From positions 128,001 to 192,000 of the forward strand of contig CAVPZX010000003.1 of the NCBI GenBank assembly GCA_963710375.1: a stretch of DNA of 64,000 nt. The letters are read 5' to 3'. Origin of the DNA: Nitrospirota bacterium (GTDB lineage Bacteria > Nitrospirota > Thermodesulfovibrionia > Thermodesulfovibrionales > Dissulfurispiraceae). The translations under genes were made by a program, and so were the position numbers. Each line of letters starts with the position of its first letter. Within the stretch, counting starts at the first letter, position 1. The notes beneath the pieces were generated by a model. The model did no database searches. It was given only the letters and a program-made list of their open reading frames with translations, and was not told the DNA's origin. Shown piece after piece: positions 1 through 64,000 of this stretch.

Positions 1-328
1 CAAGAGGAATGACCAATTTGTCAAGCTTGTCAGCCTGGCAGTGATCAGTGTGAAGGGCGACATAGACGGGATACCGTTCCGCCGCTCGATGCACATGTTC
101 TGCGATCGAGATCGCCCCAAGAGCCATGTCCTTTACGGAAGATCCTGAAGCAAAGGCGCCTCCGCCGGTCGAGACCTGTATAATGCCGTCGCTCTTGCTT
201 TCGGCAAGGCCTTTGAGGACGGCATTTGCAGTTGTGAGCGATGTAACGTTAATGGCCGGGTAGGCAAAGTGTTCCATCCGTGCCCTATCGAGCATTTGAC
301 AATAGATATTGTAATCGGCTACAGGCAT
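1..328 (-). CDS. fbaA: Class II fructose-bisphosphate aldolase (5' part; runs off the window)
   Basis: Manual translation from ATG at 328: MPVADYNIYCQMLDRARMEHFAYPAINVTS...IIQVSTGGG...VALHTDHC. GGAGG RBS upstream. Not in the ORF track. Confidence 0.9.
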   Translation of the reverse strand, partial: MPVADYNIYCQMLDRARMEHFAYPAINVTSLTTANAVLKGLAESKSDGIIQVSTGGGAFASGSSVKDMALGAISIAEHVHRAAERYPVYVALHTDHCQADKLDKLVIPL

Positions 329-629
329 AACTACCTCCATTCAAGCGGGAATTTTATAGCAGCATTAATTATGTTGGTTTTGCTTCATTCACACATTAAC
401 CTTTTACGTCGCTCACGAAATACAGGGGTCAAGCCAGGGGCTACCCCGCTAATTTCACCGAACGCTTTTTAGTGATAGTTGGCAATTATACCATATCGCG
501 GGCAGGCAGGTAGGTGGACGCAGTACTGAAGCGTACTGTCCCGCGTTGTGCAGGAGTGAAACATTTATGAATTGAAGTACGTAGTTACGCTGTGTTATTT
601 TAGTATGCCTGTATAACGGGGGAGGCTGC

Positions 630-1178
630 ATGGTTAAAAATGACAGATGGATACATGAAATGGCGCTGGGAGGCATGATTGTTCCGTTTCAGGAGAGGCA
701 GGCCCGGGAGGGAGTCATTTCATACGGCATAAGTTCTTACGGTTACGACATGCGTATAAGTGACGAGTTCAAGATTTTTACTAATATCAATACGACGGTG
801 ATAGATCCGAAACAGTTCGACCCGAGAAGCCTGGTCGATTATAAGGGCGATATATGCATTGTTCCACCGAATTCGTTTGTTCTTGCCAGTTCTTTGGAGT
901 ATTTCAAAATTCCCAGGGATGTGCTGGTGATATGTCTTGGCAAGTCAACTTATGCGCGATGCGGCATAGTAGTCAATGTCACTCCCCTGGAGCCTGAATG
1001 GGAAGGGCATATCACGGTAGAGATATCGAATACTACTCCGCTGCCGGCAAAAATATATGCGAATGAGGGTATTGCACAACTCATTTTTTTGCAGGCGTCA
1101 GAAGTATGCAGCACATCATATAAGGATAAAGCCGGCAAATATCAGGCCCAGAAAGGTATAACTCTGCCGAAGCTATAA
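630..1178 (+). CDS. dcd: dCTP deaminase
   Basis: [19 protein letters not shown] and TPLEPEWEG motifs. Confidence 0.95.
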
Positions 1179-1903
1179 TGCAACTTTCATGGAAAAATAA
1201 ACTTATTGTTGCACTCGATGTGTCCGACCGGGACAAGGCGCTTGATATTGTTGACAGGCTTGGCGATCAGGCTGCCGTTTTCAAGGTCGGCTTTGAGCTT
1301 TTTGTCACTGCGGGTCCGGACATTGTCAGGGAGATACAGAAAAAAGGCAAGAGGGTATTTCTCGATCTCAAGTTTCATGATATTCCGAATACTGTTACCA
1401 GGGCTGCTGTTGCTGCTGCGAGACTCGGCGTTTACATGTTCAATGTGCACACCTCTGGCGGCCTTGCCATGATGAAGCAGTGCACTGACGCTGTGGCGGA
1501 GTTGTGCATTAAGGAAAATATTCAGAGGCCTAAGATTATCGGTGTTACAGCTCTTACGAGCCTCGATACCGAAATACTCAAGAACGAACTTGGGATTCAT
1601 TACAGTCTGAAAACTCATGTTAAGCGCCTCGCCTCGCTTGCGTTTGCTGCCGGTCTTGACGGAGTTGTCGCGTCACCGCATGAAACAGTAATGATAAAGC
1701 TCCAATGCGGAAAGGATTTTCTTGTGGTCACGCCTGGAATAAGACCGTCCTGGGTCCCGCCGGACGACCAGAAGAGGACGGCAACCCCCAGGCAGGCGCT
1801 GCGGGATGGAGCTGACTACATTGTAATGGGCAGAGGGATCCTAAAGGACGAGGACCCGGCCAGGGCCCTGGAGCTTATTTCTCTTGAAATGCTCACCGCG
1901 TAA
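1178..1903 (+). CDS. pyrF: Orotidine-5'-phosphate decarboxylase
   Basis: LIVALD, FLDLKFHDIPNT and VTPGIR motifs. Confidence 0.95.
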   Translation: MQLSWKNKLIVALDVSDRDKALDIVDRLGDQAAVFKVGFELFVTAGPDIVREIQKKGKRVFLDLKFHDIPNTVTRAAVAAARLGVYMFNVHTSGGLAMMKQCTDAVAELCIKENIQRPKIIGVTALTSLDTEILKNELGIHYSLKTHVKRLASLAFAAGLDGVVASPHETVMIKLQCGKDFLVVTPGIRPSWVPPDDQKRTATPRQALRDGADYIVMGRGILKDEDPARALELISLEMLTA

Positions 1904-1909
1904 CTGAAC

Positions 1910-3410
1910 TTGAACCTCGACAAAACAGATTTCCTGGATCGCGCAGCGAGTGGGCGCATCCCGCCGCTTTTCGAAGAGATTCCTTATGTTGAACCCCATC
2001 TGTTTTATGAACGGCTTTCCGCATCGCGGCAACTGCATCATAGCGTTCTTCTTGAAAGCGTGAAGGGCCCATACAAAATAGCCCGTTATTCATTTATCGC
2101 TTTTGAACCGTATTTGGTGTTGAGTGCCAAAGACGGCGAAGTATGCGTCAGCTCTACCAACGGGGAAAAGAGTTCTATTTCACTCAGATCTCCGTTGGAC
2201 CGGTTGAGCGAACTCATTGCTGCTTATCCGCAGGACGCTGTCCCGGAACTCCCGCCTTTTCAGGGAGGCGCGATTGGATTGCTTTCCTATGACTTTGTAA
2301 GATACCTGGAAAATATTCCGAGAAATGCCGTGGCCGACCTCGACATCCCTGACATTCATTTTATGATGGCTGACAGGATTGCTGCTTTTGACCATCTTGA
2401 AAAAAGAGCCTGGATTATTATATCCCCGGGAGCGCGCCACACGCAAATGGGATTCAGGGACATCGCGGATATTGACTGGGACAGCGCATATGATGAAGCG
2501 GCTGAAGTTGTCAGGAGCATAGTGGGTCTGGAATTTCGCAGCGCTGACATCGGGCCGCAGGTAAGCCGGACGCCTTTGCTGAAATACGAGATGGACAAGG
2601 ACTCTTATATGAAGATCGTAAGGAAAGCCAAGGAATATATTGCCTCTGGGGACATATTTCAGGCGAACCTGTCCCAGCGCATCTCGGCATTCGTTGACGA
2701 TGTCGTACCGTGGGACCTTTATAAAATGCTGAGGCATATAAATCCTTCCCCTTTTGCCGCCTTTGCCGATTTCGGCAGTTATACTATTGTCAGACTCGTC
2801 GCCCGAACGTTTGGTAAAAGTAAAAGACCGCATTATTGAAACGCGGCCGATTGCCGGCACCAGGCCGCGCGGGCAAAGCGTTGATGAGGACTCACTTATG
2901 AGGGCTGAATTGCTGCTCAATGAAAAAGAGCGGGCAGAGCACATAATGCTTATTGACCTCGAAAGAAACGATATCGGAAGGGTGGCTGAGTTCGGCAGCA
3001 TAAATGTTGACGAGCTGATGATAACCGAGGACTACTCGCATGTTATACATATTGTCTCAAACATAAAGGGCATTCTCAAAAACGGCAAAACATGTTTCGA
3101 TGTTATACGGGCCGTATTTCCCGGCGGCACGATTACCGGTGTGCCAAAAGTGAGGTGTATGGAAATAATCGATGAGCTTGAACCTGTTGCAAGGGGGCCT
3201 TATACCGGCTCCCTCGGTTATGTAGGTTTTTCAGGCTCTATGGACCTGAATATTATTATCCGGTCTTTTTTAATTAAAGATCAACATGCATATGTTCAGG
3301 TCGGAGCAGGAATTGTCGCGGATTCAGACCCTGAGAGAGAATATTACGAAACGTTGAAGAAGGCTGAAGCCCTGATAAATACGATAGAGCTTTTGCATGT
3401 GAAGCAGTAG
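1910..3410 (+). CDS. Anthranilate/aminodeoxychorismate synthase component I family protein, split by a +1 frameshift near 2794 (sequencing error or recent pseudogene)
   Basis: N-half has PPFQGG, GDIFQANLS and NPSPF; C-half has SSPER, TRPIAGT, EHIMLIDLERND and GAGIVADS. Removing A2794 restores VSSSPER. Confidence 0.85.
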
Positions 3411-3590
3411 TATTCAGGGTCTGTTTATATATCCCCTGCCGATGGAGAAGTTGTCGTTCGAGAGAGAAATGTTTTTTGTACAGATTTCATATATAATCTA
3501 CGAATTGGGCCGGCAGTTGTGGAATATCTGCGACCACTGTTCAGCCGGCAGGTTGTTCTGATATTTACAAACTGGGAGGATTAATTCTTT

Positions 3591-5304
3591 ATGAAGGCAT
3601 GGGTAATAGCTTTATTTATTCCGGCCATGTTACTTGCTTTACCTGCAATTGCTCCTGCGGTCAGTTTGCCCAGCGCCGGTTCGACTCAGCGTGAGATAGA
3701 GAAACAATTACAGGAACAGCAGCCCCAGCCGAGTGCTCCGGCCCCGGCTCCGCTCCCTCCTCAGCCTGCTGCGCCCGAGGGTGTCAAGGCTCTTGTCAAG
3801 GACTTCCTTATCACCGGGGAGAAGATATTCACTGAGAAGCAGCTCAAATCGCTCCTTACCGGATTTATAGGCAAAGAACTCAGTATCACGGAACTGGAAG
3901 GGGCCGCCCGGACCATTGATGAGTTTTACCGCAGCAAAGGCTTCATAGTGCGGGTTTACCTGCCGCAGCAGGAGATAAAGGACGGGGTAGTGCATATCGT
4001 TGTCATTGAAGGAAAGCTCGAAGGGGTTGAGGTTGACGAGAAAACCAAATCCCGCCTTGGCTCAGCAAAGGCAAAGAATTATATAACTGCTGCCCAGCCT
4101 CTTGGCGAAACGTTGCTCATAAACAGCCTTGAGCGCGGCATGCTTCTGCTGAACGACCTCCCCGGGGTTTCCGCCACATCCATACTGCATCCGGGACAGG
4201 AGGCAGGCACCTCCCGCCTTTTGCTGAAGGTCCAAGATACCCCTTTGTTTTCCGGCGGCACTTTTTACAACAATGCAGGTCAGAGGGCCACCGGCACAAG
4301 TCAGGGCATAATATACGCAAGCGCCAATGACATAACCGGCATTGGCGACCAGTTCACAATAACCGGGCTTCATTCTGACAAAGACGGCACAGATTTTTCA
4401 AGTGCAGCCTATAGTCTGCCGATAGGTTATTCAGGGCTCCGGGTCGGCTCTTCTGTTTCAGGTTTGAAATACAAGCTCGTCGGCGATTTCGCGTCCTTCG
4501 AGTCCAACGGCAGCGCAGAGACATATGACGTCAACGCCAACTATCCTATCATCCGAAGCCACTCTATTAATCTGATCACGAGCGTCAGCTATGACCATAA
4601 ATGCTATCTCAATAAGGTGGCAGGCTCAACTACCAGTGATAAAAGAGTTAACGTTGGATCATTTGCCCTAAAAGGGGATCTATTTGACCAACTCCTGGGA
4701 GGGGGACATACGACGGCTGGAATAACGCTATATAATGGGAGCCTTCAGACTCGGTAATGCCCCTGATGACAAAGCAGCTGATGAGGCGACAGCCCGTACA
4801 GAGGGACAATACCTGAAACTTGGATGGAATGCATCCAGGCTGCAGACCATATACACGAAGACATCGTTATACCTGGGATTTTCAGGCCAGTTTGCAGATA
4901 AGAATCTCGATTCTTCCGAAAAGTTCATCCTCGGCGGCCCTTATGGGGTGCGGGCCTATCCTGTAAATGAGGCATCCGGAGATGAGGGCGTACTCGCCAG
5001 CTTAGAGCTGCGCCAGAACATAATCAATGAAATCCAGGTCATTGGCTTTCTGGATTATGGACATATCGTTGTTAATCATACCCCCTGGGCCGGTTCTCAG
5101 GGCGCATTAAATACGCCGAACCGATACGATCTTGCCGGCGCAGGTCCGGGGATAAACCTTCTGTTTAATAAGCTCAAAATGAATGCAAATCTAAACGTTG
5201 CATGGCCCATAGGTGCGAATCCGGGGCGCGACGCTTTCGGTAACGACAATGACGGCACCCATAAAAGGCCGCGATTCTGGTTATCTGCGCAAAAATATTT
5301 TTAG
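3591..5304 (+). CDS. ShlB/FhaC/HecB (TpsB, Omp85-family) two-partner secretion transporter, split by a +1 frameshift near 4749
   Basis: Signal peptide, POTRA domain (YRSKGF...VYLPQQEIKDGVVHIVVIEG), LDSSEKFILGGPYGVRAY motif and C-terminal Phe. Confidence 0.85.
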
Positions 5305-5433
5305 GGCAGAAAAAATCCCGGCCCGGAATTAATTTTGACATTAAAATTTACCAAACCAATATTGCATCATTAATGGATAATATTGTATGTTAATCAGACC
5401 ACTATTTATATAAAACTTCAAACGGGAATAAAC

Positions 5434-7263
5434 ATGAAAGTGCCATTTTCAAAGAAAATCGTGACGAAGCTGATTTTTTATCCGCTATTGTTGATGCTTG
5501 TGCTCTTTGCAGCCCTTTCCGCCGGCTTTTATTTCCTCGTCCCGCAGAATCCTTTTGTTGATTTTCCCAGGCGGGAGCAGATGAGTCTATTGTCCGAGAA
5601 AAGAGTCGCCGTTGATATGTGGTTTGAGCAATGTAAAAAAAGCACCGAATATATTTCGAAAAACGATATTGTCAGAGAGGCGATTTCCGTGCATACTTCT
5701 TCTGCGGCGGCAGCCGACAAACGGAGGAAGAAAGTGCCTGTTCCGGTAAGAGCGGCTGTTGAGGCTGCGTCGCAGAAGTTGCTTGATGATATGGTCCTTT
5801 CTTCTCCTTGCAAAATGTTCGCTCTTTTGTTAAAGGATGGGACAATTATCTCGAGCAGCCAGAAAGAACTGATAGGCAGCAACTGGTCGGATAGAGACTT
5901 TTTCACGAGCGTAATAGCTGATTTGCAATCTTCATCAGTGCGAGTATTTCGTAGTGCCGACAGCGGTATGGTTTTCCTTGCCCCTGTCTTTGCAGAAAAG
6001 GAGGGCATGGTAGGCGTTATTTATGCAATTCCTAATAATGAAAGGCTTGCCGGACTTTTACACGTCAACAACGCTGTGTACAAAACAGAAAAAGTCGAGC
6101 TGATTGACAGGGAAGGCAACCTGATACTAACGCAAAAAGGGTTTCCTGACAAGAGAATCAAATACAACGTACCTAACACCGATAAGGAGAAATCGGTCCA
6201 GTTAAAGGACAACCTGTTTTTCTACGTTGTTTCCCTCGGGAATGCACCTTTTCGTCTTATCTCGACCATTGACAAGTCTGAGGTCAAGCAGCCTTTGACA
6301 ATTGTTTTAGTGTTGTGCGCGGTATTCGCCGGTTTGTTCATTATCGTGCTGGTGTTTTGGACCCTCTATTACGGCCCGAAACTCGTTTCAAAGCCGGTAG
6401 CAAGGTTTATTTCTGCGTTGAAAGAAGTTTCTGAGGGCATTCTGAACAATATTAATTTGGGAAAAGATTATAGCGGGGAATTGCTCGACTTGAAAAAGTC
6501 AATCGAGTCGATGGTCAACGAACTTAAGACCAAGGAATCGTTACAAGCGGAGAGGCTTGAGGCAGAAAGGCTTGAGGCTGCAAAAGCAATGGCCTGTGCC
6601 CCTCTTGTAGACATTATATATGAATTAAGAGACCCTCTGAGCGATACTGCCGGCTATGCGGAAGAGGTGATCAAGAGTGATCAGCAGCTTAATGAACAGA
6701 GCAGGAAGAACCTGCAGGATATGCTCTTCACTTTGAAGGACCTTTTCCTGTTCGTGGACAATCTTTATCATTATGCTCAGATCGAGCAAAAGAAGTTTGT
6801 TACTGAGACTGAACCGTTTAATCTCTGCGAACTCCTGGATGACATTGGACAGTATGCAAAAGACCTTGCAGGCATGAAAGAAATAGAAGTGATCGTGGAG
6901 TGCCAGGAAGTGTTTATGGACAGGATGGTGTATACGGACGGATTGCTGCTCAAAAAATTGTTGATGAACCTTGTAAACAATGCAGTGAAAAATACCATTG
7001 CGGGGACTATCACCATATTGACTACTGAGGCATCAAAAGATGGGACGGAGTATATTGAGGTGTCGGTTGCCGATACCGGAAAAGGGTTTGACAGCGATGA
7101 ATTGGACCGATTATTCGGGGGAATATCCTCTCCCGATTCATCCTTGGGGCTTATTATGGCACGAAAAATGGCCGAAATTCTCAGAGGCAATCTTGAAATC
7201 GAGAGTTTGGCCGGCAAGGGTTCAGTTTTTACCGTCAATATTCCGATTAAGCCGATTGTCTGA
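5434..7263 (+). CDS. Membrane sensor histidine kinase-like protein (Cache-like/HAMP/HisKA/HATPase) with degenerate H-box
   Basis: Two TM segments, N-box NLVNNAVK and G1 box DTGKG. H-box reads IIYELRDPL. Start placed at ATG 5434; the ORF is open from 5383. Confidence 0.8.
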   Translation: MKVPFSKKIVTKLIFYPLLLMLVLFAALSAGFYFLVPQNPFVDFPRREQMSLLSEKRVAVDMWFEQCKKSTEYISKNDIVREAISVHTSSAAAADKRRKKVPVPVRAAVEAASQKLLDDMVLSSPCKMFALLLKDGTIISSSQKELIGSNWSDRDFFTSVIADLQSSSVRVFRSADSGMVFLAPVFAEKEGMVGVIYAIPNNERLAGLLHVNNAVYKTEKVELIDREGNLILTQKGFPDKRIKYNVPNTDKEKSVQLKDNLFFYVVSLGNAPFRLISTIDKSEVKQPLTIVLVLCAVFAGLFIIVLVFWTLYYGPKLVSKPVARFISALKEVSEGILNNINLGKDYSGELLDLKKSIESMVNELKTKESLQAERLEAERLEAAKAMACAPLVDIIYELRDPLSDTAGYAEEVIKSDQQLNEQSRKNLQDMLFTLKDLFLFVDNLYHYAQIEQKKFVTETEPFNLCELLDDIGQYAKDLAGMKEIEVIVECQEVFMDRMVYTDGLLLKKLLMNLVNNAVKNTIAGTITILTTEASKDGTEYIEVSVADTGKGFDSDELDRLFGGISSPDSSLGLIMARKMAEILRGNLEIESLAGKGSVFTVNIPIKPIV

Positions 7264-7304
7264 ATTGCAGATACTAAATACTAAAGAGGGGGAATTTTCA
7301 GACA

Positions 7305-8723
7305 GTGAGCGGCGATGAAAAAAGCAAGAGTATAGTTGACAGGATTTGGGATTTATTTTCTTCCATAAAGCTTGCGGTGGTAGTTTTCACCATTATCTCG
7401 GCCACCTCTATCGTGGGCACCGTAATTGAACAACAAGCCGAACCTGAGCAGAATATAAAACTGCTGGCAAAGTTTGTAGGTGTGGATTTTGCTCCAACTG
7501 CCTTTCGCATATTGGATACGCTGGGTTTTACCGATATGTTCCGCTCCTGGTGGTTCATGGCCCTACTGTTCATATTCACGGCTAATCTGGTCATCTGTTC
7601 TTTTGAGAGACTTCCCAAGATATGGAAGCTTGTCAAGGAGCCGGTCAAGCCTGTAACAGCTGAACGGTTAAATGCCCTGTCGATAAAACGGGAGATTATT
7701 TTAAAAGAGAAAGTTGACAAAGCCGCAGAGCATGCCGGGGCTGTACTGAAGAGGAATGGATTCAGGGCCGGCGAGAGGAAAGAGGACAACGGGGTCCAGT
7801 TATACGCTGAAAAGGGCAGATACAGCAGGCTTGGAGTATACATTACACATCTGAGCATACTGCTGATATTGGGTGGAGCGGTAATAGGGATGATTTTCGG
7901 GTTCAATGGCTCGCTTAATTTACCGGAAGGGATGTCATCCGTTGTAGCCTATAAGAGCAGCGGAATGCAGATACCGCTGGGGTTTGAGGTCCGGTGCGAT
8001 AATTTCAATGTTTCATTTTACGACAATACTGATACTCCCAAATCATATAAAAGCTGGCTGACTATAATAGAGAGCGGTAAGGAAGTAAAGGGAAAGGTGA
8101 TAGATGTGAACAACCCATTACAGCATAAAGGGATTACATTTTATCAGGCCAGTTACGGGTATGCTCCGTCGAGGAATTCGATATTTAAATTCAGCGTAAC
8201 ATCGAATGCCGGGACAAGAGGAGATGTGAATGTTAAATTTGGAGAACCGTTCACGATACCCGGGACAGCAGTGACCGGGAAAGTTATTGACTTTAGTCCT
8301 GCAATCGGTATGGACGAGTCCGGGAAGCTGTATACGTATGCGGAAATGATGAATAACCCGGCAGCATTTGTGGAATTTACAGAGAACGGGAAAATGAAAT
8401 ACCGGCAGTGGATACTGGTGCGGTTACCGCAGACATGGAAGGTGGCGGATGGGACAGTTGAGTTCAAGCATTTATGGGGAGCACAGTATACCGGATTGCA
8501 GGTGAGGAAAGACCCTGGAGTATGGCTTGTCTATCTGGGGTGCATGGTTATGGCCATGGGACTGTATACCGCATTTTTCATGGGACATAGCAGGGTATGG
8601 ATATGGGTGAGGGAAGACAAGGGCGGAGCAAAGGTTACGATAGCCGGGTCAGCGAATAAAAATAAGATCTCTTTTGAACAGAAGATAGATAAAATGACAA
8701 AAGAAGTAAGCAGTAAGCAGTAG
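7305..8723 (+). CDS. resB: Cytochrome c biogenesis protein ResB/Ccs1 (System II), copy 1
   Basis: SSIKLAV...GTVIEQ, FRSWWF, YITHLS, VNNPL and TGLQVRKDPG motifs. Confidence 0.93.
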   Translation: MSGDEKSKSIVDRIWDLFSSIKLAVVVFTIISATSIVGTVIEQQAEPEQNIKLLAKFVGVDFAPTAFRILDTLGFTDMFRSWWFMALLFIFTANLVICSFERLPKIWKLVKEPVKPVTAERLNALSIKREIILKEKVDKAAEHAGAVLKRNGFRAGERKEDNGVQLYAEKGRYSRLGVYITHLSILLILGGAVIGMIFGFNGSLNLPEGMSSVVAYKSSGMQIPLGFEVRCDNFNVSFYDNTDTPKSYKSWLTIIESGKEVKGKVIDVNNPLQHKGITFYQASYGYAPSRNSIFKFSVTSNAGTRGDVNVKFGEPFTIPGTAVTGKVIDFSPAIGMDESGKLYTYAEMMNNPAAFVEFTENGKMKYRQWILVRLPQTWKVADGTVEFKHLWGAQYTGLQVRKDPGVWLVYLGCMVMAMGLYTAFFMGHSRVWIWVREDKGGAKVTIAGSANKNKISFEQKIDKMTKEVSSKQ

Positions 8724-8739
8724 GCAAAGGAGGTTATAC

Positions 8740-9825
8740 ATGGACAGTTCTCAGTTTTTCGGCATAGCGAGCATTGCGTATATACTGGCAATGGTTGCGT
8801 ATATAGCGTATCTGGCATTCAAGAATTCCGTGGTCGGGGTTATCGCGACAACAATAACAGTGGTTGGATTTATCTCGCATACAATAGCATTTATTCTGCG
8901 TTGGAAAGAGTTTTACGAAATCGGCCAAATGGGGATACTGAGAGCGATACCCCTTACGAACCTCTATGAATCGCTGATATTCTTTGTCTGGTGCGTGATA
9001 CTGGCGTATCTGATCATCGAGTGGAAATACAAGAACCGGTCGTTCGGAGCTTTTATCACCCCCATCGCGGGAATGGCGCTGGCGTTTATCGACATATCGG
9101 GGATGGATAAAAATATACACCCTCTGATACCTGCGCTTCAGAGCAACTGGCTGCTGGCGCATGTAACAATGAGTTTTCTCTCCTATGCAGCCTTTGCCAT
9201 ATCCTTTGCCACATCCATGATGTACCTGATTATTACGACTGAAGACAAAAAAAGCGCTCCTTATATTTTCTGGACGATTGCCTTGGGAGTATTTGTTTCG
9301 GTGTTTCTGGCCATGGGCATAGATTTTTTAGTATTCAAAGTTGCGATGAGTTCACCGGAATCGTTCATAAAGAGCTACCTGTTCAAGGCTACTTACAGGA
9401 ACAGTTCAGGGGCGGTATCGCTCGTCAGTTATTTAGGGACGGCTGTTTTTATCTTCGTAATCTGGAAGTACGGCTATTTATTAAGAAACGTTATAACATC
9501 GTTCTCTATCTCACAGGATCTGCTTGATGACCTGACATATAAGAGTGTAGCAGTGGGGTTTCCGATATTCACACTTGGCGGACTGATATTCGGTGCGGTA
9601 TGGGCAGACCAGGCGTGGGGCAGGTATTGGAGCTGGGACCCGAAAGAGACATGGTCATTGATAACGTGGTTTGTATATGCTTTTTATCTGCACGCGAGGT
9701 TTTTAAGAGGCTGGAGGGGCAGGAGGATAGCGGTAGTTGCGGTCGTGGGATTTGTCTGCACGGTCTTCACCTACCTGGGTGTTAACCTTCTGCTGAGCGG
9801 CCTGCATTCATATGGGGGAGGATAA
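8740..9825 (+). CDS. resC: Cytochrome c biogenesis protein ResC/CcsA (System II heme ligase), copy 1
   Basis: WWD motif WGRYWSWDPKETW, PALQSNWLLAH and C-terminal GLHSY. Confidence 0.95.
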   Translation: MDSSQFFGIASIAYILAMVAYIAYLAFKNSVVGVIATTITVVGFISHTIAFILRWKEFYEIGQMGILRAIPLTNLYESLIFFVWCVILAYLIIEWKYKNRSFGAFITPIAGMALAFIDISGMDKNIHPLIPALQSNWLLAHVTMSFLSYAAFAISFATSMMYLIITTEDKKSAPYIFWTIALGVFVSVFLAMGIDFLVFKVAMSSPESFIKSYLFKATYRNSSGAVSLVSYLGTAVFIFVIWKYGYLLRNVITSFSISQDLLDDLTYKSVAVGFPIFTLGGLIFGAVWADQAWGRYWSWDPKETWSLITWFVYAFYLHARFLRGWRGRRIAVVAVVGFVCTVFTYLGVNLLLSGLHSYGGG

Positions 9826-9830
9826 AAGGC

Positions 9831-9903
9831 AAAGTTAAGGCTAAGGTTAAGGTTAAGCAAGGTTTCTTGTTTTTTCCTTAACCTTAACCTTGACCTCAAC
9901 CTT
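9831..9903. repeat. Hexamer-periodic inverted repeat (AAGGTT)n...(AACCTT)n hairpin
   Basis: aaagttaaggctaaggttaaggttaag ... cttaaccttaaccttgacctcaacctt. Confidence 0.8.
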
Positions 9904-9930
9904 CTTTTATTATGAGATTTTCAGAGGAGG

Positions 9931-10761
9931 ATGTGTGAGATGGTTTTAAAAACTCCGTTAGTTGCATTGATGCTTGTCCTTGCGGTATTTATTGCAACTG
10001 CGAACGCTGAACCCCCGTATATGGACCCTGTTACAGGAATGGAGTTTGTATTTATTAAAGGCGGTTGTTATCAAATGGGTGACCCGACCGGCGACAGCAA
10101 TGACAGGCCGCCCCATGAGGTATGCGTTAGTGATTTTTACATGAGTAAGTACGACGTTACCAATCAGCAGTTCAGAAAATTCAGGCCCGAACACAGTAGC
10201 GGCAACTTTGAGGGTTTGTCGGAAAATGGTGACGAACAGCCGGTTGTGAATGTTACCTGGGAGGATGCGGTCGCTTTTGCCGGGTGGCTGTCTCAAAAAA
10301 GCGGGCGGACTTACAGGCTGCCGACCGAGGCGGAGTGGGAGTACGCAGCCCGTGCCGGATCACAGACCACATATTTCTGGGGCAATAACCCTGACGATGC
10401 CTGCAAATATGCTAATGTGGCTGATCTGACTGCAAAGAAGCGCTGGAAGAAATGGACCGTCTTTAATTGTGATGACAAGTTTCTGGTTACGTCTCCTGTC
10501 GGCAGTTTTCTGCCAAACAACAATGGGCTTTACGATATGCTCGGCAATGTTTGGCAATGGGTCGAGGACGTATACAATAAAGAAGCCTATATCAAGCTTC
10601 CTAAATACAACCCGGTGTACGAGGGTTCCGGCAAATATCGTGTCATGCGGGGCGGGGGCTGGAGCAACGGGCCTCTGGGTGTGAGGGTTTCCCATCGCGT
10701 TCCGCTTACACCGGATTTCGGACATCATGCTCTAGGGTTCCGGCTAGTGATGGCCAAATGA
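9931..10761 (+). CDS. Exported formylglycine-generating enzyme (FGE/SUMF1) domain protein
   Basis: Signal peptide; PVVNVTWEDA, RLPTEAEWEYAARAG, GLYDMLGNVWQW and GFRL motifs. Confidence 0.9.
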   Translation: MCEMVLKTPLVALMLVLAVFIATANAEPPYMDPVTGMEFVFIKGGCYQMGDPTGDSNDRPPHEVCVSDFYMSKYDVTNQQFRKFRPEHSSGNFEGLSENGDEQPVVNVTWEDAVAFAGWLSQKSGRTYRLPTEAEWEYAARAGSQTTYFWGNNPDDACKYANVADLTAKKRWKKWTVFNCDDKFLVTSPVGSFLPNNNGLYDMLGNVWQWVEDVYNKEAYIKLPKYNPVYEGSGKYRVMRGGGWSNGPLGVRVSHRVPLTPDFGHHALGFRLVMAK

Positions 10762-10818
10762 GAAGATTATTTTGAGAACTCTGAACGCCTTGCCAATTCG
10801 GGGACCACGGTTTTATAA

Positions 10819-11763
10819 TTGAACATGCTGATTTCGTTCCGTTTCGAAACGCTTTATAAATTACTCATTATTTTTTGTCTTATTCTCTCTGCTCTTCCCG
10901 GCTGCAAAAAGAGCGAAGAAGTCACTCCGAAGATGGCATCACCGGGTCCTGAAATCGTTATCGGACTTATTCCGGAACAAAACATCTTCGCACAGATGGA
11001 TAAGTACCAGCTGCTTTCAGACTACCTTTCGGCCAGGATCGGCAGGCCAATTCACTGGCGAGTCGAGCCCCATTACGGCACTATTATTGATGACTTTCGC
11101 TCTTCTAAACTTGACGGGGCTTTTTTTGGGAGTTTCAGTTATGTGCTTGTTCACGCAAGAACTGGCGCTGAGGTCATGGTGCGCGCCGAGGACCTTAACG
11201 GTGTGTTGACGTACAGGGGTCTTATTTTTGTGAGAAGGGACAGCAGAATTAAATCGGTAAAAGACATGAAAGGGAAACGCTTTGCTTTTGTTGACAAGGC
11301 GACGACAGCAGGTTACCTGTTACCACTGGCATATTTCAAGAAAATGGGTATTGACAACTACGCCGCTTACCTGAGAGAGGTTTACTTCACCGGAACTCAT
11401 ACGGACGCGATTTACGATGTGTTGAACCGGAAGGCGGATATCGGAGCTGCAAAAAACACTGTTTTAGAGAAAGTTGAAGCCGCTGACAGCCGCATAAAGA
11501 AAGAACTGATTGTTCTTGAAAAGTCTCCCGAGGTGCCTGAAAATGGCCTTGCTGTCAGAAAAGACCTTGATCCCGCACTTAAGAAAAAACTGAAGGATGT
11601 CCTGCTCGATATGTACCAGGATCCGGATGGACAGAACGTCCTGGAGCAGTTCGGGGCGAGAAGGTTTATCGAGACCACGGATCAGGATTATAAGGCAGTT
11701 TACGAATATACCCGGCAACTCGACATCGACCTCCAAACCTTCGACTACGGGGGCAAGAAATGA
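10819..11763 (+). CDS. PhnD/SsuA-like periplasmic binding lipoprotein
   Basis: Lipobox-like LPGC and DMKGKRFAFVDKATTAGYLLP motif. Overlaps the kinase start (ATGA); no ABC permease is nearby. Confidence 0.85.
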   Translation: MNMLISFRFETLYKLLIIFCLILSALPGCKKSEEVTPKMASPGPEIVIGLIPEQNIFAQMDKYQLLSDYLSARIGRPIHWRVEPHYGTIIDDFRSSKLDGAFFGSFSYVLVHARTGAEVMVRAEDLNGVLTYRGLIFVRRDSRIKSVKDMKGKRFAFVDKATTAGYLLPLAYFKKMGIDNYAAYLREVYFTGTHTDAIYDVLNRKADIGAAKNTVLEKVEAADSRIKKELIVLEKSPEVPENGLAVRKDLDPALKKKLKDVLLDMYQDPDGQNVLEQFGARRFIETTDQDYKAVYEYTRQLDIDLQTFDYGGKK

Positions 11764-13964
11764 AGAGACAAATTGTCATTGGACTGACTGCCTTTGCCAT
11801 GCTCTTTTTCCTCGGCGGCATTTACATTGTTTTTTCGGTCAACAAGGCGACAACTATGCTCGACCGTCTGATCTTGCTTCACCAGGTCGAGATCCTGAGA
11901 GAGCACCTGATGATAGAAATCAAGAAAGTGCAGGCTGATGTCAACTTGAAAAATACCCGTTATGCCAGGACCGTTGATACATTTGTAAAAGATGTGCAGC
12001 AGATGGATCAGGTTTCCCAGGAATGTTTTTCCTGCCATCACACGGAAGCTGTCGCCATGAGGCTCCAGGACATGGAACGGCAGGTCGGATTGTATAAAAA
12101 TGCCCTGAGCAGGGTGCTGACAATGCGCGCAAACGACGTCAGGCTGGACGAGGAGGACGATAACACTTACAGAGTAGGCGAAGAATTGGTCGGTAAGGTC
12201 AACACTATGATTGCCCTGGCCACCAGCGATCTTGATAAGGAGACGCGGATCTCACTCAGAAACATCCAAAACACGAAGAATGTGCTTTATGTGCTCGCCA
12301 CACTGAGTCCATTGCTCGGTTTTTGTTTGGCATTCGTCTTTATAAAAGGATTTACCAGACCGATAAAGGCCTTGCTGGATGCGACCAGGAAGCTGAAGGC
12401 CGGAAATCTGGACCATCGGATAGAAACTCTGAAAGACGAGTTTGGAGAGTTGGCCGATTCTTTTAATGAAATGGCCGGCGCACTCACCAGTCATATGAAG
12501 AGAGTGGAAGAGAGCGAGAAACGCTACCGTATGCTCTTTGAGAGCGCCGGTGATGCTATTTTTATAATCGAGGCAGAAGGCGGGAATGCAGGGCGGATAG
12601 CAGCAGCAAACAAGGCTGCGACAGTTATGCATGGGTATACCGTAGAGGAATTGGTAGGTATGAGCATCGGTGATCTTGATAGCCCCGATTCAGCCCTGGA
12701 AGTGCATGACCGTATCGCGAAAATACTCAGGGGAGAATGTCTCAACGAAGAAATAGGTCATGTCAGGAAGGATGGCACTGTCTTCCCTGTTGAAATAAGT
12801 GCGGTCTTGCTGGAGCTTGAAGGGCATAAATATGTCCTCGCTTTTGACCGTGACATCACCCGGCGCAAAGAGGTGGAAAAGGCTTTGCGCCAGTCTGAGG
12901 AAAAGTTTTCGAAGGCATTCCGCGCCAGCCCCGACTGGATTACTATCTCCACTCTTGATGAGGGGCGATACATAGAGGTAAACGACGCTTTCATGAGGAT
13001 CAGCGGCTACAGCAGAGAAGAGGTCATAGGGCGAACTTCGGGTGAGTTGGGCATTTGGGCTTATCCCAAAGAACGGGGGGAAATGTTGCCCGCGTTGAAG
13101 AAGGATGGGGCAGTATGGAACAAGGAAGTCCATTTGCGCACTAAATCAGGCAATGTCCTGACCATGCGGAGGTCCTCGCAGGCAATCGACTACGGCGGGG
13201 TGCGGTGTATTATCTCGGTGACTCACGATATCACAGAGCGAAGGAAGACCGATATGATGTTGCAGCGGGCAGAGCAGATGAAAGCGGTCGCCGAGATTGC
13301 GGTGGGACTTGCCCACGAAATAAAAAATCCCCTTGCGGGCATTAAATCGTCTATGGAGGTGCTGCATTCAGAAGGCGCCTGTTCGGGGGAGGGCAGTGAG
13401 ATACTGTTGAAAGTAATCAGTGAGATTCGCAGGATCGAAATGCTGCTTAAGGACCTGCTCAATTTTGCCCGACCGCCTAAACCGGAGTTAGGCTTGGTCG
13501 ATATCAACCCGTTACTCGATTCCACCCTGGAGTTCTCAGTGAACAAGGTCAGAATGGCGTCCCGACCAGGGATAACCATTGTCAGGGATTACGAAGAGGG
13601 CCTGCCGGCTGTGATTGCAGACGGCATGCAGATCAAGCAAGTGTTTGTTAATCTCTTTCTTAATGCGGTTGAGGCCATGCCGGACGGCGGCACTCTTAAA
13701 ATAAAAACGAGTTATGAGAAGGCGTCTTCGTCAGTCAGAATAGAAGTAGCAGATACCGGCAAGTGCATCGACGATGTTACGATGGACAAGATTTTCCAGC
13801 CCTTTTTCACTACTAAAGCAAAAGGCACCGGCATGGGATTAGCTATCTCGAAACGGCTTATTGAAGACCATGGAGGCACGATAACGCTGGGCAACTTGCC
13901 GGACCGAGGCGCTGTCTTTACCATCAGGATACCTGTCCCGCAGTACAAAGAGGTTAAGGCATGA
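11760..13964 (+). CDS. Sensor histidine kinase with periplasmic c-heme motif, HAMP and two PAS domains
   Basis: CFSCHH between two TM helices; H-box LAHEIKNPL, NLFLNAVEA and FFTTKAKGTGMGL. Confidence 0.92.
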   Translation: MKRQIVIGLTAFAMLFFLGGIYIVFSVNKATTMLDRLILLHQVEILREHLMIEIKKVQADVNLKNTRYARTVDTFVKDVQQMDQVSQECFSCHHTEAVAMRLQDMERQVGLYKNALSRVLTMRANDVRLDEEDDNTYRVGEELVGKVNTMIALATSDLDKETRISLRNIQNTKNVLYVLATLSPLLGFCLAFVFIKGFTRPIKALLDATRKLKAGNLDHRIETLKDEFGELADSFNEMAGALTSHMKRVEESEKRYRMLFESAGDAIFIIEAEGGNAGRIAAANKAATVMHGYTVEELVGMSIGDLDSPDSALEVHDRIAKILRGECLNEEIGHVRKDGTVFPVEISAVLLELEGHKYVLAFDRDITRRKEVEKALRQSEEKFSKAFRASPDWITISTLDEGRYIEVNDAFMRISGYSREEVIGRTSGELGIWAYPKERGEMLPALKKDGAVWNKEVHLRTKSGNVLTMRRSSQAIDYGGVRCIISVTHDITERRKTDMMLQRAEQMKAVAEIAVGLAHEIKNPLAGIKSSMEVLHSEGACSGEGSEILLKVISEIRRIEMLLKDLLNFARPPKPELGLVDINPLLDSTLEFSVNKVRMASRPGITIVRDYEEGLPAVIADGMQIKQVFVNLFLNAVEAMPDGGTLKIKTSYEKASSSVRIEVADTGKCIDDVTMDKIFQPFFTTKAKGTGMGLAISKRLIEDHGGTITLGNLPDRGAVFTIRIPVPQYKEVKA

Positions 13965-15340
13965 AGAGGAAGGGAAAGCTCTTTCTTGTCGATGATGATG
14001 AACTCATTGTCATGATGCTGTCACGGGCGCTGAAGGCAGAAGGATATGAAGTCTATACAGACACGGGTTCCAGGGATGTGGTGGACATAATAAGCTCCCG
14101 GACCCCTGATATTATTATGCTCGATATCGATTTGCCGGGACTGAAAGGAATGGACGTGCTCAAGGAAGTGAAAGCGAAACTATCTGTCGAAGTCGTGATG
14201 CTCACGGCTGACGAAACCGCCGAAACCGCTGTCAAGGCGATGAAGCTGGGCGCTGCCGACTATATGACCAAACCTTTCAGTATGGATGAGGTGAAAATCG
14301 TCATCGGCAACACTATGGATAAAATCAGGCTCAGGCACGAAGTTGATTACCTGAGAAAGTTGAATCATGAACTTTTCGAAAAAGAGATAATCGGCAATTC
14401 GACCGGTATACAGGAATTGAAGGAAAAAGCAGGGAAGCTCATAGCGGCACATGTCGAGACTATTCTGATCACCGGGGAGAGCGGTACAGGCAAGGAACTC
14501 GTTGCCAGGTATATTCATCGCCAAATGCACAGCGATGAAAATTATTCGCCTTTTGTGCGCGTCAATTGCGCGGCTTTGCCTGAAACTCTCCTCGAAAGCG
14601 AACTCTTTGGCAGCGAGAAGGGGGCCTTTACGAATGCTGTAGCCGACAAGAAAGGTCTTTTCGAGACTGCTGATGGAGGATCTATACTGCTGGATGAAAT
14701 AGGAGAGATGAAAACTTCCCTCCAGAGCAAATTGCTGAGAGTCATAGAGGAAAGATCGGTACGCCGCGTCGGCGGCAAGGATGAACTCCCGATCGATGTT
14801 GTCATTATCGCCACGACCAACAGGAACCTTCAGGAAGCTGTTGACCAGGGAGAATTTCGGCTGGACCTTTTTTACAGGTTGAACGCTTTTTCGATGCATT
14901 TGCCCTCTCTGAGAGACAGAAGGGAGGACATTCCCATGCTGGCAAGATACTTTCTCGCCCGTCTTTCCGCTAAGTACAATAAGACAATGATTTCGGGTTT
15001 TTCCCAGGAAGCTGAGAGGCTCATGGTTTCTTACCGGTGGCCCGGGAATGTGCGGGAGCTCAGGAATGTGATAGAACGGATTGTCGTGCTTGAGAGCACC
15101 GATATGATTTTGCCTGTGCATCTGCCAAAGGAGATCATCCAGCAGTCTAGTAGTACGGCGGCGGCCATTTCCGAAGAATTCCTGCTTCCTGATGGAGGCA
15201 TAGAGCTCGAAGAACTGGAGAAGAAGCTTACGATTCAGGCGCTGCAGAGGACCGGCGGGAACAAAACAGCTGCAGCAAAATTGCTGGGCGTCAGTTACGA
15301 CAGTTTTCGGTATCAAATCAAGAAATTCAGCCTTGAATAG
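13961..15340 (+). CDS. Sigma54-dependent response regulator (NtrC family)
   Basis: REC domain, GESGTGKE, ESELFG, GAFTNA variant of GAFTGA, LDEIGE, WPGNVREL and Fis-type HTH. Confidence 0.95.
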   Translation: MKRKGKLFLVDDDELIVMMLSRALKAEGYEVYTDTGSRDVVDIISSRTPDIIMLDIDLPGLKGMDVLKEVKAKLSVEVVMLTADETAETAVKAMKLGAADYMTKPFSMDEVKIVIGNTMDKIRLRHEVDYLRKLNHELFEKEIIGNSTGIQELKEKAGKLIAAHVETILITGESGTGKELVARYIHRQMHSDENYSPFVRVNCAALPETLLESELFGSEKGAFTNAVADKKGLFETADGGSILLDEIGEMKTSLQSKLLRVIEERSVRRVGGKDELPIDVVIIATTNRNLQEAVDQGEFRLDLFYRLNAFSMHLPSLRDRREDIPMLARYFLARLSAKYNKTMISGFSQEAERLMVSYRWPGNVRELRNVIERIVVLESTDMILPVHLPKEIIQQSSSTAAAISEEFLLPDGGIELEELEKKLTIQALQRTGGNKTAAAKLLGVSYDSFRYQIKKFSLE

Positions 15341-15363
15341 GACTTTTGGGGAGTAATAAAACC

Positions 15364-16170
15364 ATGAATGCACTCAAGCGCTTTGTTTGTCCGGTCCTCT
15401 TCATTGTTGCTAGTTTTTTTTTCGTTAAAGATGCCTTGTCAGGTTTTCCAGTTGTGCCACCTCAGGAATACGGTCGTGTCGTCATAAAAAATTATTCGGT
15501 AGCTGCCGGGCTTGCTCCGGTTGTGTTTGATCATTGGCTCCACAGGGCACGTTTCACATGCAGGCTGTGTCACGTCGATATAGGGTTCGCCATGCAGTCA
15601 GGCGGTACCGGCATCAAGGCTGAAACTAACGGGAAAGGGTTTTATTGCGGGTCCTGTCACAATGGCTCGTTTACCTTCGAAGACAAAAAGGTGTTTGCGT
15701 CTTGTTCTACCAAAGCAAGTGACGCTGGAGACCCCCGCTGTGAGAGATGCCATTCGTATGGCAAAAAGGTCAAAAAGGAATACGATTTCTTCACTTTTAC
15801 CAGGGACCTGCCCAGGAAGGGACTCGGCAACGGCATCGATTGGGAAACGGCCGAAGAAAAAGGAATCATAAGACCTGTCGATTTTATTCCGGGAATATCT
15901 GTGAGGAGGAAGCCGCTCAAGCCGCAAGAGGACTTCACTATTAAAGCAAGGGGCAAATGGATAAAAGCCGACATTATATTTTCCCATAAGAAACACGTCA
16001 AATGGAACGGCTGTGAGGTCTGCCACCCGGATATATTCCCGATCACAAAGCAGGGACCACAGAGCTTCAGCATGTTCGATATATCAGGGGGACAATATTG
16101 CGGCCTCTGTCATGGGAATGTGGCATTCCCCATTAATGAATGCCGGCGGTGTCATACTAAACCTGTGTAG
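15364..16170 (+). CDS. Hexaheme cytochrome c with two c7-type triheme domains
   Basis: Signal peptide, 6 CXXCH, VVFDHWLH and IIFSHKKH. Confidence 0.88.
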   Translation: MNALKRFVCPVLFIVASFFFVKDALSGFPVVPPQEYGRVVIKNYSVAAGLAPVVFDHWLHRARFTCRLCHVDIGFAMQSGGTGIKAETNGKGFYCGSCHNGSFTFEDKKVFASCSTKASDAGDPRCERCHSYGKKVKKEYDFFTFTRDLPRKGLGNGIDWETAEEKGIIRPVDFIPGISVRRKPLKPQEDFTIKARGKWIKADIIFSHKKHVKWNGCEVCHPDIFPITKQGPQSFSMFDISGGQYCGLCHGNVAFPINECRRCHTKPV

Positions 16171-16184
16171 TGAGGAGGGTCTGA

Positions 16185-17102
16185 ATGAAAACATTTTTAT
16201 TTATGATTGTGCTTATCGTGGTTTTTACCGGACTGGCATTGGCCGAGACCGGCGTCAAGAAAAGAAGACCTTTGCCTTACGAATATGGGCGAGTGGTCAT
16301 TAATAACTACTCGACCAAGGCTTATCTGGCCCCTGTAGTATTTGATCACTGGCTTCACAGGTCCAATTTCACCTGCAGGCTTTGCCATGTTGACATCGCG
16401 TTTGCGATGAAGGCCGGTGCTACAGGCATCAGGGCGGCAGACAACATGAAGGGCTATTATTGCGGTTCCTGCCATAACGGGAAAATGCAGTGGCAGGACA
16501 GGAAGGTCTTTGAGGCATGTTCAAAGGAATATAGTCATCAAGATATGAGCAGGTGTGAGAGATGCCACTCTTTGGGCAAAGACGTGAAGAAGGAGTACGA
16601 CTTCAGCAAGTTTACCGAGAAGTTTCCTAAGGGACGGTTCGGCAACGGAATCGACTGGGTAAAAGCTGAAGATGAAGGGTTTATAAAACCTATCGGATTT
16701 CTGCCGGGAATATCGGTGAAAAGGCCTCCGCTTAAGGTCCAGAAAGACTTTTCCCTTGAGCCCAAGGTCCAGGGCATGCCTCAGATCATCTTTTCACACA
16801 AGAAACATATTGTCTGGAGCGGCTGTGAATTATGCCATCCGGAGATATTCGCCGGAGTTAAAAAAGGAGCGACGAAATACTCCATGCTGGAGAATTTTGA
16901 GGGTAAATACTGCGGCGCATGCCATGGGCTGGTCGCTTTCCCATTGCTTGATTGTCAGAGATGCCACACAAAACCTGTTGAAGGTACACCGGAAGGACAA
17001 CCTGAACAAAAGGAACCTGTTAAGCAAGGGGCAATCAGACAAATTCAACAGCAGCTATATGCCGGGCCTGCGTTGGCCGATGACAGCGGGGTGAAGCGAT
17101 GA
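16185..17102 (+). CDS. Hexaheme cytochrome c with two c7-type triheme domains (paralogue of the preceding gene)
   Basis: Signal peptide, 6 CXXCH and the same VVFDHWLH/IIFSHKKH motifs. Confidence 0.88.
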   Translation: MKTFLFMIVLIVVFTGLALAETGVKKRRPLPYEYGRVVINNYSTKAYLAPVVFDHWLHRSNFTCRLCHVDIAFAMKAGATGIRAADNMKGYYCGSCHNGKMQWQDRKVFEACSKEYSHQDMSRCERCHSLGKDVKKEYDFSKFTEKFPKGRFGNGIDWVKAEDEGFIKPIGFLPGISVKRPPLKVQKDFSLEPKVQGMPQIIFSHKKHIVWSGCELCHPEIFAGVKKGATKYSMLENFEGKYCGACHGLVAFPLLDCQRCHTKPVEGTPEGQPEQKEPVKQGAIRQIQQQLYAGPALADDSGVKR

Positions 17103-17419
17103 AGACGACCGGCGCAGGAAAAGCAGCCTCGACGATCGGACTCCTATTGCTGGCCATATATCTGATTTCGGCTTTACTATATCCTGGGATTGCCCGCACG
17201 GAAGATTCATGGTTGCAGGAATTTGAGGCAGTCTGCTCACAAACCGGTGACTCCATGGACATGACAAAGGACCAGCTGAACCAGTTGGTGGAGAGGTGTA
17301 ACAGGTTGAAGCCGGATATCGAAAAGCAGGACGAAATTACGAAAAAGGTGTACCTGAAAAGACTGGAGAGCTGTCGGGCGCTTTACGAGTTTATTCTCGA
17401 AACAAAGAATAAGCAATGA
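17099..17419 (+). CDS. Small exported helical protein of unknown function
   Basis: Signal-like N-terminus, three Cys; overlaps the upstream stop (ATGA). Confidence 0.7.
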   Translation: MKTTGAGKAASTIGLLLLAIYLISALLYPGIARTEDSWLQEFEAVCSQTGDSMDMTKDQLNQLVERCNRLKPDIEKQDEITKKVYLKRLESCRALYEFILETKNKQ

Positions 17420-17493
17420 AGATGATGACAACAGCTATTTATCAGGAACACATAACTCTACTTAAACACTGAGAGAGCCGGCGTATCAAAGGG

Positions 17494-18010
17494 TCATACG
17501 AATTCGATTCCAGCCCGGTACATGTTGTTTTCGATAAGGATTGCGTTTCTCACTATACCGGTCTTATAATCGATCCCCTCTTTAACAGCGTCAAATCTGA
17601 TCGTAGAGCCGGGTCTTAAAGGATAACCGGTATAAATGCCCATTCCTGCTTTACTGATATCAACTATGTGCCCGTTCTGATGGAGAGTTTCGACGTTACC
17701 GATGCAGTACACAATCGCTTTGGAATACACTGCTCGCTCAATGCGCCTGCGTTCGTCCGCGGGTGTCTTTCCGTATATGGCGGCATCGGCAGAAGGGGGG
17801 AATGCTGTGCCGCTTTCCACAATTCCGTGTACGATTGCCTTTAGATACATGAGTTCAAAGGGGTCCCTGGGTGAAAAGATAGACATTTTCCTCTATTAGT
17901 TCCTTGAACCTGTCGTCAATGCATGAGACCGACATGGCCATATTTTTGCTTTCAGGCGACAGCCTCCTTAATATTCATCATTACATCAATAAATACCAGC
18001 ATCTTATTCA
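17494..18010 (-). pseudogene. Degraded copy of the REC-PilZ gene (PilZ-like half intact, receiver half deleted/disrupted)
   Basis: 17471-18230 aligns with 18231-19160. The 130-aa ORF matches only the C-terminal part (DIS..GM.I.T.YP...YRAGIEFV). The 5' boundary is approximate. Confidence 0.75.
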
Positions 18011-18023
18011 TCGCATATTTGCT

Positions 18024-18039
18024 TGCAATAACAATACCA
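18024..18039 (-). promoter_or_regulatory. Putative sigma54 -24/-12 promoter (pseudogene copy)
   Basis: Minus strand TGGTATTGTTATTGCA (GG-N10-GC). Confidence 0.55.
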
Positions 18040-18253
18040 TTGCAGGGAGAAATAATAAGTCTTCAACAATGTTGTTTTAAATTAATATGTTACCGAAAAT
18101 CTGATAGCGCACGTAACCATTCCCACATTTGCGCATTCGGTGGAATCGCTAAACAGTAATGGTGTTTTTACCAACACAGTGGATCTGAGGAAGTGATATT
18201 GCGATTAAAATGCTGTAGACACCAACATTAGAGAGAGCCAAGGTGTCAAAGGG

Positions 18254-18940
18254 TCATACGAATTCGATTCCAGCCCGGTACATATTGTTATTGATCAGGA
18301 CCGTGTTTCTTACTATCCCAGTGTTATAATCGATCCCTTCTTTAACCGCGTCAAATCTTACCACAGACCCGGGTTTTACAGGATAATCTGTATGAATGCT
18401 CATTCCCGCATCACTGATATCAACTATATGCCCGTTCTGATTGAGTATTTCGACGTCATCCAGGCAGTTTACCTTATACATGATAGCTTTGGAATACGCT
18501 GTACGCTCAATGCACCTGCAGTTATCCGCGGGCGTCTTTCCGTATGTGGCGGCGTAACCGGCAGAATGAGGGAATGCTGTGCCGCTTTCCACAATTTGGT
18601 GTGCGATTGCCTTTACATGCATGAGTTCAAAGGGTTTTGGGATGAAAAGATAGGCATTTTTCTCTATCAGTTCTTTTAACCTGTCGTCAATGCACGAGGC
18701 CGACATGACGAGTATTTTGCTTTCAGGCGACAGCTCCTTAATCTTCATCATTACATCCACACCATGCATATCGGGAAGACACAGATCGAGAAAAGAGAGG
18801 TTGTAAAAACAGCGGCGGCTCTCTTCTACGGCATCTGAACCGTTGTTGACTGTTTTTACTTCCATCCCATCATTCTGGAGTGTTTTCGCCAGAGAATACA
18901 GGATTAATGGTTCATCATCTGCGATCAGTATTTTTTTCAT
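18254..18940 (-). CDS. Response regulator receiver fused to a PilZ-like domain
   Basis: MKKILIADDE...LDLCLPD...IPKPF receiver; RCIER and DISDAGM resemble the PilZ RxxxR/DxSxxG motifs. Confidence 0.8.
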   Translation of the reverse strand: MKKILIADDEPLILYSLAKTLQNDGMEVKTVNNGSDAVEESRRCFYNLSFLDLCLPDMHGVDVMMKIKELSPESKILVMSASCIDDRLKELIEKNAYLFIPKPFELMHVKAIAHQIVESGTAFPHSAGYAATYGKTPADNCRCIERTAYSKAIMYKVNCLDDVEILNQNGHIVDISDAGMSIHTDYPVKPGSVVRFDAVKEGIDYNTGIVRNTVLINNNMYRAGIEFV

Positions 18941-18954
18941 AGTATTCTTTTCTT

Positions 18955-18970
18955 TGCAATAACGATACCA
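18955..18970 (-). promoter_or_regulatory. Putative sigma54 -24/-12 promoter
   Basis: Minus strand TGGTATCGTTATTGCA (GG-N10-GC), about 100 bp from the shared enhancer-like motif at 19068-19103. Confidence 0.6.
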
Positions 18971-19210
18971 TGGCTGGAAGAAATAATAAGTCATCAACAA
19001 TATTCTTTCAAAATAATAGGTTACTCAAAATCTGATAGAGCACGTATCAATTCACCGTTTGGATATTTGGTTTAATTGCTAAACAGTAGTGGTATTTTTT
19101 CCAACACCGTGGCCCTGAGAAAATGATATCGCGATGAAAATGCTGTAGACACCCAAATTAAATGTTATAGTAATTGACGCGGTTATAGCAGGTTTTTTGG
19201 AATACATTTT

Positions 19211-21652
19211 ATGGGGAAAAAAAGTAAAAAACGAGTCGATGAGAGCAATTTAATCCGGTCTGATAATACATCTGCCTCGCATGAATCTTCCGGTCCGCAG
19301 TCATTGGCTAAGAACACCTTCGCTTCTAAAGCGCCTGCTGTTGGTGTCCATATAGCATGCCTGGTTTTTTTCATCATCATAATTTATTCCAATACCCTCA
19401 ATGCTCCGTTTCAGTGGGATGAGAGTTTCTTTATTGTCGATAATCCAATTATCAAAAACCTCCATTATTTCACAAGCCCGGCGACTGCAAAAGGGTTTAA
19501 GCTTTACACTGCTCTCATAAATAGATATGTCGGGTATCTCACCTTTGCCCTCAACTACAGGGTGCACGGCTTATCCGTGACCGGCTGCCATATCGTCAAT
19601 ATCGCTATCCATATCGCTAACTCCGTGCTGGTGTATTTATTTGTTTTAATCACATTCAGAACTCCGTTTTTCACTAAAACGGTGAATGGTGAAGAAGTGA
19701 AAGGTGAAGAGAACGTGAATGGTGAATGGGTGAATAGTGAATTAAAACCAGAAAAAAAGTCTTTCACTATTCGCGATTCACTATTCACTATTCACCATTC
19801 ACAGTCTTTAAACGATTCACAGTCTTTCATTGCTTTTTTCTCCGCGGCCATATTTGCAGTTCATCCTATACAGATAGAGGCAGTGACCTATGTGTTCCAG
19901 CGGTTTGCCTCTCTTGTGACATTTTTCTATCTGCTTTCTCTGGTAGCGTATACAAAATCAAGGCTGATGGCGGAAGGCGAATGGCGAAAGGGAAAAGGCA
20001 ATTTCGGGAGCGTCTTTCGCCTTCAGTCGTCTACTGTTTGGTTCTACATCGTTGCCTTAATTTCAGCTATTCTCGCCATGAAGACAAAGGAGAATGCCTT
20101 TACGTTGCCTATTGTGATCGTGTTGTATGAATTCTGTTTCTTCAGTCCTTCTCCCCGTGTTCCCGTGTCCCGGCGTCTCCGTTATCTTATCCCCATAGTC
20201 TTAACGCTAGGGATTATACCGCTTACTCTTATCAGTCTGACCGGGACTCATAACCTTGACCCCGGGGCATATGGGGCCAGTGAGTTTCCGCGGTGGGAAT
20301 ATTTTTTCACACAGTTCAGGGTCATTGTCACCTACCTGCGTCTGCTGTTCGTTCCTGTAAACCAAAATCTTGATTACGACTATCCCCTGTTTACATCTTT
20401 CTTCGACCCACATGTAATAGCGTCATTTCTGTTTCTCTCAGCGCTTTTTGTACTGGGTATATACATGATAACAGGCAATAGGCATTGGGCAATAGGCAAT
20501 AGGACGAAAGCTGAAAGTAAAGCAAACAGTTCACGATTCACGATTCACGATTCACGGTCTTTCAGGTTAATCGGTTTCGGGATACTATGGTTTTTTATTA
20601 CACTTTCGGTTGAGTCAAGCATTATACCGTTGGCGATGATTATAACTGAATACCGTGTGTATCTGCCCTCGGTTGGGATTATCATGAGTGTAGTTACTGG
20701 GGCTTTTATGCTAAAAGAAAGGCTGCGTGCCTCCCGGCTATCTATTGTTGGTTCACAAAAGTCCGGAAAGATTATAATGGGTATCTTAGCCCTTATACTT
20801 GTAGTTCTGTCAGTTGCAACCTATATGCGCAACGAAGTGTGGGGTGACGGCATAAGGCTATGGGAGGACACCGCCAGGAAATCCCCTGCCAAGGCACGTG
20901 CGTATTTTGCTCTTGGCAATATCTACAAAGATCGTAACATGCCTGATAAGGCAATAGAAAACTATCTGATCGCTATTAAGCTGAAACCGGACTATGTGGA
21001 GGCATATAAAAGTCTTGGCACCACCTACAAAGATCGTAACATGCCTGATAAGGCAATAGAAAACTATCTGACCGCCATTAAGCTGAAACCGGACGATGCA
21101 GATGCGCACGTTTATCTCGGTATCGAATATAAATCTCTCAACATGAATGATAAAGCTATGGAGCAGTATCTGGTTGCTATTAAAATGGAACCTAATAATG
21201 ATAAAGCGCATAACAATCTTGGCATTATCTATCAGGATATTAATATGACTGACAAGGCTATAGAGCAGTATCTTATTGCTATCAGGCTGAATCCGGATGT
21301 AGCGGAAACACATTATAATCTTGGACTTATTTATCAGGCGTCTAACCTGTATGACAAGGCCGTGGACCAGTATCTCATAGCTATCAAGCTAAAACCGGGG
21401 CTAGCTCAAGCCCATTTTAATCTTGGCAATGCCTATCAGGCCCTTAATATGATTGATAAGGCTATAGAACAATATTCGATTGCCATCAGGTTAAAACCAC
21501 AAGGTTACGCATATCCTCATTTCAATCTTGGGCTCCTCTACTATAAGATGGGGCAAACAGGAAAGGCGCGCCAGGAATTAACGGCTGGATTGATGATAAA
21601 GCCGGATGTCCAATGGGCACAACAATTACTAAAATCGATCCCGTCAGACTGA
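19211..21652 (+). CDS. Polytopic membrane protein with C-terminal TPR array (TMTC/DUF1736-like, putative GT-C glycosyltransferase)
   Basis: FQWDE..IVDNP luminal loop; HIVNIAIH, FAVHPIQIEAVTY, KTKEN, YLRLLFVP...DY and EYRVYLPS motifs; about nine TPRs. Confidence 0.8.
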   Translation: MGKKSKKRVDESNLIRSDNTSASHESSGPQSLAKNTFASKAPAVGVHIACLVFFIIIIYSNTLNAPFQWDESFFIVDNPIIKNLHYFTSPATAKGFKLYTALINRYVGYLTFALNYRVHGLSVTGCHIVNIAIHIANSVLVYLFVLITFRTPFFTKTVNGEEVKGEENVNGEWVNSELKPEKKSFTIRDSLFTIHHSQSLNDSQSFIAFFSAAIFAVHPIQIEAVTYVFQRFASLVTFFYLLSLVAYTKSRLMAEGEWRKGKGNFGSVFRLQSSTVWFYIVALISAILAMKTKENAFTLPIVIVLYEFCFFSPSPRVPVSRRLRYLIPIVLTLGIIPLTLISLTGTHNLDPGAYGASEFPRWEYFFTQFRVIVTYLRLLFVPVNQNLDYDYPLFTSFFDPHVIASFLFLSALFVLGIYMITGNRHWAIGNRTKAESKANSSRFTIHDSRSFRLIGFGILWFFITLSVESSIIPLAMIITEYRVYLPSVGIIMSVVTGAFMLKERLRASRLSIVGSQKSGKIIMGILALILVVLSVATYMRNEVWGDGIRLWEDTARKSPAKARAYFALGNIYKDRNMPDKAIENYLIAIKLKPDYVEAYKSLGTTYKDRNMPDKAIENYLTAIKLKPDDADAHVYLGIEYKSLNMNDKAMEQYLVAIKMEPNNDKAHNNLGIIYQDINMTDKAIEQYLIAIRLNPDVAETHYNLGLIYQASNLYDKAVDQYLIAIKLKPGLAQAHFNLGNAYQALNMIDKAIEQYSIAIRLKPQGYAYPHFNLGLLYYKMGQTGKARQELTAGLMIKPDVQWAQQLLKSIPSD

Positions 21653-21788
21653 ACATGCATAAATCAGGAGGGCAATGATGATGTGTACTGCAAGATTGAA
21701 TATACGGGGAACTCCCTCGTATTTTAAAAGTGACTTCCAATGTGGTATAAAATAAAGTTACGGCTTAACTTCTTTGGGAGAGATCAAG

Positions 21789-22258
21789 ATGAAATTAGCA
21801 CTTATAGTTTTAATTATACCGTCGTGTTTTCTGGCCGGCGTTGTTTCCGCTCAAGACTGGTCAGGCTATAGATATTTAAATAGAAACTTAGAGGTCTGCA
21901 GTCGGGAATTAGAGGCAATGCATGCGACCACACCTCTCAACACGGATCGGGTGATAAGGACCGGGTATTGCAATCCTTGCCTCAAGATGCACAAGACAAG
22001 ATGCTTTATATGTCTTACGTTGAGAGCATGATCGCAACGAACTTTATACTGCCGCGTGGTTTCTATAATAACCTCTCTGCGATTATCACCTTTAAAATTT
22101 CTCGAGATGGAAATATTACCAACAAGAATTTAGAGAGAAGATCCGGCAATCTCAGTTTTGATATGACTGCAATGCAGGCAATAGATGCTGCTACACCATT
22201 TGGCCTCCCGCCAAGAGAATTGACAGGAATGGAGATAAGGGTGACATTTCACCCATAG
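21789..22258 (+). pseudogene. TonB/TolA C-terminal domain protein, apparently frameshifted from its signal-peptide ORF
   Basis: The upstream frame has a signal peptide (MKLALIVLII...VSAQ). The downstream frame has ITFKISRDGNI...RRSGNLSFD..AMQAI...PF..PP...RVTF. Confidence 0.6.
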
Positions 22259-22312
22259 AGGCAAAGCAAAAAGTGAGGAGTGTGTCTTTATTCACTTCTC
22301 ACTAGCCTTTAT

Positions 22313-22349
22313 TGGTGAAATCGCTAACCCGGACTTGGTGTTTTCACTA
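22313..22349. promoter_or_regulatory. Putative enhancer (UAS) for the sigma54 activator
   Basis: Tandem TGGT-N6-(A/G)C(C/T)A-like dyads; also at 18138, 19068 and 24701. Confidence 0.55.
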
Positions 22350-22424
22350 ATTTGATGAGGCCGGTTATCCCTTCTCCCAGCAATATCCCTCAATAGATCA
22401 ATAGCATATTATATGTGTTCAGGC

Positions 22425-22440
22425 TGGTACAATCTTTGCT
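22425..22440 (+). promoter_or_regulatory. Putative sigma54 -24/-12 promoter
   Basis: TGGTACAATCTTTGCT (GG-N10-GC). Confidence 0.7.
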
Positions 22441-22477
22441 TTTTCACAGATGTTTGAACAAACGGAGGTCCTTATTA

Positions 22478-22954
22478 ATGGCTGAAAATATACAAGCATA
22501 CGACACCATGATCACCAACCCACCCTTGTTGATCGGCGAGGACCAGCCATATATAGAAAATACCGATAGACAGAAATACCGAAAATCATCTTTGTCCGAT
22601 GATCAATCGTATGACATTCTCAAACAATTGCTCCATGTAATGAGAACAGACCGGCCTTTTGTCGATCCGGAACTCACCCTTCCGAAGCTTTCGAGCAGGC
22701 TTTCTGTATCTACCCATCACCTGTCACAAGTACTTAACGGAACCTTAAGAAAGAATTTTTATCACTTTGTCAATGAATACCGCACAAGGGAAGCCGGGAG
22801 GCTTTTGTTCTCTCCTGAATCCAGCCACTTATCGATCCTTGGCATCGCTATGGAGGCGGGATTTAACTCCAAGAACGCCTTCTATTCGGCCTTCAAAAAA
22901 CATACTGGGATGACCCCTTCACAATTCAGGCAACACAGGAGAAACGCTGACTAG
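22478..22954 (+). CDS. Stand-alone AraC-family HTH regulator
   Basis: LTLPKLS...HHLSQVLN...FYHFVNEYR...IAMEAGFNSKNAFYSAFKKHTGMTPSQFR; GGAGG RBS before ATG 22478. Confidence 0.88.
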   Translation: MAENIQAYDTMITNPPLLIGEDQPYIENTDRQKYRKSSLSDDQSYDILKQLLHVMRTDRPFVDPELTLPKLSSRLSVSTHHLSQVLNGTLRKNFYHFVNEYRTREAGRLLFSPESSHLSILGIAMEAGFNSKNAFYSAFKKHTGMTPSQFRQHRRNAD

Positions 22955-23183
22955 GCGGAAGATCCACTATCACATAGAAGCCTGTAATTGAGCGGTTTTA
23001 TCCTTTCAGCTGAAACTGCTTAGCTATCACAACACATTGTAACTCTTCAGAAAAGCTGTCCCTTCCTATAGGATAGGACGACAAACCTCCTCAGATCTCT
23101 GTATTTTAATTGCAAATTAAAACTACAAGGCGACGGCGTTACCGGCTTATAACCAACAAGCACAAAAAGGATGGAGGCTTGCA

Positions 23184-24572
23184 ATGAAAGGATCAAAACT
23201 TTTAATGGTGATCGCGGCGACAACTGTGGTGACACTCGGTTTAAGCGGCATCTCCTACGCATTCCATGACGGCAGCGTAGCTTATTGCGACGGTTGCCAT
23301 ACCATGCACAATGCGCAGGGTTCGACCCCGATGCAAGGTAACAGCGGCGCTGCGGGGAAGGGAAAATCAAACGGTGTGCAGTTTACCGGTAATCTCTTCC
23401 TGCTCCAGGGAAGCGATCAGAGCTCGACCTGTCTTAACTGCCATGGATCAACGAGTGCCGGCATTTACTATGAATACACGATTGGTGCATCGACAGCCAC
23501 TGTTCCACTCAACTTCACTCCGGGTGGTGACTTTGGCTGGCTCCAGATCGTTCCTGGCAACGGTTCTAGTGCCGGGCAGCTTTACAGAAGAGGTCACAAC
23601 ATCGTCGCCGTTGACTATAGCTTGACCGCATCACCGGTGTTCACGACCGCCCCGGGTTCAAATACAGTAAATGCTTATCCCGCTAGTAATTTCCACTGCT
23701 CAAGCTGCCATGACCCTCACGGCACATACAGGCACACGGGAGGAGATCCAGGCGTCAGTAGTGATATTAAAAGCTCTGTCTTTACGAGCGGCGGCGCAGG
23801 CGTGCAGACCATTGGTTCAGGCTCTTATGGTCAAACCGCTGCAGGTCAAGGCGCCACAGGTACTGAGGCAGTAGGCGTTTACAGACTTCTTGCAGGTGCC
23901 AAATACTTGCCTGCATCTGTTTCTACTACAGCATCAGCTTTTGTTAACGATGCTCCCATAGCAGAGGCCCCCAGTTCCTACAACTCATCGGAAGGCGTTT
24001 TCGGTACTACGAGTACTTCCGCAGGTTTGGGCGGCGCTACTGCTGAGCTCATAGTGTCCTATGGCTCCGGCATGTCGGAGTGGTGTGCAAACTGCCATGG
24101 CGCTATTCTTCAGGGCGGCGGCTCGATGACCAATTTTATCCATCCTGCAGGAAAAGGTGCGAATCTCGGCGCAGCTACTCTCGGCGCCCAGACGCTTGCT
24201 GCGAATTACAATAGCTATATCGGGTCTGGCAATATGACGGGTACTAATGTATATACTTCGCTGATCCCGGTAGAGAATGGTTCGATAACTACAGGTGCTT
24301 CTCAATTCGGCGGTATTGCACCGACTGTTACCGGAAACAGCAACGTGATGTGCCTCACCTGCCACAGGGCACATGCTTCAGCCTGGCAGAACATGACGAG
24401 ATGGGACAACACTACCGAGCTTATTACGAATAACACCGGGTATGCTCAGGGTCCAATCATAACCTACAACTACACCACGGCCCAGTTCCCTGCTGCCTAC
24501 AACGGCAGGCCGTATACTGCATTCGTAGCAAACCAGCGATTGCTCTGTAATAAGTGCCACGCAAAAGACTGA
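23184..24572 (+). CDS. omcS: OmcS-family hexaheme cytochrome (nanowire subunit-like), copy 1
   Basis: Mature N-terminus FHDGSVAYCDGCHTMHN; TPGGDFGW, GHNIVA, CSSCHDPHG, GMSEWCANCH, CLTCHRAHAS and C-terminal LCNKCHAKD, all matching G. sulfurreducens OmcS motifs as I recall them. Confidence 0.88.
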   Translation: MKGSKLLMVIAATTVVTLGLSGISYAFHDGSVAYCDGCHTMHNAQGSTPMQGNSGAAGKGKSNGVQFTGNLFLLQGSDQSSTCLNCHGSTSAGIYYEYTIGASTATVPLNFTPGGDFGWLQIVPGNGSSAGQLYRRGHNIVAVDYSLTASPVFTTAPGSNTVNAYPASNFHCSSCHDPHGTYRHTGGDPGVSSDIKSSVFTSGGAGVQTIGSGSYGQTAAGQGATGTEAVGVYRLLAGAKYLPASVSTTASAFVNDAPIAEAPSSYNSSEGVFGTTSTSAGLGGATAELIVSYGSGMSEWCANCHGAILQGGGSMTNFIHPAGKGANLGAATLGAQTLAANYNSYIGSGNMTGTNVYTSLIPVENGSITTGASQFGGIAPTVTGNSNVMCLTCHRAHASAWQNMTRWDNTTELITNNTGYAQGPIITYNYTTAQFPAAYNGRPYTAFVANQRLLCNKCHAKD

Positions 24573-24608
24573 TTGTTAGCCCTTAGTTATTCAATGAGGT
24601 AAAATGAG

Positions 24609-24637
24609 ATGCCGGTCCTTACGGACCGGCATTTTTT
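24609..24637 (+). terminator. Rho-independent terminator after omcS copy 1
   Basis: ATGCCGGTCC-ttac-GGACCGGCAT followed by a T run. Confidence 0.85.
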
Positions 24638-24700
24638 AGTGCTCCACCTTTTTGTTCAGCTTTACACAGCTATCTCCAGTCACTTCTCACGTGTCTTTAC

Positions 24701-24736
24701 TGGTGAAACCGCTTACCAGACCTGGTGGATTTACCG
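24701..24736. promoter_or_regulatory. Putative enhancer (UAS) for the sigma54 activator
   Basis: TGGTGAAACCGCTT...TGGTGGATTTACCG, about 110 bp upstream of a -24/-12 site. Confidence 0.55.
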
Positions 24737-24811
24737 GTCCAATAGGGCATGGCATACCTGCAATGTGATAATAATCATTACATATCAATGACATAAATAA
24801 TTATCGCGAGC

Positions 24812-24827
24812 TGGTACAAACATTGCT
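24812..24827 (+). promoter_or_regulatory. Putative sigma54 -24/-12 promoter
   Basis: TGGTACAAACATTGCT (GG-N10-GC). Confidence 0.7.
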
Positions 24828-24847
24828 TTCTATAGATTTCGTTTAAC

Positions 24848-25807
24848 ATGAAAAGAAAACTACTAAACAAAACTCATCTAATCCTTTTTTCAGCGTTCAT
24901 CCTGGCAATCGCCTTAATGCCGGTGAAGGTCCTGGCAGCAAGGGGTTCGTATCTTTATAGTCTTTCCAATTTTGATGGTATCGCGCCGTTTAACTGGGTG
25001 CGGATGCATATTGATGATGCTACTGGAGAAGTCTACGTCGCTGATCCGGCAACTCAATCCATCGTAATTTTTAATAATGTCGGCATGCAAATCTATGATT
25101 TCGACACTAGTGAGTTCGGCAGGGTTATGGATTTCGCGGTAGACAATGAGGGCAATTTCCTGATTTTAACATCTCAGTATGGCTCTGCTGCCACTCTCAC
25201 GAAATGCAACTACCGCGGCGAATTTGTTTCGAGGACCGAATTCAAAGGCATTCCGCCCGGAATCGCATCGAACTTTTCCCCAAATCGTTTTTTCTACAAA
25301 AATAACCGCTTTTACCTCGCAAGCGATGGAGCGATGAAAGTCGTTGTAACCGACATAAACGGTATTTTCGAGTCAAGTTACGATCTTAAATCGATGCTTA
25401 AATTGGATGAGAAGACACTGCAGTCCAGCACAGGCATTTTCGGTCTCACGGTCGATAATGCCGGCAGGATACTCTTCACCATTCCCTCTGCATTTTCAGT
25501 GTATATAGTATCTCCCGACGGCACATGGACGTCTTTTGGCCAGCACGGCAGTACTCCCGGGAAATTCAATATTGTATCCGGGATTGCCGAGGACGATAAA
25601 GGGAACATATATGTAACCGACAAGCTCAAATGCGCGGTCATGGTCTTTGACCGGAACTATAACTTCAAGACAGAGTTCGGGTACAGAGGGTCAGCTAAGG
25701 ATAATTTGGTTGTCCCAGATGACCTTGCGGTCGATAAAAGCGGCAAGGTATATGTAAGTCAATCGAGGAACCGCGGCGTAAGTGTTTTTCATGTGGATAT
25801 TGACTAA
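24848..25807 (+). CDS. Exported NHL-repeat beta-propeller protein
   Basis: Signal peptide; GIAEDDKGNIYVTD and PDDLAVDKSGKVYVS repeats. Confidence 0.88.
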   Translation: MKRKLLNKTHLILFSAFILAIALMPVKVLAARGSYLYSLSNFDGIAPFNWVRMHIDDATGEVYVADPATQSIVIFNNVGMQIYDFDTSEFGRVMDFAVDNEGNFLILTSQYGSAATLTKCNYRGEFVSRTEFKGIPPGIASNFSPNRFFYKNNRFYLASDGAMKVVVTDINGIFESSYDLKSMLKLDEKTLQSSTGIFGLTVDNAGRILFTIPSAFSVYIVSPDGTWTSFGQHGSTPGKFNIVSGIAEDDKGNIYVTDKLKCAVMVFDRNYNFKTEFGYRGSAKDNLVVPDDLAVDKSGKVYVSQSRNRGVSVFHVDID

Positions 25808-25927
25808 TGCAGCAGGTGACCACGCAGCTTGTGTAAGGAGGTGACCGCACAGAAGGAAGATAAGCAGTAAAAATACGTAGTAAGCAGTTAGTGATTGATA
25901 CCGGTTTTACCGGTAATAAAAACCAAT

Positions 25928-26021
25928 CCTCTGTAAAAGGTAAACCCATCGTAAGGTGGGGGCACAAAGTCAACGGGTCCCTGTTCAGCCCATATGTAAG
26001 GGACGGCCGGATTGCCGGAGT
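25928..26021 (+). ncRNA. GEMM-I (cyclic di-GMP-I class) riboswitch in the omcS copy 2 leader
   Basis: GGUAAA-CCCAUC-GUAA-GGUGGG-GGCACAAAG core, P3 GUCCCU/AGGGAC, 3' GGCCGGAUUGCCG and P1 CUCUG/CGGAG. Confidence 0.85.
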
Positions 26022-26042
26022 CAAAAAAAGTGGAGGATTGCA

Positions 26043-27425
26043 ATGAAAGGAATCAAAGTTTTATTTGTTATCATGGCAGCGGCCCTGATAACACTTGGCT
26101 TAGGCAGTACTTCTTACGCATTCCATGACGGCGGCGTCGCAGTTTGCGACAGCTGCCATACTATGCACAATGCGCAGGGTACAACGCCGATGCAAGGTAA
26201 CAGCGTTTCAGGTTATGGAAAATCAAATGGTGTGCAGTTTACCGGTAATCCATTCCTGCTCCAGGGAAGCGATCAAAGCTCCACCTGTCTGAACTGCCAT
26301 GGAGCAACTACTACCGGCTCTTACCATGAATACACGCTTGGCGCAGCGACAGCTACTGTTCCACTCAACTATACTCCGGGTGGTGACTTTGGCTGGCTCC
26401 AGATCGTTCCCGCCAACGGTACTAGTTCCGGGCAGAATTACAGAAGAGGTCACAACATAGTTGCAGTGGACTACGGATTGTCCGCATCACCGGTCTTCAC
26501 GTCAGCCCCGGGCGCAAATACAGCAAATGCATATCCCGCAAGCAATTTCTACTGCTCAAGCTGCCATGATCCTCACGGCACATACAGGCACACAGGAGGA
26601 GATCCGGCCGTCAATAGTGATATCAAAAGCTCTGTCTTTACGAGCGGCGGCGCAGGCGTGCAGACCATAGGATCAGGCTCTTATGGTCAAACCGCTACAG
26701 GTCAAGGCGCCACAGGTAGTGAGGCAGTAGGCGTTTACAGACTTCTTGCAGGTGCGAAATATTTGCCTGCATCCGTTGCGATTTCAGCATCAGCTTTTGT
26801 TAACGATTCCCCCATAGCAGAGGCTCCCAGCACCTACAATGTATCGGAAGGCGTTTTCGGCACTACGAGCGGTACCAAAGGTGCCGGCGGCGCCACTGCT
26901 GAGCTTATAGTGTCCTATGGCTCCGGCATGTCGGAGTGGTGTGGAAACTGCCATGGCGCTATTCTTCAGGGCGCCACAATGGGCAATTTTATCCATCCTG
27001 CAGGAGCAGCTGCGACTCTCGGCACAACGACAGTCGGCTCCCAGACGCTTGCTGCGAATTATAATAGCTATATCGGGTCTGGCAATTTGTCCGGTACTAA
27101 TGTATATACTTCGCTGATTCCAGTAGAGAATGGTTCGATAACTACAGGTGCTTCTAAATTTACCGGTATTGCTCCGACTGTTAGCGGAACCAGCAACGTA
27201 ATGTGCCTCACCTGCCACAGGGCGCATGCTTCAGGATGGCAGAACATGACAAGATGGGACAACACTACAGAGATGATTACGAATACCACCGGGTATGCTG
27301 CGGGTTATACCCCAATCTACAACTACACCACGACCCAGTACCAGGCTGCTTACAACGGCAGGCCGTATGGTGCATTCGTAGCAAACCAGCGTTCACTCTG
27401 TAATAAGTGCCACGCAAAAGACTAA
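26043..27425 (+). CDS. omcS: OmcS-family hexaheme cytochrome, copy 2
   Basis: True start is ATG 26043 after GGAGG. FHDGGVAVCDSCHTMHN...LCNKCHAKD with 6 CXXCH; close paralogue of copy 1. Confidence 0.88.
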   Translation: MKGIKVLFVIMAAALITLGLGSTSYAFHDGGVAVCDSCHTMHNAQGTTPMQGNSVSGYGKSNGVQFTGNPFLLQGSDQSSTCLNCHGATTTGSYHEYTLGAATATVPLNYTPGGDFGWLQIVPANGTSSGQNYRRGHNIVAVDYGLSASPVFTSAPGANTANAYPASNFYCSSCHDPHGTYRHTGGDPAVNSDIKSSVFTSGGAGVQTIGSGSYGQTATGQGATGSEAVGVYRLLAGAKYLPASVAISASAFVNDSPIAEAPSTYNVSEGVFGTTSGTKGAGGATAELIVSYGSGMSEWCGNCHGAILQGATMGNFIHPAGAAATLGTTTVGSQTLAANYNSYIGSGNLSGTNVYTSLIPVENGSITTGASKFTGIAPTVSGTSNVMCLTCHRAHASGWQNMTRWDNTTEMITNTTGYAAGYTPIYNYTTTQYQAAYNGRPYGAFVANQRSLCNKCHAKD

Positions 27426-27452
27426 TTTAGCAAATGAAGTATAGTAAGTCGT

Positions 27453-27491
27453 AAGAAAAGAGGCCGGCAGCCGCCGGCCTCTTTTCTTTTT
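27453..27491 (+). terminator. Rho-independent (possibly bidirectional) terminator after omcS copy 2
   Basis: AAGAAAAGAGGCCGGC-agcc-GCCGGCCTCTTTTCTT followed by TTT. Confidence 0.85.
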
Positions 27492-27589
27492 ATCTTGTCC
27501 TGTATTGAATTATTACTGTTTTCTATTTTAGTATGTACCGTGATAGCGTATATCTTTATATGTACTTTAATTTAAGGGGGGGCATACTG

Positions 27590-29017
27590 GTGAAAAAATC
27601 ACTGGGCATAGCACTTTTAATCTTGCTTTTTATGGCAGGGTGTGAGTCAGTGAACACTCAGGTGAAGCCGGCGCTTGAGAATGAGGGGGAAGTGTTCGTA
27701 TATATCGCATCATTTCCTCAGGAGGCGGACAGGCTTACCGTCGAAATTGAGAGCGTTACCGCTGTGCGTAACGACGGCGCAGAGTTCCCCCTTACGCTTA
27801 ATTTTGTAACACTGAAAGGAAGCGACCTGAAGAGACAACGCTTCCTGGCTTCCGGCCGGCTGCCGCCGGGTCATTATACGGGCCTGTCCATAAAGACGAA
27901 GAGCGCGAAAGTGGCTGCTGAGGAGGGAGAAGCAGCGTTGCTCGTACCGCCCGAGCCTGTGAAGAACGAATTCTCTTTTGAGGTGACAAGGAAAAGAGCA
28001 CTCCTTCTCTCCCTTCTTTATCAGCCTTCCAAGTCCGTGCTGGAAGGCTTCACGTTCAGGCCGGTCTTCACGATCTCTATCCCGAGTGCGCCGCCAGTCA
28101 ACCTTATCGGTTATGTAACGAACAGCGGCGCCAATACCATTACGGTTTTTGATAAGCAGTCAGGGCTGGTAAGAAGCGTTATTGCAACAGGTGAGCGGCC
28201 AATGGGCATGGCCCTCGACCAGACTTTGCGTAAGGCCTATGTCGCTTTTGAGGGTGAAGATGCCGTGGGTATCATTGACCTGTTGTCCGGCACGATTGTA
28301 AACAGGATCTACCTCAGCGGAGGCGACATGCCCTGTGAATTGGCGCTCACCCCCGACCAGCAGTTCCTGTTAACGGTGAACACAGGTTCACAGACTGTCA
28401 GCATTATCAATACGCAATCCATGTTCGAAACAGCGAGGGTGCCTGTCGGACAAGGACCTCATTCAATAATTATCAACAGGACCGGCAGCAGGGCATATGT
28501 CTTCAACTCCATTTCGAACACAATATCGATCATTAATATTGCTGCCTGGTCATCGGGACGGCCTACTACTGCCCAGGCGGTTCAGACTGTCAGTACAGAG
28601 CCGGGTCCCATGACCGGCCAGTTCAGCAGCAGGGGAGACAAACTCTATGTGGTCCAGGAGCGCTCGCTATATATTACTGTACGGGATCCGGCCTCTAACG
28701 CTCTGCTAAACAGAATATACATGGGTACCGGAGGCAGGACGATCAAAGTGGACCCTAATACAAATATGCTCTATGTGGCGCCTGCCGGCGGAACAGATAT
28801 CGAGATCTATGACCCGTTCTCACTGATTGCCGGCTATTTCATGCCTATGGAAGGAGAAGTTGTTTCTATGACAATAGACAATGACGACAACACCTTATGC
28901 GCTGTGGTTCCCGAAAAGAGAATGGTGAAGATCATCAATCTCACGAGCAGGAAAGTGATCTCTGAGATGGACGTCGATGTCAACCCGTACTGGGTGGACG
29001 TAATGGGCGAACGGTAG
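27590..29017 (+). CDS. YVTN/YncE-type beta-propeller lipoprotein
   Basis: Lipobox MAGC; GYVTNSGANTITVFD repeats; GTG start after a G-rich RBS. Confidence 0.85.
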   Translation: MKKSLGIALLILLFMAGCESVNTQVKPALENEGEVFVYIASFPQEADRLTVEIESVTAVRNDGAEFPLTLNFVTLKGSDLKRQRFLASGRLPPGHYTGLSIKTKSAKVAAEEGEAALLVPPEPVKNEFSFEVTRKRALLLSLLYQPSKSVLEGFTFRPVFTISIPSAPPVNLIGYVTNSGANTITVFDKQSGLVRSVIATGERPMGMALDQTLRKAYVAFEGEDAVGIIDLLSGTIVNRIYLSGGDMPCELALTPDQQFLLTVNTGSQTVSIINTQSMFETARVPVGQGPHSIIINRTGSRAYVFNSISNTISIINIAAWSSGRPTTAQAVQTVSTEPGPMTGQFSSRGDKLYVVQERSLYITVRDPASNALLNRIYMGTGGRTIKVDPNTNMLYVAPAGGTDIEIYDPFSLIAGYFMPMEGEVVSMTIDNDDNTLCAVVPEKRMVKIINLTSRKVISEMDVDVNPYWVDVMGER

Positions 29018-29034
29018 GTATCGGCCGGCCGGGA

Positions 29035-31347
29035 ATGTCAAGACTTTCACTGTTATTTTTTTTAGTGTGTGCCGCTGCGGTGATATATACGGAGGCGTTT
29101 AGTGGAAGAGCCTGTGCAGACGATATATCGGGCTATGCGGAACTGGACTATTCACATTCCAACCAGAAGACCGACAACGGAAACGGAAACGTTTCCACGC
29201 AGAAAACAGATGATGTCACACAGCGATATAACCTTTCGCTAACTAAGCTGCTTTATCCCAACCTTAAGTTTTTTGCAAACGGTATTTTTGAGAAGGATAT
29301 GGCATCTACCGTAGACGAAACCGGCAAGACAAATTCAACGACGACAAACATTCAGCCGGTCGTCAGCCTTACTTTAGGCACCCCGGTAATCGTGGCCGGG
29401 GCCACATATAACAGGCTCCAGATTAATACGCAGTCCTCAGGCGCCTCTCAGACCCTTATCAACGAAAATTACAGTGGTTCGCTCGGCTTAAGGCCGGAAG
29501 GGTTGCCGTCTTTCGACATCAATGAACAAATGACCAGGACTTATGACCCGGCGCATGTCGTTGAGAACCTGATAACGGACCGGCTGTCAGTGGGTTCAAG
29601 GTTTAGTCCCGTGAAGGGTCTTGATCTGGGTTATCAGTTCGGCTATACCGATACTAATGACAAGTTGGCAGATGTTACCACGACGCAGATCAACAACAGC
29701 GGCACATTTTCGTATAATCATAGTTTTTGGGGTAACAGGGTTCGTTTTGGCGTAGACGGCAACGTCTCGCAGCTTCAAACTAAGGCGACCATCGGCGCTG
29801 CATCTACTACCGGCACAGCGCAGTTCAGCCAGTCAGCCGTTTCTGGTCTGTATGCAGCGGACTCGACAGCAGACTCTCCACTGGGCGTGGATGTGCCGCC
29901 CCATACACCCGTCAACGATGCAATGATTTCCACAACCTTCCTTATCAATGGCGGCGATTTCCTCGGCAATGTGGGAAAGCTGAATATCGGTTTTCCTCAG
30001 ACGAACCCGGCGGACAACAACCCCCGTGATGTAGGTCTGGCTTTTGCGCAACCCACGGAGCTGGATGCCATTTATGTAACCGTTAACCAGGATGTCAACA
30101 GCATAGCTACATCATATTCCTGGGATGTATACATAAGCTCCGATACCAATATCGGGCAAGGGGTGAGTCCCACTGCCACGCAGCAGTGGACCCTATACCA
30201 GCAGGGGGCAACTTTTATCTTTTCAGAGATCGACAACACTTTTAGAATTAGCTTCCAGAAGGTTACAGCTCAGTTCTTCAAGGTGGTAACAAAGCCCCTC
30301 AGTGTGCCTGCTTCTGTGCCTGGAGTGGATGTCAATAACATACTTATCAGCCAGGTACAGGCGTTCGATACGACCGCTCCTTCGAATGCTCCGACAAACA
30401 AGACCACCACGACTACACAGAACTACGACATGAACTTGAGGGTGAGGATCCTCAATAAGCCGGTGCTCTACTACGACCTGACGTCCTATTATTCAAACAC
30501 GTCAAATAAAGGTTCAGGCTTCGCAGTGGGTCACCCCAGCCTGTTGACATACTACATCTCCAACGGCCTGTCAGGGGCATACCAGTTCAGCAGGGTATTT
30601 TCGACATCCGCAAGGGTCGCACTAGAGGACAGCAAAGACCAGCAGGGCTCCGGCGTCACCCAGATCTACAATGCCGCGGTTACCGCGGCGCCCCTTGAAA
30701 CGTTGAGCCACTCTCTCGTCTTCAGCAGCAGGCGGGAATCGATCCACGGAGCGCCTCAAGACATCACCTCGCTATTCCTGACTAATCTTGCCCAACTATA
30801 TAAAGGGATCAATGCTGCCTTTTCAGGCGGATTAAACTGGACCACCCAGACAACGCTTCAGAAAAACACGAGTGAAACCCTTAATGCCACCCTCAGCTTC
30901 GTCCCTTACAAAGTCCTTACTATTAACAGTGATTTTACCTACACGAACTCAAAGACAACAGGAGGGAACATACCCAACGTGCTGACAACATCTGAACGAA
31001 GCGATCTGGCGTTTACATATACTCCATTCCCGACACTGAACTTTTTAGGGTCCATAGGCGTGTTTTCCGGGGCAAATGTCCAGTCGAGCACTATCGTAAA
31101 CTATGGCGTGAACTGGTCGCCGTTCCCCAACGGCACACTCCTGTTCAATTTCTCCTACATTGAGGATCTCAACTCTTTGAACAGTGTAAAAGATACAACG
31201 ATATTGCCTACTGTCAGATGGAACATCAGCCCTAACACATATTTGACAATTACCTATAATATCTTCAAGACTAAATCCGTCGTAACAAATGTGCCTCAGA
31301 ACACATCCCTCGACACTTTAAGTACGGTGCTCCATGTGTCATTCTGA
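29035..31347 (+). CDS. Predicted outer-membrane beta-barrel protein with inserted extracellular domain
   Basis: Signal peptide, alternating aromatic/Ser-Thr beta-strand pattern, C-terminal LHVSF; central non-barrel-like segment. Confidence 0.7.
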   Translation: MSRLSLLFFLVCAAAVIYTEAFSGRACADDISGYAELDYSHSNQKTDNGNGNVSTQKTDDVTQRYNLSLTKLLYPNLKFFANGIFEKDMASTVDETGKTNSTTTNIQPVVSLTLGTPVIVAGATYNRLQINTQSSGASQTLINENYSGSLGLRPEGLPSFDINEQMTRTYDPAHVVENLITDRLSVGSRFSPVKGLDLGYQFGYTDTNDKLADVTTTQINNSGTFSYNHSFWGNRVRFGVDGNVSQLQTKATIGAASTTGTAQFSQSAVSGLYAADSTADSPLGVDVPPHTPVNDAMISTTFLINGGDFLGNVGKLNIGFPQTNPADNNPRDVGLAFAQPTELDAIYVTVNQDVNSIATSYSWDVYISSDTNIGQGVSPTATQQWTLYQQGATFIFSEIDNTFRISFQKVTAQFFKVVTKPLSVPASVPGVDVNNILISQVQAFDTTAPSNAPTNKTTTTTQNYDMNLRVRILNKPVLYYDLTSYYSNTSNKGSGFAVGHPSLLTYYISNGLSGAYQFSRVFSTSARVALEDSKDQQGSGVTQIYNAAVTAAPLETLSHSLVFSSRRESIHGAPQDITSLFLTNLAQLYKGINAAFSGGLNWTTQTTLQKNTSETLNATLSFVPYKVLTINSDFTYTNSKTTGGNIPNVLTTSERSDLAFTYTPFPTLNFLGSIGVFSGANVQSSTIVNYGVNWSPFPNGTLLFNFSYIEDLNSLNSVKDTTILPTVRWNISPNTYLTITYNIFKTKSVVTNVPQNTSLDTLSTVLHVSF

Positions 31348-31362
31348 AGCCTGGGGGTATTA

Positions 31363-31986
31363 GTGGAAATAGTATCAAATAATATGTTAATGTTTGTTTT
31401 TCGTATGAGTAATATCGTATCTAAAATCAAAGCGATTGTTCTGTTAGCAGTGCTATGCTTGCTGCCCTGCTGCGGCGGACGCAGTTCTGATTCCTATCGG
31501 GATCCGAATATGGATTTCGCCTCTATACGGACCGTGGCCGTGCTGCCCTTTGCAAATCTGTCAAAAGACCAATTGGCTGGTGAGAGGGTGAGGGACGTGT
31601 TTATTCCAATGCTGATGGAGAGCGGGAGCATCTATGTTTTGCCTCCTGGAGAAGTAGCCCGCGGACTCTCAAGGATCAATGTTGCCAATCCCACTGCTCC
31701 TGCTGTTGAAGAGGTGACGAAACTGGCCTCGATCCTGAGAGTGGATGCCGTTATCACAGGTTTGGTAAGGGAATACGGTGAATTACGGTCGGGAAACACA
31801 GAGGCAAATGTCATTTCGCTGAGCCTCGAAATGCTCGATGGACAGACAGGAAGGGTAGTGTGGGTCGCCTCTACCACTAAAGGGGGGATCACGTTGAAAG
31901 ACAGGCTCCTTGGCGGCGGCGGCAGCGCCATGAACGATGTGACCGAAAATGCAGTGAATGATCTGCTTGATAAGCTTTTTAAATAG
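31363..31986 (+). CDS. CsgG/PelC/GNA1162-like lipoprotein
   Basis: LPCCG lipobox-like; TVAVLPFANLS, VDAVITGLVREY and DGQTGRVVW. The start may be ATG 31405. Confidence 0.75.
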   Translation: MEIVSNNMLMFVFRMSNIVSKIKAIVLLAVLCLLPCCGGRSSDSYRDPNMDFASIRTVAVLPFANLSKDQLAGERVRDVFIPMLMESGSIYVLPPGEVARGLSRINVANPTAPAVEEVTKLASILRVDAVITGLVREYGELRSGNTEANVISLSLEMLDGQTGRVVWVASTTKGGITLKDRLLGGGGSAMNDVTENAVNDLLDKLFK

Positions 31987-33145
31987 ATTTTTTTTGGTTA
32001 TTGCGGTATGTCTGAGCCTATCCGTCCTTGCGGCCTGTGCAACTGATACAACAGCGTTAAAACAGCAGACGCTTCCGGAACAGTTCGGACCCGGTCCACT
32101 CCGGATAGCAGTCCTGCCATTTGAAAATATGAGCGGAAAGGCCGCTCCCCTCAAGCCCCTCAAGCAATCGGCAGTTAATCGACTTAAGGCCCTGGGATTT
32201 TCCATTTTGGACGATACAGCGCTTGATCGGTTCATGACAGCGCACAGACTGCGTTATACCGGAGGCGTAGATGCCCAGACAGCGCAGCAGTTCAAGAGCG
32301 AGTTAGGCGTCGATGCAGTGCTTATCACCAATATCGAATTATACGATGATGCGGCGCCGCCGAAAATAGCCTTGCTCAGCCGCCTCGTCTCGACGGGTGA
32401 ACCGCCGTCTATTCTTTGGATGAACGGTGTATCGCTTGCAGGCGATGAATCACCCGGGATATTAGGCGTGGGGTTGATCGAAGACCCCTCAAAACTGACA
32501 GAAAAGGCATTGGGGAGTCTTTTCGGCTCCATGATGGATCATAGTTCCGGAAAAACAGGAACGATGAATATAGGCAGATGGGGGTATGGTCCCAGAGCTG
32601 TCTTCGCATCTCCAGTTCTTCAAAGAGGCAAACGGTACACTATCGCTATAGTCCCGTTTACAAACAAGAGTGCGAGGCGGAATGCGGGCGACCTTGTTGA
32701 ATTGCATTTTGCGGAACAACTCGTGAGGCGCGGAGATTTTGAGGTTGTCGAGCCTGGAATTGTGCGTCAGAACCTTTTAAACCTGAGACTGGTAATGCCC
32801 GAAGGCATATCTCTTTCCGATATTGACGTTCTCTTTGACCTCCTCAACACTGACCTTGTGTTGATCGGAACTGTTTTCGAATATCAAGACCAGCAGCAGG
32901 GCCGAACCGGGACGCCAAAAGTAGGATTTTCGACGTTTCTTATCGACAGGGCAAGCCGGAGGATAATCTGGTCATCCGGCAGCCATAATGGAGGCGATGA
33001 CTACATTTACGCCTTTGATTGGGGGAAGGTATACACTGCCCACGAGTTGATGTCGAGAATGGCCGCAAAGATCGTGCGCATACTGCATGAAAAACTCTAC
33101 TCAGAGCCGAAGGGCATGCTGACAGGAACGTTGCCGAAATCATGA
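31958..33145 (+). CDS. Lipoprotein with two tandem CsgG/PelC-like domains
   Basis: LAAC lipobox; RIAVLPFENMS...VDAVL and TIAIVPFTNKS...DLVLIGTVFEY repeats. Confidence 0.75.
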   Translation: MICLISFLNRFFLVIAVCLSLSVLAACATDTTALKQQTLPEQFGPGPLRIAVLPFENMSGKAAPLKPLKQSAVNRLKALGFSILDDTALDRFMTAHRLRYTGGVDAQTAQQFKSELGVDAVLITNIELYDDAAPPKIALLSRLVSTGEPPSILWMNGVSLAGDESPGILGVGLIEDPSKLTEKALGSLFGSMMDHSSGKTGTMNIGRWGYGPRAVFASPVLQRGKRYTIAIVPFTNKSARRNAGDLVELHFAEQLVRRGDFEVVEPGIVRQNLLNLRLVMPEGISLSDIDVLFDLLNTDLVLIGTVFEYQDQQQGRTGTPKVGFSTFLIDRASRRIIWSSGSHNGGDDYIYAFDWGKVYTAHELMSRMAAKIVRILHEKLYSEPKGMLTGTLPKS

Positions 33146-33314
33146 ATCTGAGTTGCAGACAGGTGGGGTTCAAAATTGAAAATGGTATGCTCAATGTGAT
33201 AGCATATTATCCTGTGGTTACATTCATTTATTCAAACAAATTCCCGGAACAAGCTGTCAAAGATTCTAATGGTTTGCTGTGAGGATTCCGGAATTGCACA
33301 TAGGGGGAAATCCA

Positions 33315-35108
33315 GTGGAGAAAATTACTTGTAAGATAGTTGTGTTTGTTTGTGCACTTATGCTGCCTATGTATTTTGCGGTCCCGGCGCGCGCAGAAGA
33401 TAAAAAAGTGAATGCAGAAAACGCTGTCCCTGCGCATGAGGCTGCCGGCGCTGAGGCAAAACCTGCACCGCAGGCCGGCGCAGGCGAGGTGGTTATAGGC
33501 CTGAATATACCGCTTCTCTCACCGCTTTTTTCCGAAGTCCCCCTGGCAAAGGTAAACGACGAGACGGTCACAGTGAAGGAAATCAGGGATGCAGTTATCG
33601 CTTCGCACGAAGAAAGGACTGAAGAGAAGGCCGCTCAAAAGATAAATTATGTTGAAATACTTGACCGGCTGATTAACTCGAAGCTTATCCTGCAGGAGGC
33701 CCGCGGAATGGGCATCGACGAGCTGCCTGACATAAAAGAGGCGATTTCCGCCTATGGGAAAGAAATGCGCAAAAATCTGCTGCTGATGCGGGCCACGAAA
33801 AACGCGAAGGCGGACCCTGCAGAAGTCGATAAGATATATAAAGATATGATCAGGGAGTGGAAGATCAAATCTGTGCTCTTTTTCCAGGAAGAGGATGCGA
33901 AGAAGATGCTGGAGGGCATCAAGGCAGGAAAGAGCTTTGATGAACTGGCTGAAAAGGCGGTAGCAGACAAAAAAGCTAAGGGAAATTTGAAGGAAGATTT
34001 CATCGGGCCGGCCAATCTACTGCCGCAGGTGACTCAAGCTGTTGCGTCGATAAAGATCGGTTCAGTAACTCCCGTCGTCAAGATTTTGGCAGGCAAGGAA
34101 AATTCCGGATATGCCGTGCTCAAGCTTGTTGACGTGCGTTATGTAGACAATAAAGAGGCAAAAGAAAAAGCTGAGCAGGAGTCGCTTCAACACCAGAAGG
34201 CCAAAATGATTCAGGAGTATGGTAAAACGCTTATCAAGAAATACGATGTAAAAGTCAATAAGCAGCTCCTTAAGCAACTTGATTTTACCGCAAAGAAGCC
34301 CGGGATCGAAAAACTCTCGCAGGACAGGCGGGTACTTGCGGTAATAAAGGGAGAAAAGCCGATCACTATTGGGGTTGTCACCGTTGAGGTCAAGAAGTCC
34401 TTCTTTCATGGGTTAAAGGAGGCGCTCGCCGAAAACCGGGTCAATGACAAGAAATTTGAAGTCCTGGAGGGCTTGATCGACAAAGCACTAGAGGAAAAAG
34501 AAGCAGCCAAGCAGGGTTTGGACAAGACTGATGAATATAAGAACATGATGAAAGAATATGGGAACTCCGTTATTTTCGGCACTTTTATAGAAAAGGTCAT
34601 AGCTCCTGATGTGAAACTTACGAAGGAGGAAATTGAAACATATTACAAGGAACATATAAGCGAATACACCACTCCCGCGATGATCAGTTTAGACGGTCTG
34701 GCCTTTGCAAAAAAAGAGGATGCCGAAAATGCCATAGAGAAACTGAGGAAGGGCACCGATTACAACTGGCTGGTCAGCAACGCCGAAGGGCAGGTAAAAA
34801 AGGACGCCAAGAACCTGCTCTCTTTTGAGGGTAATCTGCTTACTGTTAAGAGCATGCCTGAGGGATTACAGAAAGTTTTAGCCGGGGCGAAAGAGGATGA
34901 GGTGAAACTCTATGCTAGTCCCGATGGCTACTACTATGTAGTTGTTGTAAAACATATAGTTGCTCCTGAGTCTAAACCACTTTCTGAAGTTCAGCAGGAC
35001 ATAGCCGGCAAGGTATACGGCGGGAAGCTTAAAGATTCTGTGGAAGAATATGCGGCCAAGCTGAGAAAGGCCGGTGACGTTAGGATTTACCTTTCTAAAA
35101 CCGAGTGA
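33315..35108 (+). CDS. SurA/PrsA-like peptidyl-prolyl isomerase chaperone
   Basis: LAKVNDETVT...LDRLINSKLILQEA (SurA N-domain), GKSFDELA (parvulin-like); duplicated architecture. Confidence 0.8.
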   Translation: MEKITCKIVVFVCALMLPMYFAVPARAEDKKVNAENAVPAHEAAGAEAKPAPQAGAGEVVIGLNIPLLSPLFSEVPLAKVNDETVTVKEIRDAVIASHEERTEEKAAQKINYVEILDRLINSKLILQEARGMGIDELPDIKEAISAYGKEMRKNLLLMRATKNAKADPAEVDKIYKDMIREWKIKSVLFFQEEDAKKMLEGIKAGKSFDELAEKAVADKKAKGNLKEDFIGPANLLPQVTQAVASIKIGSVTPVVKILAGKENSGYAVLKLVDVRYVDNKEAKEKAEQESLQHQKAKMIQEYGKTLIKKYDVKVNKQLLKQLDFTAKKPGIEKLSQDRRVLAVIKGEKPITIGVVTVEVKKSFFHGLKEALAENRVNDKKFEVLEGLIDKALEEKEAAKQGLDKTDEYKNMMKEYGNSVIFGTFIEKVIAPDVKLTKEEIETYYKEHISEYTTPAMISLDGLAFAKKEDAENAIEKLRKGTDYNWLVSNAEGQVKKDAKNLLSFEGNLLTVKSMPEGLQKVLAGAKEDEVKLYASPDGYYYVVVVKHIVAPESKPLSEVQQDIAGKVYGGKLKDSVEEYAAKLRKAGDVRIYLSKTE

Positions 35109-37108
35109 GGAGCCTGCACATGTGGCGGATCTTAATTGCAAAACACAGGAGAGGGTTGGCAGGGGCGGCATTGCTACTGTTGTGCATGATAGCAATCCTC
35201 TCTGCGGCGCTTGGTACTGCGCTGGCAGAGAGGAAATTTACCCGCAAGGAGTGCCTGGACTGCCATACGAAGTTTGCTGAAAAATACCTTTCCATGAAGA
35301 GCGTTCATGCCGTGGTTAAAGAAAAAAAATGCGAGGAATGCCACATAAGGCATGGACTGGTGCCTAAGAACGTCCTGAAAAAAGCGGGCAACGAGCTCTG
35401 TTTTACCTGCCACACAATAGAGAAGCTCGGCCTGACTAAGCCGCAGGTACATTCCGCATTGAAGTCAGGCAGTTGTACGCAGTGCCATAATCCCCACGCA
35501 TCGCAGGCCAGCCATCTGTTGAAAGCGGAAGGCAACGAGGTCTGTTACCAATGCCATAAAAAAGAAATTTTTGAAAAGAAGGTTGTGCATAAGGTGATGC
35601 AGACAGAGGGCTGCAAGGCTTGCCATTTCTCGCACAGCTCCGACGAGAAAAATCTCCTCACCAAGCCGGAGACGCAGTTGTGTCTTTCCTGTCATGACAA
35701 GGGCGCTGAAGCTTTTAAGAAGGCACACGGCGGATATCCGGTGGAGACAAAACTGTGTTCGGTCTGCCATAATCCACACTCATCAGAGCAGCCGAAACTG
35801 CTGAAAACGAGCGTTCATAACCCTGTGGCATCGGGCACGTGCGATGCCTGCCACGCCGATGCAAAATCCGCGAAACCGTTCGCCGTAACGCAAAGCGGCG
35901 GGAAGATGTGCGAGATGTGCCATGATTCAGAATCGTTAAGGGCAGGGGGAACGGTTGATCACGTCCCGTTCAAAAACGGACTCTGCCTCGAATGCCATAA
36001 TCCGCACGCCTCGGAAAATTTCAGGCTGCTCATGCTTGGCGGCAACAATCTTTGTTTCAAGTGTCATAAAGAAAAAGGTGTAAAGCCGATGTTCAGCCAC
36101 CCCGCGGTTTCCGGCGGTAAGGGCTGCCTCTCATGCCATGCACCCCATGCTGCAAAGAATCCGCGGCTCCTCCAGGTCAAAGATGGAGATATCTGCCTGA
36201 CCTGCCACGTAAAAATGAAAGAGGTGCTTAAGAGCAAAGTCATTCACCCGCCGTTTGCCGAGCAGATGTGCAGCACCTGTCACGATCCCCATGGTTCAAA
36301 TCTGACGGCCATGCTAAGGGACAGAATGGACAAGGTCTGCTACGGGTGCCATACCGATGCCGAAACACAGTTCGAAAAAACCTATATCCATAAGCCGGTG
36401 CGGACTGCACAATGTACTGCCTGCCATAGTCCTCACGGCTCTGCAAATGAGAAACTGCTGAAGGCTGAGGGGGCGGAGTTGTGCGAAAAGTGCCACAGCG
36501 AGCTTATGAAAGAAGTTAAAGGCGGAACAAACCACGTGCCATTTGCGGGAGGGATGTGCCTTACATGTCACAAACCTCACGCCAGTGATGTTTCCGGAGT
36601 GCTTGTCAACAAGCAGATTACACTATGCCTTACCTGTCATCCGGAAATCGGCAAAGGACTGGACGGGAGCATGAGCAAACACAAGCCTGTTGCGGCTGGT
36701 GAGTGCACAAAATGCCATAGCCCCCATAAGTCGAAAATAAATAAGCTGCTCCTCGCAGAGGGTCCTGATCTCTGCTTCTCCTGTCATAAGGACAAAAAGG
36801 AGAAAATGGAAAAGGAAAAGGCGCATCCGCCTGCTACCAGCGATTGTCTGACCTGCCACAAGCCGCACTATTCAGGCGAGAGGACACTGCTTGCCCAACC
36901 TGTTAAAGATCTCTGCAGCCAATGCCACGACCTGAAAGAAGAGACGTTCAGCAAGGCGCATATAGGGATTAATCCCGACGTCATCGACTGCAGGACGTGT
37001 CATGACCCCCATGCGTCGAACGACCCGAACTTCTTCAAGGACACCGTTCATCCGCCTTTTGCCGCCCGCACGTGTGAAGAATGCCACGTGGTTGGAGGTA
37101 AGAAATGA
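35105..37108 (+). CDS. 26-heme periplasmic cytochrome c (paired CXXCH repeats)
   Basis: Counted 26 CXXCH in H-P-x-CxxCHxPH...LCxxCH repeats; signal peptide. Confidence 0.93.
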   Translation: MRSLHMWRILIAKHRRGLAGAALLLLCMIAILSAALGTALAERKFTRKECLDCHTKFAEKYLSMKSVHAVVKEKKCEECHIRHGLVPKNVLKKAGNELCFTCHTIEKLGLTKPQVHSALKSGSCTQCHNPHASQASHLLKAEGNEVCYQCHKKEIFEKKVVHKVMQTEGCKACHFSHSSDEKNLLTKPETQLCLSCHDKGAEAFKKAHGGYPVETKLCSVCHNPHSSEQPKLLKTSVHNPVASGTCDACHADAKSAKPFAVTQSGGKMCEMCHDSESLRAGGTVDHVPFKNGLCLECHNPHASENFRLLMLGGNNLCFKCHKEKGVKPMFSHPAVSGGKGCLSCHAPHAAKNPRLLQVKDGDICLTCHVKMKEVLKSKVIHPPFAEQMCSTCHDPHGSNLTAMLRDRMDKVCYGCHTDAETQFEKTYIHKPVRTAQCTACHSPHGSANEKLLKAEGAELCEKCHSELMKEVKGGTNHVPFAGGMCLTCHKPHASDVSGVLVNKQITLCLTCHPEIGKGLDGSMSKHKPVAAGECTKCHSPHKSKINKLLLAEGPDLCFSCHKDKKEKMEKEKAHPPATSDCLTCHKPHYSGERTLLAQPVKDLCSQCHDLKEETFSKAHIGINPDVIDCRTCHDPHASNDPNFFKDTVHPPFAARTCEECHVVGGKK

Positions 37109-38394
37109 GAGGAACTGCGATGTATTTTAGATACACATTGCTCCTTCTGATTTCCGTTGCCTGTGTCCTCTCATCCGGGACGCCTGCCCATTCAGAGGAA
37201 AATAAGTTCAACCTGAAGCTGGGGGCCAGAGGGAAGGTCTGCCTGAATTGTCACGTTGAAATGCAGGACAAGCTAAAAAATCCCTTCGTACACACCCCTG
37301 TCAAGGTCGGTGACTGTACTGGATGCCATAACCCTCACACGTCTTCTCACGGCAAACTCCTTGCCGCAGATCCCAGCAAGATATGCCTTACCTGCCATAA
37401 AGCGATGGTGCCTGAAAATGCGCGCAGCGCCCATAAAGTTGTTGTGGACAATAACTGTATCAAGTGCCATGACCCTCATTCCGCAAAGAACAAGTTTAAT
37501 CTGCTGCAAAGCGGCAATGAACTCTGTTTTGGCTGCCACAAAGATATGGGTAATGTGGTTACAAAAGTAAAGTTCAAGCATTATCCGGTGGAAAAAGGAT
37601 GTCTCACCTGCCACAACCCACATGCCTCGATAAAGGCAAAATTCCTCTTGAAGGACGAAGTGCCTTCGCTTTGCCTTGGCTGCCATAAGACCAATCAGCC
37701 TATGTTTACGAAAGCTCATATGAACTACCCGGTGCAAAGGGCACGTTGTACAACATGCCATAACCCTCACGGCTCTGACAGACCCGGCATTCTCTTTAAT
37801 AATGTCCATAAACCTGTTGCCGGCAAGATGTGCAACCAATGTCATGAAGACCCTTCATCCAGCAATCCTTTTGCTACCAGGAGGCCCGGTTTTGAACTAT
37901 GCCAGGGGTGCCACAGCGGTTTGATCAAGGATGTCTTCAGCAAGAACAGGATACACTGGCCTCTGTTGGACAAAAAGAGCTGCCTGACCTGCCACAACCC
38001 GCATGCTTCACCTGAACCCAAACTCCTTAAAGCCTCGATGCGGCAGGTATGCGGCGCTTGTCATGCCGACAGTATCCAGCGGCAGGACAGGTCACAGACC
38101 AAGCATCCGCCGATAAAGGATGGGATGTGCACCTCATGCCACGAGCCTCATGCCGGTGACAGTCCATACTTTTTCATAAAGCCGACAGTTATCGAATTAT
38201 GCGGCACATGCCATGATTGGGAAAAGCATTCATCGCACCCGCTCGGTGAAAAGTTCATCGACCCGCGGAACAAGAATCTGACGATTCAGTGCCTTAGCTG
38301 TCACCGGGCTCACGGCACCGAACATAAGTCCTTTATTTATGCTTCACCGGTTAGTGCGTTATGCACACAGTGCCACGTTAAATATCAGAGGTGA
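37105..38394 (+). CDS. 16-heme periplasmic cytochrome c (paired CXXCH repeats)
   Basis: Counted 16 CXXCH; signal peptide. Confidence 0.93.
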   Translation: MRGTAMYFRYTLLLLISVACVLSSGTPAHSEENKFNLKLGARGKVCLNCHVEMQDKLKNPFVHTPVKVGDCTGCHNPHTSSHGKLLAADPSKICLTCHKAMVPENARSAHKVVVDNNCIKCHDPHSAKNKFNLLQSGNELCFGCHKDMGNVVTKVKFKHYPVEKGCLTCHNPHASIKAKFLLKDEVPSLCLGCHKTNQPMFTKAHMNYPVQRARCTTCHNPHGSDRPGILFNNVHKPVAGKMCNQCHEDPSSSNPFATRRPGFELCQGCHSGLIKDVFSKNRIHWPLLDKKSCLTCHNPHASPEPKLLKASMRQVCGACHADSIQRQDRSQTKHPPIKDGMCTSCHEPHAGDSPYFFIKPTVIELCGTCHDWEKHSSHPLGEKFIDPRNKNLTIQCLSCHRAHGTEHKSFIYASPVSALCTQCHVKYQR

Positions 38395-39308
38395 TGAATA
38401 TGATAAAAAACATAATGAGACTTTTTGCTGTCATAGTGGTACTGCTCCTGCCGATTGGCGCATTCAGCGCCGACATTCCCAAGTTCCGCTTCATAACCTC
38501 AATATACACTGACAGTAAGGGAGACTCCTTAAAGCAGCCGGAGGGGGTGGCCTGCAACTATAAATCGCTTGTTGTTGTGGCCGATACGGGGAAAAACCGT
38601 CTAATTAAATATACCTTCTCTGACGGCTCATTGCAGGGGGGAGACGAGCTGCCTGTTTCAGGACTGTCCAATCCGCTGCGGGTCCAGGTGAATTCAAAAG
38701 GAGAGATCTTTGCCCTTGACGGAAAAGAGCGCCGTATTGCACGGATAAGCCGGGAGGGTGCATTAATGGGTTATGTCACACCCCAGGGGCTGCCGGCTCC
38801 CCCTGATTTTATTCCGAGGAGCTTCAGGATCGATGGAAACGATGCTATTTACATCATCGATATATTTAATGCACGCGTGCTGGTCCTCGATCCGTCGATG
38901 AAATTCATACGGCTGCTGCCATTCCCCGACAACTATGGTTTTATATCGGACCTTGCAGTAAATGCGCAGGGCACTATTTTTTTGATCGACAGCGTGAACT
39001 CTGTAGTGTATTCGGCCGACAAGAATGCGAGCGGTTTTGCGCCGCTGACAAAGCCTCTGAAAGAAAATATAGCCTTTGCCGCCAATATCGCCCTTGATAA
39101 CAATGGCACGATCTACCTGGCTGACCAAAACAGCAGTACTATAGTCACCATCAATAAAGACGGTTCTTTTCAGACAAGGCATTTGAGCATGGGATGGAAA
39201 GACGGTATGCTTCACTATCCCACTCAAATGTGCATCACCAACAGCGGTGACATGTTCATTGCAGACAGGGACAACAACAGGATTGGGATATTCAACATTG
39301 TCCAATAG
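38391..39308 (+). CDS. Exported NHL-repeat beta-propeller protein
   Basis: PEGVA...VVADTGKNRL and PTQMCITNSGDMFIADRDNNRI repeats. Confidence 0.88.
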   Translation: MMNMIKNIMRLFAVIVVLLLPIGAFSADIPKFRFITSIYTDSKGDSLKQPEGVACNYKSLVVVADTGKNRLIKYTFSDGSLQGGDELPVSGLSNPLRVQVNSKGEIFALDGKERRIARISREGALMGYVTPQGLPAPPDFIPRSFRIDGNDAIYIIDIFNARVLVLDPSMKFIRLLPFPDNYGFISDLAVNAQGTIFLIDSVNSVVYSADKNASGFAPLTKPLKENIAFAANIALDNNGTIYLADQNSSTIVTINKDGSFQTRHLSMGWKDGMLHYPTQMCITNSGDMFIADRDNNRIGIFNIVQ

Positions 39309-39370
39309 AAAATATCAGGTCCTGGCCGGCAAGCTCGTTCAGAGTATTTGAATCCTGGTTGAAATTGTGA

Positions 39371-40027
39371 TTAAGGCTTTTGCAGCTGAAGGCCGCTCAT
39401 TTTAAGTCCGTCAATAAGGCTTTTGAACCTCTTGTAGGATTCTCCGGATTTATTTCCGTCCAGCGCCACAATGTCTCTGACTTTTGCATTCGCCGAGAGG
39501 AGTGCGCCTTCAAAGCGTTCAGCCTCTTCCCGTTGACGTTCTGTTTTTGTTCTTTCTGTTTTTTCTGTTTCTATTTTCTCCTCATCCGCAATTTTTCCGA
39601 TAGTATCGACATCCGGTCTTTGTTTGGTTTGCTCCTTATTTTCAGGTGATTGTTCAACTTTGTCCTCTTGCGCGCCATCCGGTTTTGCCATAGCAGCAAC
39701 AGCATCGCTGATAAACCTGTCAAGATCAGCGGAAGCACTGCTTGTGTAAAACGCGCTCAGCGGAACATCCACGACATTTACGGATTTCTCTTCTATAGCA
39801 TCCAGAAATGAATTCACGGATAAAGCTGCCCTGTTATATGAATCAACAAGAGGTTTGCGTTTATCGCCGGTAAGGTCTTTTCTTGCGCTTACCTGATCAG
39901 CCAAGTAGTTTGCAAGCAGGATTTTCTCGCATGCCGCCCTCAGCCCGTCAGTCCTTTTGACTTCGTAGCACCCTGCCAAAAACAGGCATACTGCTATAAT
40001 AAATGCAATACAAACTGTTTTCTCCAT
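39371..40027 (-). CDS. Hypothetical lipoprotein
   Basis: LAGC lipobox after a hydrophobic stretch. Confidence 0.7.
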   Translation of the reverse strand: MEKTVCIAFIIAVCLFLAGCYEVKRTDGLRAACEKILLANYLADQVSARKDLTGDKRKPLVDSYNRAALSVNSFLDAIEEKSVNVVDVPLSAFYTSSASADLDRFISDAVAAMAKPDGAQEDKVEQSPENKEQTKQRPDVDTIGKIADEEKIETEKTERTKTERQREEAERFEGALLSANAKVRDIVALDGNKSGESYKRFKSLIDGLKMSGLQLQKP

Positions 40028-40055
40028 AGACGCGACTTCCTGTTCCCAGGACATG

Positions 40056-40628
40056 TCAAAGCTGGTGGAATGCGCGGATTTCTTCCTTCATTCTCTCCAC
40101 AGCAGACTGGAGCGATAGGGCGCTCGATAACGATGGAGTACCCGTGAGCATTGATGTGCTGAGTTCTGTTGACGCTGCGGACAATGCCGGCTGCTGCTCT
40201 TTAATCCGCAGAATTTTTTCCCGAAGACTTGCCCGCATCTCATCCAAACCCATGGCCAGGTCCTGAAACTCATCCCCCTTTCTGAGGACGACCTTGCTTG
40301 CAAGGTCGCCGCCGGCAATCCCTGCAAGGCTTCTTTTGATCGCAAAAAGCGGCGGGGAAAGCCGCTTCAAAAGCGAATGAATAATCTGAGCAAGAATGCC
40401 TGCAAAAACTACAAGCGTAACCACCTGCACGCCGATAGTAAGGGGGAGGAGCAGTTCGTTTATTGTAGAAATATCGCAATAGGACGAATAACACAAGACC
40501 GTCAGCTTTTTCTGGGCAACATAGATAAACAGCATGACTGTGACAGCCGCCCATATTGTCGCAAGGACGACAAACCGCATAATGAAACGGGATTGAAGAT
40601 CTTTATTGATAAAATAATTTCTTCTCAT
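40056..40628 (-). CDS. Small two-TM HAMP-domain membrane protein
   Basis: RRNYFINKDLQ N-terminus; PLFAIKRSLAGIAGGDL...LRKGDEFQDLA HAMP motif. Confidence 0.8.
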   Translation of the reverse strand: MRRNYFINKDLQSRFIMRFVVLATIWAAVTVMLFIYVAQKKLTVLCYSSYCDISTINELLLPLTIGVQVVTLVVFAGILAQIIHSLLKRLSPPLFAIKRSLAGIAGGDLASKVVLRKGDEFQDLAMGLDEMRASLREKILRIKEQQPALSAASTELSTSMLTGTPSLSSALSLQSAVERMKEEIRAFHQL

Positions 40629-40664
40629 TATTCACCTTTACCTATGCCTGTGTCCCTGCCTGTG

Positions 40665-41243
40665 TCATGTCCTGATTTCCGAGAGGCTCCTCTCGATTTT
40701 TTTTATATTGCTTTCCATTTCTTCTGCCGACTGCCTGATTGCTGCAGTATCATGGCCATTCCGGATAATTTCGGCTGCAGCCCTTGACTGCATCTCAAGA
40801 GTGTCGAGACAGGCCGTAATTTCAGAAATACGGGACCTGTACCGGCTCGCCACATCATTTAGAAAAATCTTCATGTCCTTCAGGTTGTCCTTTGAGCGAA
40901 AAGAGAAATTGCAGGTCAGATCGCCCTGAGCGATTTTGGCCGCCTCAACTCCGAGGCGATAGGCAGGGCCGGCTATGCGGTGAGAATAGAACAAATGAAA
41001 CACAGCCAGAGCCAGAGCAATAACAATAGAAATGGCCGCATAGACGCTTGCCACTTTCCATATAAGGTCTTTCCGGATCGATTGCACTGCTGCCAATGTG
41101 TTATGAAAGCCCTGACCCAGGTTTGCCGGAAACAACAAAGAGACTGCCCAACAGGCCATAGCAGCACCGAGCGAAACAATTACGAATGTAATTATATATA
41201 AGAATATTCGATAATTTTTCTGTGTAACGAGTCCCTTCTGCAT
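40665..41243 (-). CDS. Small two-TM HAMP-domain membrane protein
   Basis: SHRIAGPAYRL...IAQGDL...FRSKDNL HAMP motif; start uncertain (ORF open to 41318). Confidence 0.78.
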   Translation of the reverse strand: MQKGLVTQKNYRIFLYIITFVIVSLGAAMACWAVSLLFPANLGQGFHNTLAAVQSIRKDLIWKVASVYAAISIVIALALAVFHLFYSHRIAGPAYRLGVEAAKIAQGDLTCNFSFRSKDNLKDMKIFLNDVASRYRSRISEITACLDTLEMQSRAAAEIIRNGHDTAAIRQSAEEMESNIKKIERSLSEIRT

Positions 41244-41643
41244 ATGCGCCCTTTCAATAACAATATCATCAGTCTTCCAGCTACAAGATACTTTAACAGA
41301 TGAGTAATCATAGTGCAAGTGGCGCCACCGCTGGGTAGTGGGCCAGTTTGTTTTTGTTCTGTATCACCTGGGTTATCAGTAGTGGGCGAGTAACCTGCAC
41401 CCCAAAAAGTCTTACGACTTGTTGGGGACCCCGTCCGCCGAGCCCACATATATAGAAGTGGCGACCACAGATAATGCTCAATATAGGCCAGTGATTGAAT
41501 TGAACGGCTAATTGATACAGAGCAAAAACAAACTGGCTCACTACCCAAAGGAATGATGGTGGAGGCGGCAGATCAATACATGTTAAAATTAAAGTGATAT
41601 ACTTTCTTTAATAATCGAATGCGTTGCTGTAAAATGAAACTGA

Positions 41644-42912
41644 ATGAATCAGGCAAAGGCCATGAAAAAAAGTATAAAACTTTATGTATCCCTTATAGTA
41701 GTATGTTTTGTCTGTAGCCGGCTGAGTCCGGCTGGTGCAACCCCTTCCCCTGCCTTTCATAGGGGAGGGACTAATGAGTGTCAGGAATGCCACACCAACA
41801 AAAATGCCGACTCAAGAGATTTTGCTCAAATGCTCCGTGAAATAAAAGGGTTGAACAGACCTCGATCGGACAAGAGCAGCGATTTAAGAGGATCGGATGA
41901 GAGTTCGACCTGCCTTCGCTGCCATGAGGCTCCCAGAGGCACACGGAACCCTACCGGACATTATGTCGCAACCAATATCTCCGATTTGCGCGGCGGCCTG
42001 CCTCCTTCACAAATGACGCCCGGGGGAGACTTCGGATGGTTAAAGAAGAGTTACTTCTGGAAACCGCCTGACGAACGAGGTCCCGGTCATTGGAGCTCCG
42101 GCTTCCTGCACGGGCATAGTATTTTAGCAATGGACTACGGATATGACGGCAATAGCGACTACTATACTGCACCGGGTGGAAGCTATCCGGCAAGAAATCT
42201 TTCCTGCATTAGCTGCCACGATCCGCATGCTACAATTGCTAAAGGTCCTGGAGATAGAGGCTCTTATCGCTTGCTGGGCGGGAAGGGCTATTCACCTAGC
42301 TCAGCCGGAGGTATGGCGTTCGCTATTGACCCGCCTGTGGCTGTTGCTCCGCGCGGCTATAACAGGGCCGAGTATGCAACCGAGACCAGGGTTGCTTATG
42401 GAAAGGGAATGTCAGAATGGTGCACAAATTGCCATGCAAACAGTTGCTCAGGAAGTTACGGCCATGCCGTCTGCAATAATGCCAGGTTCGGCGTGGTAAT
42501 TGCCGCCAATTATAACGCATATCGGAAAACAGGAGACCTCAACGGAATGGAAAGCAGATCATTCACCTCGCTTGTACCGTTCGAGGAGGGTACGGATAAC
42601 ATTTCGTTTCTCCATCAGCACGCGAACACAGATGGAAGATACACCAGCGGCCCTGGCCCGAGTGCCAATGTAATGTGTCTGACCTGCCATAGGGCGCATG
42701 CATCTGCCTGGGACAACATGACACGATGGAACATGACCACGCCGTTTATCGTTTATAAAGGTAATTACCCGGGGATCGATAACGGTTCGCCTGTGAGATT
42801 GGCGCAGGGACGTACTTCCGCCGAGACAAAAAAAGCATATTATGACAGGCCCGCTACCTTTTTTGCCTCGTATCAAAGGAGCCTGTGTGATAAGTGCCAC
42901 CCAAAGGACTGA
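41644..42912 (+). CDS. Divergent OmcS-family hexaheme cytochrome, copy 3 (lacks the His16 equivalent)
   Basis: FHRGGTNECQECHTNKN, QMTPGGDFGWLKK, CISCHDPH, GMSEWCTNCH, CLTCHRAHAS and LCDKCHPKD. Confidence 0.85.
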   Translation: MNQAKAMKKSIKLYVSLIVVCFVCSRLSPAGATPSPAFHRGGTNECQECHTNKNADSRDFAQMLREIKGLNRPRSDKSSDLRGSDESSTCLRCHEAPRGTRNPTGHYVATNISDLRGGLPPSQMTPGGDFGWLKKSYFWKPPDERGPGHWSSGFLHGHSILAMDYGYDGNSDYYTAPGGSYPARNLSCISCHDPHATIAKGPGDRGSYRLLGGKGYSPSSAGGMAFAIDPPVAVAPRGYNRAEYATETRVAYGKGMSEWCTNCHANSCSGSYGHAVCNNARFGVVIAANYNAYRKTGDLNGMESRSFTSLVPFEEGTDNISFLHQHANTDGRYTSGPGPSANVMCLTCHRAHASAWDNMTRWNMTTPFIVYKGNYPGIDNGSPVRLAQGRTSAETKKAYYDRPATFFASYQRSLCDKCHPKD

Positions 42913-42962
42913 AACCGGGCAGCAAAGAAATTATCACTATAAAGAGGGGGAATTTTCAGACA

Positions 42963-44381
42963 GTGAGCGGCGATGAAAAAAGCAAGAGTATAGTCGACAG
43001 GATTTGGGATTTATTTTCTTCCATAAAGCTTGCGGTGGTAGTTTTCACCATTATCTCGGCCACCTCTATCGTGGGCACCGTAATTGAACAACAAGCCGAA
43101 CCTGAGCAGAATATAAAACTGCTGGCAAAGTTTGTAGGTGTGGATTTTGCTCCAACTGCCTTTCGCATATTGGATACGCTGGGTTTTACCGATATGTTCC
43201 GCTCCTGGTGGTTCATGGCCCTACTGTTCATATTCACGGCTAATCTGGTCATCTGTTCTTTTGAGAGACTTCCCAAGATATGGAAGCTTGTCAAGGAGCC
43301 GGTCAAGCCTGTAACAGCTGAACGGTTAAATGCCCTGTCGATAAAACGGGAGATTATTTTAAAAGAGAAAGTTGACAAAGCCGCAGAGCATGCCGGGGCT
43401 GTACTGAAGAGGAATGGATTCAGGGCCGGCGAGAGGAAAGAGGACAACGGGGTCCAGTTATACGCTGAAAAGGGCAGATACAGCAGGCTTGGAGTATACA
43501 TTACACATCTGAGCATACTGCTGATATTGGGTGGAGCGGTAATAGGGATGATTTTCGGGTTCAATGGCTCGCTTAATTTACCGGAAGGGATGTCATCCGT
43601 TGTAGCCTATAAGAGCAGCGGAATGCAGATACCGCTGGGGTTTGAGGTCCGGTGCGATAATTTCAATGTTTCATTTTACGACAATACTGATACTCCCAAA
43701 TCATATAAAAGCTGGCTGACTATAATAGAGAGCGGTAAGGAAGTAAAGGGAAAGGTGATAGATGTGAACAACCCATTACAGCATAAAGGGATTACATTTT
43801 ATCAGGCCAGTTACGGGTATGCTCCGTCGAGGAATTCGATATTTAAATTCAGCGTAACATCGAATGCCGGGACAAGAGGAGATGTGAATGTTAAATTTGG
43901 AGAACCGTTCACGATACCCGGGACAGCAGTGACCGGGAAAGTTATTGACTTTAGTCCTGCAATCGGTATGGACGAGTCCGGGAAGCTGTATACGTATGCG
44001 GAAATGATGAATAACCCGGCAGCATTTGTGGAATTTACAGAGAACGGGAAAATGAAATACCGGCAGTGGATACTGGTGCGGTTACCGCAGACATGGAAGG
44101 TGGCGGATGGGACAGTTGAGTTCAAGCATTTATGGGGAGCACAGTATACCGGATTGCAGGTGAGGAAAGACCCTGGAGTATGGCTTGTCTATCTGGGGTG
44201 CATGGTTATGGCCATGGGACTGTATACCGCATTTTTCATGGGACATAGCAGGGTATGGATATGGGTGAGGGAAGACAAGGGCGGAGCAAAGGTTACGATA
44301 GCCGGGTCAGCGAATAAAAATAAGATCTCTTTTGAACAGAAGATAGATAAAATGACAAAAGAAGTAAGCAGTAAGCAGTAG
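42963..44381 (+). CDS. resB: Cytochrome c biogenesis protein ResB/Ccs1, copy 2
   Basis: Protein identical to 7305-8723. Confidence 0.93.
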   Translation: MSGDEKSKSIVDRIWDLFSSIKLAVVVFTIISATSIVGTVIEQQAEPEQNIKLLAKFVGVDFAPTAFRILDTLGFTDMFRSWWFMALLFIFTANLVICSFERLPKIWKLVKEPVKPVTAERLNALSIKREIILKEKVDKAAEHAGAVLKRNGFRAGERKEDNGVQLYAEKGRYSRLGVYITHLSILLILGGAVIGMIFGFNGSLNLPEGMSSVVAYKSSGMQIPLGFEVRCDNFNVSFYDNTDTPKSYKSWLTIIESGKEVKGKVIDVNNPLQHKGITFYQASYGYAPSRNSIFKFSVTSNAGTRGDVNVKFGEPFTIPGTAVTGKVIDFSPAIGMDESGKLYTYAEMMNNPAAFVEFTENGKMKYRQWILVRLPQTWKVADGTVEFKHLWGAQYTGLQVRKDPGVWLVYLGCMVMAMGLYTAFFMGHSRVWIWVREDKGGAKVTIAGSANKNKISFEQKIDKMTKEVSSKQ

Positions 44382-44397
44382 GCAAAGGAGGTTATAC

Positions 44398-45483
44398 ATG
44401 GACAGTTCTCAGTTTTTCGGCATAGCGAGCATTGCGTATATACTGGCAATGGTTGCGTATATAGCGTATCTGGCATTCAAGAATTCCGTGGTCGGGGTTA
44501 TCGCGACAACAATAACAGTGGTTGGATTTATCTCGCATACAATAGCATTTATTCTGCGTTGGAAAGAGTTTTACGAAATCGGCCAAATGGGGATACTGAG
44601 AGCGATACCCCTTACGAACCTCTATGAATCGCTGATATTCTTTGTCTGGTGCGTGATACTGGCGTATCTGATCATCGAGTGGAAATACAAGAACCGGTCG
44701 TTCGGAGCTTTTATCACCCCCATCGCGGGAATGGCGCTGGCGTTTATCGACATATCGGGGATGGATAAAAATATACACCCTCTGATACCTGCGCTTCAGA
44801 GCAACTGGCTGCTGGCGCATGTAACAATGAGTTTTCTCTCCTATGCAGCCTTTGCCATATCCTTTGCCACATCCATGATGTACCTGATTATTACGACTGA
44901 AGACAAAAAAAGCGCTCCTTATATTTTCTGGACGATTGCCTTGGGAGTATTTGTTTCGGTGTTTCTGGCCATGGGCATAGATTTTTTAGTATTCAAAGTT
45001 GCGATGAGTTCACCGGAATCGTTCATAAAGAGCTACCTGTTCAAGGCTACTTACAGGAACAGTTCAGGGGCGGTATCGCTCGTCAGTTATTTAGGGACGG
45101 CTGTTTTTATCTTCGTAATCTGGAAGTACGGCTATTTATTAAGAAACGTTATAACATCGTTCTCTATCTCACAGGATCTGCTTGATGACCTGACATATAA
45201 GAGTGTAGCAGTGGGGTTTCCGATATTCACACTTGGCGGACTGATATTCGGTGCGGTATGGGCAGACCAGGCGTGGGGCAGGTATTGGAGCTGGGACCCG
45301 AAAGAGACATGGTCATTGATAACGTGGTTTGTATATGCTTTTTATCTGCACGCGAGGTTTTTAAGAGGCTGGAGGGGCAGGAGGATAGCGGTAGTTGCGG
45401 TCGTGGGATTTGTCTGCACGGTCTTCACCTACCTGGGTGTTAACCTTCTGCTGAGCGGCCTGCATTCATATGGGGGAGGGTAA
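44398..45483 (+). CDS. resC: Cytochrome c biogenesis protein ResC/CcsA, copy 2
   Basis: Protein identical to 8740-9825. Confidence 0.95.
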   Translation: MDSSQFFGIASIAYILAMVAYIAYLAFKNSVVGVIATTITVVGFISHTIAFILRWKEFYEIGQMGILRAIPLTNLYESLIFFVWCVILAYLIIEWKYKNRSFGAFITPIAGMALAFIDISGMDKNIHPLIPALQSNWLLAHVTMSFLSYAAFAISFATSMMYLIITTEDKKSAPYIFWTIALGVFVSVFLAMGIDFLVFKVAMSSPESFIKSYLFKATYRNSSGAVSLVSYLGTAVFIFVIWKYGYLLRNVITSFSISQDLLDDLTYKSVAVGFPIFTLGGLIFGAVWADQAWGRYWSWDPKETWSLITWFVYAFYLHARFLRGWRGRRIAVVAVVGFVCTVFTYLGVNLLLSGLHSYGGG

Positions 45484-45569
45484 AAGACAAGGTTAAGGCT
45501 AAGGTTGAGGTTAAGCAAGGTTTCTTTTTTTCCCCTTAACCTTAACCTTGACCTCAACCTTGTTTTATT

Positions 45570-46571
45570 ATGAATATTCTCGGTATCGATACATCTTGCG
45601 ACGATACATCTGCCGCGGTAGTTTCGCACGGTGAGCAAATACTTTCTTCTATTGTTTCTTCTCAGACGGATATCCACAATAAGTATGGGGGCATTGTTCC
45701 CGAATTGGCGTCGCGCCGTCATGTCGAAATGATATGGCCTGTTGTCTATGAAGCCCTGAGTGCGGCAAATATTTCCATTGACGCAGTCAATGCCATTGCC
45801 GTGTGCTGCGGTCCAGGACTGATCGGATCGCTGCTGGTAGGATGCGGCTTTGCAAAAGCTGTGGGGTACGCACGAAACATTCCTCTTGTTGGAGTGAATC
45901 ATCTGGAGGGACATATTTTCTCGGTGTTCCTCGAAAAGGAGAAGCCTGAATTCCCTTTTTTGTCTCTGATCGCCTCTGGAGGACATACGACCCTTTTCAT
46001 TATCAACGGGTTCAGGCAATACAAGGAATTGGGCAGGACAAGAGATGATGCAGCAGGCGAGGCATATGATAAGGTTTCAAAGCTGCTGGGGCTTGGATAT
46101 CCCGGCGGTCCTCTTATAGACAGACTGGCCGGGGAGGGGAACGCCGGAGCATTTGAATTTCCCCGTGCCTGGCTGCCGGAATCCTTTGACTTCAGTTTCA
46201 GCGGCGTCAAGACAGCGGTCAAATTAGTTGTCGCTAAGGGCGCAGGATCGCTCAAAAATCAGGTCTTCCTGGCTGACATTGCCGCTTCCTTTCAGGCATC
46301 GGTGATCGATGTGCTCGTGAGAAAAGTTGAATTGGCTATAATAAAAACTGGAATACGCACTGTTGTGCTCTCGGGGGGTGTTGCCTCAAACAGTGGCCTG
46401 AGGAAGAAGATCAACGAGATGGCACATGAAAGAGAGGCAAAGGTTTTTTTGCCTTCGCCAGAACTCTGTACCGACAATGCCGCCATGATAGCGTCTGCCG
46501 GATACTATCATTACATTGCCGGAAATACAGCATCGCTCGACTTGAATCCCAAGGCTTACCTGCCGTTATAA
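45570..46571 (+). CDS. tsaD: tRNA N6-adenosine threonylcarbamoyltransferase
   Basis: LGIDTSCDDT, GGIVPELASRRH, NHLEGH, DDAAGEAYDK and CTDNAAMIA motifs. Confidence 0.97.
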   Translation: MNILGIDTSCDDTSAAVVSHGEQILSSIVSSQTDIHNKYGGIVPELASRRHVEMIWPVVYEALSAANISIDAVNAIAVCCGPGLIGSLLVGCGFAKAVGYARNIPLVGVNHLEGHIFSVFLEKEKPEFPFLSLIASGGHTTLFIINGFRQYKELGRTRDDAAGEAYDKVSKLLGLGYPGGPLIDRLAGEGNAGAFEFPRAWLPESFDFSFSGVKTAVKLVVAKGAGSLKNQVFLADIAASFQASVIDVLVRKVELAIIKTGIRTVVLSGGVASNSGLRKKINEMAHEREAKVFLPSPELCTDNAAMIASAGYYHYIAGNTASLDLNPKAYLPL

Positions 46572-46595
46572 TTATTTTTAGAGAAGTGTAAGGAG

Positions 46596-47843
46596 TTGCT
46601 GATGCATTTTCAGGGAGTGGCAGGATTGCTGGTACTGACAGGACTTGCGTGGGCTCTAAGCGAAAACAGGGGTAAGGTCAATTATTATGGAGTGCTTGCA
46701 GGCATTGCTGTTCAGATATGCATTGCGGCTCTTCTTCTGTATGTCCCGGTCTTCAAGAGTTTTTTCCTGTTGTTGAACGGCCTTGTTCTTTCGCTTGAAG
46801 AATCTACCAGGGCTGGAACCTCATTTGTGTTCGGTTATATAGGCGGCGGTACTCCGCCATTTTTTGTCAAAGACCCCGGATCATATTTCATACTGGCTTT
46901 CCAGGCGCTTCCTTTAGTATTGGTGATCGGCGCTCTTTCATCCCTTTTCTTCTACTGGAGAATCCTGCCGTATATTGTCAGGGCCTTTTCTCTGGCGCTG
47001 CAAAAGACGCTGAATATAGGCGGTGCGTTAGGGCTCGGCGCTTCGACTACGATTTTTTTGGGCATGGTCGAGTCTCCCCTTGTTATAAAACCGTATTTGC
47101 AGGAAATGACAAGGAGCGAGATTTTCTCTCTGATGGTATGCGGAATGGCGTGTATAGCCGGAACAGTAATGGTTTTATATTCAACTCTCCTGAAAGGGGT
47201 CATCCCTGATCCGTTGGGAAATATTCTGACTGCCTCCTTTATTCATGTCGCTGCTGCCATCACGATCTCGCGTATCATGATTCCGGAGGTCGAAAAGCAG
47301 ACGAGCGGAACTTTTATCCCAAGGCAGGATGCTAACAGCTCCATGGATGCAATTGTGAAAGGAACAATTAACGCGCTCTACCTTCTTTTAAACATCGTGG
47401 CAATGCTTATAGTCATGGTTGCATTGGTCCATCTTGTTAACATGGCGCTCGGCCTTCTTCCCGCTGTGGCAGGGAGAGATGTCACACTGCAGCGGTTGTT
47501 AGGCTTCGTTATGGCCCCTGTTGTTTGGCTTTTCGGTATCCCTTGGGCAGAGGCGCAAACCGCAGGATACCTGATGGGCACGAAGACAATGCTTAATGAA
47601 CTACTGGCCTTTGTTGATCTCTCCAATCTTCCGCCGGAAGCACTAAGTCCCAGGAGCAGATTGATTATGACCTATGCTCTGAGCAGCTTCGCAAATTTCG
47701 GCAGCCTGGGCATACTGATCGGAGGACTGGGGAGTATGGTCCCCGAACGCAGCAGTGAGATCGTGGGACTGGGCATCAGGTCTCTTGTCGCAGGAACACT
47801 GGCAACCTGTATGACCGGAGCTGTAATAGGGATTCTTCAATAA
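46596..47843 (+). CDS. Concentrative nucleoside transporter (NupC/CNT family)
   Basis: FLGMVESP, GMACIAGTV, NELLAF and SFANFGSLGI motifs. Confidence 0.92.
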   Translation: MLMHFQGVAGLLVLTGLAWALSENRGKVNYYGVLAGIAVQICIAALLLYVPVFKSFFLLLNGLVLSLEESTRAGTSFVFGYIGGGTPPFFVKDPGSYFILAFQALPLVLVIGALSSLFFYWRILPYIVRAFSLALQKTLNIGGALGLGASTTIFLGMVESPLVIKPYLQEMTRSEIFSLMVCGMACIAGTVMVLYSTLLKGVIPDPLGNILTASFIHVAAAITISRIMIPEVEKQTSGTFIPRQDANSSMDAIVKGTINALYLLLNIVAMLIVMVALVHLVNMALGLLPAVAGRDVTLQRLLGFVMAPVVWLFGIPWAEAQTAGYLMGTKTMLNELLAFVDLSNLPPEALSPRSRLIMTYALSSFANFGSLGILIGGLGSMVPERSSEIVGLGIRSLVAGTLATCMTGAVIGILQ

Positions 47844-47847
47844 AATT

Positions 47848-48420
47848 ATGGATATAAGCACTATTCTTCGTTCACTTGTCGGAACATACGGCTACTATGC
47901 CTTGCTTGCCGGGACGTTTCTGGAGGGAGAAACGATATTGCTGATCGGCGGGCTCGTCGCTAATTTGGGGTATCTGGATCTGCGCGCCGTGATGCTTGTT
48001 GCATTTATCGGAAGTTTCTCCGGCGACCAGTTATACTTCTGTCTGGGACGGCTCAAAGGCAGGGAATTGCTGGCACGGCACCACAAATGGGAAAAACGGG
48101 TGGATAAAGTGCACTGCCTGATGGAGCGATATCATGACCTCATAATGGTCGGATTCAGGTTTGTGTACGGCATCAGAATTTTGACTCCCATAGTCCTCGG
48201 CATGAATAAAGGTGTAAAAACTCTCCGTTTCTTCGTCCTCAATGCCATAGGGGCGATGATATGGTCTGTAGTAATCTCCTCCGCCGGCTATTTTTTTGGG
48301 TATGCTATTGAAAGTCTTATCAAGGCTGTCAAACACTACGAGATCATTGTGCTGTTTGTGATTGCCGGAACAGCTATTGCCCTCTGGGCTGTCCGCCGGT
48401 TCAGGCGAAAGAAGTGCTAA
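47848..48420 (+). CDS. DedA-family membrane protein
   Basis: FLEGET, GDQLYF..GR and FRFVYGIR motifs. Confidence 0.9.
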   Translation: MDISTILRSLVGTYGYYALLAGTFLEGETILLIGGLVANLGYLDLRAVMLVAFIGSFSGDQLYFCLGRLKGRELLARHHKWEKRVDKVHCLMERYHDLIMVGFRFVYGIRILTPIVLGMNKGVKTLRFFVLNAIGAMIWSVVISSAGYFFGYAIESLIKAVKHYEIIVLFVIAGTAIALWAVRRFRRKKC

Positions 48421-49037
48421 AGAACTTGTTCTATTCCTATCGCAATTAATGCAAGACCGGCTACGACTGTGGCCTTCTTATTTATGTTCCACTTAATAAA
48501 GTATTCGGCAATGTAGTTTCCTGACCAAAGGGCGATAAAGCTTATGACCGCAGACAAGAAGCCCACCAATAATGAGCTTAGGCCCATCATCCCCGCACTC
48601 AATCCTCCGCCAACATTGTTTATTGATAATGCTATTCCAAGGATCGTCGCCTCTTTGAAGTCAATATGTTTTGACCTGTCCATATCGGCATTTTCGGGCT
48701 TAACCAGGACATGCAGAATGTTCGATGCATTTTCCTGGTCAGGCTCTTCGGCAGGGTCATTCTTTACTCTTCTTATGTATTGTTCCAATATCATCCATAA
48801 CCCGATAGCTGAAAGAAGCAACATGGCTATAATTGACGAGAGATGTTTGCCGAAAAATCCTGTTATCATCGATCCTGAATAAGCGGCAAAATATGAAATG
48901 AAAAATGTAATGACAGAAATCCAGAGATTTATTAAAGTGGATATTTTTATTCCCCGAATGCTATAGGCAATCCTGACTCCTATATTATCAAAGTTATTTG
49001 ATAACGCTATAAAAAATGTATAGAAAATGTCATGCAT
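48417..49037 (-). CDS. YtaF/MntP-family membrane protein
   Basis: IALSNNFDN and LGIALSINN repeats; six TM segments. Confidence 0.75.
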   Translation of the reverse strand: MHDIFYTFFIALSNNFDNIGVRIAYSIRGIKISTLINLWISVITFFISYFAAYSGSMITGFFGKHLSSIIAMLLLSAIGLWMILEQYIRRVKNDPAEEPDQENASNILHVLVKPENADMDRSKHIDFKEATILGIALSINNVGGGLSAGMMGLSSLLVGFLSAVISFIALWSGNYIAEYFIKWNINKKATVVAGLALIAIGIEQVL

Positions 49038-49284
49038 GTATATATCCTTTTGGGAGAGAGTTCCTCCTGCAGCATACTAATATAACCAATATATGTTAAA
49101 AGAATATTTCGACATGATTACTATAATGTTAAATAAATAGCGCAGCCTCTATAAATGCTGTTATATAAATGTTATTATATCACAATGTGCCAGCCGGGGC
49201 AGGCGTTCGCCATTAGCTCATAGTTTTTTAACTTTTTCCTGTGATATAATGTTCTGACTCTGACAATAAGTTTGGAGGTTATCA

Positions 49285-49581
49285 TTGAAAAGGGTTTCTG
49301 TGGAGCTCCTGAAACCGGGAGCTAAACTGGCAAAACCGGTTGTTAATGACAGCGGCATGATTCTTATCGGCGAGGGCACGGTACTGAAGGATTCCCATAT
49401 AGACCGCCTTCAGAGTATGAGCATAAGCACTGTATTTGTAGAGGGGACAGCAGGGCCTTCAAAAACCAGGGAGGAATTGCTGGCCGAACTTGATGACAGG
49501 TTCAAAAAGACAGAAGATGAGCCGTACATGCAGACATTGAAAAGAGTATTCAAAGAGTATATAGAAGGGATGAGCATCTGA
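49285..49581 (+). CDS. Small protein of the type found N-terminal to or upstream of HD/HDOD domains
   Basis: LKPGAKLAKPV...G.ILIGEGTVL...I.RL motif; GGAGG RBS. Confidence 0.7.
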   Translation: MKRVSVELLKPGAKLAKPVVNDSGMILIGEGTVLKDSHIDRLQSMSISTVFVEGTAGPSKTREELLAELDDRFKKTEDEPYMQTLKRVFKEYIEGMSI

Positions 49582-49582
49582 T

Positions 49583-50425
49583 ATGGACGTTCGGGACATG
49601 CGAAGTCAGATCGAGAACATCGATACGCTGCCTACGATACCCAGCATTTTGAGAAAGTTGTTGGCTGTTATCGAGAAGCCGAGGATTTCAATTAACGAGA
49701 TAGGCAGTTTTATTGCCAATGATCCTGTGCTTACTTCAAGGGTGCTCAAAGTGGTCAATTCACCTATTTACGGCTTTCCAGGGAGGATATCCTCGTTAAA
49801 TCAGGCTTTGATACTGCTCGGCCTCAATGTGGTGAGAGGCATGCTGCTCGGCGTTTCTGTTTTCGAGGCGATGCAGAAGACCATGGTCGGCCTATGGGAG
49901 CATTCACTTGGCTGTGCCATTGCATCACGTATTATTGCAAAGAAAAAGGGATTGAAAGAACCTGAAGAGGTTTCTATTGCCGGTTTGCTGCATGACATCG
50001 GCAAGGTGGTCATGGGGCTCAAATTTCCGGAGGAGTACGCTCTTGCCATTGCTGACGCTCAAAATGGACATATATTCATGATAGATGCAGAGAAGAGGCA
50101 ATTTAATATAAGCCATGCCGATGCCGGGGGATGGATATCCCTGAAATGGAATTTCCCTCAGAATCTTGTTGAGCCGATAGAATATCACCACAAGCCGCAT
50201 CTCGCAAAAGTGGTCCCGCTTCAGACCGCAGTCGTACATTTTGCTGATGTGCTGACGAGAGCAGCCGGATTCGGTTTTTCCGGCGATATCTTTGTCCCTG
50301 CAGTGCATCCATCTGTGTGGCAGTTGCTCGACCTGTCCGACGATGACTTGAAGGATATAGTAGCAGAATTCGAAGACTCATTAGGCCAGGCCGAGGACTT
50401 TCTGCTTTCCGATGAGCAATCCTAA
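49583..50425 (+). CDS. HDOD domain protein
   Basis: LPTIP, DPVLT.RVL..VNS, WEHS and AGLLHDIGK motifs. Confidence 0.92.
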   Translation: MDVRDMRSQIENIDTLPTIPSILRKLLAVIEKPRISINEIGSFIANDPVLTSRVLKVVNSPIYGFPGRISSLNQALILLGLNVVRGMLLGVSVFEAMQKTMVGLWEHSLGCAIASRIIAKKKGLKEPEEVSIAGLLHDIGKVVMGLKFPEEYALAIADAQNGHIFMIDAEKRQFNISHADAGGWISLKWNFPQNLVEPIEYHHKPHLAKVVPLQTAVVHFADVLTRAAGFGFSGDIFVPAVHPSVWQLLDLSDDDLKDIVAEFEDSLGQAEDFLLSDEQS

Positions 50426-51347
50426 AACCGTCGTTGTTATCTCCAGGGACCAGGTACTAACCAGTTTAATCAGTAAATTCCTTATAGGGTTAGGTCAAAT
50501 AGTCGAATTTGCCACTCTTGGATCTTCACTGGACTATGTGTATAGTTCAAGTCCCGATATACTGCTCATAGACATAACTTCCGACGATCCCTCTACCGTT
50601 TCGATGCTGAATGATTTAAAGAGCGATCCGGTTTTGGGTCACTTAGCGGTGTTTGCTGTTTTCGGCGATGCCTTTATTGTTCCGGGCTGGGACTATCTTC
50701 TTGTAGACGATTACATTAAGCGGTCATCTCTCGAAGTGGAATTACGGTCGCGGATTGAATTGTGCATACAAAGGGCGGAGAGGGCCATCGAAGTAAATCC
50801 GCTGACAGGGCTGCCGGGTAATATTCAAATCACAAAGCAGATACAAAAACGGCTCGACGCAGGTGATCAATTTGCCCTTGCTTACGCCGACCTGGACTTC
50901 TTTAAACCTTACAATGACCGCTACGGGTTCAGCCGGGGCGATGAGGTCCTGAAGATGCTCGGCAGGCTTATTCTCAATACTGTAAAAGAGAGGCAGCCTC
51001 ACGGCAGTTTTGTCGGCCACATCGGTGGAGATGATATCGTATTTATTATGGATTGCGATACTGTTGAAGAGACTTCCGGCAAGATCATCGGTTATTTCGA
51101 CACTATCATCCCAACTTTTTATGATATTGAGGACAGGACGAAAGGTTTTATAGAATCGGTAGACAGGGAGGGAGAAAAAAAAGTATTCCCTCTTATAAGT
51201 ATCTCAATAGGTATTGTTTGCAACGATATAAAACACTTTGACCATTATGGGGAGATTGCTGAAGTTGCATCCGAAATGAAGAAGTTTGCCAAAACGGTAA
51301 CAGGTAGTTGCTTCAAGGTCAACAGGAGACACCCGTCCCCAGCCTAA
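50412..51347 (+). CDS. Degenerate receiver plus GGDEF-domain protein
   Basis: NPLTGLPGN, DLDFFKPYNDRYGF..GD and HIGGDDI. Confidence 0.88.
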   Translation: MSNPKTVVVISRDQVLTSLISKFLIGLGQIVEFATLGSSLDYVYSSSPDILLIDITSDDPSTVSMLNDLKSDPVLGHLAVFAVFGDAFIVPGWDYLLVDDYIKRSSLEVELRSRIELCIQRAERAIEVNPLTGLPGNIQITKQIQKRLDAGDQFALAYADLDFFKPYNDRYGFSRGDEVLKMLGRLILNTVKERQPHGSFVGHIGGDDIVFIMDCDTVEETSGKIIGYFDTIIPTFYDIEDRTKGFIESVDREGEKKVFPLISISIGIVCNDIKHFDHYGEIAEVASEMKKFAKTVTGSCFKVNRRHPSPA

Positions 51348-51349
51348 AG

Positions 51350-51430
51350 AAATGTTGAATGTCGAATTTTGAATGATAAATTATGGACTTTTTCATTAAT
51401 TCAACATTTAGCATTCAACATTCAAAATTA
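51350..51430. repeat. Heptamer-periodic palindrome between convergent genes (possible terminator)
   Basis: aatgttg-aatgtcg-aattttg-aatg ... catt-aattcaacatttagcattcaacattcaaaatt. Confidence 0.7.
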
Positions 51431-51436
51431 TTTGGG

Positions 51437-51715
51437 TCAGTCAAAAAGTTTTATTATTGAGTCAGCCTTGTCCTCAATACTCTTCATGCTCTGGGACATC
51501 GATTTGTGGTCTTTTTTTATCGTGTGCAGTTCGTCGGAGATATTCAAGGCAGCGAGGATAACGGCCTTAAGCGGTGTTATGTTAGGGGCTGTGGCATATA
51601 TTTCTTTTAATTTTCCCTCTACGAATTCGGCGAGCTGCAGCAGGTATTCGGGGGATTCATTGTCCCCTTTTATTAAATACTTTTGCCCGAGGATATGTAC
51701 TTCCACCTTTCCCAT
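51437..51715 (-). CDS. zapA: Cell division protein ZapA
   Basis: VHILGQKY.I...YL..LA..V...AVILAALNISDEL. Confidence 0.88.
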   Translation of the reverse strand: MGKVEVHILGQKYLIKGDNESPEYLLQLAEFVEGKLKEIYATAPNITPLKAVILAALNISDELHTIKKDHKSMSQSMKSIEDKADSIIKLFD

Positions 51716-51721
51716 GCAGGT

Positions 51722-51937
51722 CTATTTGAGCTCGATCAAATCCAATTCATTGAATAAATCCTCGAGCTGGGTTTTTATCGAGGCTTTCTCGGCCATTAAT
51801 TTATCGATTTCATTGTCCTTTGATTCTATAATGCTTTCGAGCTCTTCCAGTTGTTTCACGAGATTGTTTTTTTCTTCTTTCAGCATCTTAATTTTTTCAA
51901 CGGCATAGGTTATCTTCTCTTCAAAAGTCTTTAACAT
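51722..51937 (-). CDS. ZapB-like coiled-coil protein
   Basis: MLKTFEEKITYAVEKIKMLKEE heptads, upstream of zapA; GGGGAGG RBS before ATG 51937. Confidence 0.75.
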   Translation of the reverse strand: MLKTFEEKITYAVEKIKMLKEEKNNLVKQLEELESIIESKDNEIDKLMAEKASIKTQLEDLFNELDLIELK

Positions 51938-51955
51938 ATTAACAATTCCTCCCCT

Positions 51956-52137
51956 AGGGCTCGCGAATAAATAACTTGCACATTGATGCATCTCAGATTT
52001 AGGCCATCTTTGCCCGATCCTCAGTCGCAAAATCCTCAACGTAGCGCTGCTACGCCTGCGGTTTTGCTCGGTCGGATCAGCCAAATCTGACCCAAATCTG
52101 AGCGCCTGAATGCACTAGTTATTTATTTGCGAGCCCT
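51956..52137. mobile_element. MITE-like palindromic element (~182 bp)
   Basis: 21-bp terminal inverted repeats AGGGCTCGC(G/A)AATAAATAACT; internal nested palindrome centred on CGTAGC-gct-GCTACG. Confidence 0.7.
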
Positions 52138-52192
52138 TATGTAAAAATAATACACAATTTCATAGGCTATGGGCAATAGCTTATTGCCCGTA

Positions 52193-54208
52193 TTAAAGTT
52201 CCCCGATGTGCGTATGGGCCATGGAAACGCCGCCATCTCGGTTCGACCGCAAATACTCGAAATAAGTTGTCAAGACTTTTTTGACATAATTTCTCGTCTC
52301 GTGATAAGGAATGTCCTCTATGAACTCGTCTACGGTCCTGTAATTCCCGTTTTTCAACCAGTCCCTTACTGCATCCTCTCCTCCGTTGTATGATGCAAGC
52401 GCAAAAGGAATAGATCCTAATTTGTTGAGCAGCTGCCTGAAATAAGAGCTTCCAAGCATTATGTTGGTCCGGGCATCGTATAGCTCCGGAGAATTTTTGA
52501 GATGCACCTTGATATTTTTATTGCACCGGCGAGCGGTCTGTGGCATGAGCTGCATCAGTCCGATCGCACCTGCAATAGACCGTGCTTCAGGCTCGTATCG
52601 TGATTCTTCACGTATTACAGAGAGGATCAAATAAGGATCCAGCGATGTCTCTTCCGAGGCCTCTTTCACTTCGGGCCAGAAGGCAAGAGGGTAATATAAT
52701 TCGTGCAGTTCCTCGTTATAGGGGAGTTTTGATATAAGCATCTCAGCGCTCTTGTAATGGCCCATTTTCTCAAGATACGAGCTGATAGAAATGAGATCGC
52801 CGGGAGCAGGATTTTTTCTTGACAGCAGCAGCAATTCAGCGGCTGCCTCGTTTGTCAGCCCGATCTCCGCCAATATTTCGACCCTTTCAGCAACAGGCGA
52901 CATCAACGAGGCTTTCAAATAAGTCCTGCTGATGGCCGGAGGTTCCTGTTTATTTTTCAGGAAGGTCAAATAAGCATAAAAATCGTGGAAGTTCTCGCGG
53001 TCTGCAGGCGGCCTCAAGGGTTCTCTATTGCCAAGCAATTCCCTGCACTTTTGGCTCCAGTAAAGATATTTTGAATCCCCGTATGTCTGAGCAAGCTGAG
53101 AGAACAACCTGGATGCATTTTTATAATCCCTCGATAGATAGTACGTCCAGCCTGTTGCCCACAGAACATCTTCTCTGGCCGACGGATAGCGTGAAAGAAC
53201 ATTGTTGAAAATTTTAATTGCCTCGTCGCTATTGCCCTGCCGTCTTTTCAATGAACCATATGCTATCATCACCCCTGCTATCCTTTTGTCGGCAGTTTTG
53301 CTGAATTCGGGCAGTTCGGCCTGAAAGTCGTCGATATCCCCAGCCCTGAAAAGCGATCGTGCCCTCCAGAGACTGTTCTTTGTTTTTTTAAAGAGTGCCG
53401 CTGCTTCCTTGTATCTTTTCTGGCTGAATAGTGAGTAGGCGAGGCTGTCTGTTATTTCATTTTTGTCCCGATGGTTATCGGAGCGAGTGAGAGCTTCCCT
53501 GAGGACTTTTTCAGCTTCTTCGAACTGCCACGCGGCATTCAGGGCTTTCCCCCTTTTGAGAAGGTCACCGACAGTAATGTCAGACGGCGAGAGTTCATTA
53601 GACGCATTGGCCGACATCGGGCAGGCGGATATAAACACTTCCCTGAACAGCTCTTTAGCCTTTTTCGAGTTGTTGTTCTCTTTAAGATACTGTGCATAGC
53701 TGTATTTGATCTCCATATTCGAGGGGCTGTCTTTGATCATCGCTTCAAGCAAACCGCCAACCGACGGGTCGTTCTTTTTTATCATCAAGTCTATCTCTAT
53801 AAGCCTGGCTTTTTTGACGAGCGGGGATTCCTTATATTTTTCTGTGATTGTCTTCAGGTCCTCAAGGGCCTTATCACGGTCTCCGTTGCCCTCGTAAGCT
53901 CTGGAGCGCCACAGCAGCGCATAGTCGCCAAGCAGGGGCAATTTCTCATAGGCCGCGGTCAGCAGGGCGATTGATTTTTGATAATCACCTTTTCCCATGC
54001 TGTTTTTGCCTTCGATAAGTGCCTGCTCCCCCGCACGATTTATTTCATCGACGGCATTGGCCCTTGCCGTATTCGTCAACTGTTCCGACGCAGACGTAAA
54101 CACCGGCATAAAGCAGGGCACAAGGAGGACCGCCAGCAGTAAGGAGTAAAAGAAGAGTCCCGAACGTCGCCGGTTAAAACTTGCCGAGGTAATCAATGTA
54201 TTTGTCAT
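52193..54208 (-). CDS. Slt70-like soluble lytic transglycosylase with TPR-like repeats
   Basis: IREES, GAIGLMQLMPQTA, ASYNGG and EDIPYHETRNYVKKV motifs; start uncertain. Confidence 0.92.
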   Translation of the reverse strand: MTNTLITSASFNRRRSGLFFYSLLLAVLLVPCFMPVFTSASEQLTNTARANAVDEINRAGEQALIEGKNSMGKGDYQKSIALLTAAYEKLPLLGDYALLWRSRAYEGNGDRDKALEDLKTITEKYKESPLVKKARLIEIDLMIKKNDPSVGGLLEAMIKDSPSNMEIKYSYAQYLKENNNSKKAKELFREVFISACPMSANASNELSPSDITVGDLLKRGKALNAAWQFEEAEKVLREALTRSDNHRDKNEITDSLAYSLFSQKRYKEAAALFKKTKNSLWRARSLFRAGDIDDFQAELPEFSKTADKRIAGVMIAYGSLKRRQGNSDEAIKIFNNVLSRYPSAREDVLWATGWTYYLSRDYKNASRLFSQLAQTYGDSKYLYWSQKCRELLGNREPLRPPADRENFHDFYAYLTFLKNKQEPPAISRTYLKASLMSPVAERVEILAEIGLTNEAAAELLLLSRKNPAPGDLISISSYLEKMGHYKSAEMLISKLPYNEELHELYYPLAFWPEVKEASEETSLDPYLILSVIREESRYEPEARSIAGAIGLMQLMPQTARRCNKNIKVHLKNSPELYDARTNIMLGSSYFRQLLNKLGSIPFALASYNGGEDAVRDWLKNGNYRTVDEFIEDIPYHETRNYVKKVLTTYFEYLRSNRDGGVSMAHTHIGEL

Positions 54209-55382
54209 AATTTCTTTTCGTTTCATCAAGACTGTCTCCCCCGAATTTTACTAGGAGCGCATCGGCAAGTACCAGCGCTGTCATTGCCTCGCAGATTACT
54301 GCAACTGCCGGTACGGCACACGTATCGGAGCGCTCATAGGCCGCTTCAAAAGGTTCTTTGGATATTATATCGACTGACCTGAGTGGTTTTTTCAGAGTCG
54401 GGATCGGCTTCATTACTGCTTTAATGACAACAGGCATTCCGTTGGTGATACCGCCTTCGATCCCTCCGGCGTGGTTTGTCCTCCTGAAGAAAGGCGAGCC
54501 GCCTGTTTCAGACAAAGAACGGTCATAGAATATTTCATCCATTACCTCAGAGCCGAATTTGTCCGAATAAGCAAAACCATCGCCTATTTCGACACCCTTG
54601 ACGGCCTGAATTCCCATTAATGCATGTGAAAGGATGCCGTCCAGCCGACGGTCCCACTGAATGTGGCTGCCGAGTCCAGGTGGTACGCCGGTTGCCAGCA
54701 CCTCGAACCTGCCGCCTACAGAGTCCCCGTTCTGAGCTGCCTTGTCTATCACCGCTATCATAGCATGCGCAGCTTCATCATCAGGACACCGTACAGTAGA
54801 GGCATCGATCTTTTCGAGAGAATCCTGCACTGCAAAGCTATCCCGGAATTGTTTGAGCAGCTCATCTGCAACCCGGATGCTGCCGATCTGGGTCACATAG
54901 CTTCCCACATGCATAGAAAACACGGAAAGGAATTTTTTCGCTATTGCACCCAGTGCAACTTTCATTGCTGTTTCCCTGGCGCTGGAACGCTCAAGGATAT
55001 TCCGTATGTCCTTGTGATTGTATTTTAGTGCGCCGCTAAGGTCTGCATGTCCTGGACGCGGTCTTGTCACCGGCTCAATGCAACCCTCATGGGTGCTTTC
55101 CGGCGACATGCCTTCCTGCCAGTTTTTCCAGTCCCTGTTTTCGATGAGAAGCGCGATTGGAGAGCCGAGGGTTTTCCCCCACCTGACGCCTGATAGTATT
55201 TGTGCACGGTCCTGCTCTATTTTCATTCTGCCGCCTCGTCCGTATCCCAACTGTCTTCTTTTGAGTTCTTTGTCAATGTCCCCGGCTGACAGCGGAAGCC
55301 CGGAGGGGATTTTTTCGATAATACCGGTAAGCGCTTTGCCGTGCGATTCCCCGGCTGTTAAAAACCTGAGCACATTCATCAT
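54174..55382 (-). CDS. aroC: Chorismate synthase
   Basis: TAGESHG, PRPGHAD, ERSSARET, GGIEGGITNG and MKPIPTL motifs. Confidence 0.97.
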   Translation of the reverse strand: MMNVLRFLTAGESHGKALTGIIEKIPSGLPLSAGDIDKELKRRQLGYGRGGRMKIEQDRAQILSGVRWGKTLGSPIALLIENRDWKNWQEGMSPESTHEGCIEPVTRPRPGHADLSGALKYNHKDIRNILERSSARETAMKVALGAIAKKFLSVFSMHVGSYVTQIGSIRVADELLKQFRDSFAVQDSLEKIDASTVRCPDDEAAHAMIAVIDKAAQNGDSVGGRFEVLATGVPPGLGSHIQWDRRLDGILSHALMGIQAVKGVEIGDGFAYSDKFGSEVMDEIFYDRSLSETGGSPFFRRTNHAGGIEGGITNGMPVVIKAVMKPIPTLKKPLRSVDIISKEPFEAAYERSDTCAVPAVAVICEAMTALVLADALLVKFGGDSLDETKRNYDKYIDYLGKF

Positions 55383-55657
55383 TCTTTAAAATAACGTTAA
55401 CCGGCAGTCAGCGTCAATCTTTTTATACGGGGAACTTCCCCTCCTTCCTGCTAATTCACGCCGCAGAAATTTGATATAATATGTTTAGTACTAATGGTAT
55501 CGGCAATTGCATTGCCGGCGCGAAAGAAGGTGAGGCCTTCTTAGATGAATTTCGAGCAGCCGGTTTCAGCGGAGCCGGAAGTCGCAATGCACGAACTTAC
55601 AACCCCAATATATTAGCTGCAGATATATACGCTAAAAAATAGTGGATATTTTATAAA

Positions 55658-56467
55658 ATGAATATGTTCATCATCGATCACGAGATCTTTATCCGGCTAG
55701 GCTCTTTCTTAGGAGTTTTTTCCCTTATGGTCTTCTGGGAGTCCAGAGCCCCGCGGCGGGTCTTGACGCAATCTAAGGGCCTTCGCTGGTTCGGCAACCT
55801 CTCGATAACCTTTCTCAATAGCCTGATAGTTCGCGTAGTTTTCCCGATAACCGCCATCGGAGTTGCCATCCTTAGCGCTAAATCAGGCTGGGGAGTTTTT
55901 AACAATATAACTCTGCCCCCTTGGATGGCAGGGCTCGCCGCGCTCGTGGCGCTCGATTTGACCATCTATACCCAGCATCTTCTATTCCATAAAATTCCAC
56001 TTTTCTGGCGTCTCCACCGGATGCACCATACCGACCTTGATATCGATGTAACTACTGGAGCCAGATTTCATCCTGTCGAGATAGTGCTTTCGATGGGTAT
56101 TAAAATGTCGGTGGTAGTTATTCTCGGAGCCCCGGCCTGGTCCATCCTCGCCTTTGAGTTACTGCTGAATGCCACATCGATGTTTAATCACAGCAATATC
56201 TTGATGAATAGTAACATTGACAGAATATTGAGAACCTTTCTGGTTACGCCGGATATGCACCGAGTGCACCACTCTGTGATCAGGCTGGAAACGGACAGCA
56301 ATTTCGGTTTCAACCTACCCTGGTGGGACCGCCTCTTCGGCACCTACCATGCTCAACCCGCAACAGGGCATGAGGCAATGACGATCGGGTTAGCGAATTA
56401 CAGGGACCCAAAATGGCTGACATTGCCATGGATGTTGGCCGTGCCATTCGCCGGCAAATATCGTTAG
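55658..56467 (+). CDS. Sterol desaturase/fatty-acid hydroxylase family protein
   Basis: His boxes HLLFH, HRMHH and HRVHH; RFHP. Confidence 0.9.
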   Translation: MNMFIIDHEIFIRLGSFLGVFSLMVFWESRAPRRVLTQSKGLRWFGNLSITFLNSLIVRVVFPITAIGVAILSAKSGWGVFNNITLPPWMAGLAALVALDLTIYTQHLLFHKIPLFWRLHRMHHTDLDIDVTTGARFHPVEIVLSMGIKMSVVVILGAPAWSILAFELLLNATSMFNHSNILMNSNIDRILRTFLVTPDMHRVHHSVIRLETDSNFGFNLPWWDRLFGTYHAQPATGHEAMTIGLANYRDPKWLTLPWMLAVPFAGKYR

Positions 56468-56492
56468 GATGCCTCGTCCATCCACATACAGG

Positions 56493-56720
56493 CTACTTGG
56501 CCTCCGGTTCATGCAATGCGCTCTCTACCGCATCTATGCCCTGTCTGAGTATGTCTACTAACTCGACGATTCTCAAAAAGCGCCCTTGCCTCTCTTCTGG
56601 AGTGATATCGCGGAGCGCAAAACGCAACGCTTGCATGCGCTCTTTTGCTACATGCAGCGCCTCTTTTGCTTTCGCAATCTTATAGTGGGCATCTTCCTGA
56701 TCGATGGCCTTAGCCTCCAT
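56493..56720 (-). CDS. Small hypothetical helical protein
   Basis: 75-aa ORF filling the intergenic gap; amphipathic helical pattern. Confidence 0.5.
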   Translation of the reverse strand: MEAKAIDQEDAHYKIAKAKEALHVAKERMQALRFALRDITPEERQGRFLRIVELVDILRQGIDAVESALHEPEAK

Positions 56721-56829
56721 TTTTAAAACTAATCTAAGATTATAAAAATTGCTTTATATTATACCTTTTTATAATAACAAAATTCTGAGCCACCCCTGGC
56801 ACACTCGGGAATTATGATATAATGGGCAA

Positions 56830-57189
56830 ATGGAAAATTATAAACTGGTCCTTCCGGAACATCTTAATCAATTCGGTTATTTATTTGGCGGAAACCTATT
56901 AAAATGGGTCGATGAAATAGCCTGGATAGCTGCGAGTCTGGACTTTCCGGGATGTAAATTTGTTACCATCGGAATGGATAAAATTGAGTTTCGGAAGAGC
57001 ATAAAAAAGGGTTCTATCCTTAGGTTCCTTGTGGAAAGAGTTAAAATCGGAAAAACGTCGGTGCAGTATGCCGTAAATGTTTTCAACGAGGATATTGAGA
57101 GTGGAGACGCAGAAGGAGTGTTCTCGACAAACTTGACGTTTGTCCGTGTGGACGACGAGGGGAATAAGGCTGGTATTCCCAAACCCTAA
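56830..57189 (+). CDS. Acyl-CoA thioesterase (hotdog fold)
   Basis: [19 protein letters not shown] motif. Confidence 0.9.
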
Positions 57190-57268
57190 ACTTATTTATG
57201 TATTCTTCCGATAATAATAATGAGATGCTTTTTATGGTCACTAAACAGCTGCAAGGAGCGATGAGAAA

Positions 57269-58240
57269 ATGACAGGAGATAAGACCTTTCCGCTAAGCAA
57301 ATCAGAATTCGCTGAAAGAGAATTATCCAGTATGATAAGACTTATGCCTAACCACAACGAAGTGGAAAGGGCATTCCATATTATGGCGGACTTCGCGCCT
57401 GTTTTTATTTGGATAGCTGAAGCCGGCAATATTAAGCGTTTTTATTTCAATAAAGTCTGGCTTGACTACAGGGGCAGGTCGCGTGCCGAGGAGGCAGAAG
57501 AAGGGTGGCTGGAAGGAATCCATCCGGATGACTATCAGGCCTTCCGCGCCGAATGTTCTGAAGCTTGTCTGGAAAGAAGGCCTTATAAGGTCCAATATCG
57601 TTTCAGAAGAAAAGACGGCGTTTTCAGGTGGGTCTTGGAAACCGGCGTCCCTTATGGTCGTCCTGATGGGGAATTAGATGGATTTGTCGGCTCCTGTGTG
57701 GGCATCGGTGAACAAAAGGAGCTGGAAGACCAGCTTTTTAAAATGGCGCATTACGACATTCTTACAGGTATCGCAAACCGCAGTCTCTTCATTAACAGGC
57801 TGGAACATGCAATTTCGATGTCGCTGCGTTATAAGACGATGTTTGCTCTTCTTTATATCGACCTTGACGGATTTAAAGGTGTTAATGACCAATATGGACA
57901 TAAGGCAGGAGACATTCTTTTGGTTGAAACAGCCCGAAGGCTCGATTATTGCGTTCGGGAGTCTGATACTACGGCGCGTATTGGAGGCGACGAATTCACA
58001 GTGATTTTGTCCCGGATCAATGGGGAAGAAGATGCATTCTCGGCTGCCCGAAAAATTGCTGAAGAAATCGCAAAGCCCTTTGTCATATTTGACCGGACAT
58101 GTTCTGTTGCAGCGAGCATAGGCATAGGGATTTTTCCAAGTGACGCCTTTGATGCCGAAACCCTGATGAAAAAGGCGGATATGGATATGTACCGCAGAAA
58201 GGGGAGCAGGCAGGATATGTGCAGGAGCACCTGTAGTTAA
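57269..58240 (+). CDS. PAS-GGDEF diguanylate cyclase
   Basis: PAS_3 (IHPDD...YRFRRKDG.FRW), DLDGFK.VND.YGH.AGD, intact GGDEF and RxxD I-site (RESD). Confidence 0.92.
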   Translation: MTGDKTFPLSKSEFAERELSSMIRLMPNHNEVERAFHIMADFAPVFIWIAEAGNIKRFYFNKVWLDYRGRSRAEEAEEGWLEGIHPDDYQAFRAECSEACLERRPYKVQYRFRRKDGVFRWVLETGVPYGRPDGELDGFVGSCVGIGEQKELEDQLFKMAHYDILTGIANRSLFINRLEHAISMSLRYKTMFALLYIDLDGFKGVNDQYGHKAGDILLVETARRLDYCVRESDTTARIGGDEFTVILSRINGEEDAFSAARKIAEEIAKPFVIFDRTCSVAASIGIGIFPSDAFDAETLMKKADMDMYRRKGSRQDMCRSTCS

Positions 58241-58345
58241 GTACTTTCGACTCAGCAGACTTCTCCTTCCTGATTACCGCCTGTTACCGTTACTTGTCTC
58301 ACGCATGATTTGTCTCCCGCCCACCGTTGTGATAGAATAGCGGTC

Positions 58346-60556
58346 ATGAAGTTAAACAAGGAAATACAGGCCCTGTTAAAGGGAGAATCCGGCGATCCTT
58401 TCTCGATCCTCGGCGTGCATCGTTCTGAAGGCGCGTTCTGCATAAGGGCTTTTTTGCCCGAGGCAAAGGCAGCATGGGTTTTACAGCACAAGGGGCCGGC
58501 AAAAAAACGTTTTATTAAAATGGCTAAGCGGCATAAGGAGGGTTTGTTTGAGGCGGTTACTGAGCGTCTTTCCAGGCCATTCAGATACACGTTAAGGACC
58601 ACCAATAGCCGGGATGAGGTCCGGGAATTTTATGACCCTTATTGCTTTCCGCAGGTTCTGACTGATTTTGATCTGCACCTAATCGGAGAGGGGACGCATT
58701 ACCAGAACTATGAAAAACTCGGCTCCCATGTGAGGGAAATAGGGGGCGTACGCGGGGTACATTTTGCGGTCTGGGCCCCTAATGCCAGGAGGGTAAGCGT
58801 TATAGGAGACTTTAACGAATGGGACGGGAGGCGGCATCCCATGCGCTTTCTGGTCGATTCAGGGATTTGGGAGCTTTTTATCCCCGGGCTCGGAGAGGGG
58901 ACATTATATAAATTCGATATTTTATCGAAGTACAGTGAATGGAGGGAGCAGAAGACCGATCCGTTTGCATTCTTTTTTGAGGTACGTCCGAAAACCGCTG
59001 CGATTGTTTACGATTTAGGGAACAAACACAAATGGAATGATGCGGCCTGGCTTTCTTCGCGCAGTGAGCTGAACTGGTTCGAGTCGCCGGTTGCGATCTA
59101 TGAGGTGCATCTGGGCTCCTGGATGCGCGTTGCCGAAGAAAATTCACGTTTCCTCACATACAGGGAGTTTGCCGATAAACTGATACCGCATGTCAAGAAG
59201 CTTGGATATACGCATATAGAGTTTCTGCCCATGGCAGAGCACCCGCTCGATGCATCGTGGGGGTATCAGCCGATCGGCTATTATGCGCCGACCAGCAGGT
59301 TCGGCAAACCTGAAGACTTTATGTATTTTATCGACTGTTGTCATCAAAACGGAATAGGCGTTATCGTTGACTGGGTACCGGCCCATTTCCCCAAGGATGC
59401 TCACGGATTGGCTTACTTTGACGGCACCTGCCTTTATGAGCATGCCGACCCACGGAAAGGAGAGCACAAGGAGTGGGGAACACTGGTGTTTAATTATGGC
59501 AGGAATGAGGTAAAAAATTACCTTATATCAAACGCGCTCTTTTGGCTCGAAAAGTATCATATTGACGGTCTGAGGGTCGATGCTGTCGCATCAATGCTCT
59601 ATCTCGATTATTCCAGGCGGCAAGGGGAATGGATACCGAACAAATACGGCGGCCACGAAAACCTTGAGGCGATAGATTTCCTCAAAACTTTTAACGAGGT
59701 GGTGCACAGGCTTCATCCCGGCGTGCTCACTATTGCGGAAGAGTCAACTTCATGGGCTGGAGTTTCAAAGCCGACCCACCTCGGAGGCCTCGGTTTCAGT
59801 ATGAAGTGGAACATGGGTTGGATGCATGACACTCTTATGTTTTTTTCCTATGAGACCATCCATAGAAAGTACCACATGAACAATCTCACGTTCAGCATGA
59901 TATACGCATTCAGCGAAAATTTTATTCTTCCTTTTTCCCATGATGAGGTAGTTTACGGCAAGCGGTCAATGCTTAATAAAATGCCTGGAGATATGTGGCA
60001 GAAATTCGCCAACCTAAGGGCGTTGTACGGCTATATGTACGGTCATCCCGGTAAAAAGCTTATGGTTATGGGCTCTGAATTCGGACAATGGAATGAATGG
60101 AATTTTGACAAGGGTCTCGATTGGGACCTGATTCAGCACGAGCCGCATAAGAAGTTGCTGAAATACGTTACCGACCTGAACGCCCTTTATGAGAGTGAGC
60201 CTGCTCTGTACGAGGTATGTTTCGATTGGCATGGTTTTCAATGGATCGACTTCCACGACGCCGATAACAGCATTCTTGCTTTTATCAGGAAGGCAAAGGA
60301 CGAGGATGATTTTCTTGTCTTTGTGTTCAATCTTACGCCGGTGCCACGCTTCGGCTACCGTATTGGAGTGCCCCGGGACGGCTTTTATAAAGAGATACAC
60401 AACAGCGACTCATTAATATACTGGGGCGGAAACATTGGTAACGGCGGTGGTTTAAGCGCCGAGAAGATTATCTCTCACAAGGGCTTTCCATTTTCTCTGA
60501 ACCTCATCCTGCCGCCGTTGTCCGTACTTGTTTTCAAACCTGGGCAGCAGGTTTAA
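58346..60556 (+). CDS. glgB: 1,4-alpha-glucan branching enzyme
   Basis: FAVWAPNA, IYEVHLGSW, SWGYQ, DGLRVDAVASM, IAEEST and SHDEVV motifs. Confidence 0.97.
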   Translation: MKLNKEIQALLKGESGDPFSILGVHRSEGAFCIRAFLPEAKAAWVLQHKGPAKKRFIKMAKRHKEGLFEAVTERLSRPFRYTLRTTNSRDEVREFYDPYCFPQVLTDFDLHLIGEGTHYQNYEKLGSHVREIGGVRGVHFAVWAPNARRVSVIGDFNEWDGRRHPMRFLVDSGIWELFIPGLGEGTLYKFDILSKYSEWREQKTDPFAFFFEVRPKTAAIVYDLGNKHKWNDAAWLSSRSELNWFESPVAIYEVHLGSWMRVAEENSRFLTYREFADKLIPHVKKLGYTHIEFLPMAEHPLDASWGYQPIGYYAPTSRFGKPEDFMYFIDCCHQNGIGVIVDWVPAHFPKDAHGLAYFDGTCLYEHADPRKGEHKEWGTLVFNYGRNEVKNYLISNALFWLEKYHIDGLRVDAVASMLYLDYSRRQGEWIPNKYGGHENLEAIDFLKTFNEVVHRLHPGVLTIAEESTSWAGVSKPTHLGGLGFSMKWNMGWMHDTLMFFSYETIHRKYHMNNLTFSMIYAFSENFILPFSHDEVVYGKRSMLNKMPGDMWQKFANLRALYGYMYGHPGKKLMVMGSEFGQWNEWNFDKGLDWDLIQHEPHKKLLKYVTDLNALYESEPALYEVCFDWHGFQWIDFHDADNSILAFIRKAKDEDDFLVFVFNLTPVPRFGYRIGVPRDGFYKEIHNSDSLIYWGGNIGNGGGLSAEKIISHKGFPFSLNLILPPLSVLVFKPGQQV

Positions 60557-60567
60557 GCAAAGTACCT

Positions 60568-61716
60568 GTGGTCAGTGAGATCATGATTGAATTTGCAGGG
60601 CTGAGCGGCCTCTCGCCGGCAGGGGCTTCTCCTCTGCGCTACTTATGGACGGATGCCTTTGCCGTCTGCAATTTCCTCGGTCTTTATCACCAAACGAAAA
60701 ATGAGCATTACATGCGTCTCGCATCCATGCTTGTTGATCAGGTGCATGCGGTACTTGGTCGTCATCGTCCTGATGACTCACGTACGGGCTGGATCAGCGG
60801 CCTTGGTGAGCAGGAGGGCGCAAAGCACCCCACAAAAGGGGGACTGAGGATCGGGAAAGAGATAAACGAGCGTAGGCCGGCGGAGCCCTTTGATGAGCGA
60901 TTTGAGTGGGACCGGGACGGGCAGTATTATCATTACCTGACACAATGGATGCACGCTCTCGATTGCCTGAGCCGGGTCACCGGAGATCAGACATTTAACA
61001 TGTGGGCAATAGAGCTGGCAAAAACGGTTCATGCAAAATTCACCTACGTCCCGCCGCGCGGGGAAGAAAAGCGCATGTACTGGAAGATGAGCATAGATCT
61101 ATCGTATCCGCTAGTGTCGTCCATGGGTCATCACGATCCTCTTGATGGATTGATCACTTACAGCGAGCTTCAGTCCACTGCTGGGAAGTATTCGCGACGG
61201 TCGCCGGACCTCAGCGCAGAGATTGCCGACATGGGCATGATATGTGAAGGTAAAGACTGGACCACTGATGACCCCCTTGGCATAGGCGGTCTCTTGATCG
61301 GCGCGTACAAGATGGCACAGTTAATTGCAGCAGGCAGCTTTATACGACCTGACCTCCTCGATACTGTTTTGGTTGCTTCCCTCAAGGGCTTAGACTATTT
61401 TGCTGCACAATCCACTTTGAATCTCCCGGCAGATTATCGACTCGCATTTCGGGAACTGGGATTGTCGATCGGATTACAGGCCATTGAGAGACTGCAGGGC
61501 TTGCTTGAGCAGTATCCCGGCGTCTTCAAGAACAAATCCCTTGTTCATTCGCAAATGCGAAGCCTCAGGCGGTATGCGCGGCTCAGCGGACTGATCAATG
61601 CATTTTGGCTCGAGAGTGAAAACAGGGAATCCAACAGCTGGACGGACCATCGAAACATCAATATGGTGATGCTTGTCACCAGCCTGTCTCCTGATGGGTA
61701 TCTCTCTCCTCTATGA
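60568..61716 (+). CDS. Conserved hypothetical protein (possible alpha/alpha-toroid enzyme)
   Basis: 382-aa ORF with RYLWTDAFAV, DGQYYHYLT.WM and RLAFRELGL blocks; co-directional with glgB. Confidence 0.7.
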   Translation: MVSEIMIEFAGLSGLSPAGASPLRYLWTDAFAVCNFLGLYHQTKNEHYMRLASMLVDQVHAVLGRHRPDDSRTGWISGLGEQEGAKHPTKGGLRIGKEINERRPAEPFDERFEWDRDGQYYHYLTQWMHALDCLSRVTGDQTFNMWAIELAKTVHAKFTYVPPRGEEKRMYWKMSIDLSYPLVSSMGHHDPLDGLITYSELQSTAGKYSRRSPDLSAEIADMGMICEGKDWTTDDPLGIGGLLIGAYKMAQLIAAGSFIRPDLLDTVLVASLKGLDYFAAQSTLNLPADYRLAFRELGLSIGLQAIERLQGLLEQYPGVFKNKSLVHSQMRSLRRYARLSGLINAFWLESENRESNSWTDHRNINMVMLVTSLSPDGYLSPL

Positions 61717-61727
61717 CATATTCTGCT

Positions 61728-61937
61728 CAGCAATTCAGACAGTGTAATGAAGGATATGTCTCTTACGCTCAGGCGCTACGTCCTGACAGTTCTAACGGCT
61801 TGTTCGCTACAGGCGCAAAACTCGCCCTTCGGGCTCAGACATTGCGCCTGTTAGACGCTCACTTCGCCGAGAACTGTTACCAGGACTCCGCGATTCGCTT
61901 CAGAGGCACATCCTTCATTACACTGTTTGAATTGCTG
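61728..61937. mobile_element. MITE (210 bp) with 36-bp terminal inverted repeats and 8-bp target-site duplication
   Basis: CAGCAATTCA(G/A)ACAGTGTAATGAAGGAT... TIRs; ATTCTGCT direct repeat at 61720-61727 and 61938-61945. Confidence 0.85.
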
Positions 61938-61998
61938 ATTCTGCTATCTGAGTTTGGGGTGTAAGTGATATACTGTTTATAAGCTGACTGCCTGCGTT

Positions 61999-63228
61999 AT
62001 GCAATATCCATCTGTGTTAAATACGCTTTTCCGCTCCCTCCGTCACCGGAACTTCCGGCTTTTCTGGTCCGGGCAGCTCATATCCCTCATCGGCACGTGG
62101 ATGCAGAACTTAGGTCAGGCATGGCTCGTGCTGGAGTTGACCCACTCGTCCTTCAAACTCGGCATTGTCTCGGCCCTGCAGTTTTTACCGATGCTTTTTT
62201 TGTCTTTTCCTGCCGGCGTGTTGATCGACTATTTCCCGAAACGGATGATCATCATCGCAACCCAGACCGTAATGATGGTCCTCGCCTTTACGTTGGCTGC
62301 CCTGCAGTGGTCCGGTGTTGTCCAGTACTGGCATGTGCTGGTCCTCGCCACTATACTTGGCGTGGCCAACACCGTCGACATGCCTGCGCGCCAGGCTTTT
62401 ATCATTGAAATGGTCGGGAAAGAGGACCTGATGAACGCTATCGCGCTCAATTCCTCCATCTTCAACGCTGCCCGGGCCGTAGGGCCCGCCATAGCCGGGC
62501 TTTTAATAGGGGCTCTGGGCACAGGCGCCTGTTTCTTCGTTAACGGCCTGAGCTATCTAGCAGTCATCTGGGGCCTCTGGCTCATCAGTTTCGCTGAGCC
62601 CAGGACAATGAGGCAGGGGACCTATCACATCATGGTCGATATCCGCGAGGCGATGAGATACATCAGAAATACCCCTGTCGTCATGGTCACTATCCTGCTT
62701 GTGGCGGTCGTCAGCATTTTCGGAACTAACTTCAACGTCCTGGTGCCTGTATTCGCTCGCCAGGAACTCCATCGTGACGCTGCAGCTTTCGGATTTCTAA
62801 TGTCGGCCTTCGGCACAGGAGCGCTCATCGGAGCGGTATCACTGGCAGCCCTAAGCAGACAGGGCCCGAAATCGTCCTTTCTCCTGGGCGGAGGCATGGC
62901 ACTTTCATTGATCCTCATCCTTATCGGGACCCAGCATTCGTACGCCTGGACCGCACTGCTGCTGGCCCTGGCCGGCTGGTGCCTGGTCACTTTTTTCGGC
63001 ATGGCCAACTCCACTGTACAATTGAACACCGAAGACCAGCTTCGCGGACGGGTGATGAGTGTTTACACCTTTACCTTCGGCGGGCTCACGCCCTTCGGCA
63101 GCCTGTTTGCAGGGTCTGTTGCCCACTATGTTGACGCTCCATTTACGTTCGCCCTAGGCGGGTTAATAAGCGGAATAGTTTTTTTTGCGGTAATACTGAA
63201 GCGGAAGAAGATCGCGGCTTGGCGGTGA
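61999..63228 (+). CDS. MFS transporter (MFS_3/DUF894-like)
   Basis: LRHRNFRLFW.GQ.IS..GTWMQ, MPARQAF, NAIALNS and LRGRVMS motifs. Confidence 0.92.
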   Translation: MQYPSVLNTLFRSLRHRNFRLFWSGQLISLIGTWMQNLGQAWLVLELTHSSFKLGIVSALQFLPMLFLSFPAGVLIDYFPKRMIIIATQTVMMVLAFTLAALQWSGVVQYWHVLVLATILGVANTVDMPARQAFIIEMVGKEDLMNAIALNSSIFNAARAVGPAIAGLLIGALGTGACFFVNGLSYLAVIWGLWLISFAEPRTMRQGTYHIMVDIREAMRYIRNTPVVMVTILLVAVVSIFGTNFNVLVPVFARQELHRDAAAFGFLMSAFGTGALIGAVSLAALSRQGPKSSFLLGGGMALSLILILIGTQHSYAWTALLLALAGWCLVTFFGMANSTVQLNTEDQLRGRVMSVYTFTFGGLTPFGSLFAGSVAHYVDAPFTFALGGLISGIVFFAVILKRKKIAAWR

Positions 63229-63252
63229 TGCAGAAGAGTACTCAAGGCTCTA

Positions 63253-64000
63253 TTAGCAGTGTATCGACTGTTCGGGTGCAGCTTCTTTCACAAATTTTTT
63301 CCGTTTTGCCCTGAGACTGAGATACTCTTTTGCTTCTTTGTACAAGCGGCTCCGCTCGCTTCTGTCAAACATGGCCCGCCGTACAATTCTGAATATGATC
63401 CTGGGCCTGAAGTAATATCGTCCGTAAAAACGCTCGACAGCATCGACAATCTCGTGCCGGGTCAGGCCCGGATATTTTATGTTGGCAAGCTGGTGCCCCA
63501 ACTCATCGAACATATCATCGTCCGTGAGGTAGCCATGCGTGCGCATGTAATCATGGAGTGCAGTCCCAGGGAAGGAATGGGCGATCGATACCTGTATAGT
63601 CTCGCAGTCAAGCTCTTCAGCAAACTTAATAGTCTGTTCGATGGTGTCACGTGTTTCACCCGGAAGACCTATTATGAAATCCCCGTGCACGAGCATCCCA
63701 AGCTTCTTGCAGTTCTTCATGAACGTCTTTGCCTGTTCAACCGAGGCCCCTTTGGAGATATTCTGAAGTATGGTCGCGTTGCCCGATTCGAAACCCACGA
63801 TCAGCAGCCGGCAGCCTGCTTCCTTCATGGCCTTCAGTGTTTCATAATCGCAGTGGGCCCGTGAATTGCACGACCAGGTAAAATTGATCGTTTTCAGTTT
63901 CGCACATAAATCAAGGACACGGCGTTTGCCCCAGGAAAAAGTATCATCGTCAAAAAATATTTCCTTCACGTTTGGAAAAAGTTCGAGCGCCCGGCGTACC
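63253..64000 (-). CDS. Radical SAM protein, HpnJ-like (3' part; start lies beyond the window)
   Basis: EIFFDDDTF, TWSCN, RLLIVGFESG, HGDFIIGLPGET and TIQVS motifs. Confidence 0.8.
   Translation of the reverse strand, partial: VRRALELFPNVKEIFFDDDTFSWGKRRVLDLCAKLKTINFTWSCNSRAHCDYETLKAMKEAGCRLLIVGFESGNATILQNISKGASVEQAKTFMKNCKKLGMLVHGDFIIGLPGETRDTIEQTIKFAEELDCETIQVSIAHSFPGTALHDYMRTHGYLTDDDMFDELGHQLANIKYPGLTRHEIVDAVERFYGRYYFRPRIIFRIVRRAMFDRSERSRLYKEAKEYLSLRAKRKKFVKEAAPEQSIHC

Follow-up and report, generated by a model that had tools for sequence, protein, structure and literature searches.

An OmcS-type cytochrome island between two near-identical resB-resC copies at a variable locus of a soil Nitrospirota bacterium

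The window analysed here is a stretch of 64,000 nt from contig CAVPZX010000003.1 of the soil Nitrospirota bacterium under study, G000 (other G-numbers denote relatives, L-numbers homologous loci and X-numbers runs). A cluster of multiheme cytochrome genes lies in the window between two copies of the cytochrome c maturation genes resB and resC. The features of the locus are as follows.

5383..7263, + strand: sensor histidine kinase (HK1), core gene, left flank; PF02518; immediately precedes resB in all 12 relatives read
7282..9915, + strand: direct repeat copy 1 (ribosome-binding site, resB, resC, spacer hairpin, ATGA); own contig at about twice flank depth
7305..8723, + strand: resB copy 1; PF05140, E 2.6e-100
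8740..9825, + strand: resC/ccsB copy 1; PF01578, TIGR03144 over cut-off
9826..9915, + strand: diverged tail 1, with weakened hairpin and geneless ATGA (likely tsaD-start scar); eight differences from tail 2 within 9822-9904
9931..10761, + strand: FGE-sulfatase-domain gene, first in island; PF03781; behind tsaD in G007, missing from the G003 island
10819..15340, + strand: periplasmic binding protein (PF12974), heme-motif sensor kinase (PAS/HAMP/HisKA) and sigma-54 response regulator (PF00158)
15346..17419, + strand: two 6-heme c7-type cytochromes (PF14522, CXXCH counts) and a 106-aa protein
17494..19000, - strand: response regulator (PF00072) and its partly duplicated fragment; internal repeats D5 and D8-D12
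19211..22954, + strand: TPR membrane protein, TonB-C fragment and AraC fragment (Pfam)
23184..24572, + strand: OmcS homologue 1 (6 CXXCH, His at mature position 16); 6EF8 E 1.1e-71, whole chain
24848..25807, + strand: NHL beta-propeller protein; PF01436, PF17170
25956..27425, + strand: OmcS homologue 2 (6 CXXCH, His at mature position 16); 6EF8 E 5.1e-73
27533..33145, + strand: YNCE-type propeller, 770-aa protein, PelC-like lipoprotein and 395-aa protein; order kept in G003, G063, G083 and loci L071, L074 and L075
33279..39308, + strand: PPIase-domain chaperone, 26-heme and 16-heme cytochromes and NHL propeller; PF13145, PF09699, PF01436, CXXCH counts
39371..41318, - strand: three small genes without a family match, conserved in G003
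41644..42912, + strand: OmcS homologue 3, omcS3 (6 CXXCH, Lys for His16), last in island; 6EF8 E 2.8e-90
42940..45573, + strand: direct repeat copy 2 (resB 42963-44381, resC 44398-45483, intact hairpin, tsaD start); omcS3-resB junction in X1 and X4
45570..46571, + strand: tsaD, core gene, right flank; TIGR03723 over cut-off; behind resC in 11 of 12 relatives

The ORFs between the two copies hold 73 CXXCH motifs, the number given by the initial annotation of this DNA, with 72 in seven multiheme proteins and one in a kinase. The claim that the repeats enclose the whole cytochrome system was too wide: the 33-kb cluster accounts for 72 of the 186 CXXCH motifs that multi-motif reading frames hold across the genome, although all three OmcS homologues of the genome lie inside it. 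Each homologue has six CXXCH motifs and matches 6EF8 over the full chain (E 1e-71 to 3e-90). Mature-position His16, which we take to be the inter-subunit heme ligand of OmcS, is present in homologues 1 and 2 and is a lysine in homologue 3. The companion genes match the protein types and conserved order of the osc (omcS companion) operon, whose companion genes accompany OmcS in Geobacter sulfurreducens (Shen et al. 2025, described in PMC13194489), a comparison made by description that does not imply one-to-one orthology with OscA-J. As far as that description extends, operon and island have in common three OmcS paralogues, beta-propellers, lipoproteins, a large candidate barrel, a PPIase-type chaperone and two large periplasmic multiheme cytochromes in conserved order, with sensor kinase and TPR genes nearby (PMC13194489). 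The candidate barrel of the island is the 770-aa protein, which has no family match and is assigned as a beta-barrel by inference. Unlike the osc operon as described there, the island has a Nitrospirota host, is patchy in its genus (one of nine relatives) and is bracketed by resBC copies; any filaments are predicted from genes, and homologue 3 lacks His16 and is not expected to extend a filament by itself. We therefore describe the island as a predicted OmcS/osc-type cluster of nanowire cytochromes; the gene tables of the osc paper may already include Nitrospirota clusters.

The initial annotation had seen no integrase or transposase, and this was borne out. A Pfam search of 34 proteins, including all 27 principal island ORFs (DDE transposase families not being taken one by one), identified no recombinase, and the largest gap between principal ORFs is 367 bp. 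None of the five tyrosine-recombinase and two resolvase matches in the genome is on the contig of the island. Features of an integrative element, ICE or prophage (integrase, short att sites, transfer or phage genes) were likewise absent from the 27 island ORFs, as was any replication gene. The genome does encode recA and a ComEC-family gene.

The direct repeat comprises 7282-9915 and 42940-45573, at an offset of 35,658 bp, as had been reported initially; the copies are 2,634 bp long and 99.66% identical, with nine mismatches (copy-1 coordinates 7337, 9822, 9829, 9833, 9849, 9869, 9874, 9875 and 9904). Only one difference falls in the 2,540-bp core (7282-9821), and eight fall in the 94-bp tail (Fisher p 1.7e-11); the upper 95% bound on core divergence between the copies is 0.12%. 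The core mismatch, T at 7337 in resB copy 1, was read as C in four of four runs and lies in a GTCGAC-type motif, as do three other single-site substitutions that all four runs read differently. It was rejected as a true difference between the copies in favour of a probable base-calling error, which leaves the core likely 100% identical. Both copies yield the same ResB (472 aa, PF05140) and ResC/CcsB (361 aa, PF01578, TIGR03144) proteins, and each is an adjacent, intact pair of System II cytochrome c maturation genes with all three families above cut-off.

The 3' end of the repeat is an ordinary resC-tsaD spacer bearing a hairpin of a repeat family that is dispersed across the genus. We confirmed that the repeat terminates in ATGA. 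In copy 2 these four bases (45570-45573) mark the tsaD start; in copy 1 (9912-9915) no gene follows them. Since the FGE gene directly follows tsaD in G007, the ATGA of copy 1 reads well as the likely scar of a lost tsaD. The predicted fold of tail 2 (-40.5 kcal/mol) resembles that of the tail in G005 (-39.9 kcal/mol), while that of tail 1 is weakened (-33.1 kcal/mol); counted by eye, the tails are about equally far from the G005 tail (eight differences for tail 1, seven for tail 2). The bases before copy 2 resemble the end of the spacer of relatives, and those before copy 1 are also spacer-like, these edge similarities being 5-25 bp long. The spacer-like bases kept before copy 2 include some that copy 1 lacks.

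Contigs from eight of 11 runs were taken in (X6, X10 and X11 were left out). The repeat core formed a separate contig, with a depth of 26.8 in X1 (flanks 13-17) and 15 in X3 (flanks 6-9). An assembly artefact, either a resBC doubled by the assembler or an empty-site chromosome plus a separate circle, is a very remote prospect, and was rejected. Short-read contigs cannot phase a 2.5-kb repeat, and the pairing of the flanks rests on the assembly. Against a mis-join, a possibility raised by the initial annotation, the repeat stood at 1.59-1.84 times flank depth in all four runs where it was separable, and both left and both right flanks were present in short-read contigs of runs from two studies. 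The same assembly placed repeats of 2,965 and 3,158 bp inside contigs, the linear order is the same in G003, and a separate circle, lacking a replication gene, would not stay at chromosome depth.

The ratio of island to flank depth, a check that the initial annotation had proposed, was 1.05, 1.08, 0.93 and 1.03 in four of the five runs of this organism and 1.32 in X4, a value resting on two short flank contigs. These data show no dominant amplified or deleted state in the five soil runs and are compatible with a minority of up to roughly 20-30%; rarer events are below the reach of contig data. Runs X7, X8 and X9 contained mixed relatives on short contigs without an informative empty-site joint, and X9 gave a single 280-bp piece with the eight differences of tail 1. 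A G>A change at 8159, in X2 alone, was of no use for assessing conversion, as contigs drop variants.

Both copies represent one resBC allele whose synonymous divergence is about twice that of its neighbours, with an excess that stops at the repeat ends. The dS of resB/resC between G000 and four close relatives was 0.51-0.81, versus 0.22-0.51 among those relatives, and eight flanking genes showed 0.27-0.64 to relatives (mostly 0.3-0.5); four-fold-site distance was 0.435-0.438 for resBC versus 0.254-0.278. In resBC, 98 of 445 codons carried private synonymous changes; the count for six neighbouring genes was 87 of 915 codons (p 1e-9), and the four relatives showed 3-11%. The excess begins at resB codon 1 and ends with resC, and this finer count displaced a crossover inside resB with a native 5' end, which one 60-codon window had suggested. 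The synonymous peak in the bordering resBC is found in G000 and not in G003. Outgroup distances were saturated (0.54-0.59, G000 being slightly further than its relatives) and do not separate a foreign allele from faster evolution. The resB tree placed G000 inside the clade on a long branch, resC alone placed it outside (support 96), and G000 and G003 were weak sisters (85-89). No donor was found among 67 family genomes, in which the closest ResB is 83-84% identical.

Comparison with relatives upheld one part of the synteny expected by the initial annotation and contradicted another. Of the 12 relatives read, 11 have the empty-site order kinase-resB-resC-tsaD, but G003 and G063 have the cluster without flanking repeats. 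G003 carries the same island at the same site with a single resBC, a direct omcS3-tsaD junction and 60 CXXCH motifs; in G063 a homologous cluster lies about 275 kb from the only resB. G007 has a different, unrelated multiheme island (71 CXXCH) just behind tsaD, and one resBC. The slot is thus variable, with an OmcS island in G000 and G003, an unrelated island one gene on in G007 and nothing in the other 10 of 12. The island is 87.1% identical to that of G003 (core 86.6%). We did not find a near-identical island in otherwise diverged strains, as would mark a recent double-crossover exchange; only the binding protein, sensor kinase and regulator module shared with G007 is closer than the core genes of that relative (84% identical, or 82-88% DNA identity across 10819-15340, versus 77%). 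The omcS3-resB junction was seen in G000 only, being absent from G003 and from the 93%-identical locus L077. Elsewhere, all five double-copy genomes examined (of 11 others) carried the second resBC as an unlinked two-gene cassette, 67-81% identical, although fragmented assemblies would lead to an under-count of identical pairs. The idea that cytochrome islands are generally accompanied by a second resBC was not supported: four pairs had no multiheme ORF in the fetched flanks. A second OmcS gene in G003 and a fragment in G012 had no bearing on the boundary, and a candidate tsaD ATGA at the left edge of the G003 island was dropped, as those bases can be aligned with the spacer that precedes the binding-protein gene.

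We consider it somewhat probable that resBC borders a replacement-type island slot, in which two resBC copies remained after recombination between two lineages and were later rendered identical by conversion. The incoming DNA, from an island-bearing lineage, would have comprised resBC, its spacer, the tsaD-start scar and the island, and the target would have been an island-free locus. One end may have entered by homologous recombination at the kinase-resB side, and the other by a join without long homology that put omcS3 before the resident resB; integration of a pre-formed circle by one crossover would give the same map. The resident resBC, still joined to the intact hairpin and tsaD, would then have been overwritten by the incoming allele across 2,540 bp. 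Gene conversion is the likely source of the pattern of identical core and diverged tail, which together with the confinement of the allele to the repeat, the fold of tail 2 and the variable slot suggests this scenario. The absent donor, the short edge likenesses and the about equal distance of both tails from that of G005 speak against it. Given the island divergence from G003, equal to that of the core, and the weak sister placing, one old acquisition may fit as well as a lineage-specific one; the case for an old duplication, in an ancestor shared by G000 and G003, is weakened by L077 and by the native-type resBC of G003.

Synonymous peaks at island borders are a described mark of replacement islands (PMC4033161). 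As these are portrayed in the two accounts drawn on here (PMC4033161, PMC5217437), they resemble the slot in that one conserved position holds different surface-related clusters, an integrase is missing and synonymous change peaks in the bordering shared genes. They differ in that double-crossover exchange leaves no duplication, whereas here the border genes are duplicated, the slot is mostly empty and the comparison is between species rather than strains (PMC4033161, PMC5217437).

A recent duplication in place, with no need for conversion, seems to us rather unlikely. The island would have lain between resC and tsaD as in G003, with its single resBC already replaced by the diverged allele and recently copied to the right edge, where an older remnant of the resC end and spacer served as the 3' anchor. 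The identity of the core, the junction private to G000 and the single-copy state in G003 all favour such an event, but it requires a pre-existing second tail, which G003 lacks, and coincidence in both ends of the replaced and duplicated tracts; nor does copy 1 have all of the spacer-like bases found before copy 2. We regard as unlikely a working RecA-only attachment site that lets the island be excised, re-inserted or amplified often enough to be of use, with the second resBC as a source of heme-ligase dosage. The geometry proposed initially does hold: one crossover would yield a circle of 35,658 bp that includes a complete resBC, together with a clean kinase-resB-resC-tsaD locus laid out as in relatives. 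recA is present, the identical core implies that the copies recombined or arose recently, and X4 shows raised island depth. However, depth is near unity in the other four runs, the island has no replication or transfer gene, and the island-free relatives are not excision products because they do not carry the G000 resBC allele. Movement of the island by RecA through the repeats, and a doubled heme-ligase dosage, both proposed initially, are not supported, given the islands of G003, G007 and G063, which are held on one resBC. The second resBC might instead be kept for transcriptional reasons, a reading compatible with either origin to which we attach little probability: copy 2, starting 50 bp behind omcS3, would be co-induced with the island and pass transcription to tsaD, while the kinase promoter would drive copy 1. 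A sigma-70-like site found before resB in all four closest relatives is missing before both G000 copies, there is no terminator-like site between omcS3 and resB, and the stem of tail 2 before tsaD is kept. On the other hand, the promoter scan around copy 2 was at chance (seven found, 8.0 expected), G004, G006 and G007 have short spacers with one copy, and omcS3 runs into tsaD without resBC in G003. Promoter and terminator scans, at or near chance, were set aside as evidence, and none of the RNA runs searched includes the stretch.

We favour the recombination scar because relatives carry the same cluster without the repeat, which points to a trace of its arrival rather than a working copy-number switch. 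We read the repeat neither as a dedicated attachment site nor as a dosage device, but as a likely by-product that renders the island recombination-labile. At low frequency, RecA crossovers between the copies would remove or multiply the island, with selection for the cytochromes holding one copy; such events are geometrically possible, and none was observed in the run contigs. The nifH copies of the Rhizobium etli symbiotic plasmid show amplification and concerted evolution. Recombination between these identical copies is described as a frequent cause of large deletion (PMC10932983), a precedent for a RecA-dependent site, and like resBC they are functional-gene copies that bracket a trait region as substrates for crossover and conversion. 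In that account the reiterations are plasmid-borne, about 100 kb and measured for rearrangement, whereas the present case is chromosomal, 36 kb, limited to one species and sequence-based (PMC10932983). Unconventional circularizable structures, as summarized in PMC7843796 (citing Palmieri et al. 2013), carry cargo between long direct repeats that may bear genes, and leave one copy after excision. The island shares with them long gene-bearing repeats and cargo without a recombinase; their circles were detected by PCR, whereas the island is known from sequence, its cargo is respiratory and its repeat is a housekeeping operon (PMC7843796).

It is conceivable, though improbable, that the locus is a nanowire amplicon, with ongoing recombination keeping the resBC copies identical and RecA alone deleting or multiplying the OmcS system, so that the population tunes electron export. 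That each added unit would bring its own heme ligase under the omcS3 promoter is similarly doubtful. A condition-dependent rise in amplicon copy number is compatible with the depth data. Amplification in response to solid electron acceptors, should it occur, would represent copy-number control of extracellular electron transfer, on which our search, which misses most subscription journals, found no papers; if there is no such response, the locus is a single-lineage duplication of modest interest.

In Desulfuromonadia, an optional OmcE nanowire cluster lies behind resB-ccsB (bioRxiv 10.1101/2025.10.22.684050). It shares with the island the presence or absence of a nanowire cluster in a conserved region starting with resB-ccsB, and differs in wire family and phylum; section 8 of that preprint does not mention a resB-ccsB duplication for Desulfuromonadia. 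The locus described here extends the pattern of nanowire clusters coming and going beside resB-ccsB to a second phylum and wire family. It illustrates a way for a complete OmcS-type system of electron export to enter a Nitrospirota core locus without an integrase, caught in an apparent intermediate state in which both anchor copies are still present.

The heme-attachment gene pair resB and resC/ccsB (resBC) occurs twice, in direct orientation, in the genome carrying the window (G000; 3.19 Mb, nine contigs), of which the window is C3:128001-192000:

7282-9915, direct repeat, copy 1
42940-45573, direct repeat, copy 2 (same orientation, offset 35,658)

Self-comparison of the window confirmed the repeat reported in the initial annotation, which ends on the ATGA of tsaD and contains 9 mismatches over 2,634 bp. 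Each copy comprises intact resB and resC/ccsB genes, with products identical between copies, the resC–tsaD spacer and ATGA, which is the tsaD start in copy 2 but has no gene behind it in copy 1. The final 94 bp (tails 1 and 2) account for eight of the nine mismatches. The ninth, at 7337 within a GTCGAC-type motif, reads C in four of four public DNA runs compared; it was taken as a base-calling error, as were other single-site substitutions in such motifs (6067, 6517 and 11207), which also differ in all four runs, and the core (7282-9821) is therefore probably identical. All four substitutions, as read in the runs, restore GTCGAC, a word rare in the assembly (149 versus about 820–860 for similar words), a pattern that points to methylation of the site and systematic errors in the long reads. 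The contrast between core (1 difference in 2,540) and tail (8 in 94; p 1.7e-11) rules out an equal divergence time for the two. The hairpin stem of relatives G005 and G001 is kept in tail 2 and partly lost in tail 1. Several palindromic repeat families are dispersed in tens of copies through the genome (in the window at 9826-9911, 45484-45569, 41332-41548, 51944-52149 and 61727-61939), and in most relatives a different family replaces the resC–tsaD spacer hairpin.

Near the left flank, a ShlB/FhaC-family transporter gene (3591-5304), absent here in the relatives read, is in two frames, probably through assembly error because a base at 4749 is missing from every one of the four runs. A trpE/pabB-like gene (1910-3410; labelled by reading the sequence) is also split in two frames, possibly another assembly error; its parts are contiguous in G005 and G008.

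The window is present in 11 public DNA runs (five at 0.90 or more; two soil studies), and the assembly may have been made from X1. The core forms its own 2,540-bp contig in X1 (depth 26.8) and X3 (depth 15), and run contigs contain all four repeat joints, with entries from the upstream kinase gene and omcS3, the last island gene, and exits to the FGE gene, the first island gene, and tsaD. Depths were length-weighted over the contig pieces listed, omitting X2 record 12 and X5 record 28, which extend beyond the repeat, and including the tsaD-side piece for X1 only. Among these pieces, repeat/flank ratios of 1.59–1.84 (four runs) and island/flank ratios of 1.05, 1.08, 0.93, 1.32 and 1.03 (five runs) indicate two resBC copies and an island at about chromosome depth. 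Run contigs cannot phase the repeat, and the pairing of its flanks rests on the assembly, backed by longer repeats resolved within contigs and by relative G003, where the linear order matches. The mis-joining against which the initial annotation had advised a check is, given the repeat depth, the four joints and the G003 order, very improbable.

Between the copies lie 27 principal ORFs and, as first counted, 73 CXXCH motifs. Three proteins match OmcS (6EF8) across the full chain, accompanied by propellers, a 770-aa protein without family hit that we read as a barrel, a PelC-like lipoprotein, a PPIase, and 26-heme and 16-heme cytochromes. Loci of other Nitrospirota and of Thermodesulfobacteriota share the gene order, and the gene set fits the osc operon as summarized in PMC13194489. 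Of 317 genomes of the order, 24 have OmcS-like genes, as does one of the nine other genomes of the genus. None of the 27 ORFs is a recombinase, replication or transfer gene, which bears out the absence of an integrase noted earlier, and the locus is not an integrative element. The His that homologs 1 and 2 and 6EF8 have at mature position 16, a ligand in OmcS, is missing from the third homolog, omcS3 (41644-42912). Orthologs in five other loci (G003, L068, L077, L079 and L080) also lack it, and they and omcS3 are accompanied by the same small minus-strand genes; the omcS3 product may be a cap or base subunit. The L077 ortholog is 93% identical to omcS3 and is followed by a different gene. Outside the window, an FGE paralog (72% identical) lies beside a 10-CXXCH cytochrome at G000:C4:153307-155143.

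The kinase gene precedes resB in all 12 relatives read, and tsaD directly follows resC in 11 of them and in four of four more readable ones (G009, G055, G056 and G063), the layout predicted for the empty site. Only G003 departs from this: its resC and tsaD are separated by the same island, it has a single resBC, and its 0.2 kb omcS3–tsaD spacer holds no resBC remnant (L067 shows this layout again and is not counted separately); identity to G000 is 87.1% in the island and 86.6% in core genes. In G063, of another genus, a homologous cluster lies about 275 kb from the sole resB. Both arrangements speak against the proposal that the repeats are the island's means of movement. A different island in G007, with 71 CXXCH motifs directly behind tsaD, opens with the same FGE-binding protein-kinase-regulator-c7 module, which moved sideways, being 84% identical to that of G000 versus 77% for the core. 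With this order, the lone ATGA of copy 1 can plausibly be read as what a deleted tsaD left behind. The G007 island is an unrelated multiheme cluster of 29.6 kb between tsaD and nupC (G007:C3:207400-237020; L064, L063 and L041), with 853-aa and 1,166-aa cytochromes and the regulator module at its edge. The G063 cluster includes glycosyltransferase-like and ABC exporter-like genes (G063:C5:507000-521000; L110 and L111; labelled by reading sequences) absent from G000 and G003, and G003 carries an extra lone OmcS gene about 115 kb from its island (G003:C2:507217-508608; L058).

For its position, the resBC allele in both copies is unexpectedly distant: its dS to four close relatives is 0.51–0.81, versus 0.22–0.51 among them, and private synonymous changes number 98 of 445, compared with 87 of 915 across six genes nearby. 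This excess runs from resB codon 1 to the end of resC, the ends of the repeat. In trees with G007 as outgroup, each built from the genomes for which that gene was available, G000 falls outside the clade for resC (support 96), on a long branch inside it for resB, and as weak sister of G003 for the flanks. Among 67 family genomes none yielded a closer allele, and faster evolution could also explain the divergence. A TTGAAG/TTGAAC-N18-TAxxxT site before resB, absent from both G000 copies, is conserved in the kinase–resB spacers of all four closest relatives (G005, L032/L031 region; G008; G002; G003). With at most five candidates scored per genome, 313 of 351 genomes of the class had a full resC match and 12 had two; in the five examined of the 11 other double-copy genomes, the pairs are 67–81% identical and on separate contigs. 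The second resBC of G055 (G055:C55:5151-7689; L103), 81% identical to the native pair, neighbours feoB-like and metal-efflux-like genes (labelled by reading sequences). resBC travels as a two-gene cassette.

A recent in-place duplication of resBC is unlikely. A working RecA switch that deletes or amplifies the island is improbable, since contig depth in five runs revealed no shift towards either in the populations sampled. The initial interpretation is supported in part, by the empty-site layout and the presence of recA; current loss or amplification is not supported by the depths, and the claimed heme-ligase dosage is not needed because relatives with islands of 60–71 motifs run on one resBC. 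Retention of the second resBC for transcription, compatible with the other readings, is slightly less probable still. The island works like the direct-repeat-bounded amplicons, or unconventional circularizable structures, treated in PMC7843796, but is not classed with them because no circle was shown.

Within the papers that our literature searches reached, none reported a cytochrome island flanked on both sides by resBC repeats. Related sources describe an optional OmcE cluster behind resB-ccsB in Desulfuromonadia (bioRxiv 10.1101/2025.10.22.684050), high variability of the omcS region between G. sulfurreducens strains (PMC3495685) and resB/ccsB adjoining cytochrome genes (PMC11434368).

We favour a history in which, in the G000 lineage, incoming DNA was likely joined by homology at one end and without it at the other, so that incoming and resident resBC both survived. 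Such a join would resemble the known process of homology-facilitated illegitimate recombination; a single crossover of a circle would produce an identical map. Gene conversion then likely carried a single allele across the shared 2,540 bp. With recA in the genome, further crossovers between the copies would remove or multiply the island, comparable to the deletion of part of the Rhizobium etli symbiotic plasmid through its identical nifH copies (PMC10932983). More broadly, the resC–tsaD–nupC region is probably a slot where homologous recombination in the flanking core genes exchanges one cytochrome island for another. This is the behaviour reported for replacement islands (PMC4033161 and PMC5217437), which carry peaks of synonymous change at their borders.

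Follow-up and report, generated by a model that had tools for sequence, protein, structure and literature searches.

Can a bacterium outside the Geobacter lineage build OmcS-type cytochrome nanowires, and which of its omcS-like genes would supply the wire? These questions are raised by a 64,000-nucleotide stretch of the Nitrospirota contig CAVPZX010000003.1 (hereafter the window), in which a first-pass annotation had seen a complete OmcS-type nanowire and assembly cluster at 23184..42912. Every gene that it listed is found on the plus strand in the order it gave, with 60 CxxCH motifs in total across the listed genes. These coordinates, however, do not span the whole unit, which is an island of about 9916-42939. 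The core genes are listed below, with identities to G467, the Geobacter sulfurreducens-type locus that served as reference for the osc comparison.

23184..24572, plus strand: omcS1, OmcS-family hexaheme cytochrome that keeps His16 and is predicted to be a filament subunit; 6 CxxCH, full-length match to 6EF8
24848..25807, plus strand: NHL beta-propeller, OscA (GSU2505) counterpart; 42.7% to its G467 counterpart, the NHL gene ahead of omcS
26043..27425, plus strand: omcS2, OmcS-family hexaheme cytochrome that keeps His16 and is predicted to be the main filament subunit; 6 CxxCH
27533..29017, plus strand: YVTN beta-propeller lipoprotein, OscD (GSU2500) counterpart; 40.6%, TIGR02276, lipobox MAGC
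29035..31347, plus strand: outer-membrane beta-barrel, OscE (GSU2499) counterpart; 34.3%
31363..31986, plus strand: GNA1162-like lipoprotein, OscF (GSU2498) counterpart; 58.0%, PF05643
31958..33145, plus strand: two-domain GNA1162-like lipoprotein, OscG (GSU2497) counterpart; 40.6%, lipobox LAAC
33279..35108, plus strand: SurA/PpiC-type chaperone, OscH (GSU2496) counterpart; 38.6%, PF13145
35105..37108, plus strand: 26-heme cytochrome, OscI (GSU2495) counterpart; 55.7% to its 26-heme counterpart in G467
37105..38394, plus strand: 16-heme cytochrome, OscJ (GSU2494) counterpart; 51%, and 50.7% over the full length to G554
38391..39308, plus strand: NHL beta-propeller, OscK (GSU2493) counterpart; 46.4%

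In a phmmer search of the PDB, each of the three hexahemes matched a single sequence, that of OmcS (6EF8/6NEF, the OmcS filament of Wang 2019), and the E values (1.1e-71 for omcS1, 5.6e-73 for omcS2 and 2.8e-90 for omcS3) mean that the match is not due to chance. The longest omcS2 reading frame starts at GTG 25956, but the ATG at 26043 comes after the riboswitch and ribosome-binding site described below. OmcS1 and OmcS2 are a recent pair (82% identical to each other, about 42% to OmcS) that match the filament subunit over its full length and keep all 12 histidine columns conserved in the family, with six CxxCH motifs and six distal histidines; unlike it, they have Gly/Ser/Thr-rich insertions and a lower number of charged residues (34 vs 57). 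Of 103 family members, 93 retain His16, presumably the inter-subunit heme ligand of the OmcS filament, and a literature search for a paper naming this residue found none. His63 was rejected as a ligand, being kept in 42 of the 103 rows and replaced by Tyr in OmcS1. The 12 histidines of OmcS1/2 agree in number with the 12 histidine ligands of the solved OmcS filament (10.1101/492645). Judged from their sequences, the omcS genes are not equivalent: omcS1 and omcS2 carry all 12 histidines and omcS3 lacks one. His16 is not sufficient for polymerisation, because in G. sulfurreducens three of the four paralogs have it without being known to polymerise; OmcS is the only one of the four known to form a wire, and outside the genus Geobacter HMMs cannot call true nanowires (PMC12977616). 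OmcS1 and OmcS2 were rejected as OmcS orthologs, as they form their own Nitrospirota clade (AU p 0.035 vs one clade with OmcS, from a quick tree of 28 rows). Their grouping with OscC (GSU2501) was not rejected (AU p 0.084); omcS2 sits in the OscC place but is a twin of omcS1.

The G. sulfurreducens osc cluster spans GSU2505-GSU2493 (Shen et al. 2025, Cell Chem Biol 32:239, as described in PMC13194489 and PMC12977616), and is defined by an eight-gene block, GSU2500-GSU2493 (oscD-K), behind an OmcS-like gene (PMC12977616). All eight genes of this block are matched in order at 34-58% identity, again behind an OmcS-like gene, and together with oscA they make nine genes in the G. sulfurreducens order within the same identity range, which bears out the resemblance proposed in the first-pass annotation. 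The description as complete holds for the oscA and oscD-K counterparts and not for OscB: for the 1035-aa protein that G467 encodes at the oscB position, tblastn gave no match (E<=1e-5) in the genome studied here (G000, 98.8% complete). In G554 a different gene takes this place, so OscB may not be core. Further likenesses to the G. sulfurreducens cluster are the 26-heme count, omcS-like genes directly upstream, a GEMM-I riboswitch before omcS, and a sigma-54 regulator, a kinase and a membrane TPR gene nearby. Unlike there, the host is a Nitrospirota bacterium, the order is omcS1-oscA-omcS2-oscD, no clearly separate OscC-type paralog is seen (G003 has a second type at that place), riboswitch position 20 is G instead of A, an extra His16-less omcS3 comes with a HAMP pair, and the island is accompanied by duplicated resB-ccsB.

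Such a gene set could also be read as a large porin-cytochrome conduit or surface display, with OscI/OscJ leading to the barrel and OmcS1/2 acting as surface monomers or short oligomers instead of micrometre wires. The OscE model (pLDDT 81, pTM 0.55) has 28 predicted long strands and an inserted beta domain, the sequence ends in a C-terminal Phe, and its fold matches were solely outer-membrane barrels, the highest listed TM-score (0.42) being to MtrB. OscI and OscJ match DmsE/MtrA-type models and, as in the MtrAB conduit (PDB 6R2Q), a large barrel is encoded beside multiheme cytochromes of the paired-CxxCH type. A secretion role of the eight-gene block before OmcS arose has been suggested (PMC12977616), and membership of OmcS1/2 in the OscC clade would be compatible with the tree test above. 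The MtrB match is loose, however (rmsd 13.4 A), the barrel has an inserted domain and no MtrB family match, and the cluster adds a chaperone, propellers and lipoproteins that set it apart from MtrAB. Moreover, the wide retention of His16 would be difficult to account for if there were no partner subunit, and the riboswitch context fits omcS, not oscC; we regard a conduit or surface display as unlikely and favour filaments built from OmcS1/2.

The third hexaheme gene does close the cluster, as first described, but does not directly follow the last NHL gene, since three minus-strand genes omitted from the first-pass annotation intervene (39371-41318), from which omcS3 is transcribed away:

39371-40054, minus strand: lipoprotein
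40056-40628 and 40665-41318, minus strand: two small 2-TM HAMP membrane proteins
41644..42912, plus strand: omcS3, OmcS-fold hexaheme with Lys replacing His16; 6 CxxCH, E 2.8e-90 to 6EF8

The expected OmcS fold is recovered in the OmcS3 model (pLDDT 75; TM 0.75 vs 6EF8, the sole fold match under E 0.001). OmcS3 keeps 11 of the 12 conserved histidines and lacks, besides His16, segments 14-46 and 148-180. None of its 55 scorable closest homologs has His16 and all keep the other 11 histidines, while 14 of the 55 have gained a seventh heme. The HAMP pair adjoins an OmcS-like gene in all seven genomes where it was found and is divergent from a His16-less one in six. A strict link between the pair and His16 loss was rejected, as the pair of G331 sits behind a distant His16-bearing hexaheme.

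From these sequence features, OmcS3 could be a non-extending subunit, a cap or an anchor of the filament. We consider it an even chance, though, that it plays no part in the filament: it would then be a monomer, located in the periplasm or at the surface, whose polymerisation face has been lost and which acts together with the HAMP pair, e.g., as redox sensor or shuttle. Its transcription apart from the osc operon, its divergent arrangement with the pair, the missing segments and a higher number of charged residues than in OmcS1/2 (77 vs 34) all fit a monomer, and four His16-bearing paralogs suffice in G467. On the other hand, genomes with omcS3 and the pair hold other OmcS-like genes (3-4 matches each in G554, G564, G581 and G582), an osc block is nearby in those examined (G000, G003, G554, L030 and L032), the C-terminal segments remain as close to OmcS as those of OmcS1/2 (43-47% vs 36-45%), and His16-less paralogs arose at least three times, a result that is unchanged when two seven-heme rows are scored at the true heme-1 motif. 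"Anchor" and "tip" cytochromes have been hypothesised for OmcE filaments; there too, a subunit-like protein with altered histidine or heme count would end the filament, and the tip is imagined with an extra solvent-exposed heme, to which the seven-heme OmcS3 homologs may be compared. The OmcE operon offered no convincing candidate, in contrast to the OmcS-family candidate at the end of this cluster (all from PMC13712944). Nothing relevant on capping, tip or anchor subunits of OmcS appeared among the literature matches listed, which is weak evidence of absence. The far-reaching proposal that OmcS3 typifies a cross-phylum subfamily of OmcS-nanowire end-pieces is tentative and rather doubtful: these would accept the last subunit's histidine, donate none, stop growth and form tip or anchor, seven-heme members would add an exposed terminal heme for mineral or partner contact, the linked HAMP pair would control or tether, and the whole kit would move as a c-di-GMP-controlled island bringing a second heme-attachment system.

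How such a cluster might be controlled is suggested by the following elements:

9931..17419, plus strand: island regulatory arm, by family assignments
17494..22954: PilZ-like and receiver-PilZ pair (minus), membrane TPR protein 19211-21652 (plus), AraC-type HTH 22415-22954 (plus)
24811..24827, plus strand: predicted sigma-54 (-24/-12) promoter before oscA, exact match to the consensus
25930..26020, plus strand: c-di-GMP-I (GEMM-I) riboswitch aptamer before omcS2; Rfam RF03167, 59.9 bits, gathering 59

The regulatory arm encodes an FGE-sulfatase-like protein, a PhnD-like binding protein, a PAS histidine kinase with one CxxCH, a sigma-54 response regulator, two hexaheme c7-type cytochromes and a small ORF. 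Its PhnD-kinase-regulator module also adjoins osc clusters in L017, L040, L041, L044, L045, L049 and L051, and the membrane TPR protein is 21% identical to one upstream of the G467 cluster. The consensus scan for sigma-54 is weak alone, as chance gives 2.5 matches at one mismatch, and a strict pattern had no match; the motif nevertheless occurs upstream of 11 of 25 oscA orthologs vs 0.006 expected per 400 bp. Scans for sigma-70 promoters (25 vs 22.3) and terminators (24 vs 20.9) were at chance level; a strong terminator-like hairpin lies behind omcS2 (27453-27488). The omcS2 aptamer has G at the ligand-selecting position 20 (rule of PMC6140456); of the homologous aptamers preceding omcS, that of G467 carries A at this position and that of G003 carries G. 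The GEMM-Ib (cGAMP) type seen at G. sulfurreducens omcS was rejected given this G, and all nine GGDEF domains matched by a sequence pattern carry Asp instead of Ser at the Hypr position. The omcST genes respond to cyclic dinucleotides (PMC6456294), and the G-for-A swap suggests that one set of wire genes has passed from regulation by cGAMP/c-di-GMP to regulation by c-di-GMP. In the unbound fold the 5' edge of the aptamer pairs with the omcS2 ribosome-binding site (z -2.1), and the riboswitch is predicted to be a translational ON switch; no second riboswitch was found before omcS1.

The cluster occupies an island of 33 kb that lies between ccsB and tsaD and has a copy of a 2.6-kb resB-ccsB repeat on either side:

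7282..9915, plus strand: left copy of a 2,634-bp direct repeat with resB (7305-8723) and ccsB (8740-9825), system II cytochrome c maturation
42940..45573, plus strand: right copy of the repeat, then tsaD (45570-46571)

CcsB scores over the TIGR03144 cut-off and the ResB Pfam match is on the identical right copy. The copies are 99.66% identical, with eight of their nine differences at 9822-9904. Identity over about 2,540 bp except one base, absent from compared read contigs, might betray an assembly artefact, the island sitting between a single ccsB and tsaD as in G003; likewise, 9 of 9 congeners have one close ccsB each, and a contig joining omcS3 to resB reaches 30 letters into the repeat, one short of the bridging rule. 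We find this very unlikely: in public runs X1 and X2 the contigs end precisely at 42940/42969 and 45479 and repeat depth exceeds that of the flanks (26.8 vs 15-18 in X1, 15 vs about 7-10 in X2), run X3 ties the repeat to the left flank, and run X4 carries the tail alleles of the left copy.

The suspected Nitrospirota-like, non-Geobacter host is borne out by RpoB placement, and the proposed check for a Geobacterales host came out negative: RpoB is 58.7-58.9% identical to three Geobacteraceae and grouping with them is rejected (AU p 9e-55, 14 of 24 rows used). The novelty implied for this host is low, with OmcS homologs in 37 of 390 genomes of its class and OmcS genes in Thermodesulfovibrionia already published (PMC8478452). 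All 28 strong OscF matches in the class fall in OmcS-positive genomes, i.e., 28 of the 37. A four-gene tree of congeners gave no resolution among G000, G002, G003, G005 and G008. Elsewhere, G000 codes for 22 ORFs with at least three CxxCH, two c7 trihemes, NrfC/NrfD-like plus multiheme clusters and an MtrAB-like pair; dsrA is absent from this genome.

We consider it likely, at roughly two chances in three, that this osc-type cluster folds, exports and anchors conductive OmcS1/OmcS2 filaments for extracellular electron transfer. Gene set, order, heme counts, OmcS-like sequence, predicted fold, host lineage and island position are observed here; the steps that follow are modelled on G. sulfurreducens (Shen 2025, summarised in PMC13194489). 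OmcS1/2 would be carried across the inner membrane by way of their signal peptides, obtain hemes from ResB-CcsB (present in two copies here), be held by the OscH chaperone and exit via the OscE barrel with the OscF/OscG lipoproteins, while OscD would shape a filament in which His16 of each subunit ligates a heme of the next. Electrons might be fed by the 26- and 16-heme OscI/OscJ, PpcA-like trihemes and NrfD-type quinol oxidases encoded elsewhere in the genome. The sigma-54 promoter would drive oscA-omcS2 and c-di-GMP would free the omcS2 ribosome site. OmcS3 would accept but not donate the inter-subunit ligand, and is therefore predicted to be unable to extend a filament from its N-terminal face. 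In favour of this reading, Desulfurivibrio induces an OmcS homolog more than 100-fold on iron oxide (PMC12545173). Against it, some studies find that growth on Fe(III) oxide and anodes does not require OmcS (PMC13194489), and OmcS filaments are reported in Shewanella from omcS alone (10.1101/2023.10.26.564108).

The same machinery might run inward, taking up electrons from minerals, electrodes or partner cells instead of passing them to Fe(III). The MtrA/MtrB-like pair has no neighbouring MtrC-type cytochrome within the 12 kb read, the genome has a Rieske/cytochrome b complex and several octaheme HAO-like proteins, and without dsrA the terminal acceptor is not fixed. The characterised OmcS systems of PMC10954620 and PMC12545173, however, serve outward transfer, and uptake seems distinctly unlikely to us. 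As to OmcS1/2 filaments for extracellular electron transfer, further points on the other side are the MtrAB-like pair as an alternative route, the lack of an OscB counterpart and the fact that OmcS1/2 are not OmcS orthologs.

With this cluster, a published system now reaches an uncultured Nitrospirota lineage from soil, and the lack of dsrA together with an osc cluster points to metal, humic or partner-cell respiration, which is rarely tested in this group. How cytochrome nanowires start, stop and end is described as an unanswered question in the field (PMC13712944). The OmcS3 subfamily provides a candidate that has a name, can be cloned and comes with a prediction about a single residue and, if OmcS3 caps filaments, it would offer control over nanowire length and end chemistry.

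The window holds a real osc (omcS-companion) cluster in a Nitrospirota host, a cluster of known kind that is common in the class. The genes that the first-pass annotation had listed at 23184-42912 are all present with the heme counts it gave (6, 6, 26, 16 and 6 CxxCH, a motif count of 60 across the five multiheme genes), and what its list omitted is three minus-strand genes at 39371-41318. The main features are as follows.

23184-24572, plus strand: omcS1, OmcS-family hexaheme gene
24811-24827: sigma-54-type site, precedes oscA
25930-26020: c-di-GMP-I aptamer, 22 nt before omcS2 (59.9 bits, gathering 59)
26043-27425, plus strand: omcS2, OmcS-family hexaheme gene
40056-41318, minus strand: pair of small 2-TM HAMP membrane proteins, divergent from omcS3
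41644-42912, plus strand: omcS3, OmcS-family hexaheme gene

As a stand-in for the Geobacter sulfurreducens locus we used G467, a reference genome whose hexaheme shares its N-terminal motif and its mature length (407 residues) with the 6EF8 chain (6EF8 and 6NEF are OmcS filament structures). Counterparts of oscA and oscD-K stand in the same order as in G467, at identities of 42.7% (oscA), 40.6% (oscD), 34.3% (oscE), 58.0% (oscF), 40.6% (oscG), 38.6% (oscH), 55.7% (oscI), 51% (oscJ) and 46.4% (oscK); the letters A, B and K are our own assumption or interpolation. At the oscB place, G467 has a 1035-aa gene with no match in the host genome, and the 16-heme gene of G467 (L174:6192-7529) is split in two frames, with 10 and 5 CxxCH, in that assembly. 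The 770-aa OscE counterpart gave no family match, and its model (pLDDT 81, pTM 0.55) is a predicted barrel of 28 long strands (our own count) with an inserted beta domain; the fold matches listed for it are outer-membrane barrels, none close (top TM 0.42, MtrB). The osc names and roles, with OscH in folding, OscEFG in secretion and OscD in morphology, follow PMC13194489, which cites Shen 2025, and the eight-gene block definition is that of PMC12977616.

Each hexaheme matched a single PDB sequence, the OmcS of 6EF8/6NEF, with E values of 1.1e-71 (omcS1), 5.6e-73 (omcS2) and 2.8e-90 (omcS3). The first-pass annotation had made the OmcS fold part of its case, and the predicted OmcS3 structure (100-sequence alignment, pLDDT 75) is consistent with it, 6EF8 being the sole fold match under E 0.001 (TM 0.75). 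Among 103 family members, the conserved His columns number exactly 12, of which six belong to CxxCH motifs and the other six are distal (positions 2, 16, 110, 147, 257 and 335 in 6EF8 numbering); 11 of the 12 are kept in 101-103 rows and His16 in 93. We take His16 to be the ligand from the neighbour subunit. All 12 heme ligands in the OmcS filament are His, one donated by a neighbour subunit, according to the part of the Filman preprint (10.1101/492645) available. OmcS1 and OmcS2 are 82% identical, both with all 12 conserved His, and in the tree they group as a Nitrospirota clade of their own and are not orthologs of OmcS proper. At L031:5500-19500, a Nitrospirota-titled locus, no fewer than five OmcS genes stand in tandem, two of them near-identical. 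By analogy, we put the chance that this predicted nanowire cluster would form filaments at roughly two in three.

The host belongs to the phylum Nitrospirota. Its RpoB shares 96.4% identity with the one from a genome titled Nitrospirota (that of L008); the values are 64-82% against eleven further Nitrospirota-labelled genomes and 58.7-58.9% against three Geobacteraceae. The suspicion of a non-Geobacter, Nitrospirota-like host was thus well placed, as a Geobacteraceae grouping was rejected on the RpoB tree (p 9e-55). The same 14-row tree sets the host in an SH-aLRT 100 clade with a record classed as Thermodesulfovibrionia, from which we infer the class. No dsrA match was found in the genome (98.8% complete), which has 22 ORFs with at least three CxxCH; its multihemes include two c7 trihemes and a decaheme of DmsE/MtrA type accompanied by an MtrB-like barrel, and it also encodes NrfC/NrfD-like pairs beside multihemes, together with a Rieske/cytochrome b set. 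Three molybdopterin enzymes (G000:C6:108567, C9:46736 and C3:117564), with one in-frame TGA each, are probably selenocysteine formate dehydrogenases. Between 89 and 98% of the words of 36000-45900 were found in five public runs, all soil metagenomes, from two studies, one of which may be the source.

Closely similar aptamers precede omcS in G467 and in the congener G003, and three of the seven loci scanned had matches. Position 20 is G in the window and G003 and A in G467; in the available portions of two papers, G20 selects c-di-GMP and A20 selects cGAMP or both (PMC6140456), and bispecificity is reported for the switch of omcST (PMC6456294). In the unbound fold, 25925-25933 is paired with the ribosome site (z -2.1, 8 of 200 shuffles equally stable), so that the c-di-GMP-I riboswitch of omcS2 is predicted to be an ON switch. 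A second GEMM-I-like aptamer pattern, pattern-level only and apparently with another base at position 20, lies at G000:C3:198566 before a gene of unknown function. The sigma-54-type motif precedes 11 of 25 oscA orthologs vs 0.006 expected per 400 bp, is absent before oscA of G467, and a sigma-54 regulator and a heme-motif kinase lie 8-11 kb upstream. The site ends a 129-bp upstream element (24700-24828) with 86% copies at G000:C2:617737 and C2:168558, one of them before a histidine kinase gene, possibly a small regulon; an exact site also occurs at 22424-22440, in the AraC ORF.

Among nine congeners, only G003 has the cluster, its island lying between a single ccsB and tsaD. In seven of the eight congeners with a ccsB locus examined, tsaD directly follows ccsB, and G007 has the regulatory arm only, behind tsaD. 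In the host of the window the island comes with a second resB-ccsB, so that a 2,634-bp stretch is repeated at 99.66% identity with eight of nine differences within the last 95 bp. In the public runs, contigs end at the borders of the repeat (at omcS3-resB the overlap measures 30 letters, one below the bridging rule), and the repeat contig has more depth than the sequence on either side (26.8 vs 15-18 in X1, 15 vs about 7-10 in X2, 10.4 vs about 6-9 in X3), contig depth not being copy number. The repeat is probably real and not an assembly artefact. Recombination of an island-bearing with an island-free allele could have given the flanking layout; the second resB-ccsB would double heme-attachment capacity, and the repeat would permit loss or amplification of the island.

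Elsewhere in the window, the gene for a ShlB/FhaC-type (TpsB) outer-membrane translocator is spread over two overlapping ORFs (3591-5304; frameshift or assembly error), and is absent at the equivalent place in the congeners examined; a trpE/pabB-like gene (1910-3410) is likewise two overlapping ORFs. The stretch 21790-22260 before the AraC ORF, with a signal-peptide-like start, several stops in the frame examined and 82% conservation in G003, is likely a broken or misread gene. At 17471-19160, an internal tandem duplication (ca. 83%) leaves a PilZ-like fragment beside a receiver-PilZ gene. Short MITE- or REP-like inverted-repeat elements of several families (9831-9903, 41332-41548, 51944-52140 and 61727-61938), three of them many-copy genome-wide, include one between omcS3 and the HAMP pair.

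Within the class, 37 of 390 genomes carry OmcS homologs; for the high-quality genomes the figure is 19 of 264. OscF matches number 38 of 390, the 28 strong ones (at least 50% identity) every one in an OmcS-positive genome and the other ten being 33-38% paralogs. Of 73 loci, 22 have titles that name Nitrospirota or its subgroups; in seven of the 22, omcS is followed by oscD and oscE at minimum in the stretch of flank examined. These counts come from a single collection and are not independent. The osc block also occurs in Desulfuromonadia, Desulfobulbia, Myxococcota, Acidobacteriota, Fibrobacterota and Zixibacteria. Given that OmcS is common in the class and that OmcS genes in Thermodesulfovibrionia were already reported (available part of PMC8478452), the host adds little novelty; the accessible parts of PMC10954620, PMC12545173 and PMC12133095 treat non-Geobacter OmcS homologs and leave Nitrospirota unmentioned.

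Position 16 of OmcS3 is Lys. Among its 66 best homologs, 55 were scorable (11 were left out as fragments or with an unmatched N-terminus): His16 occurs in 0 of 55, the remaining 11 His in 55 of 55 and a seventh CxxCH in 14, and at ranks 67-120 His16 occurs in 20 of 45. Two segments are lost in the subfamily, namely 14-46, with 13% identity and 47% gaps, and 148-180, with 82% gaps, the rest being 37-63% identical to OmcS. Seven rows of this subfamily form one clade (SH-aLRT 100) spanning Nitrospirota and Geobacterales, and on a wider tree His16-less paralogs require at least three changes. His16 is likewise absent from stand-alone OmcS paralogs at L151, L153 and L154, in the genus around G056, and G554 has two His16-less paralogs, one per end of its cluster. 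In the order around G056 (239 genomes) and in the host's class (390 genomes), the 2-TM HAMP gene was found in 4 and 3 genomes, respectively, divergent from a His16-less omcS3 in six of the seven; in G331 it lies behind a distant His16-bearing hexaheme.

We postulate that OmcS3 would take the bridging His, be unable to give one and so form a filament end, i.e., a candidate cap, although the odds are clearly against it; termination and tip structure are named as open questions in the available part of PMC13712944. All four G467 paralogs keep His16, so that any cap is not universal, and this retention favours an OmcS3 that is monomeric and no cap, which is at least as likely. What sets the cluster apart as a variant is an OmcS3 subfamily without His16, the swap in the riboswitch and an island bounded by resB-ccsB, part of which may already be covered by Shen 2025; OmcS3 as a filament cap would matter if true.
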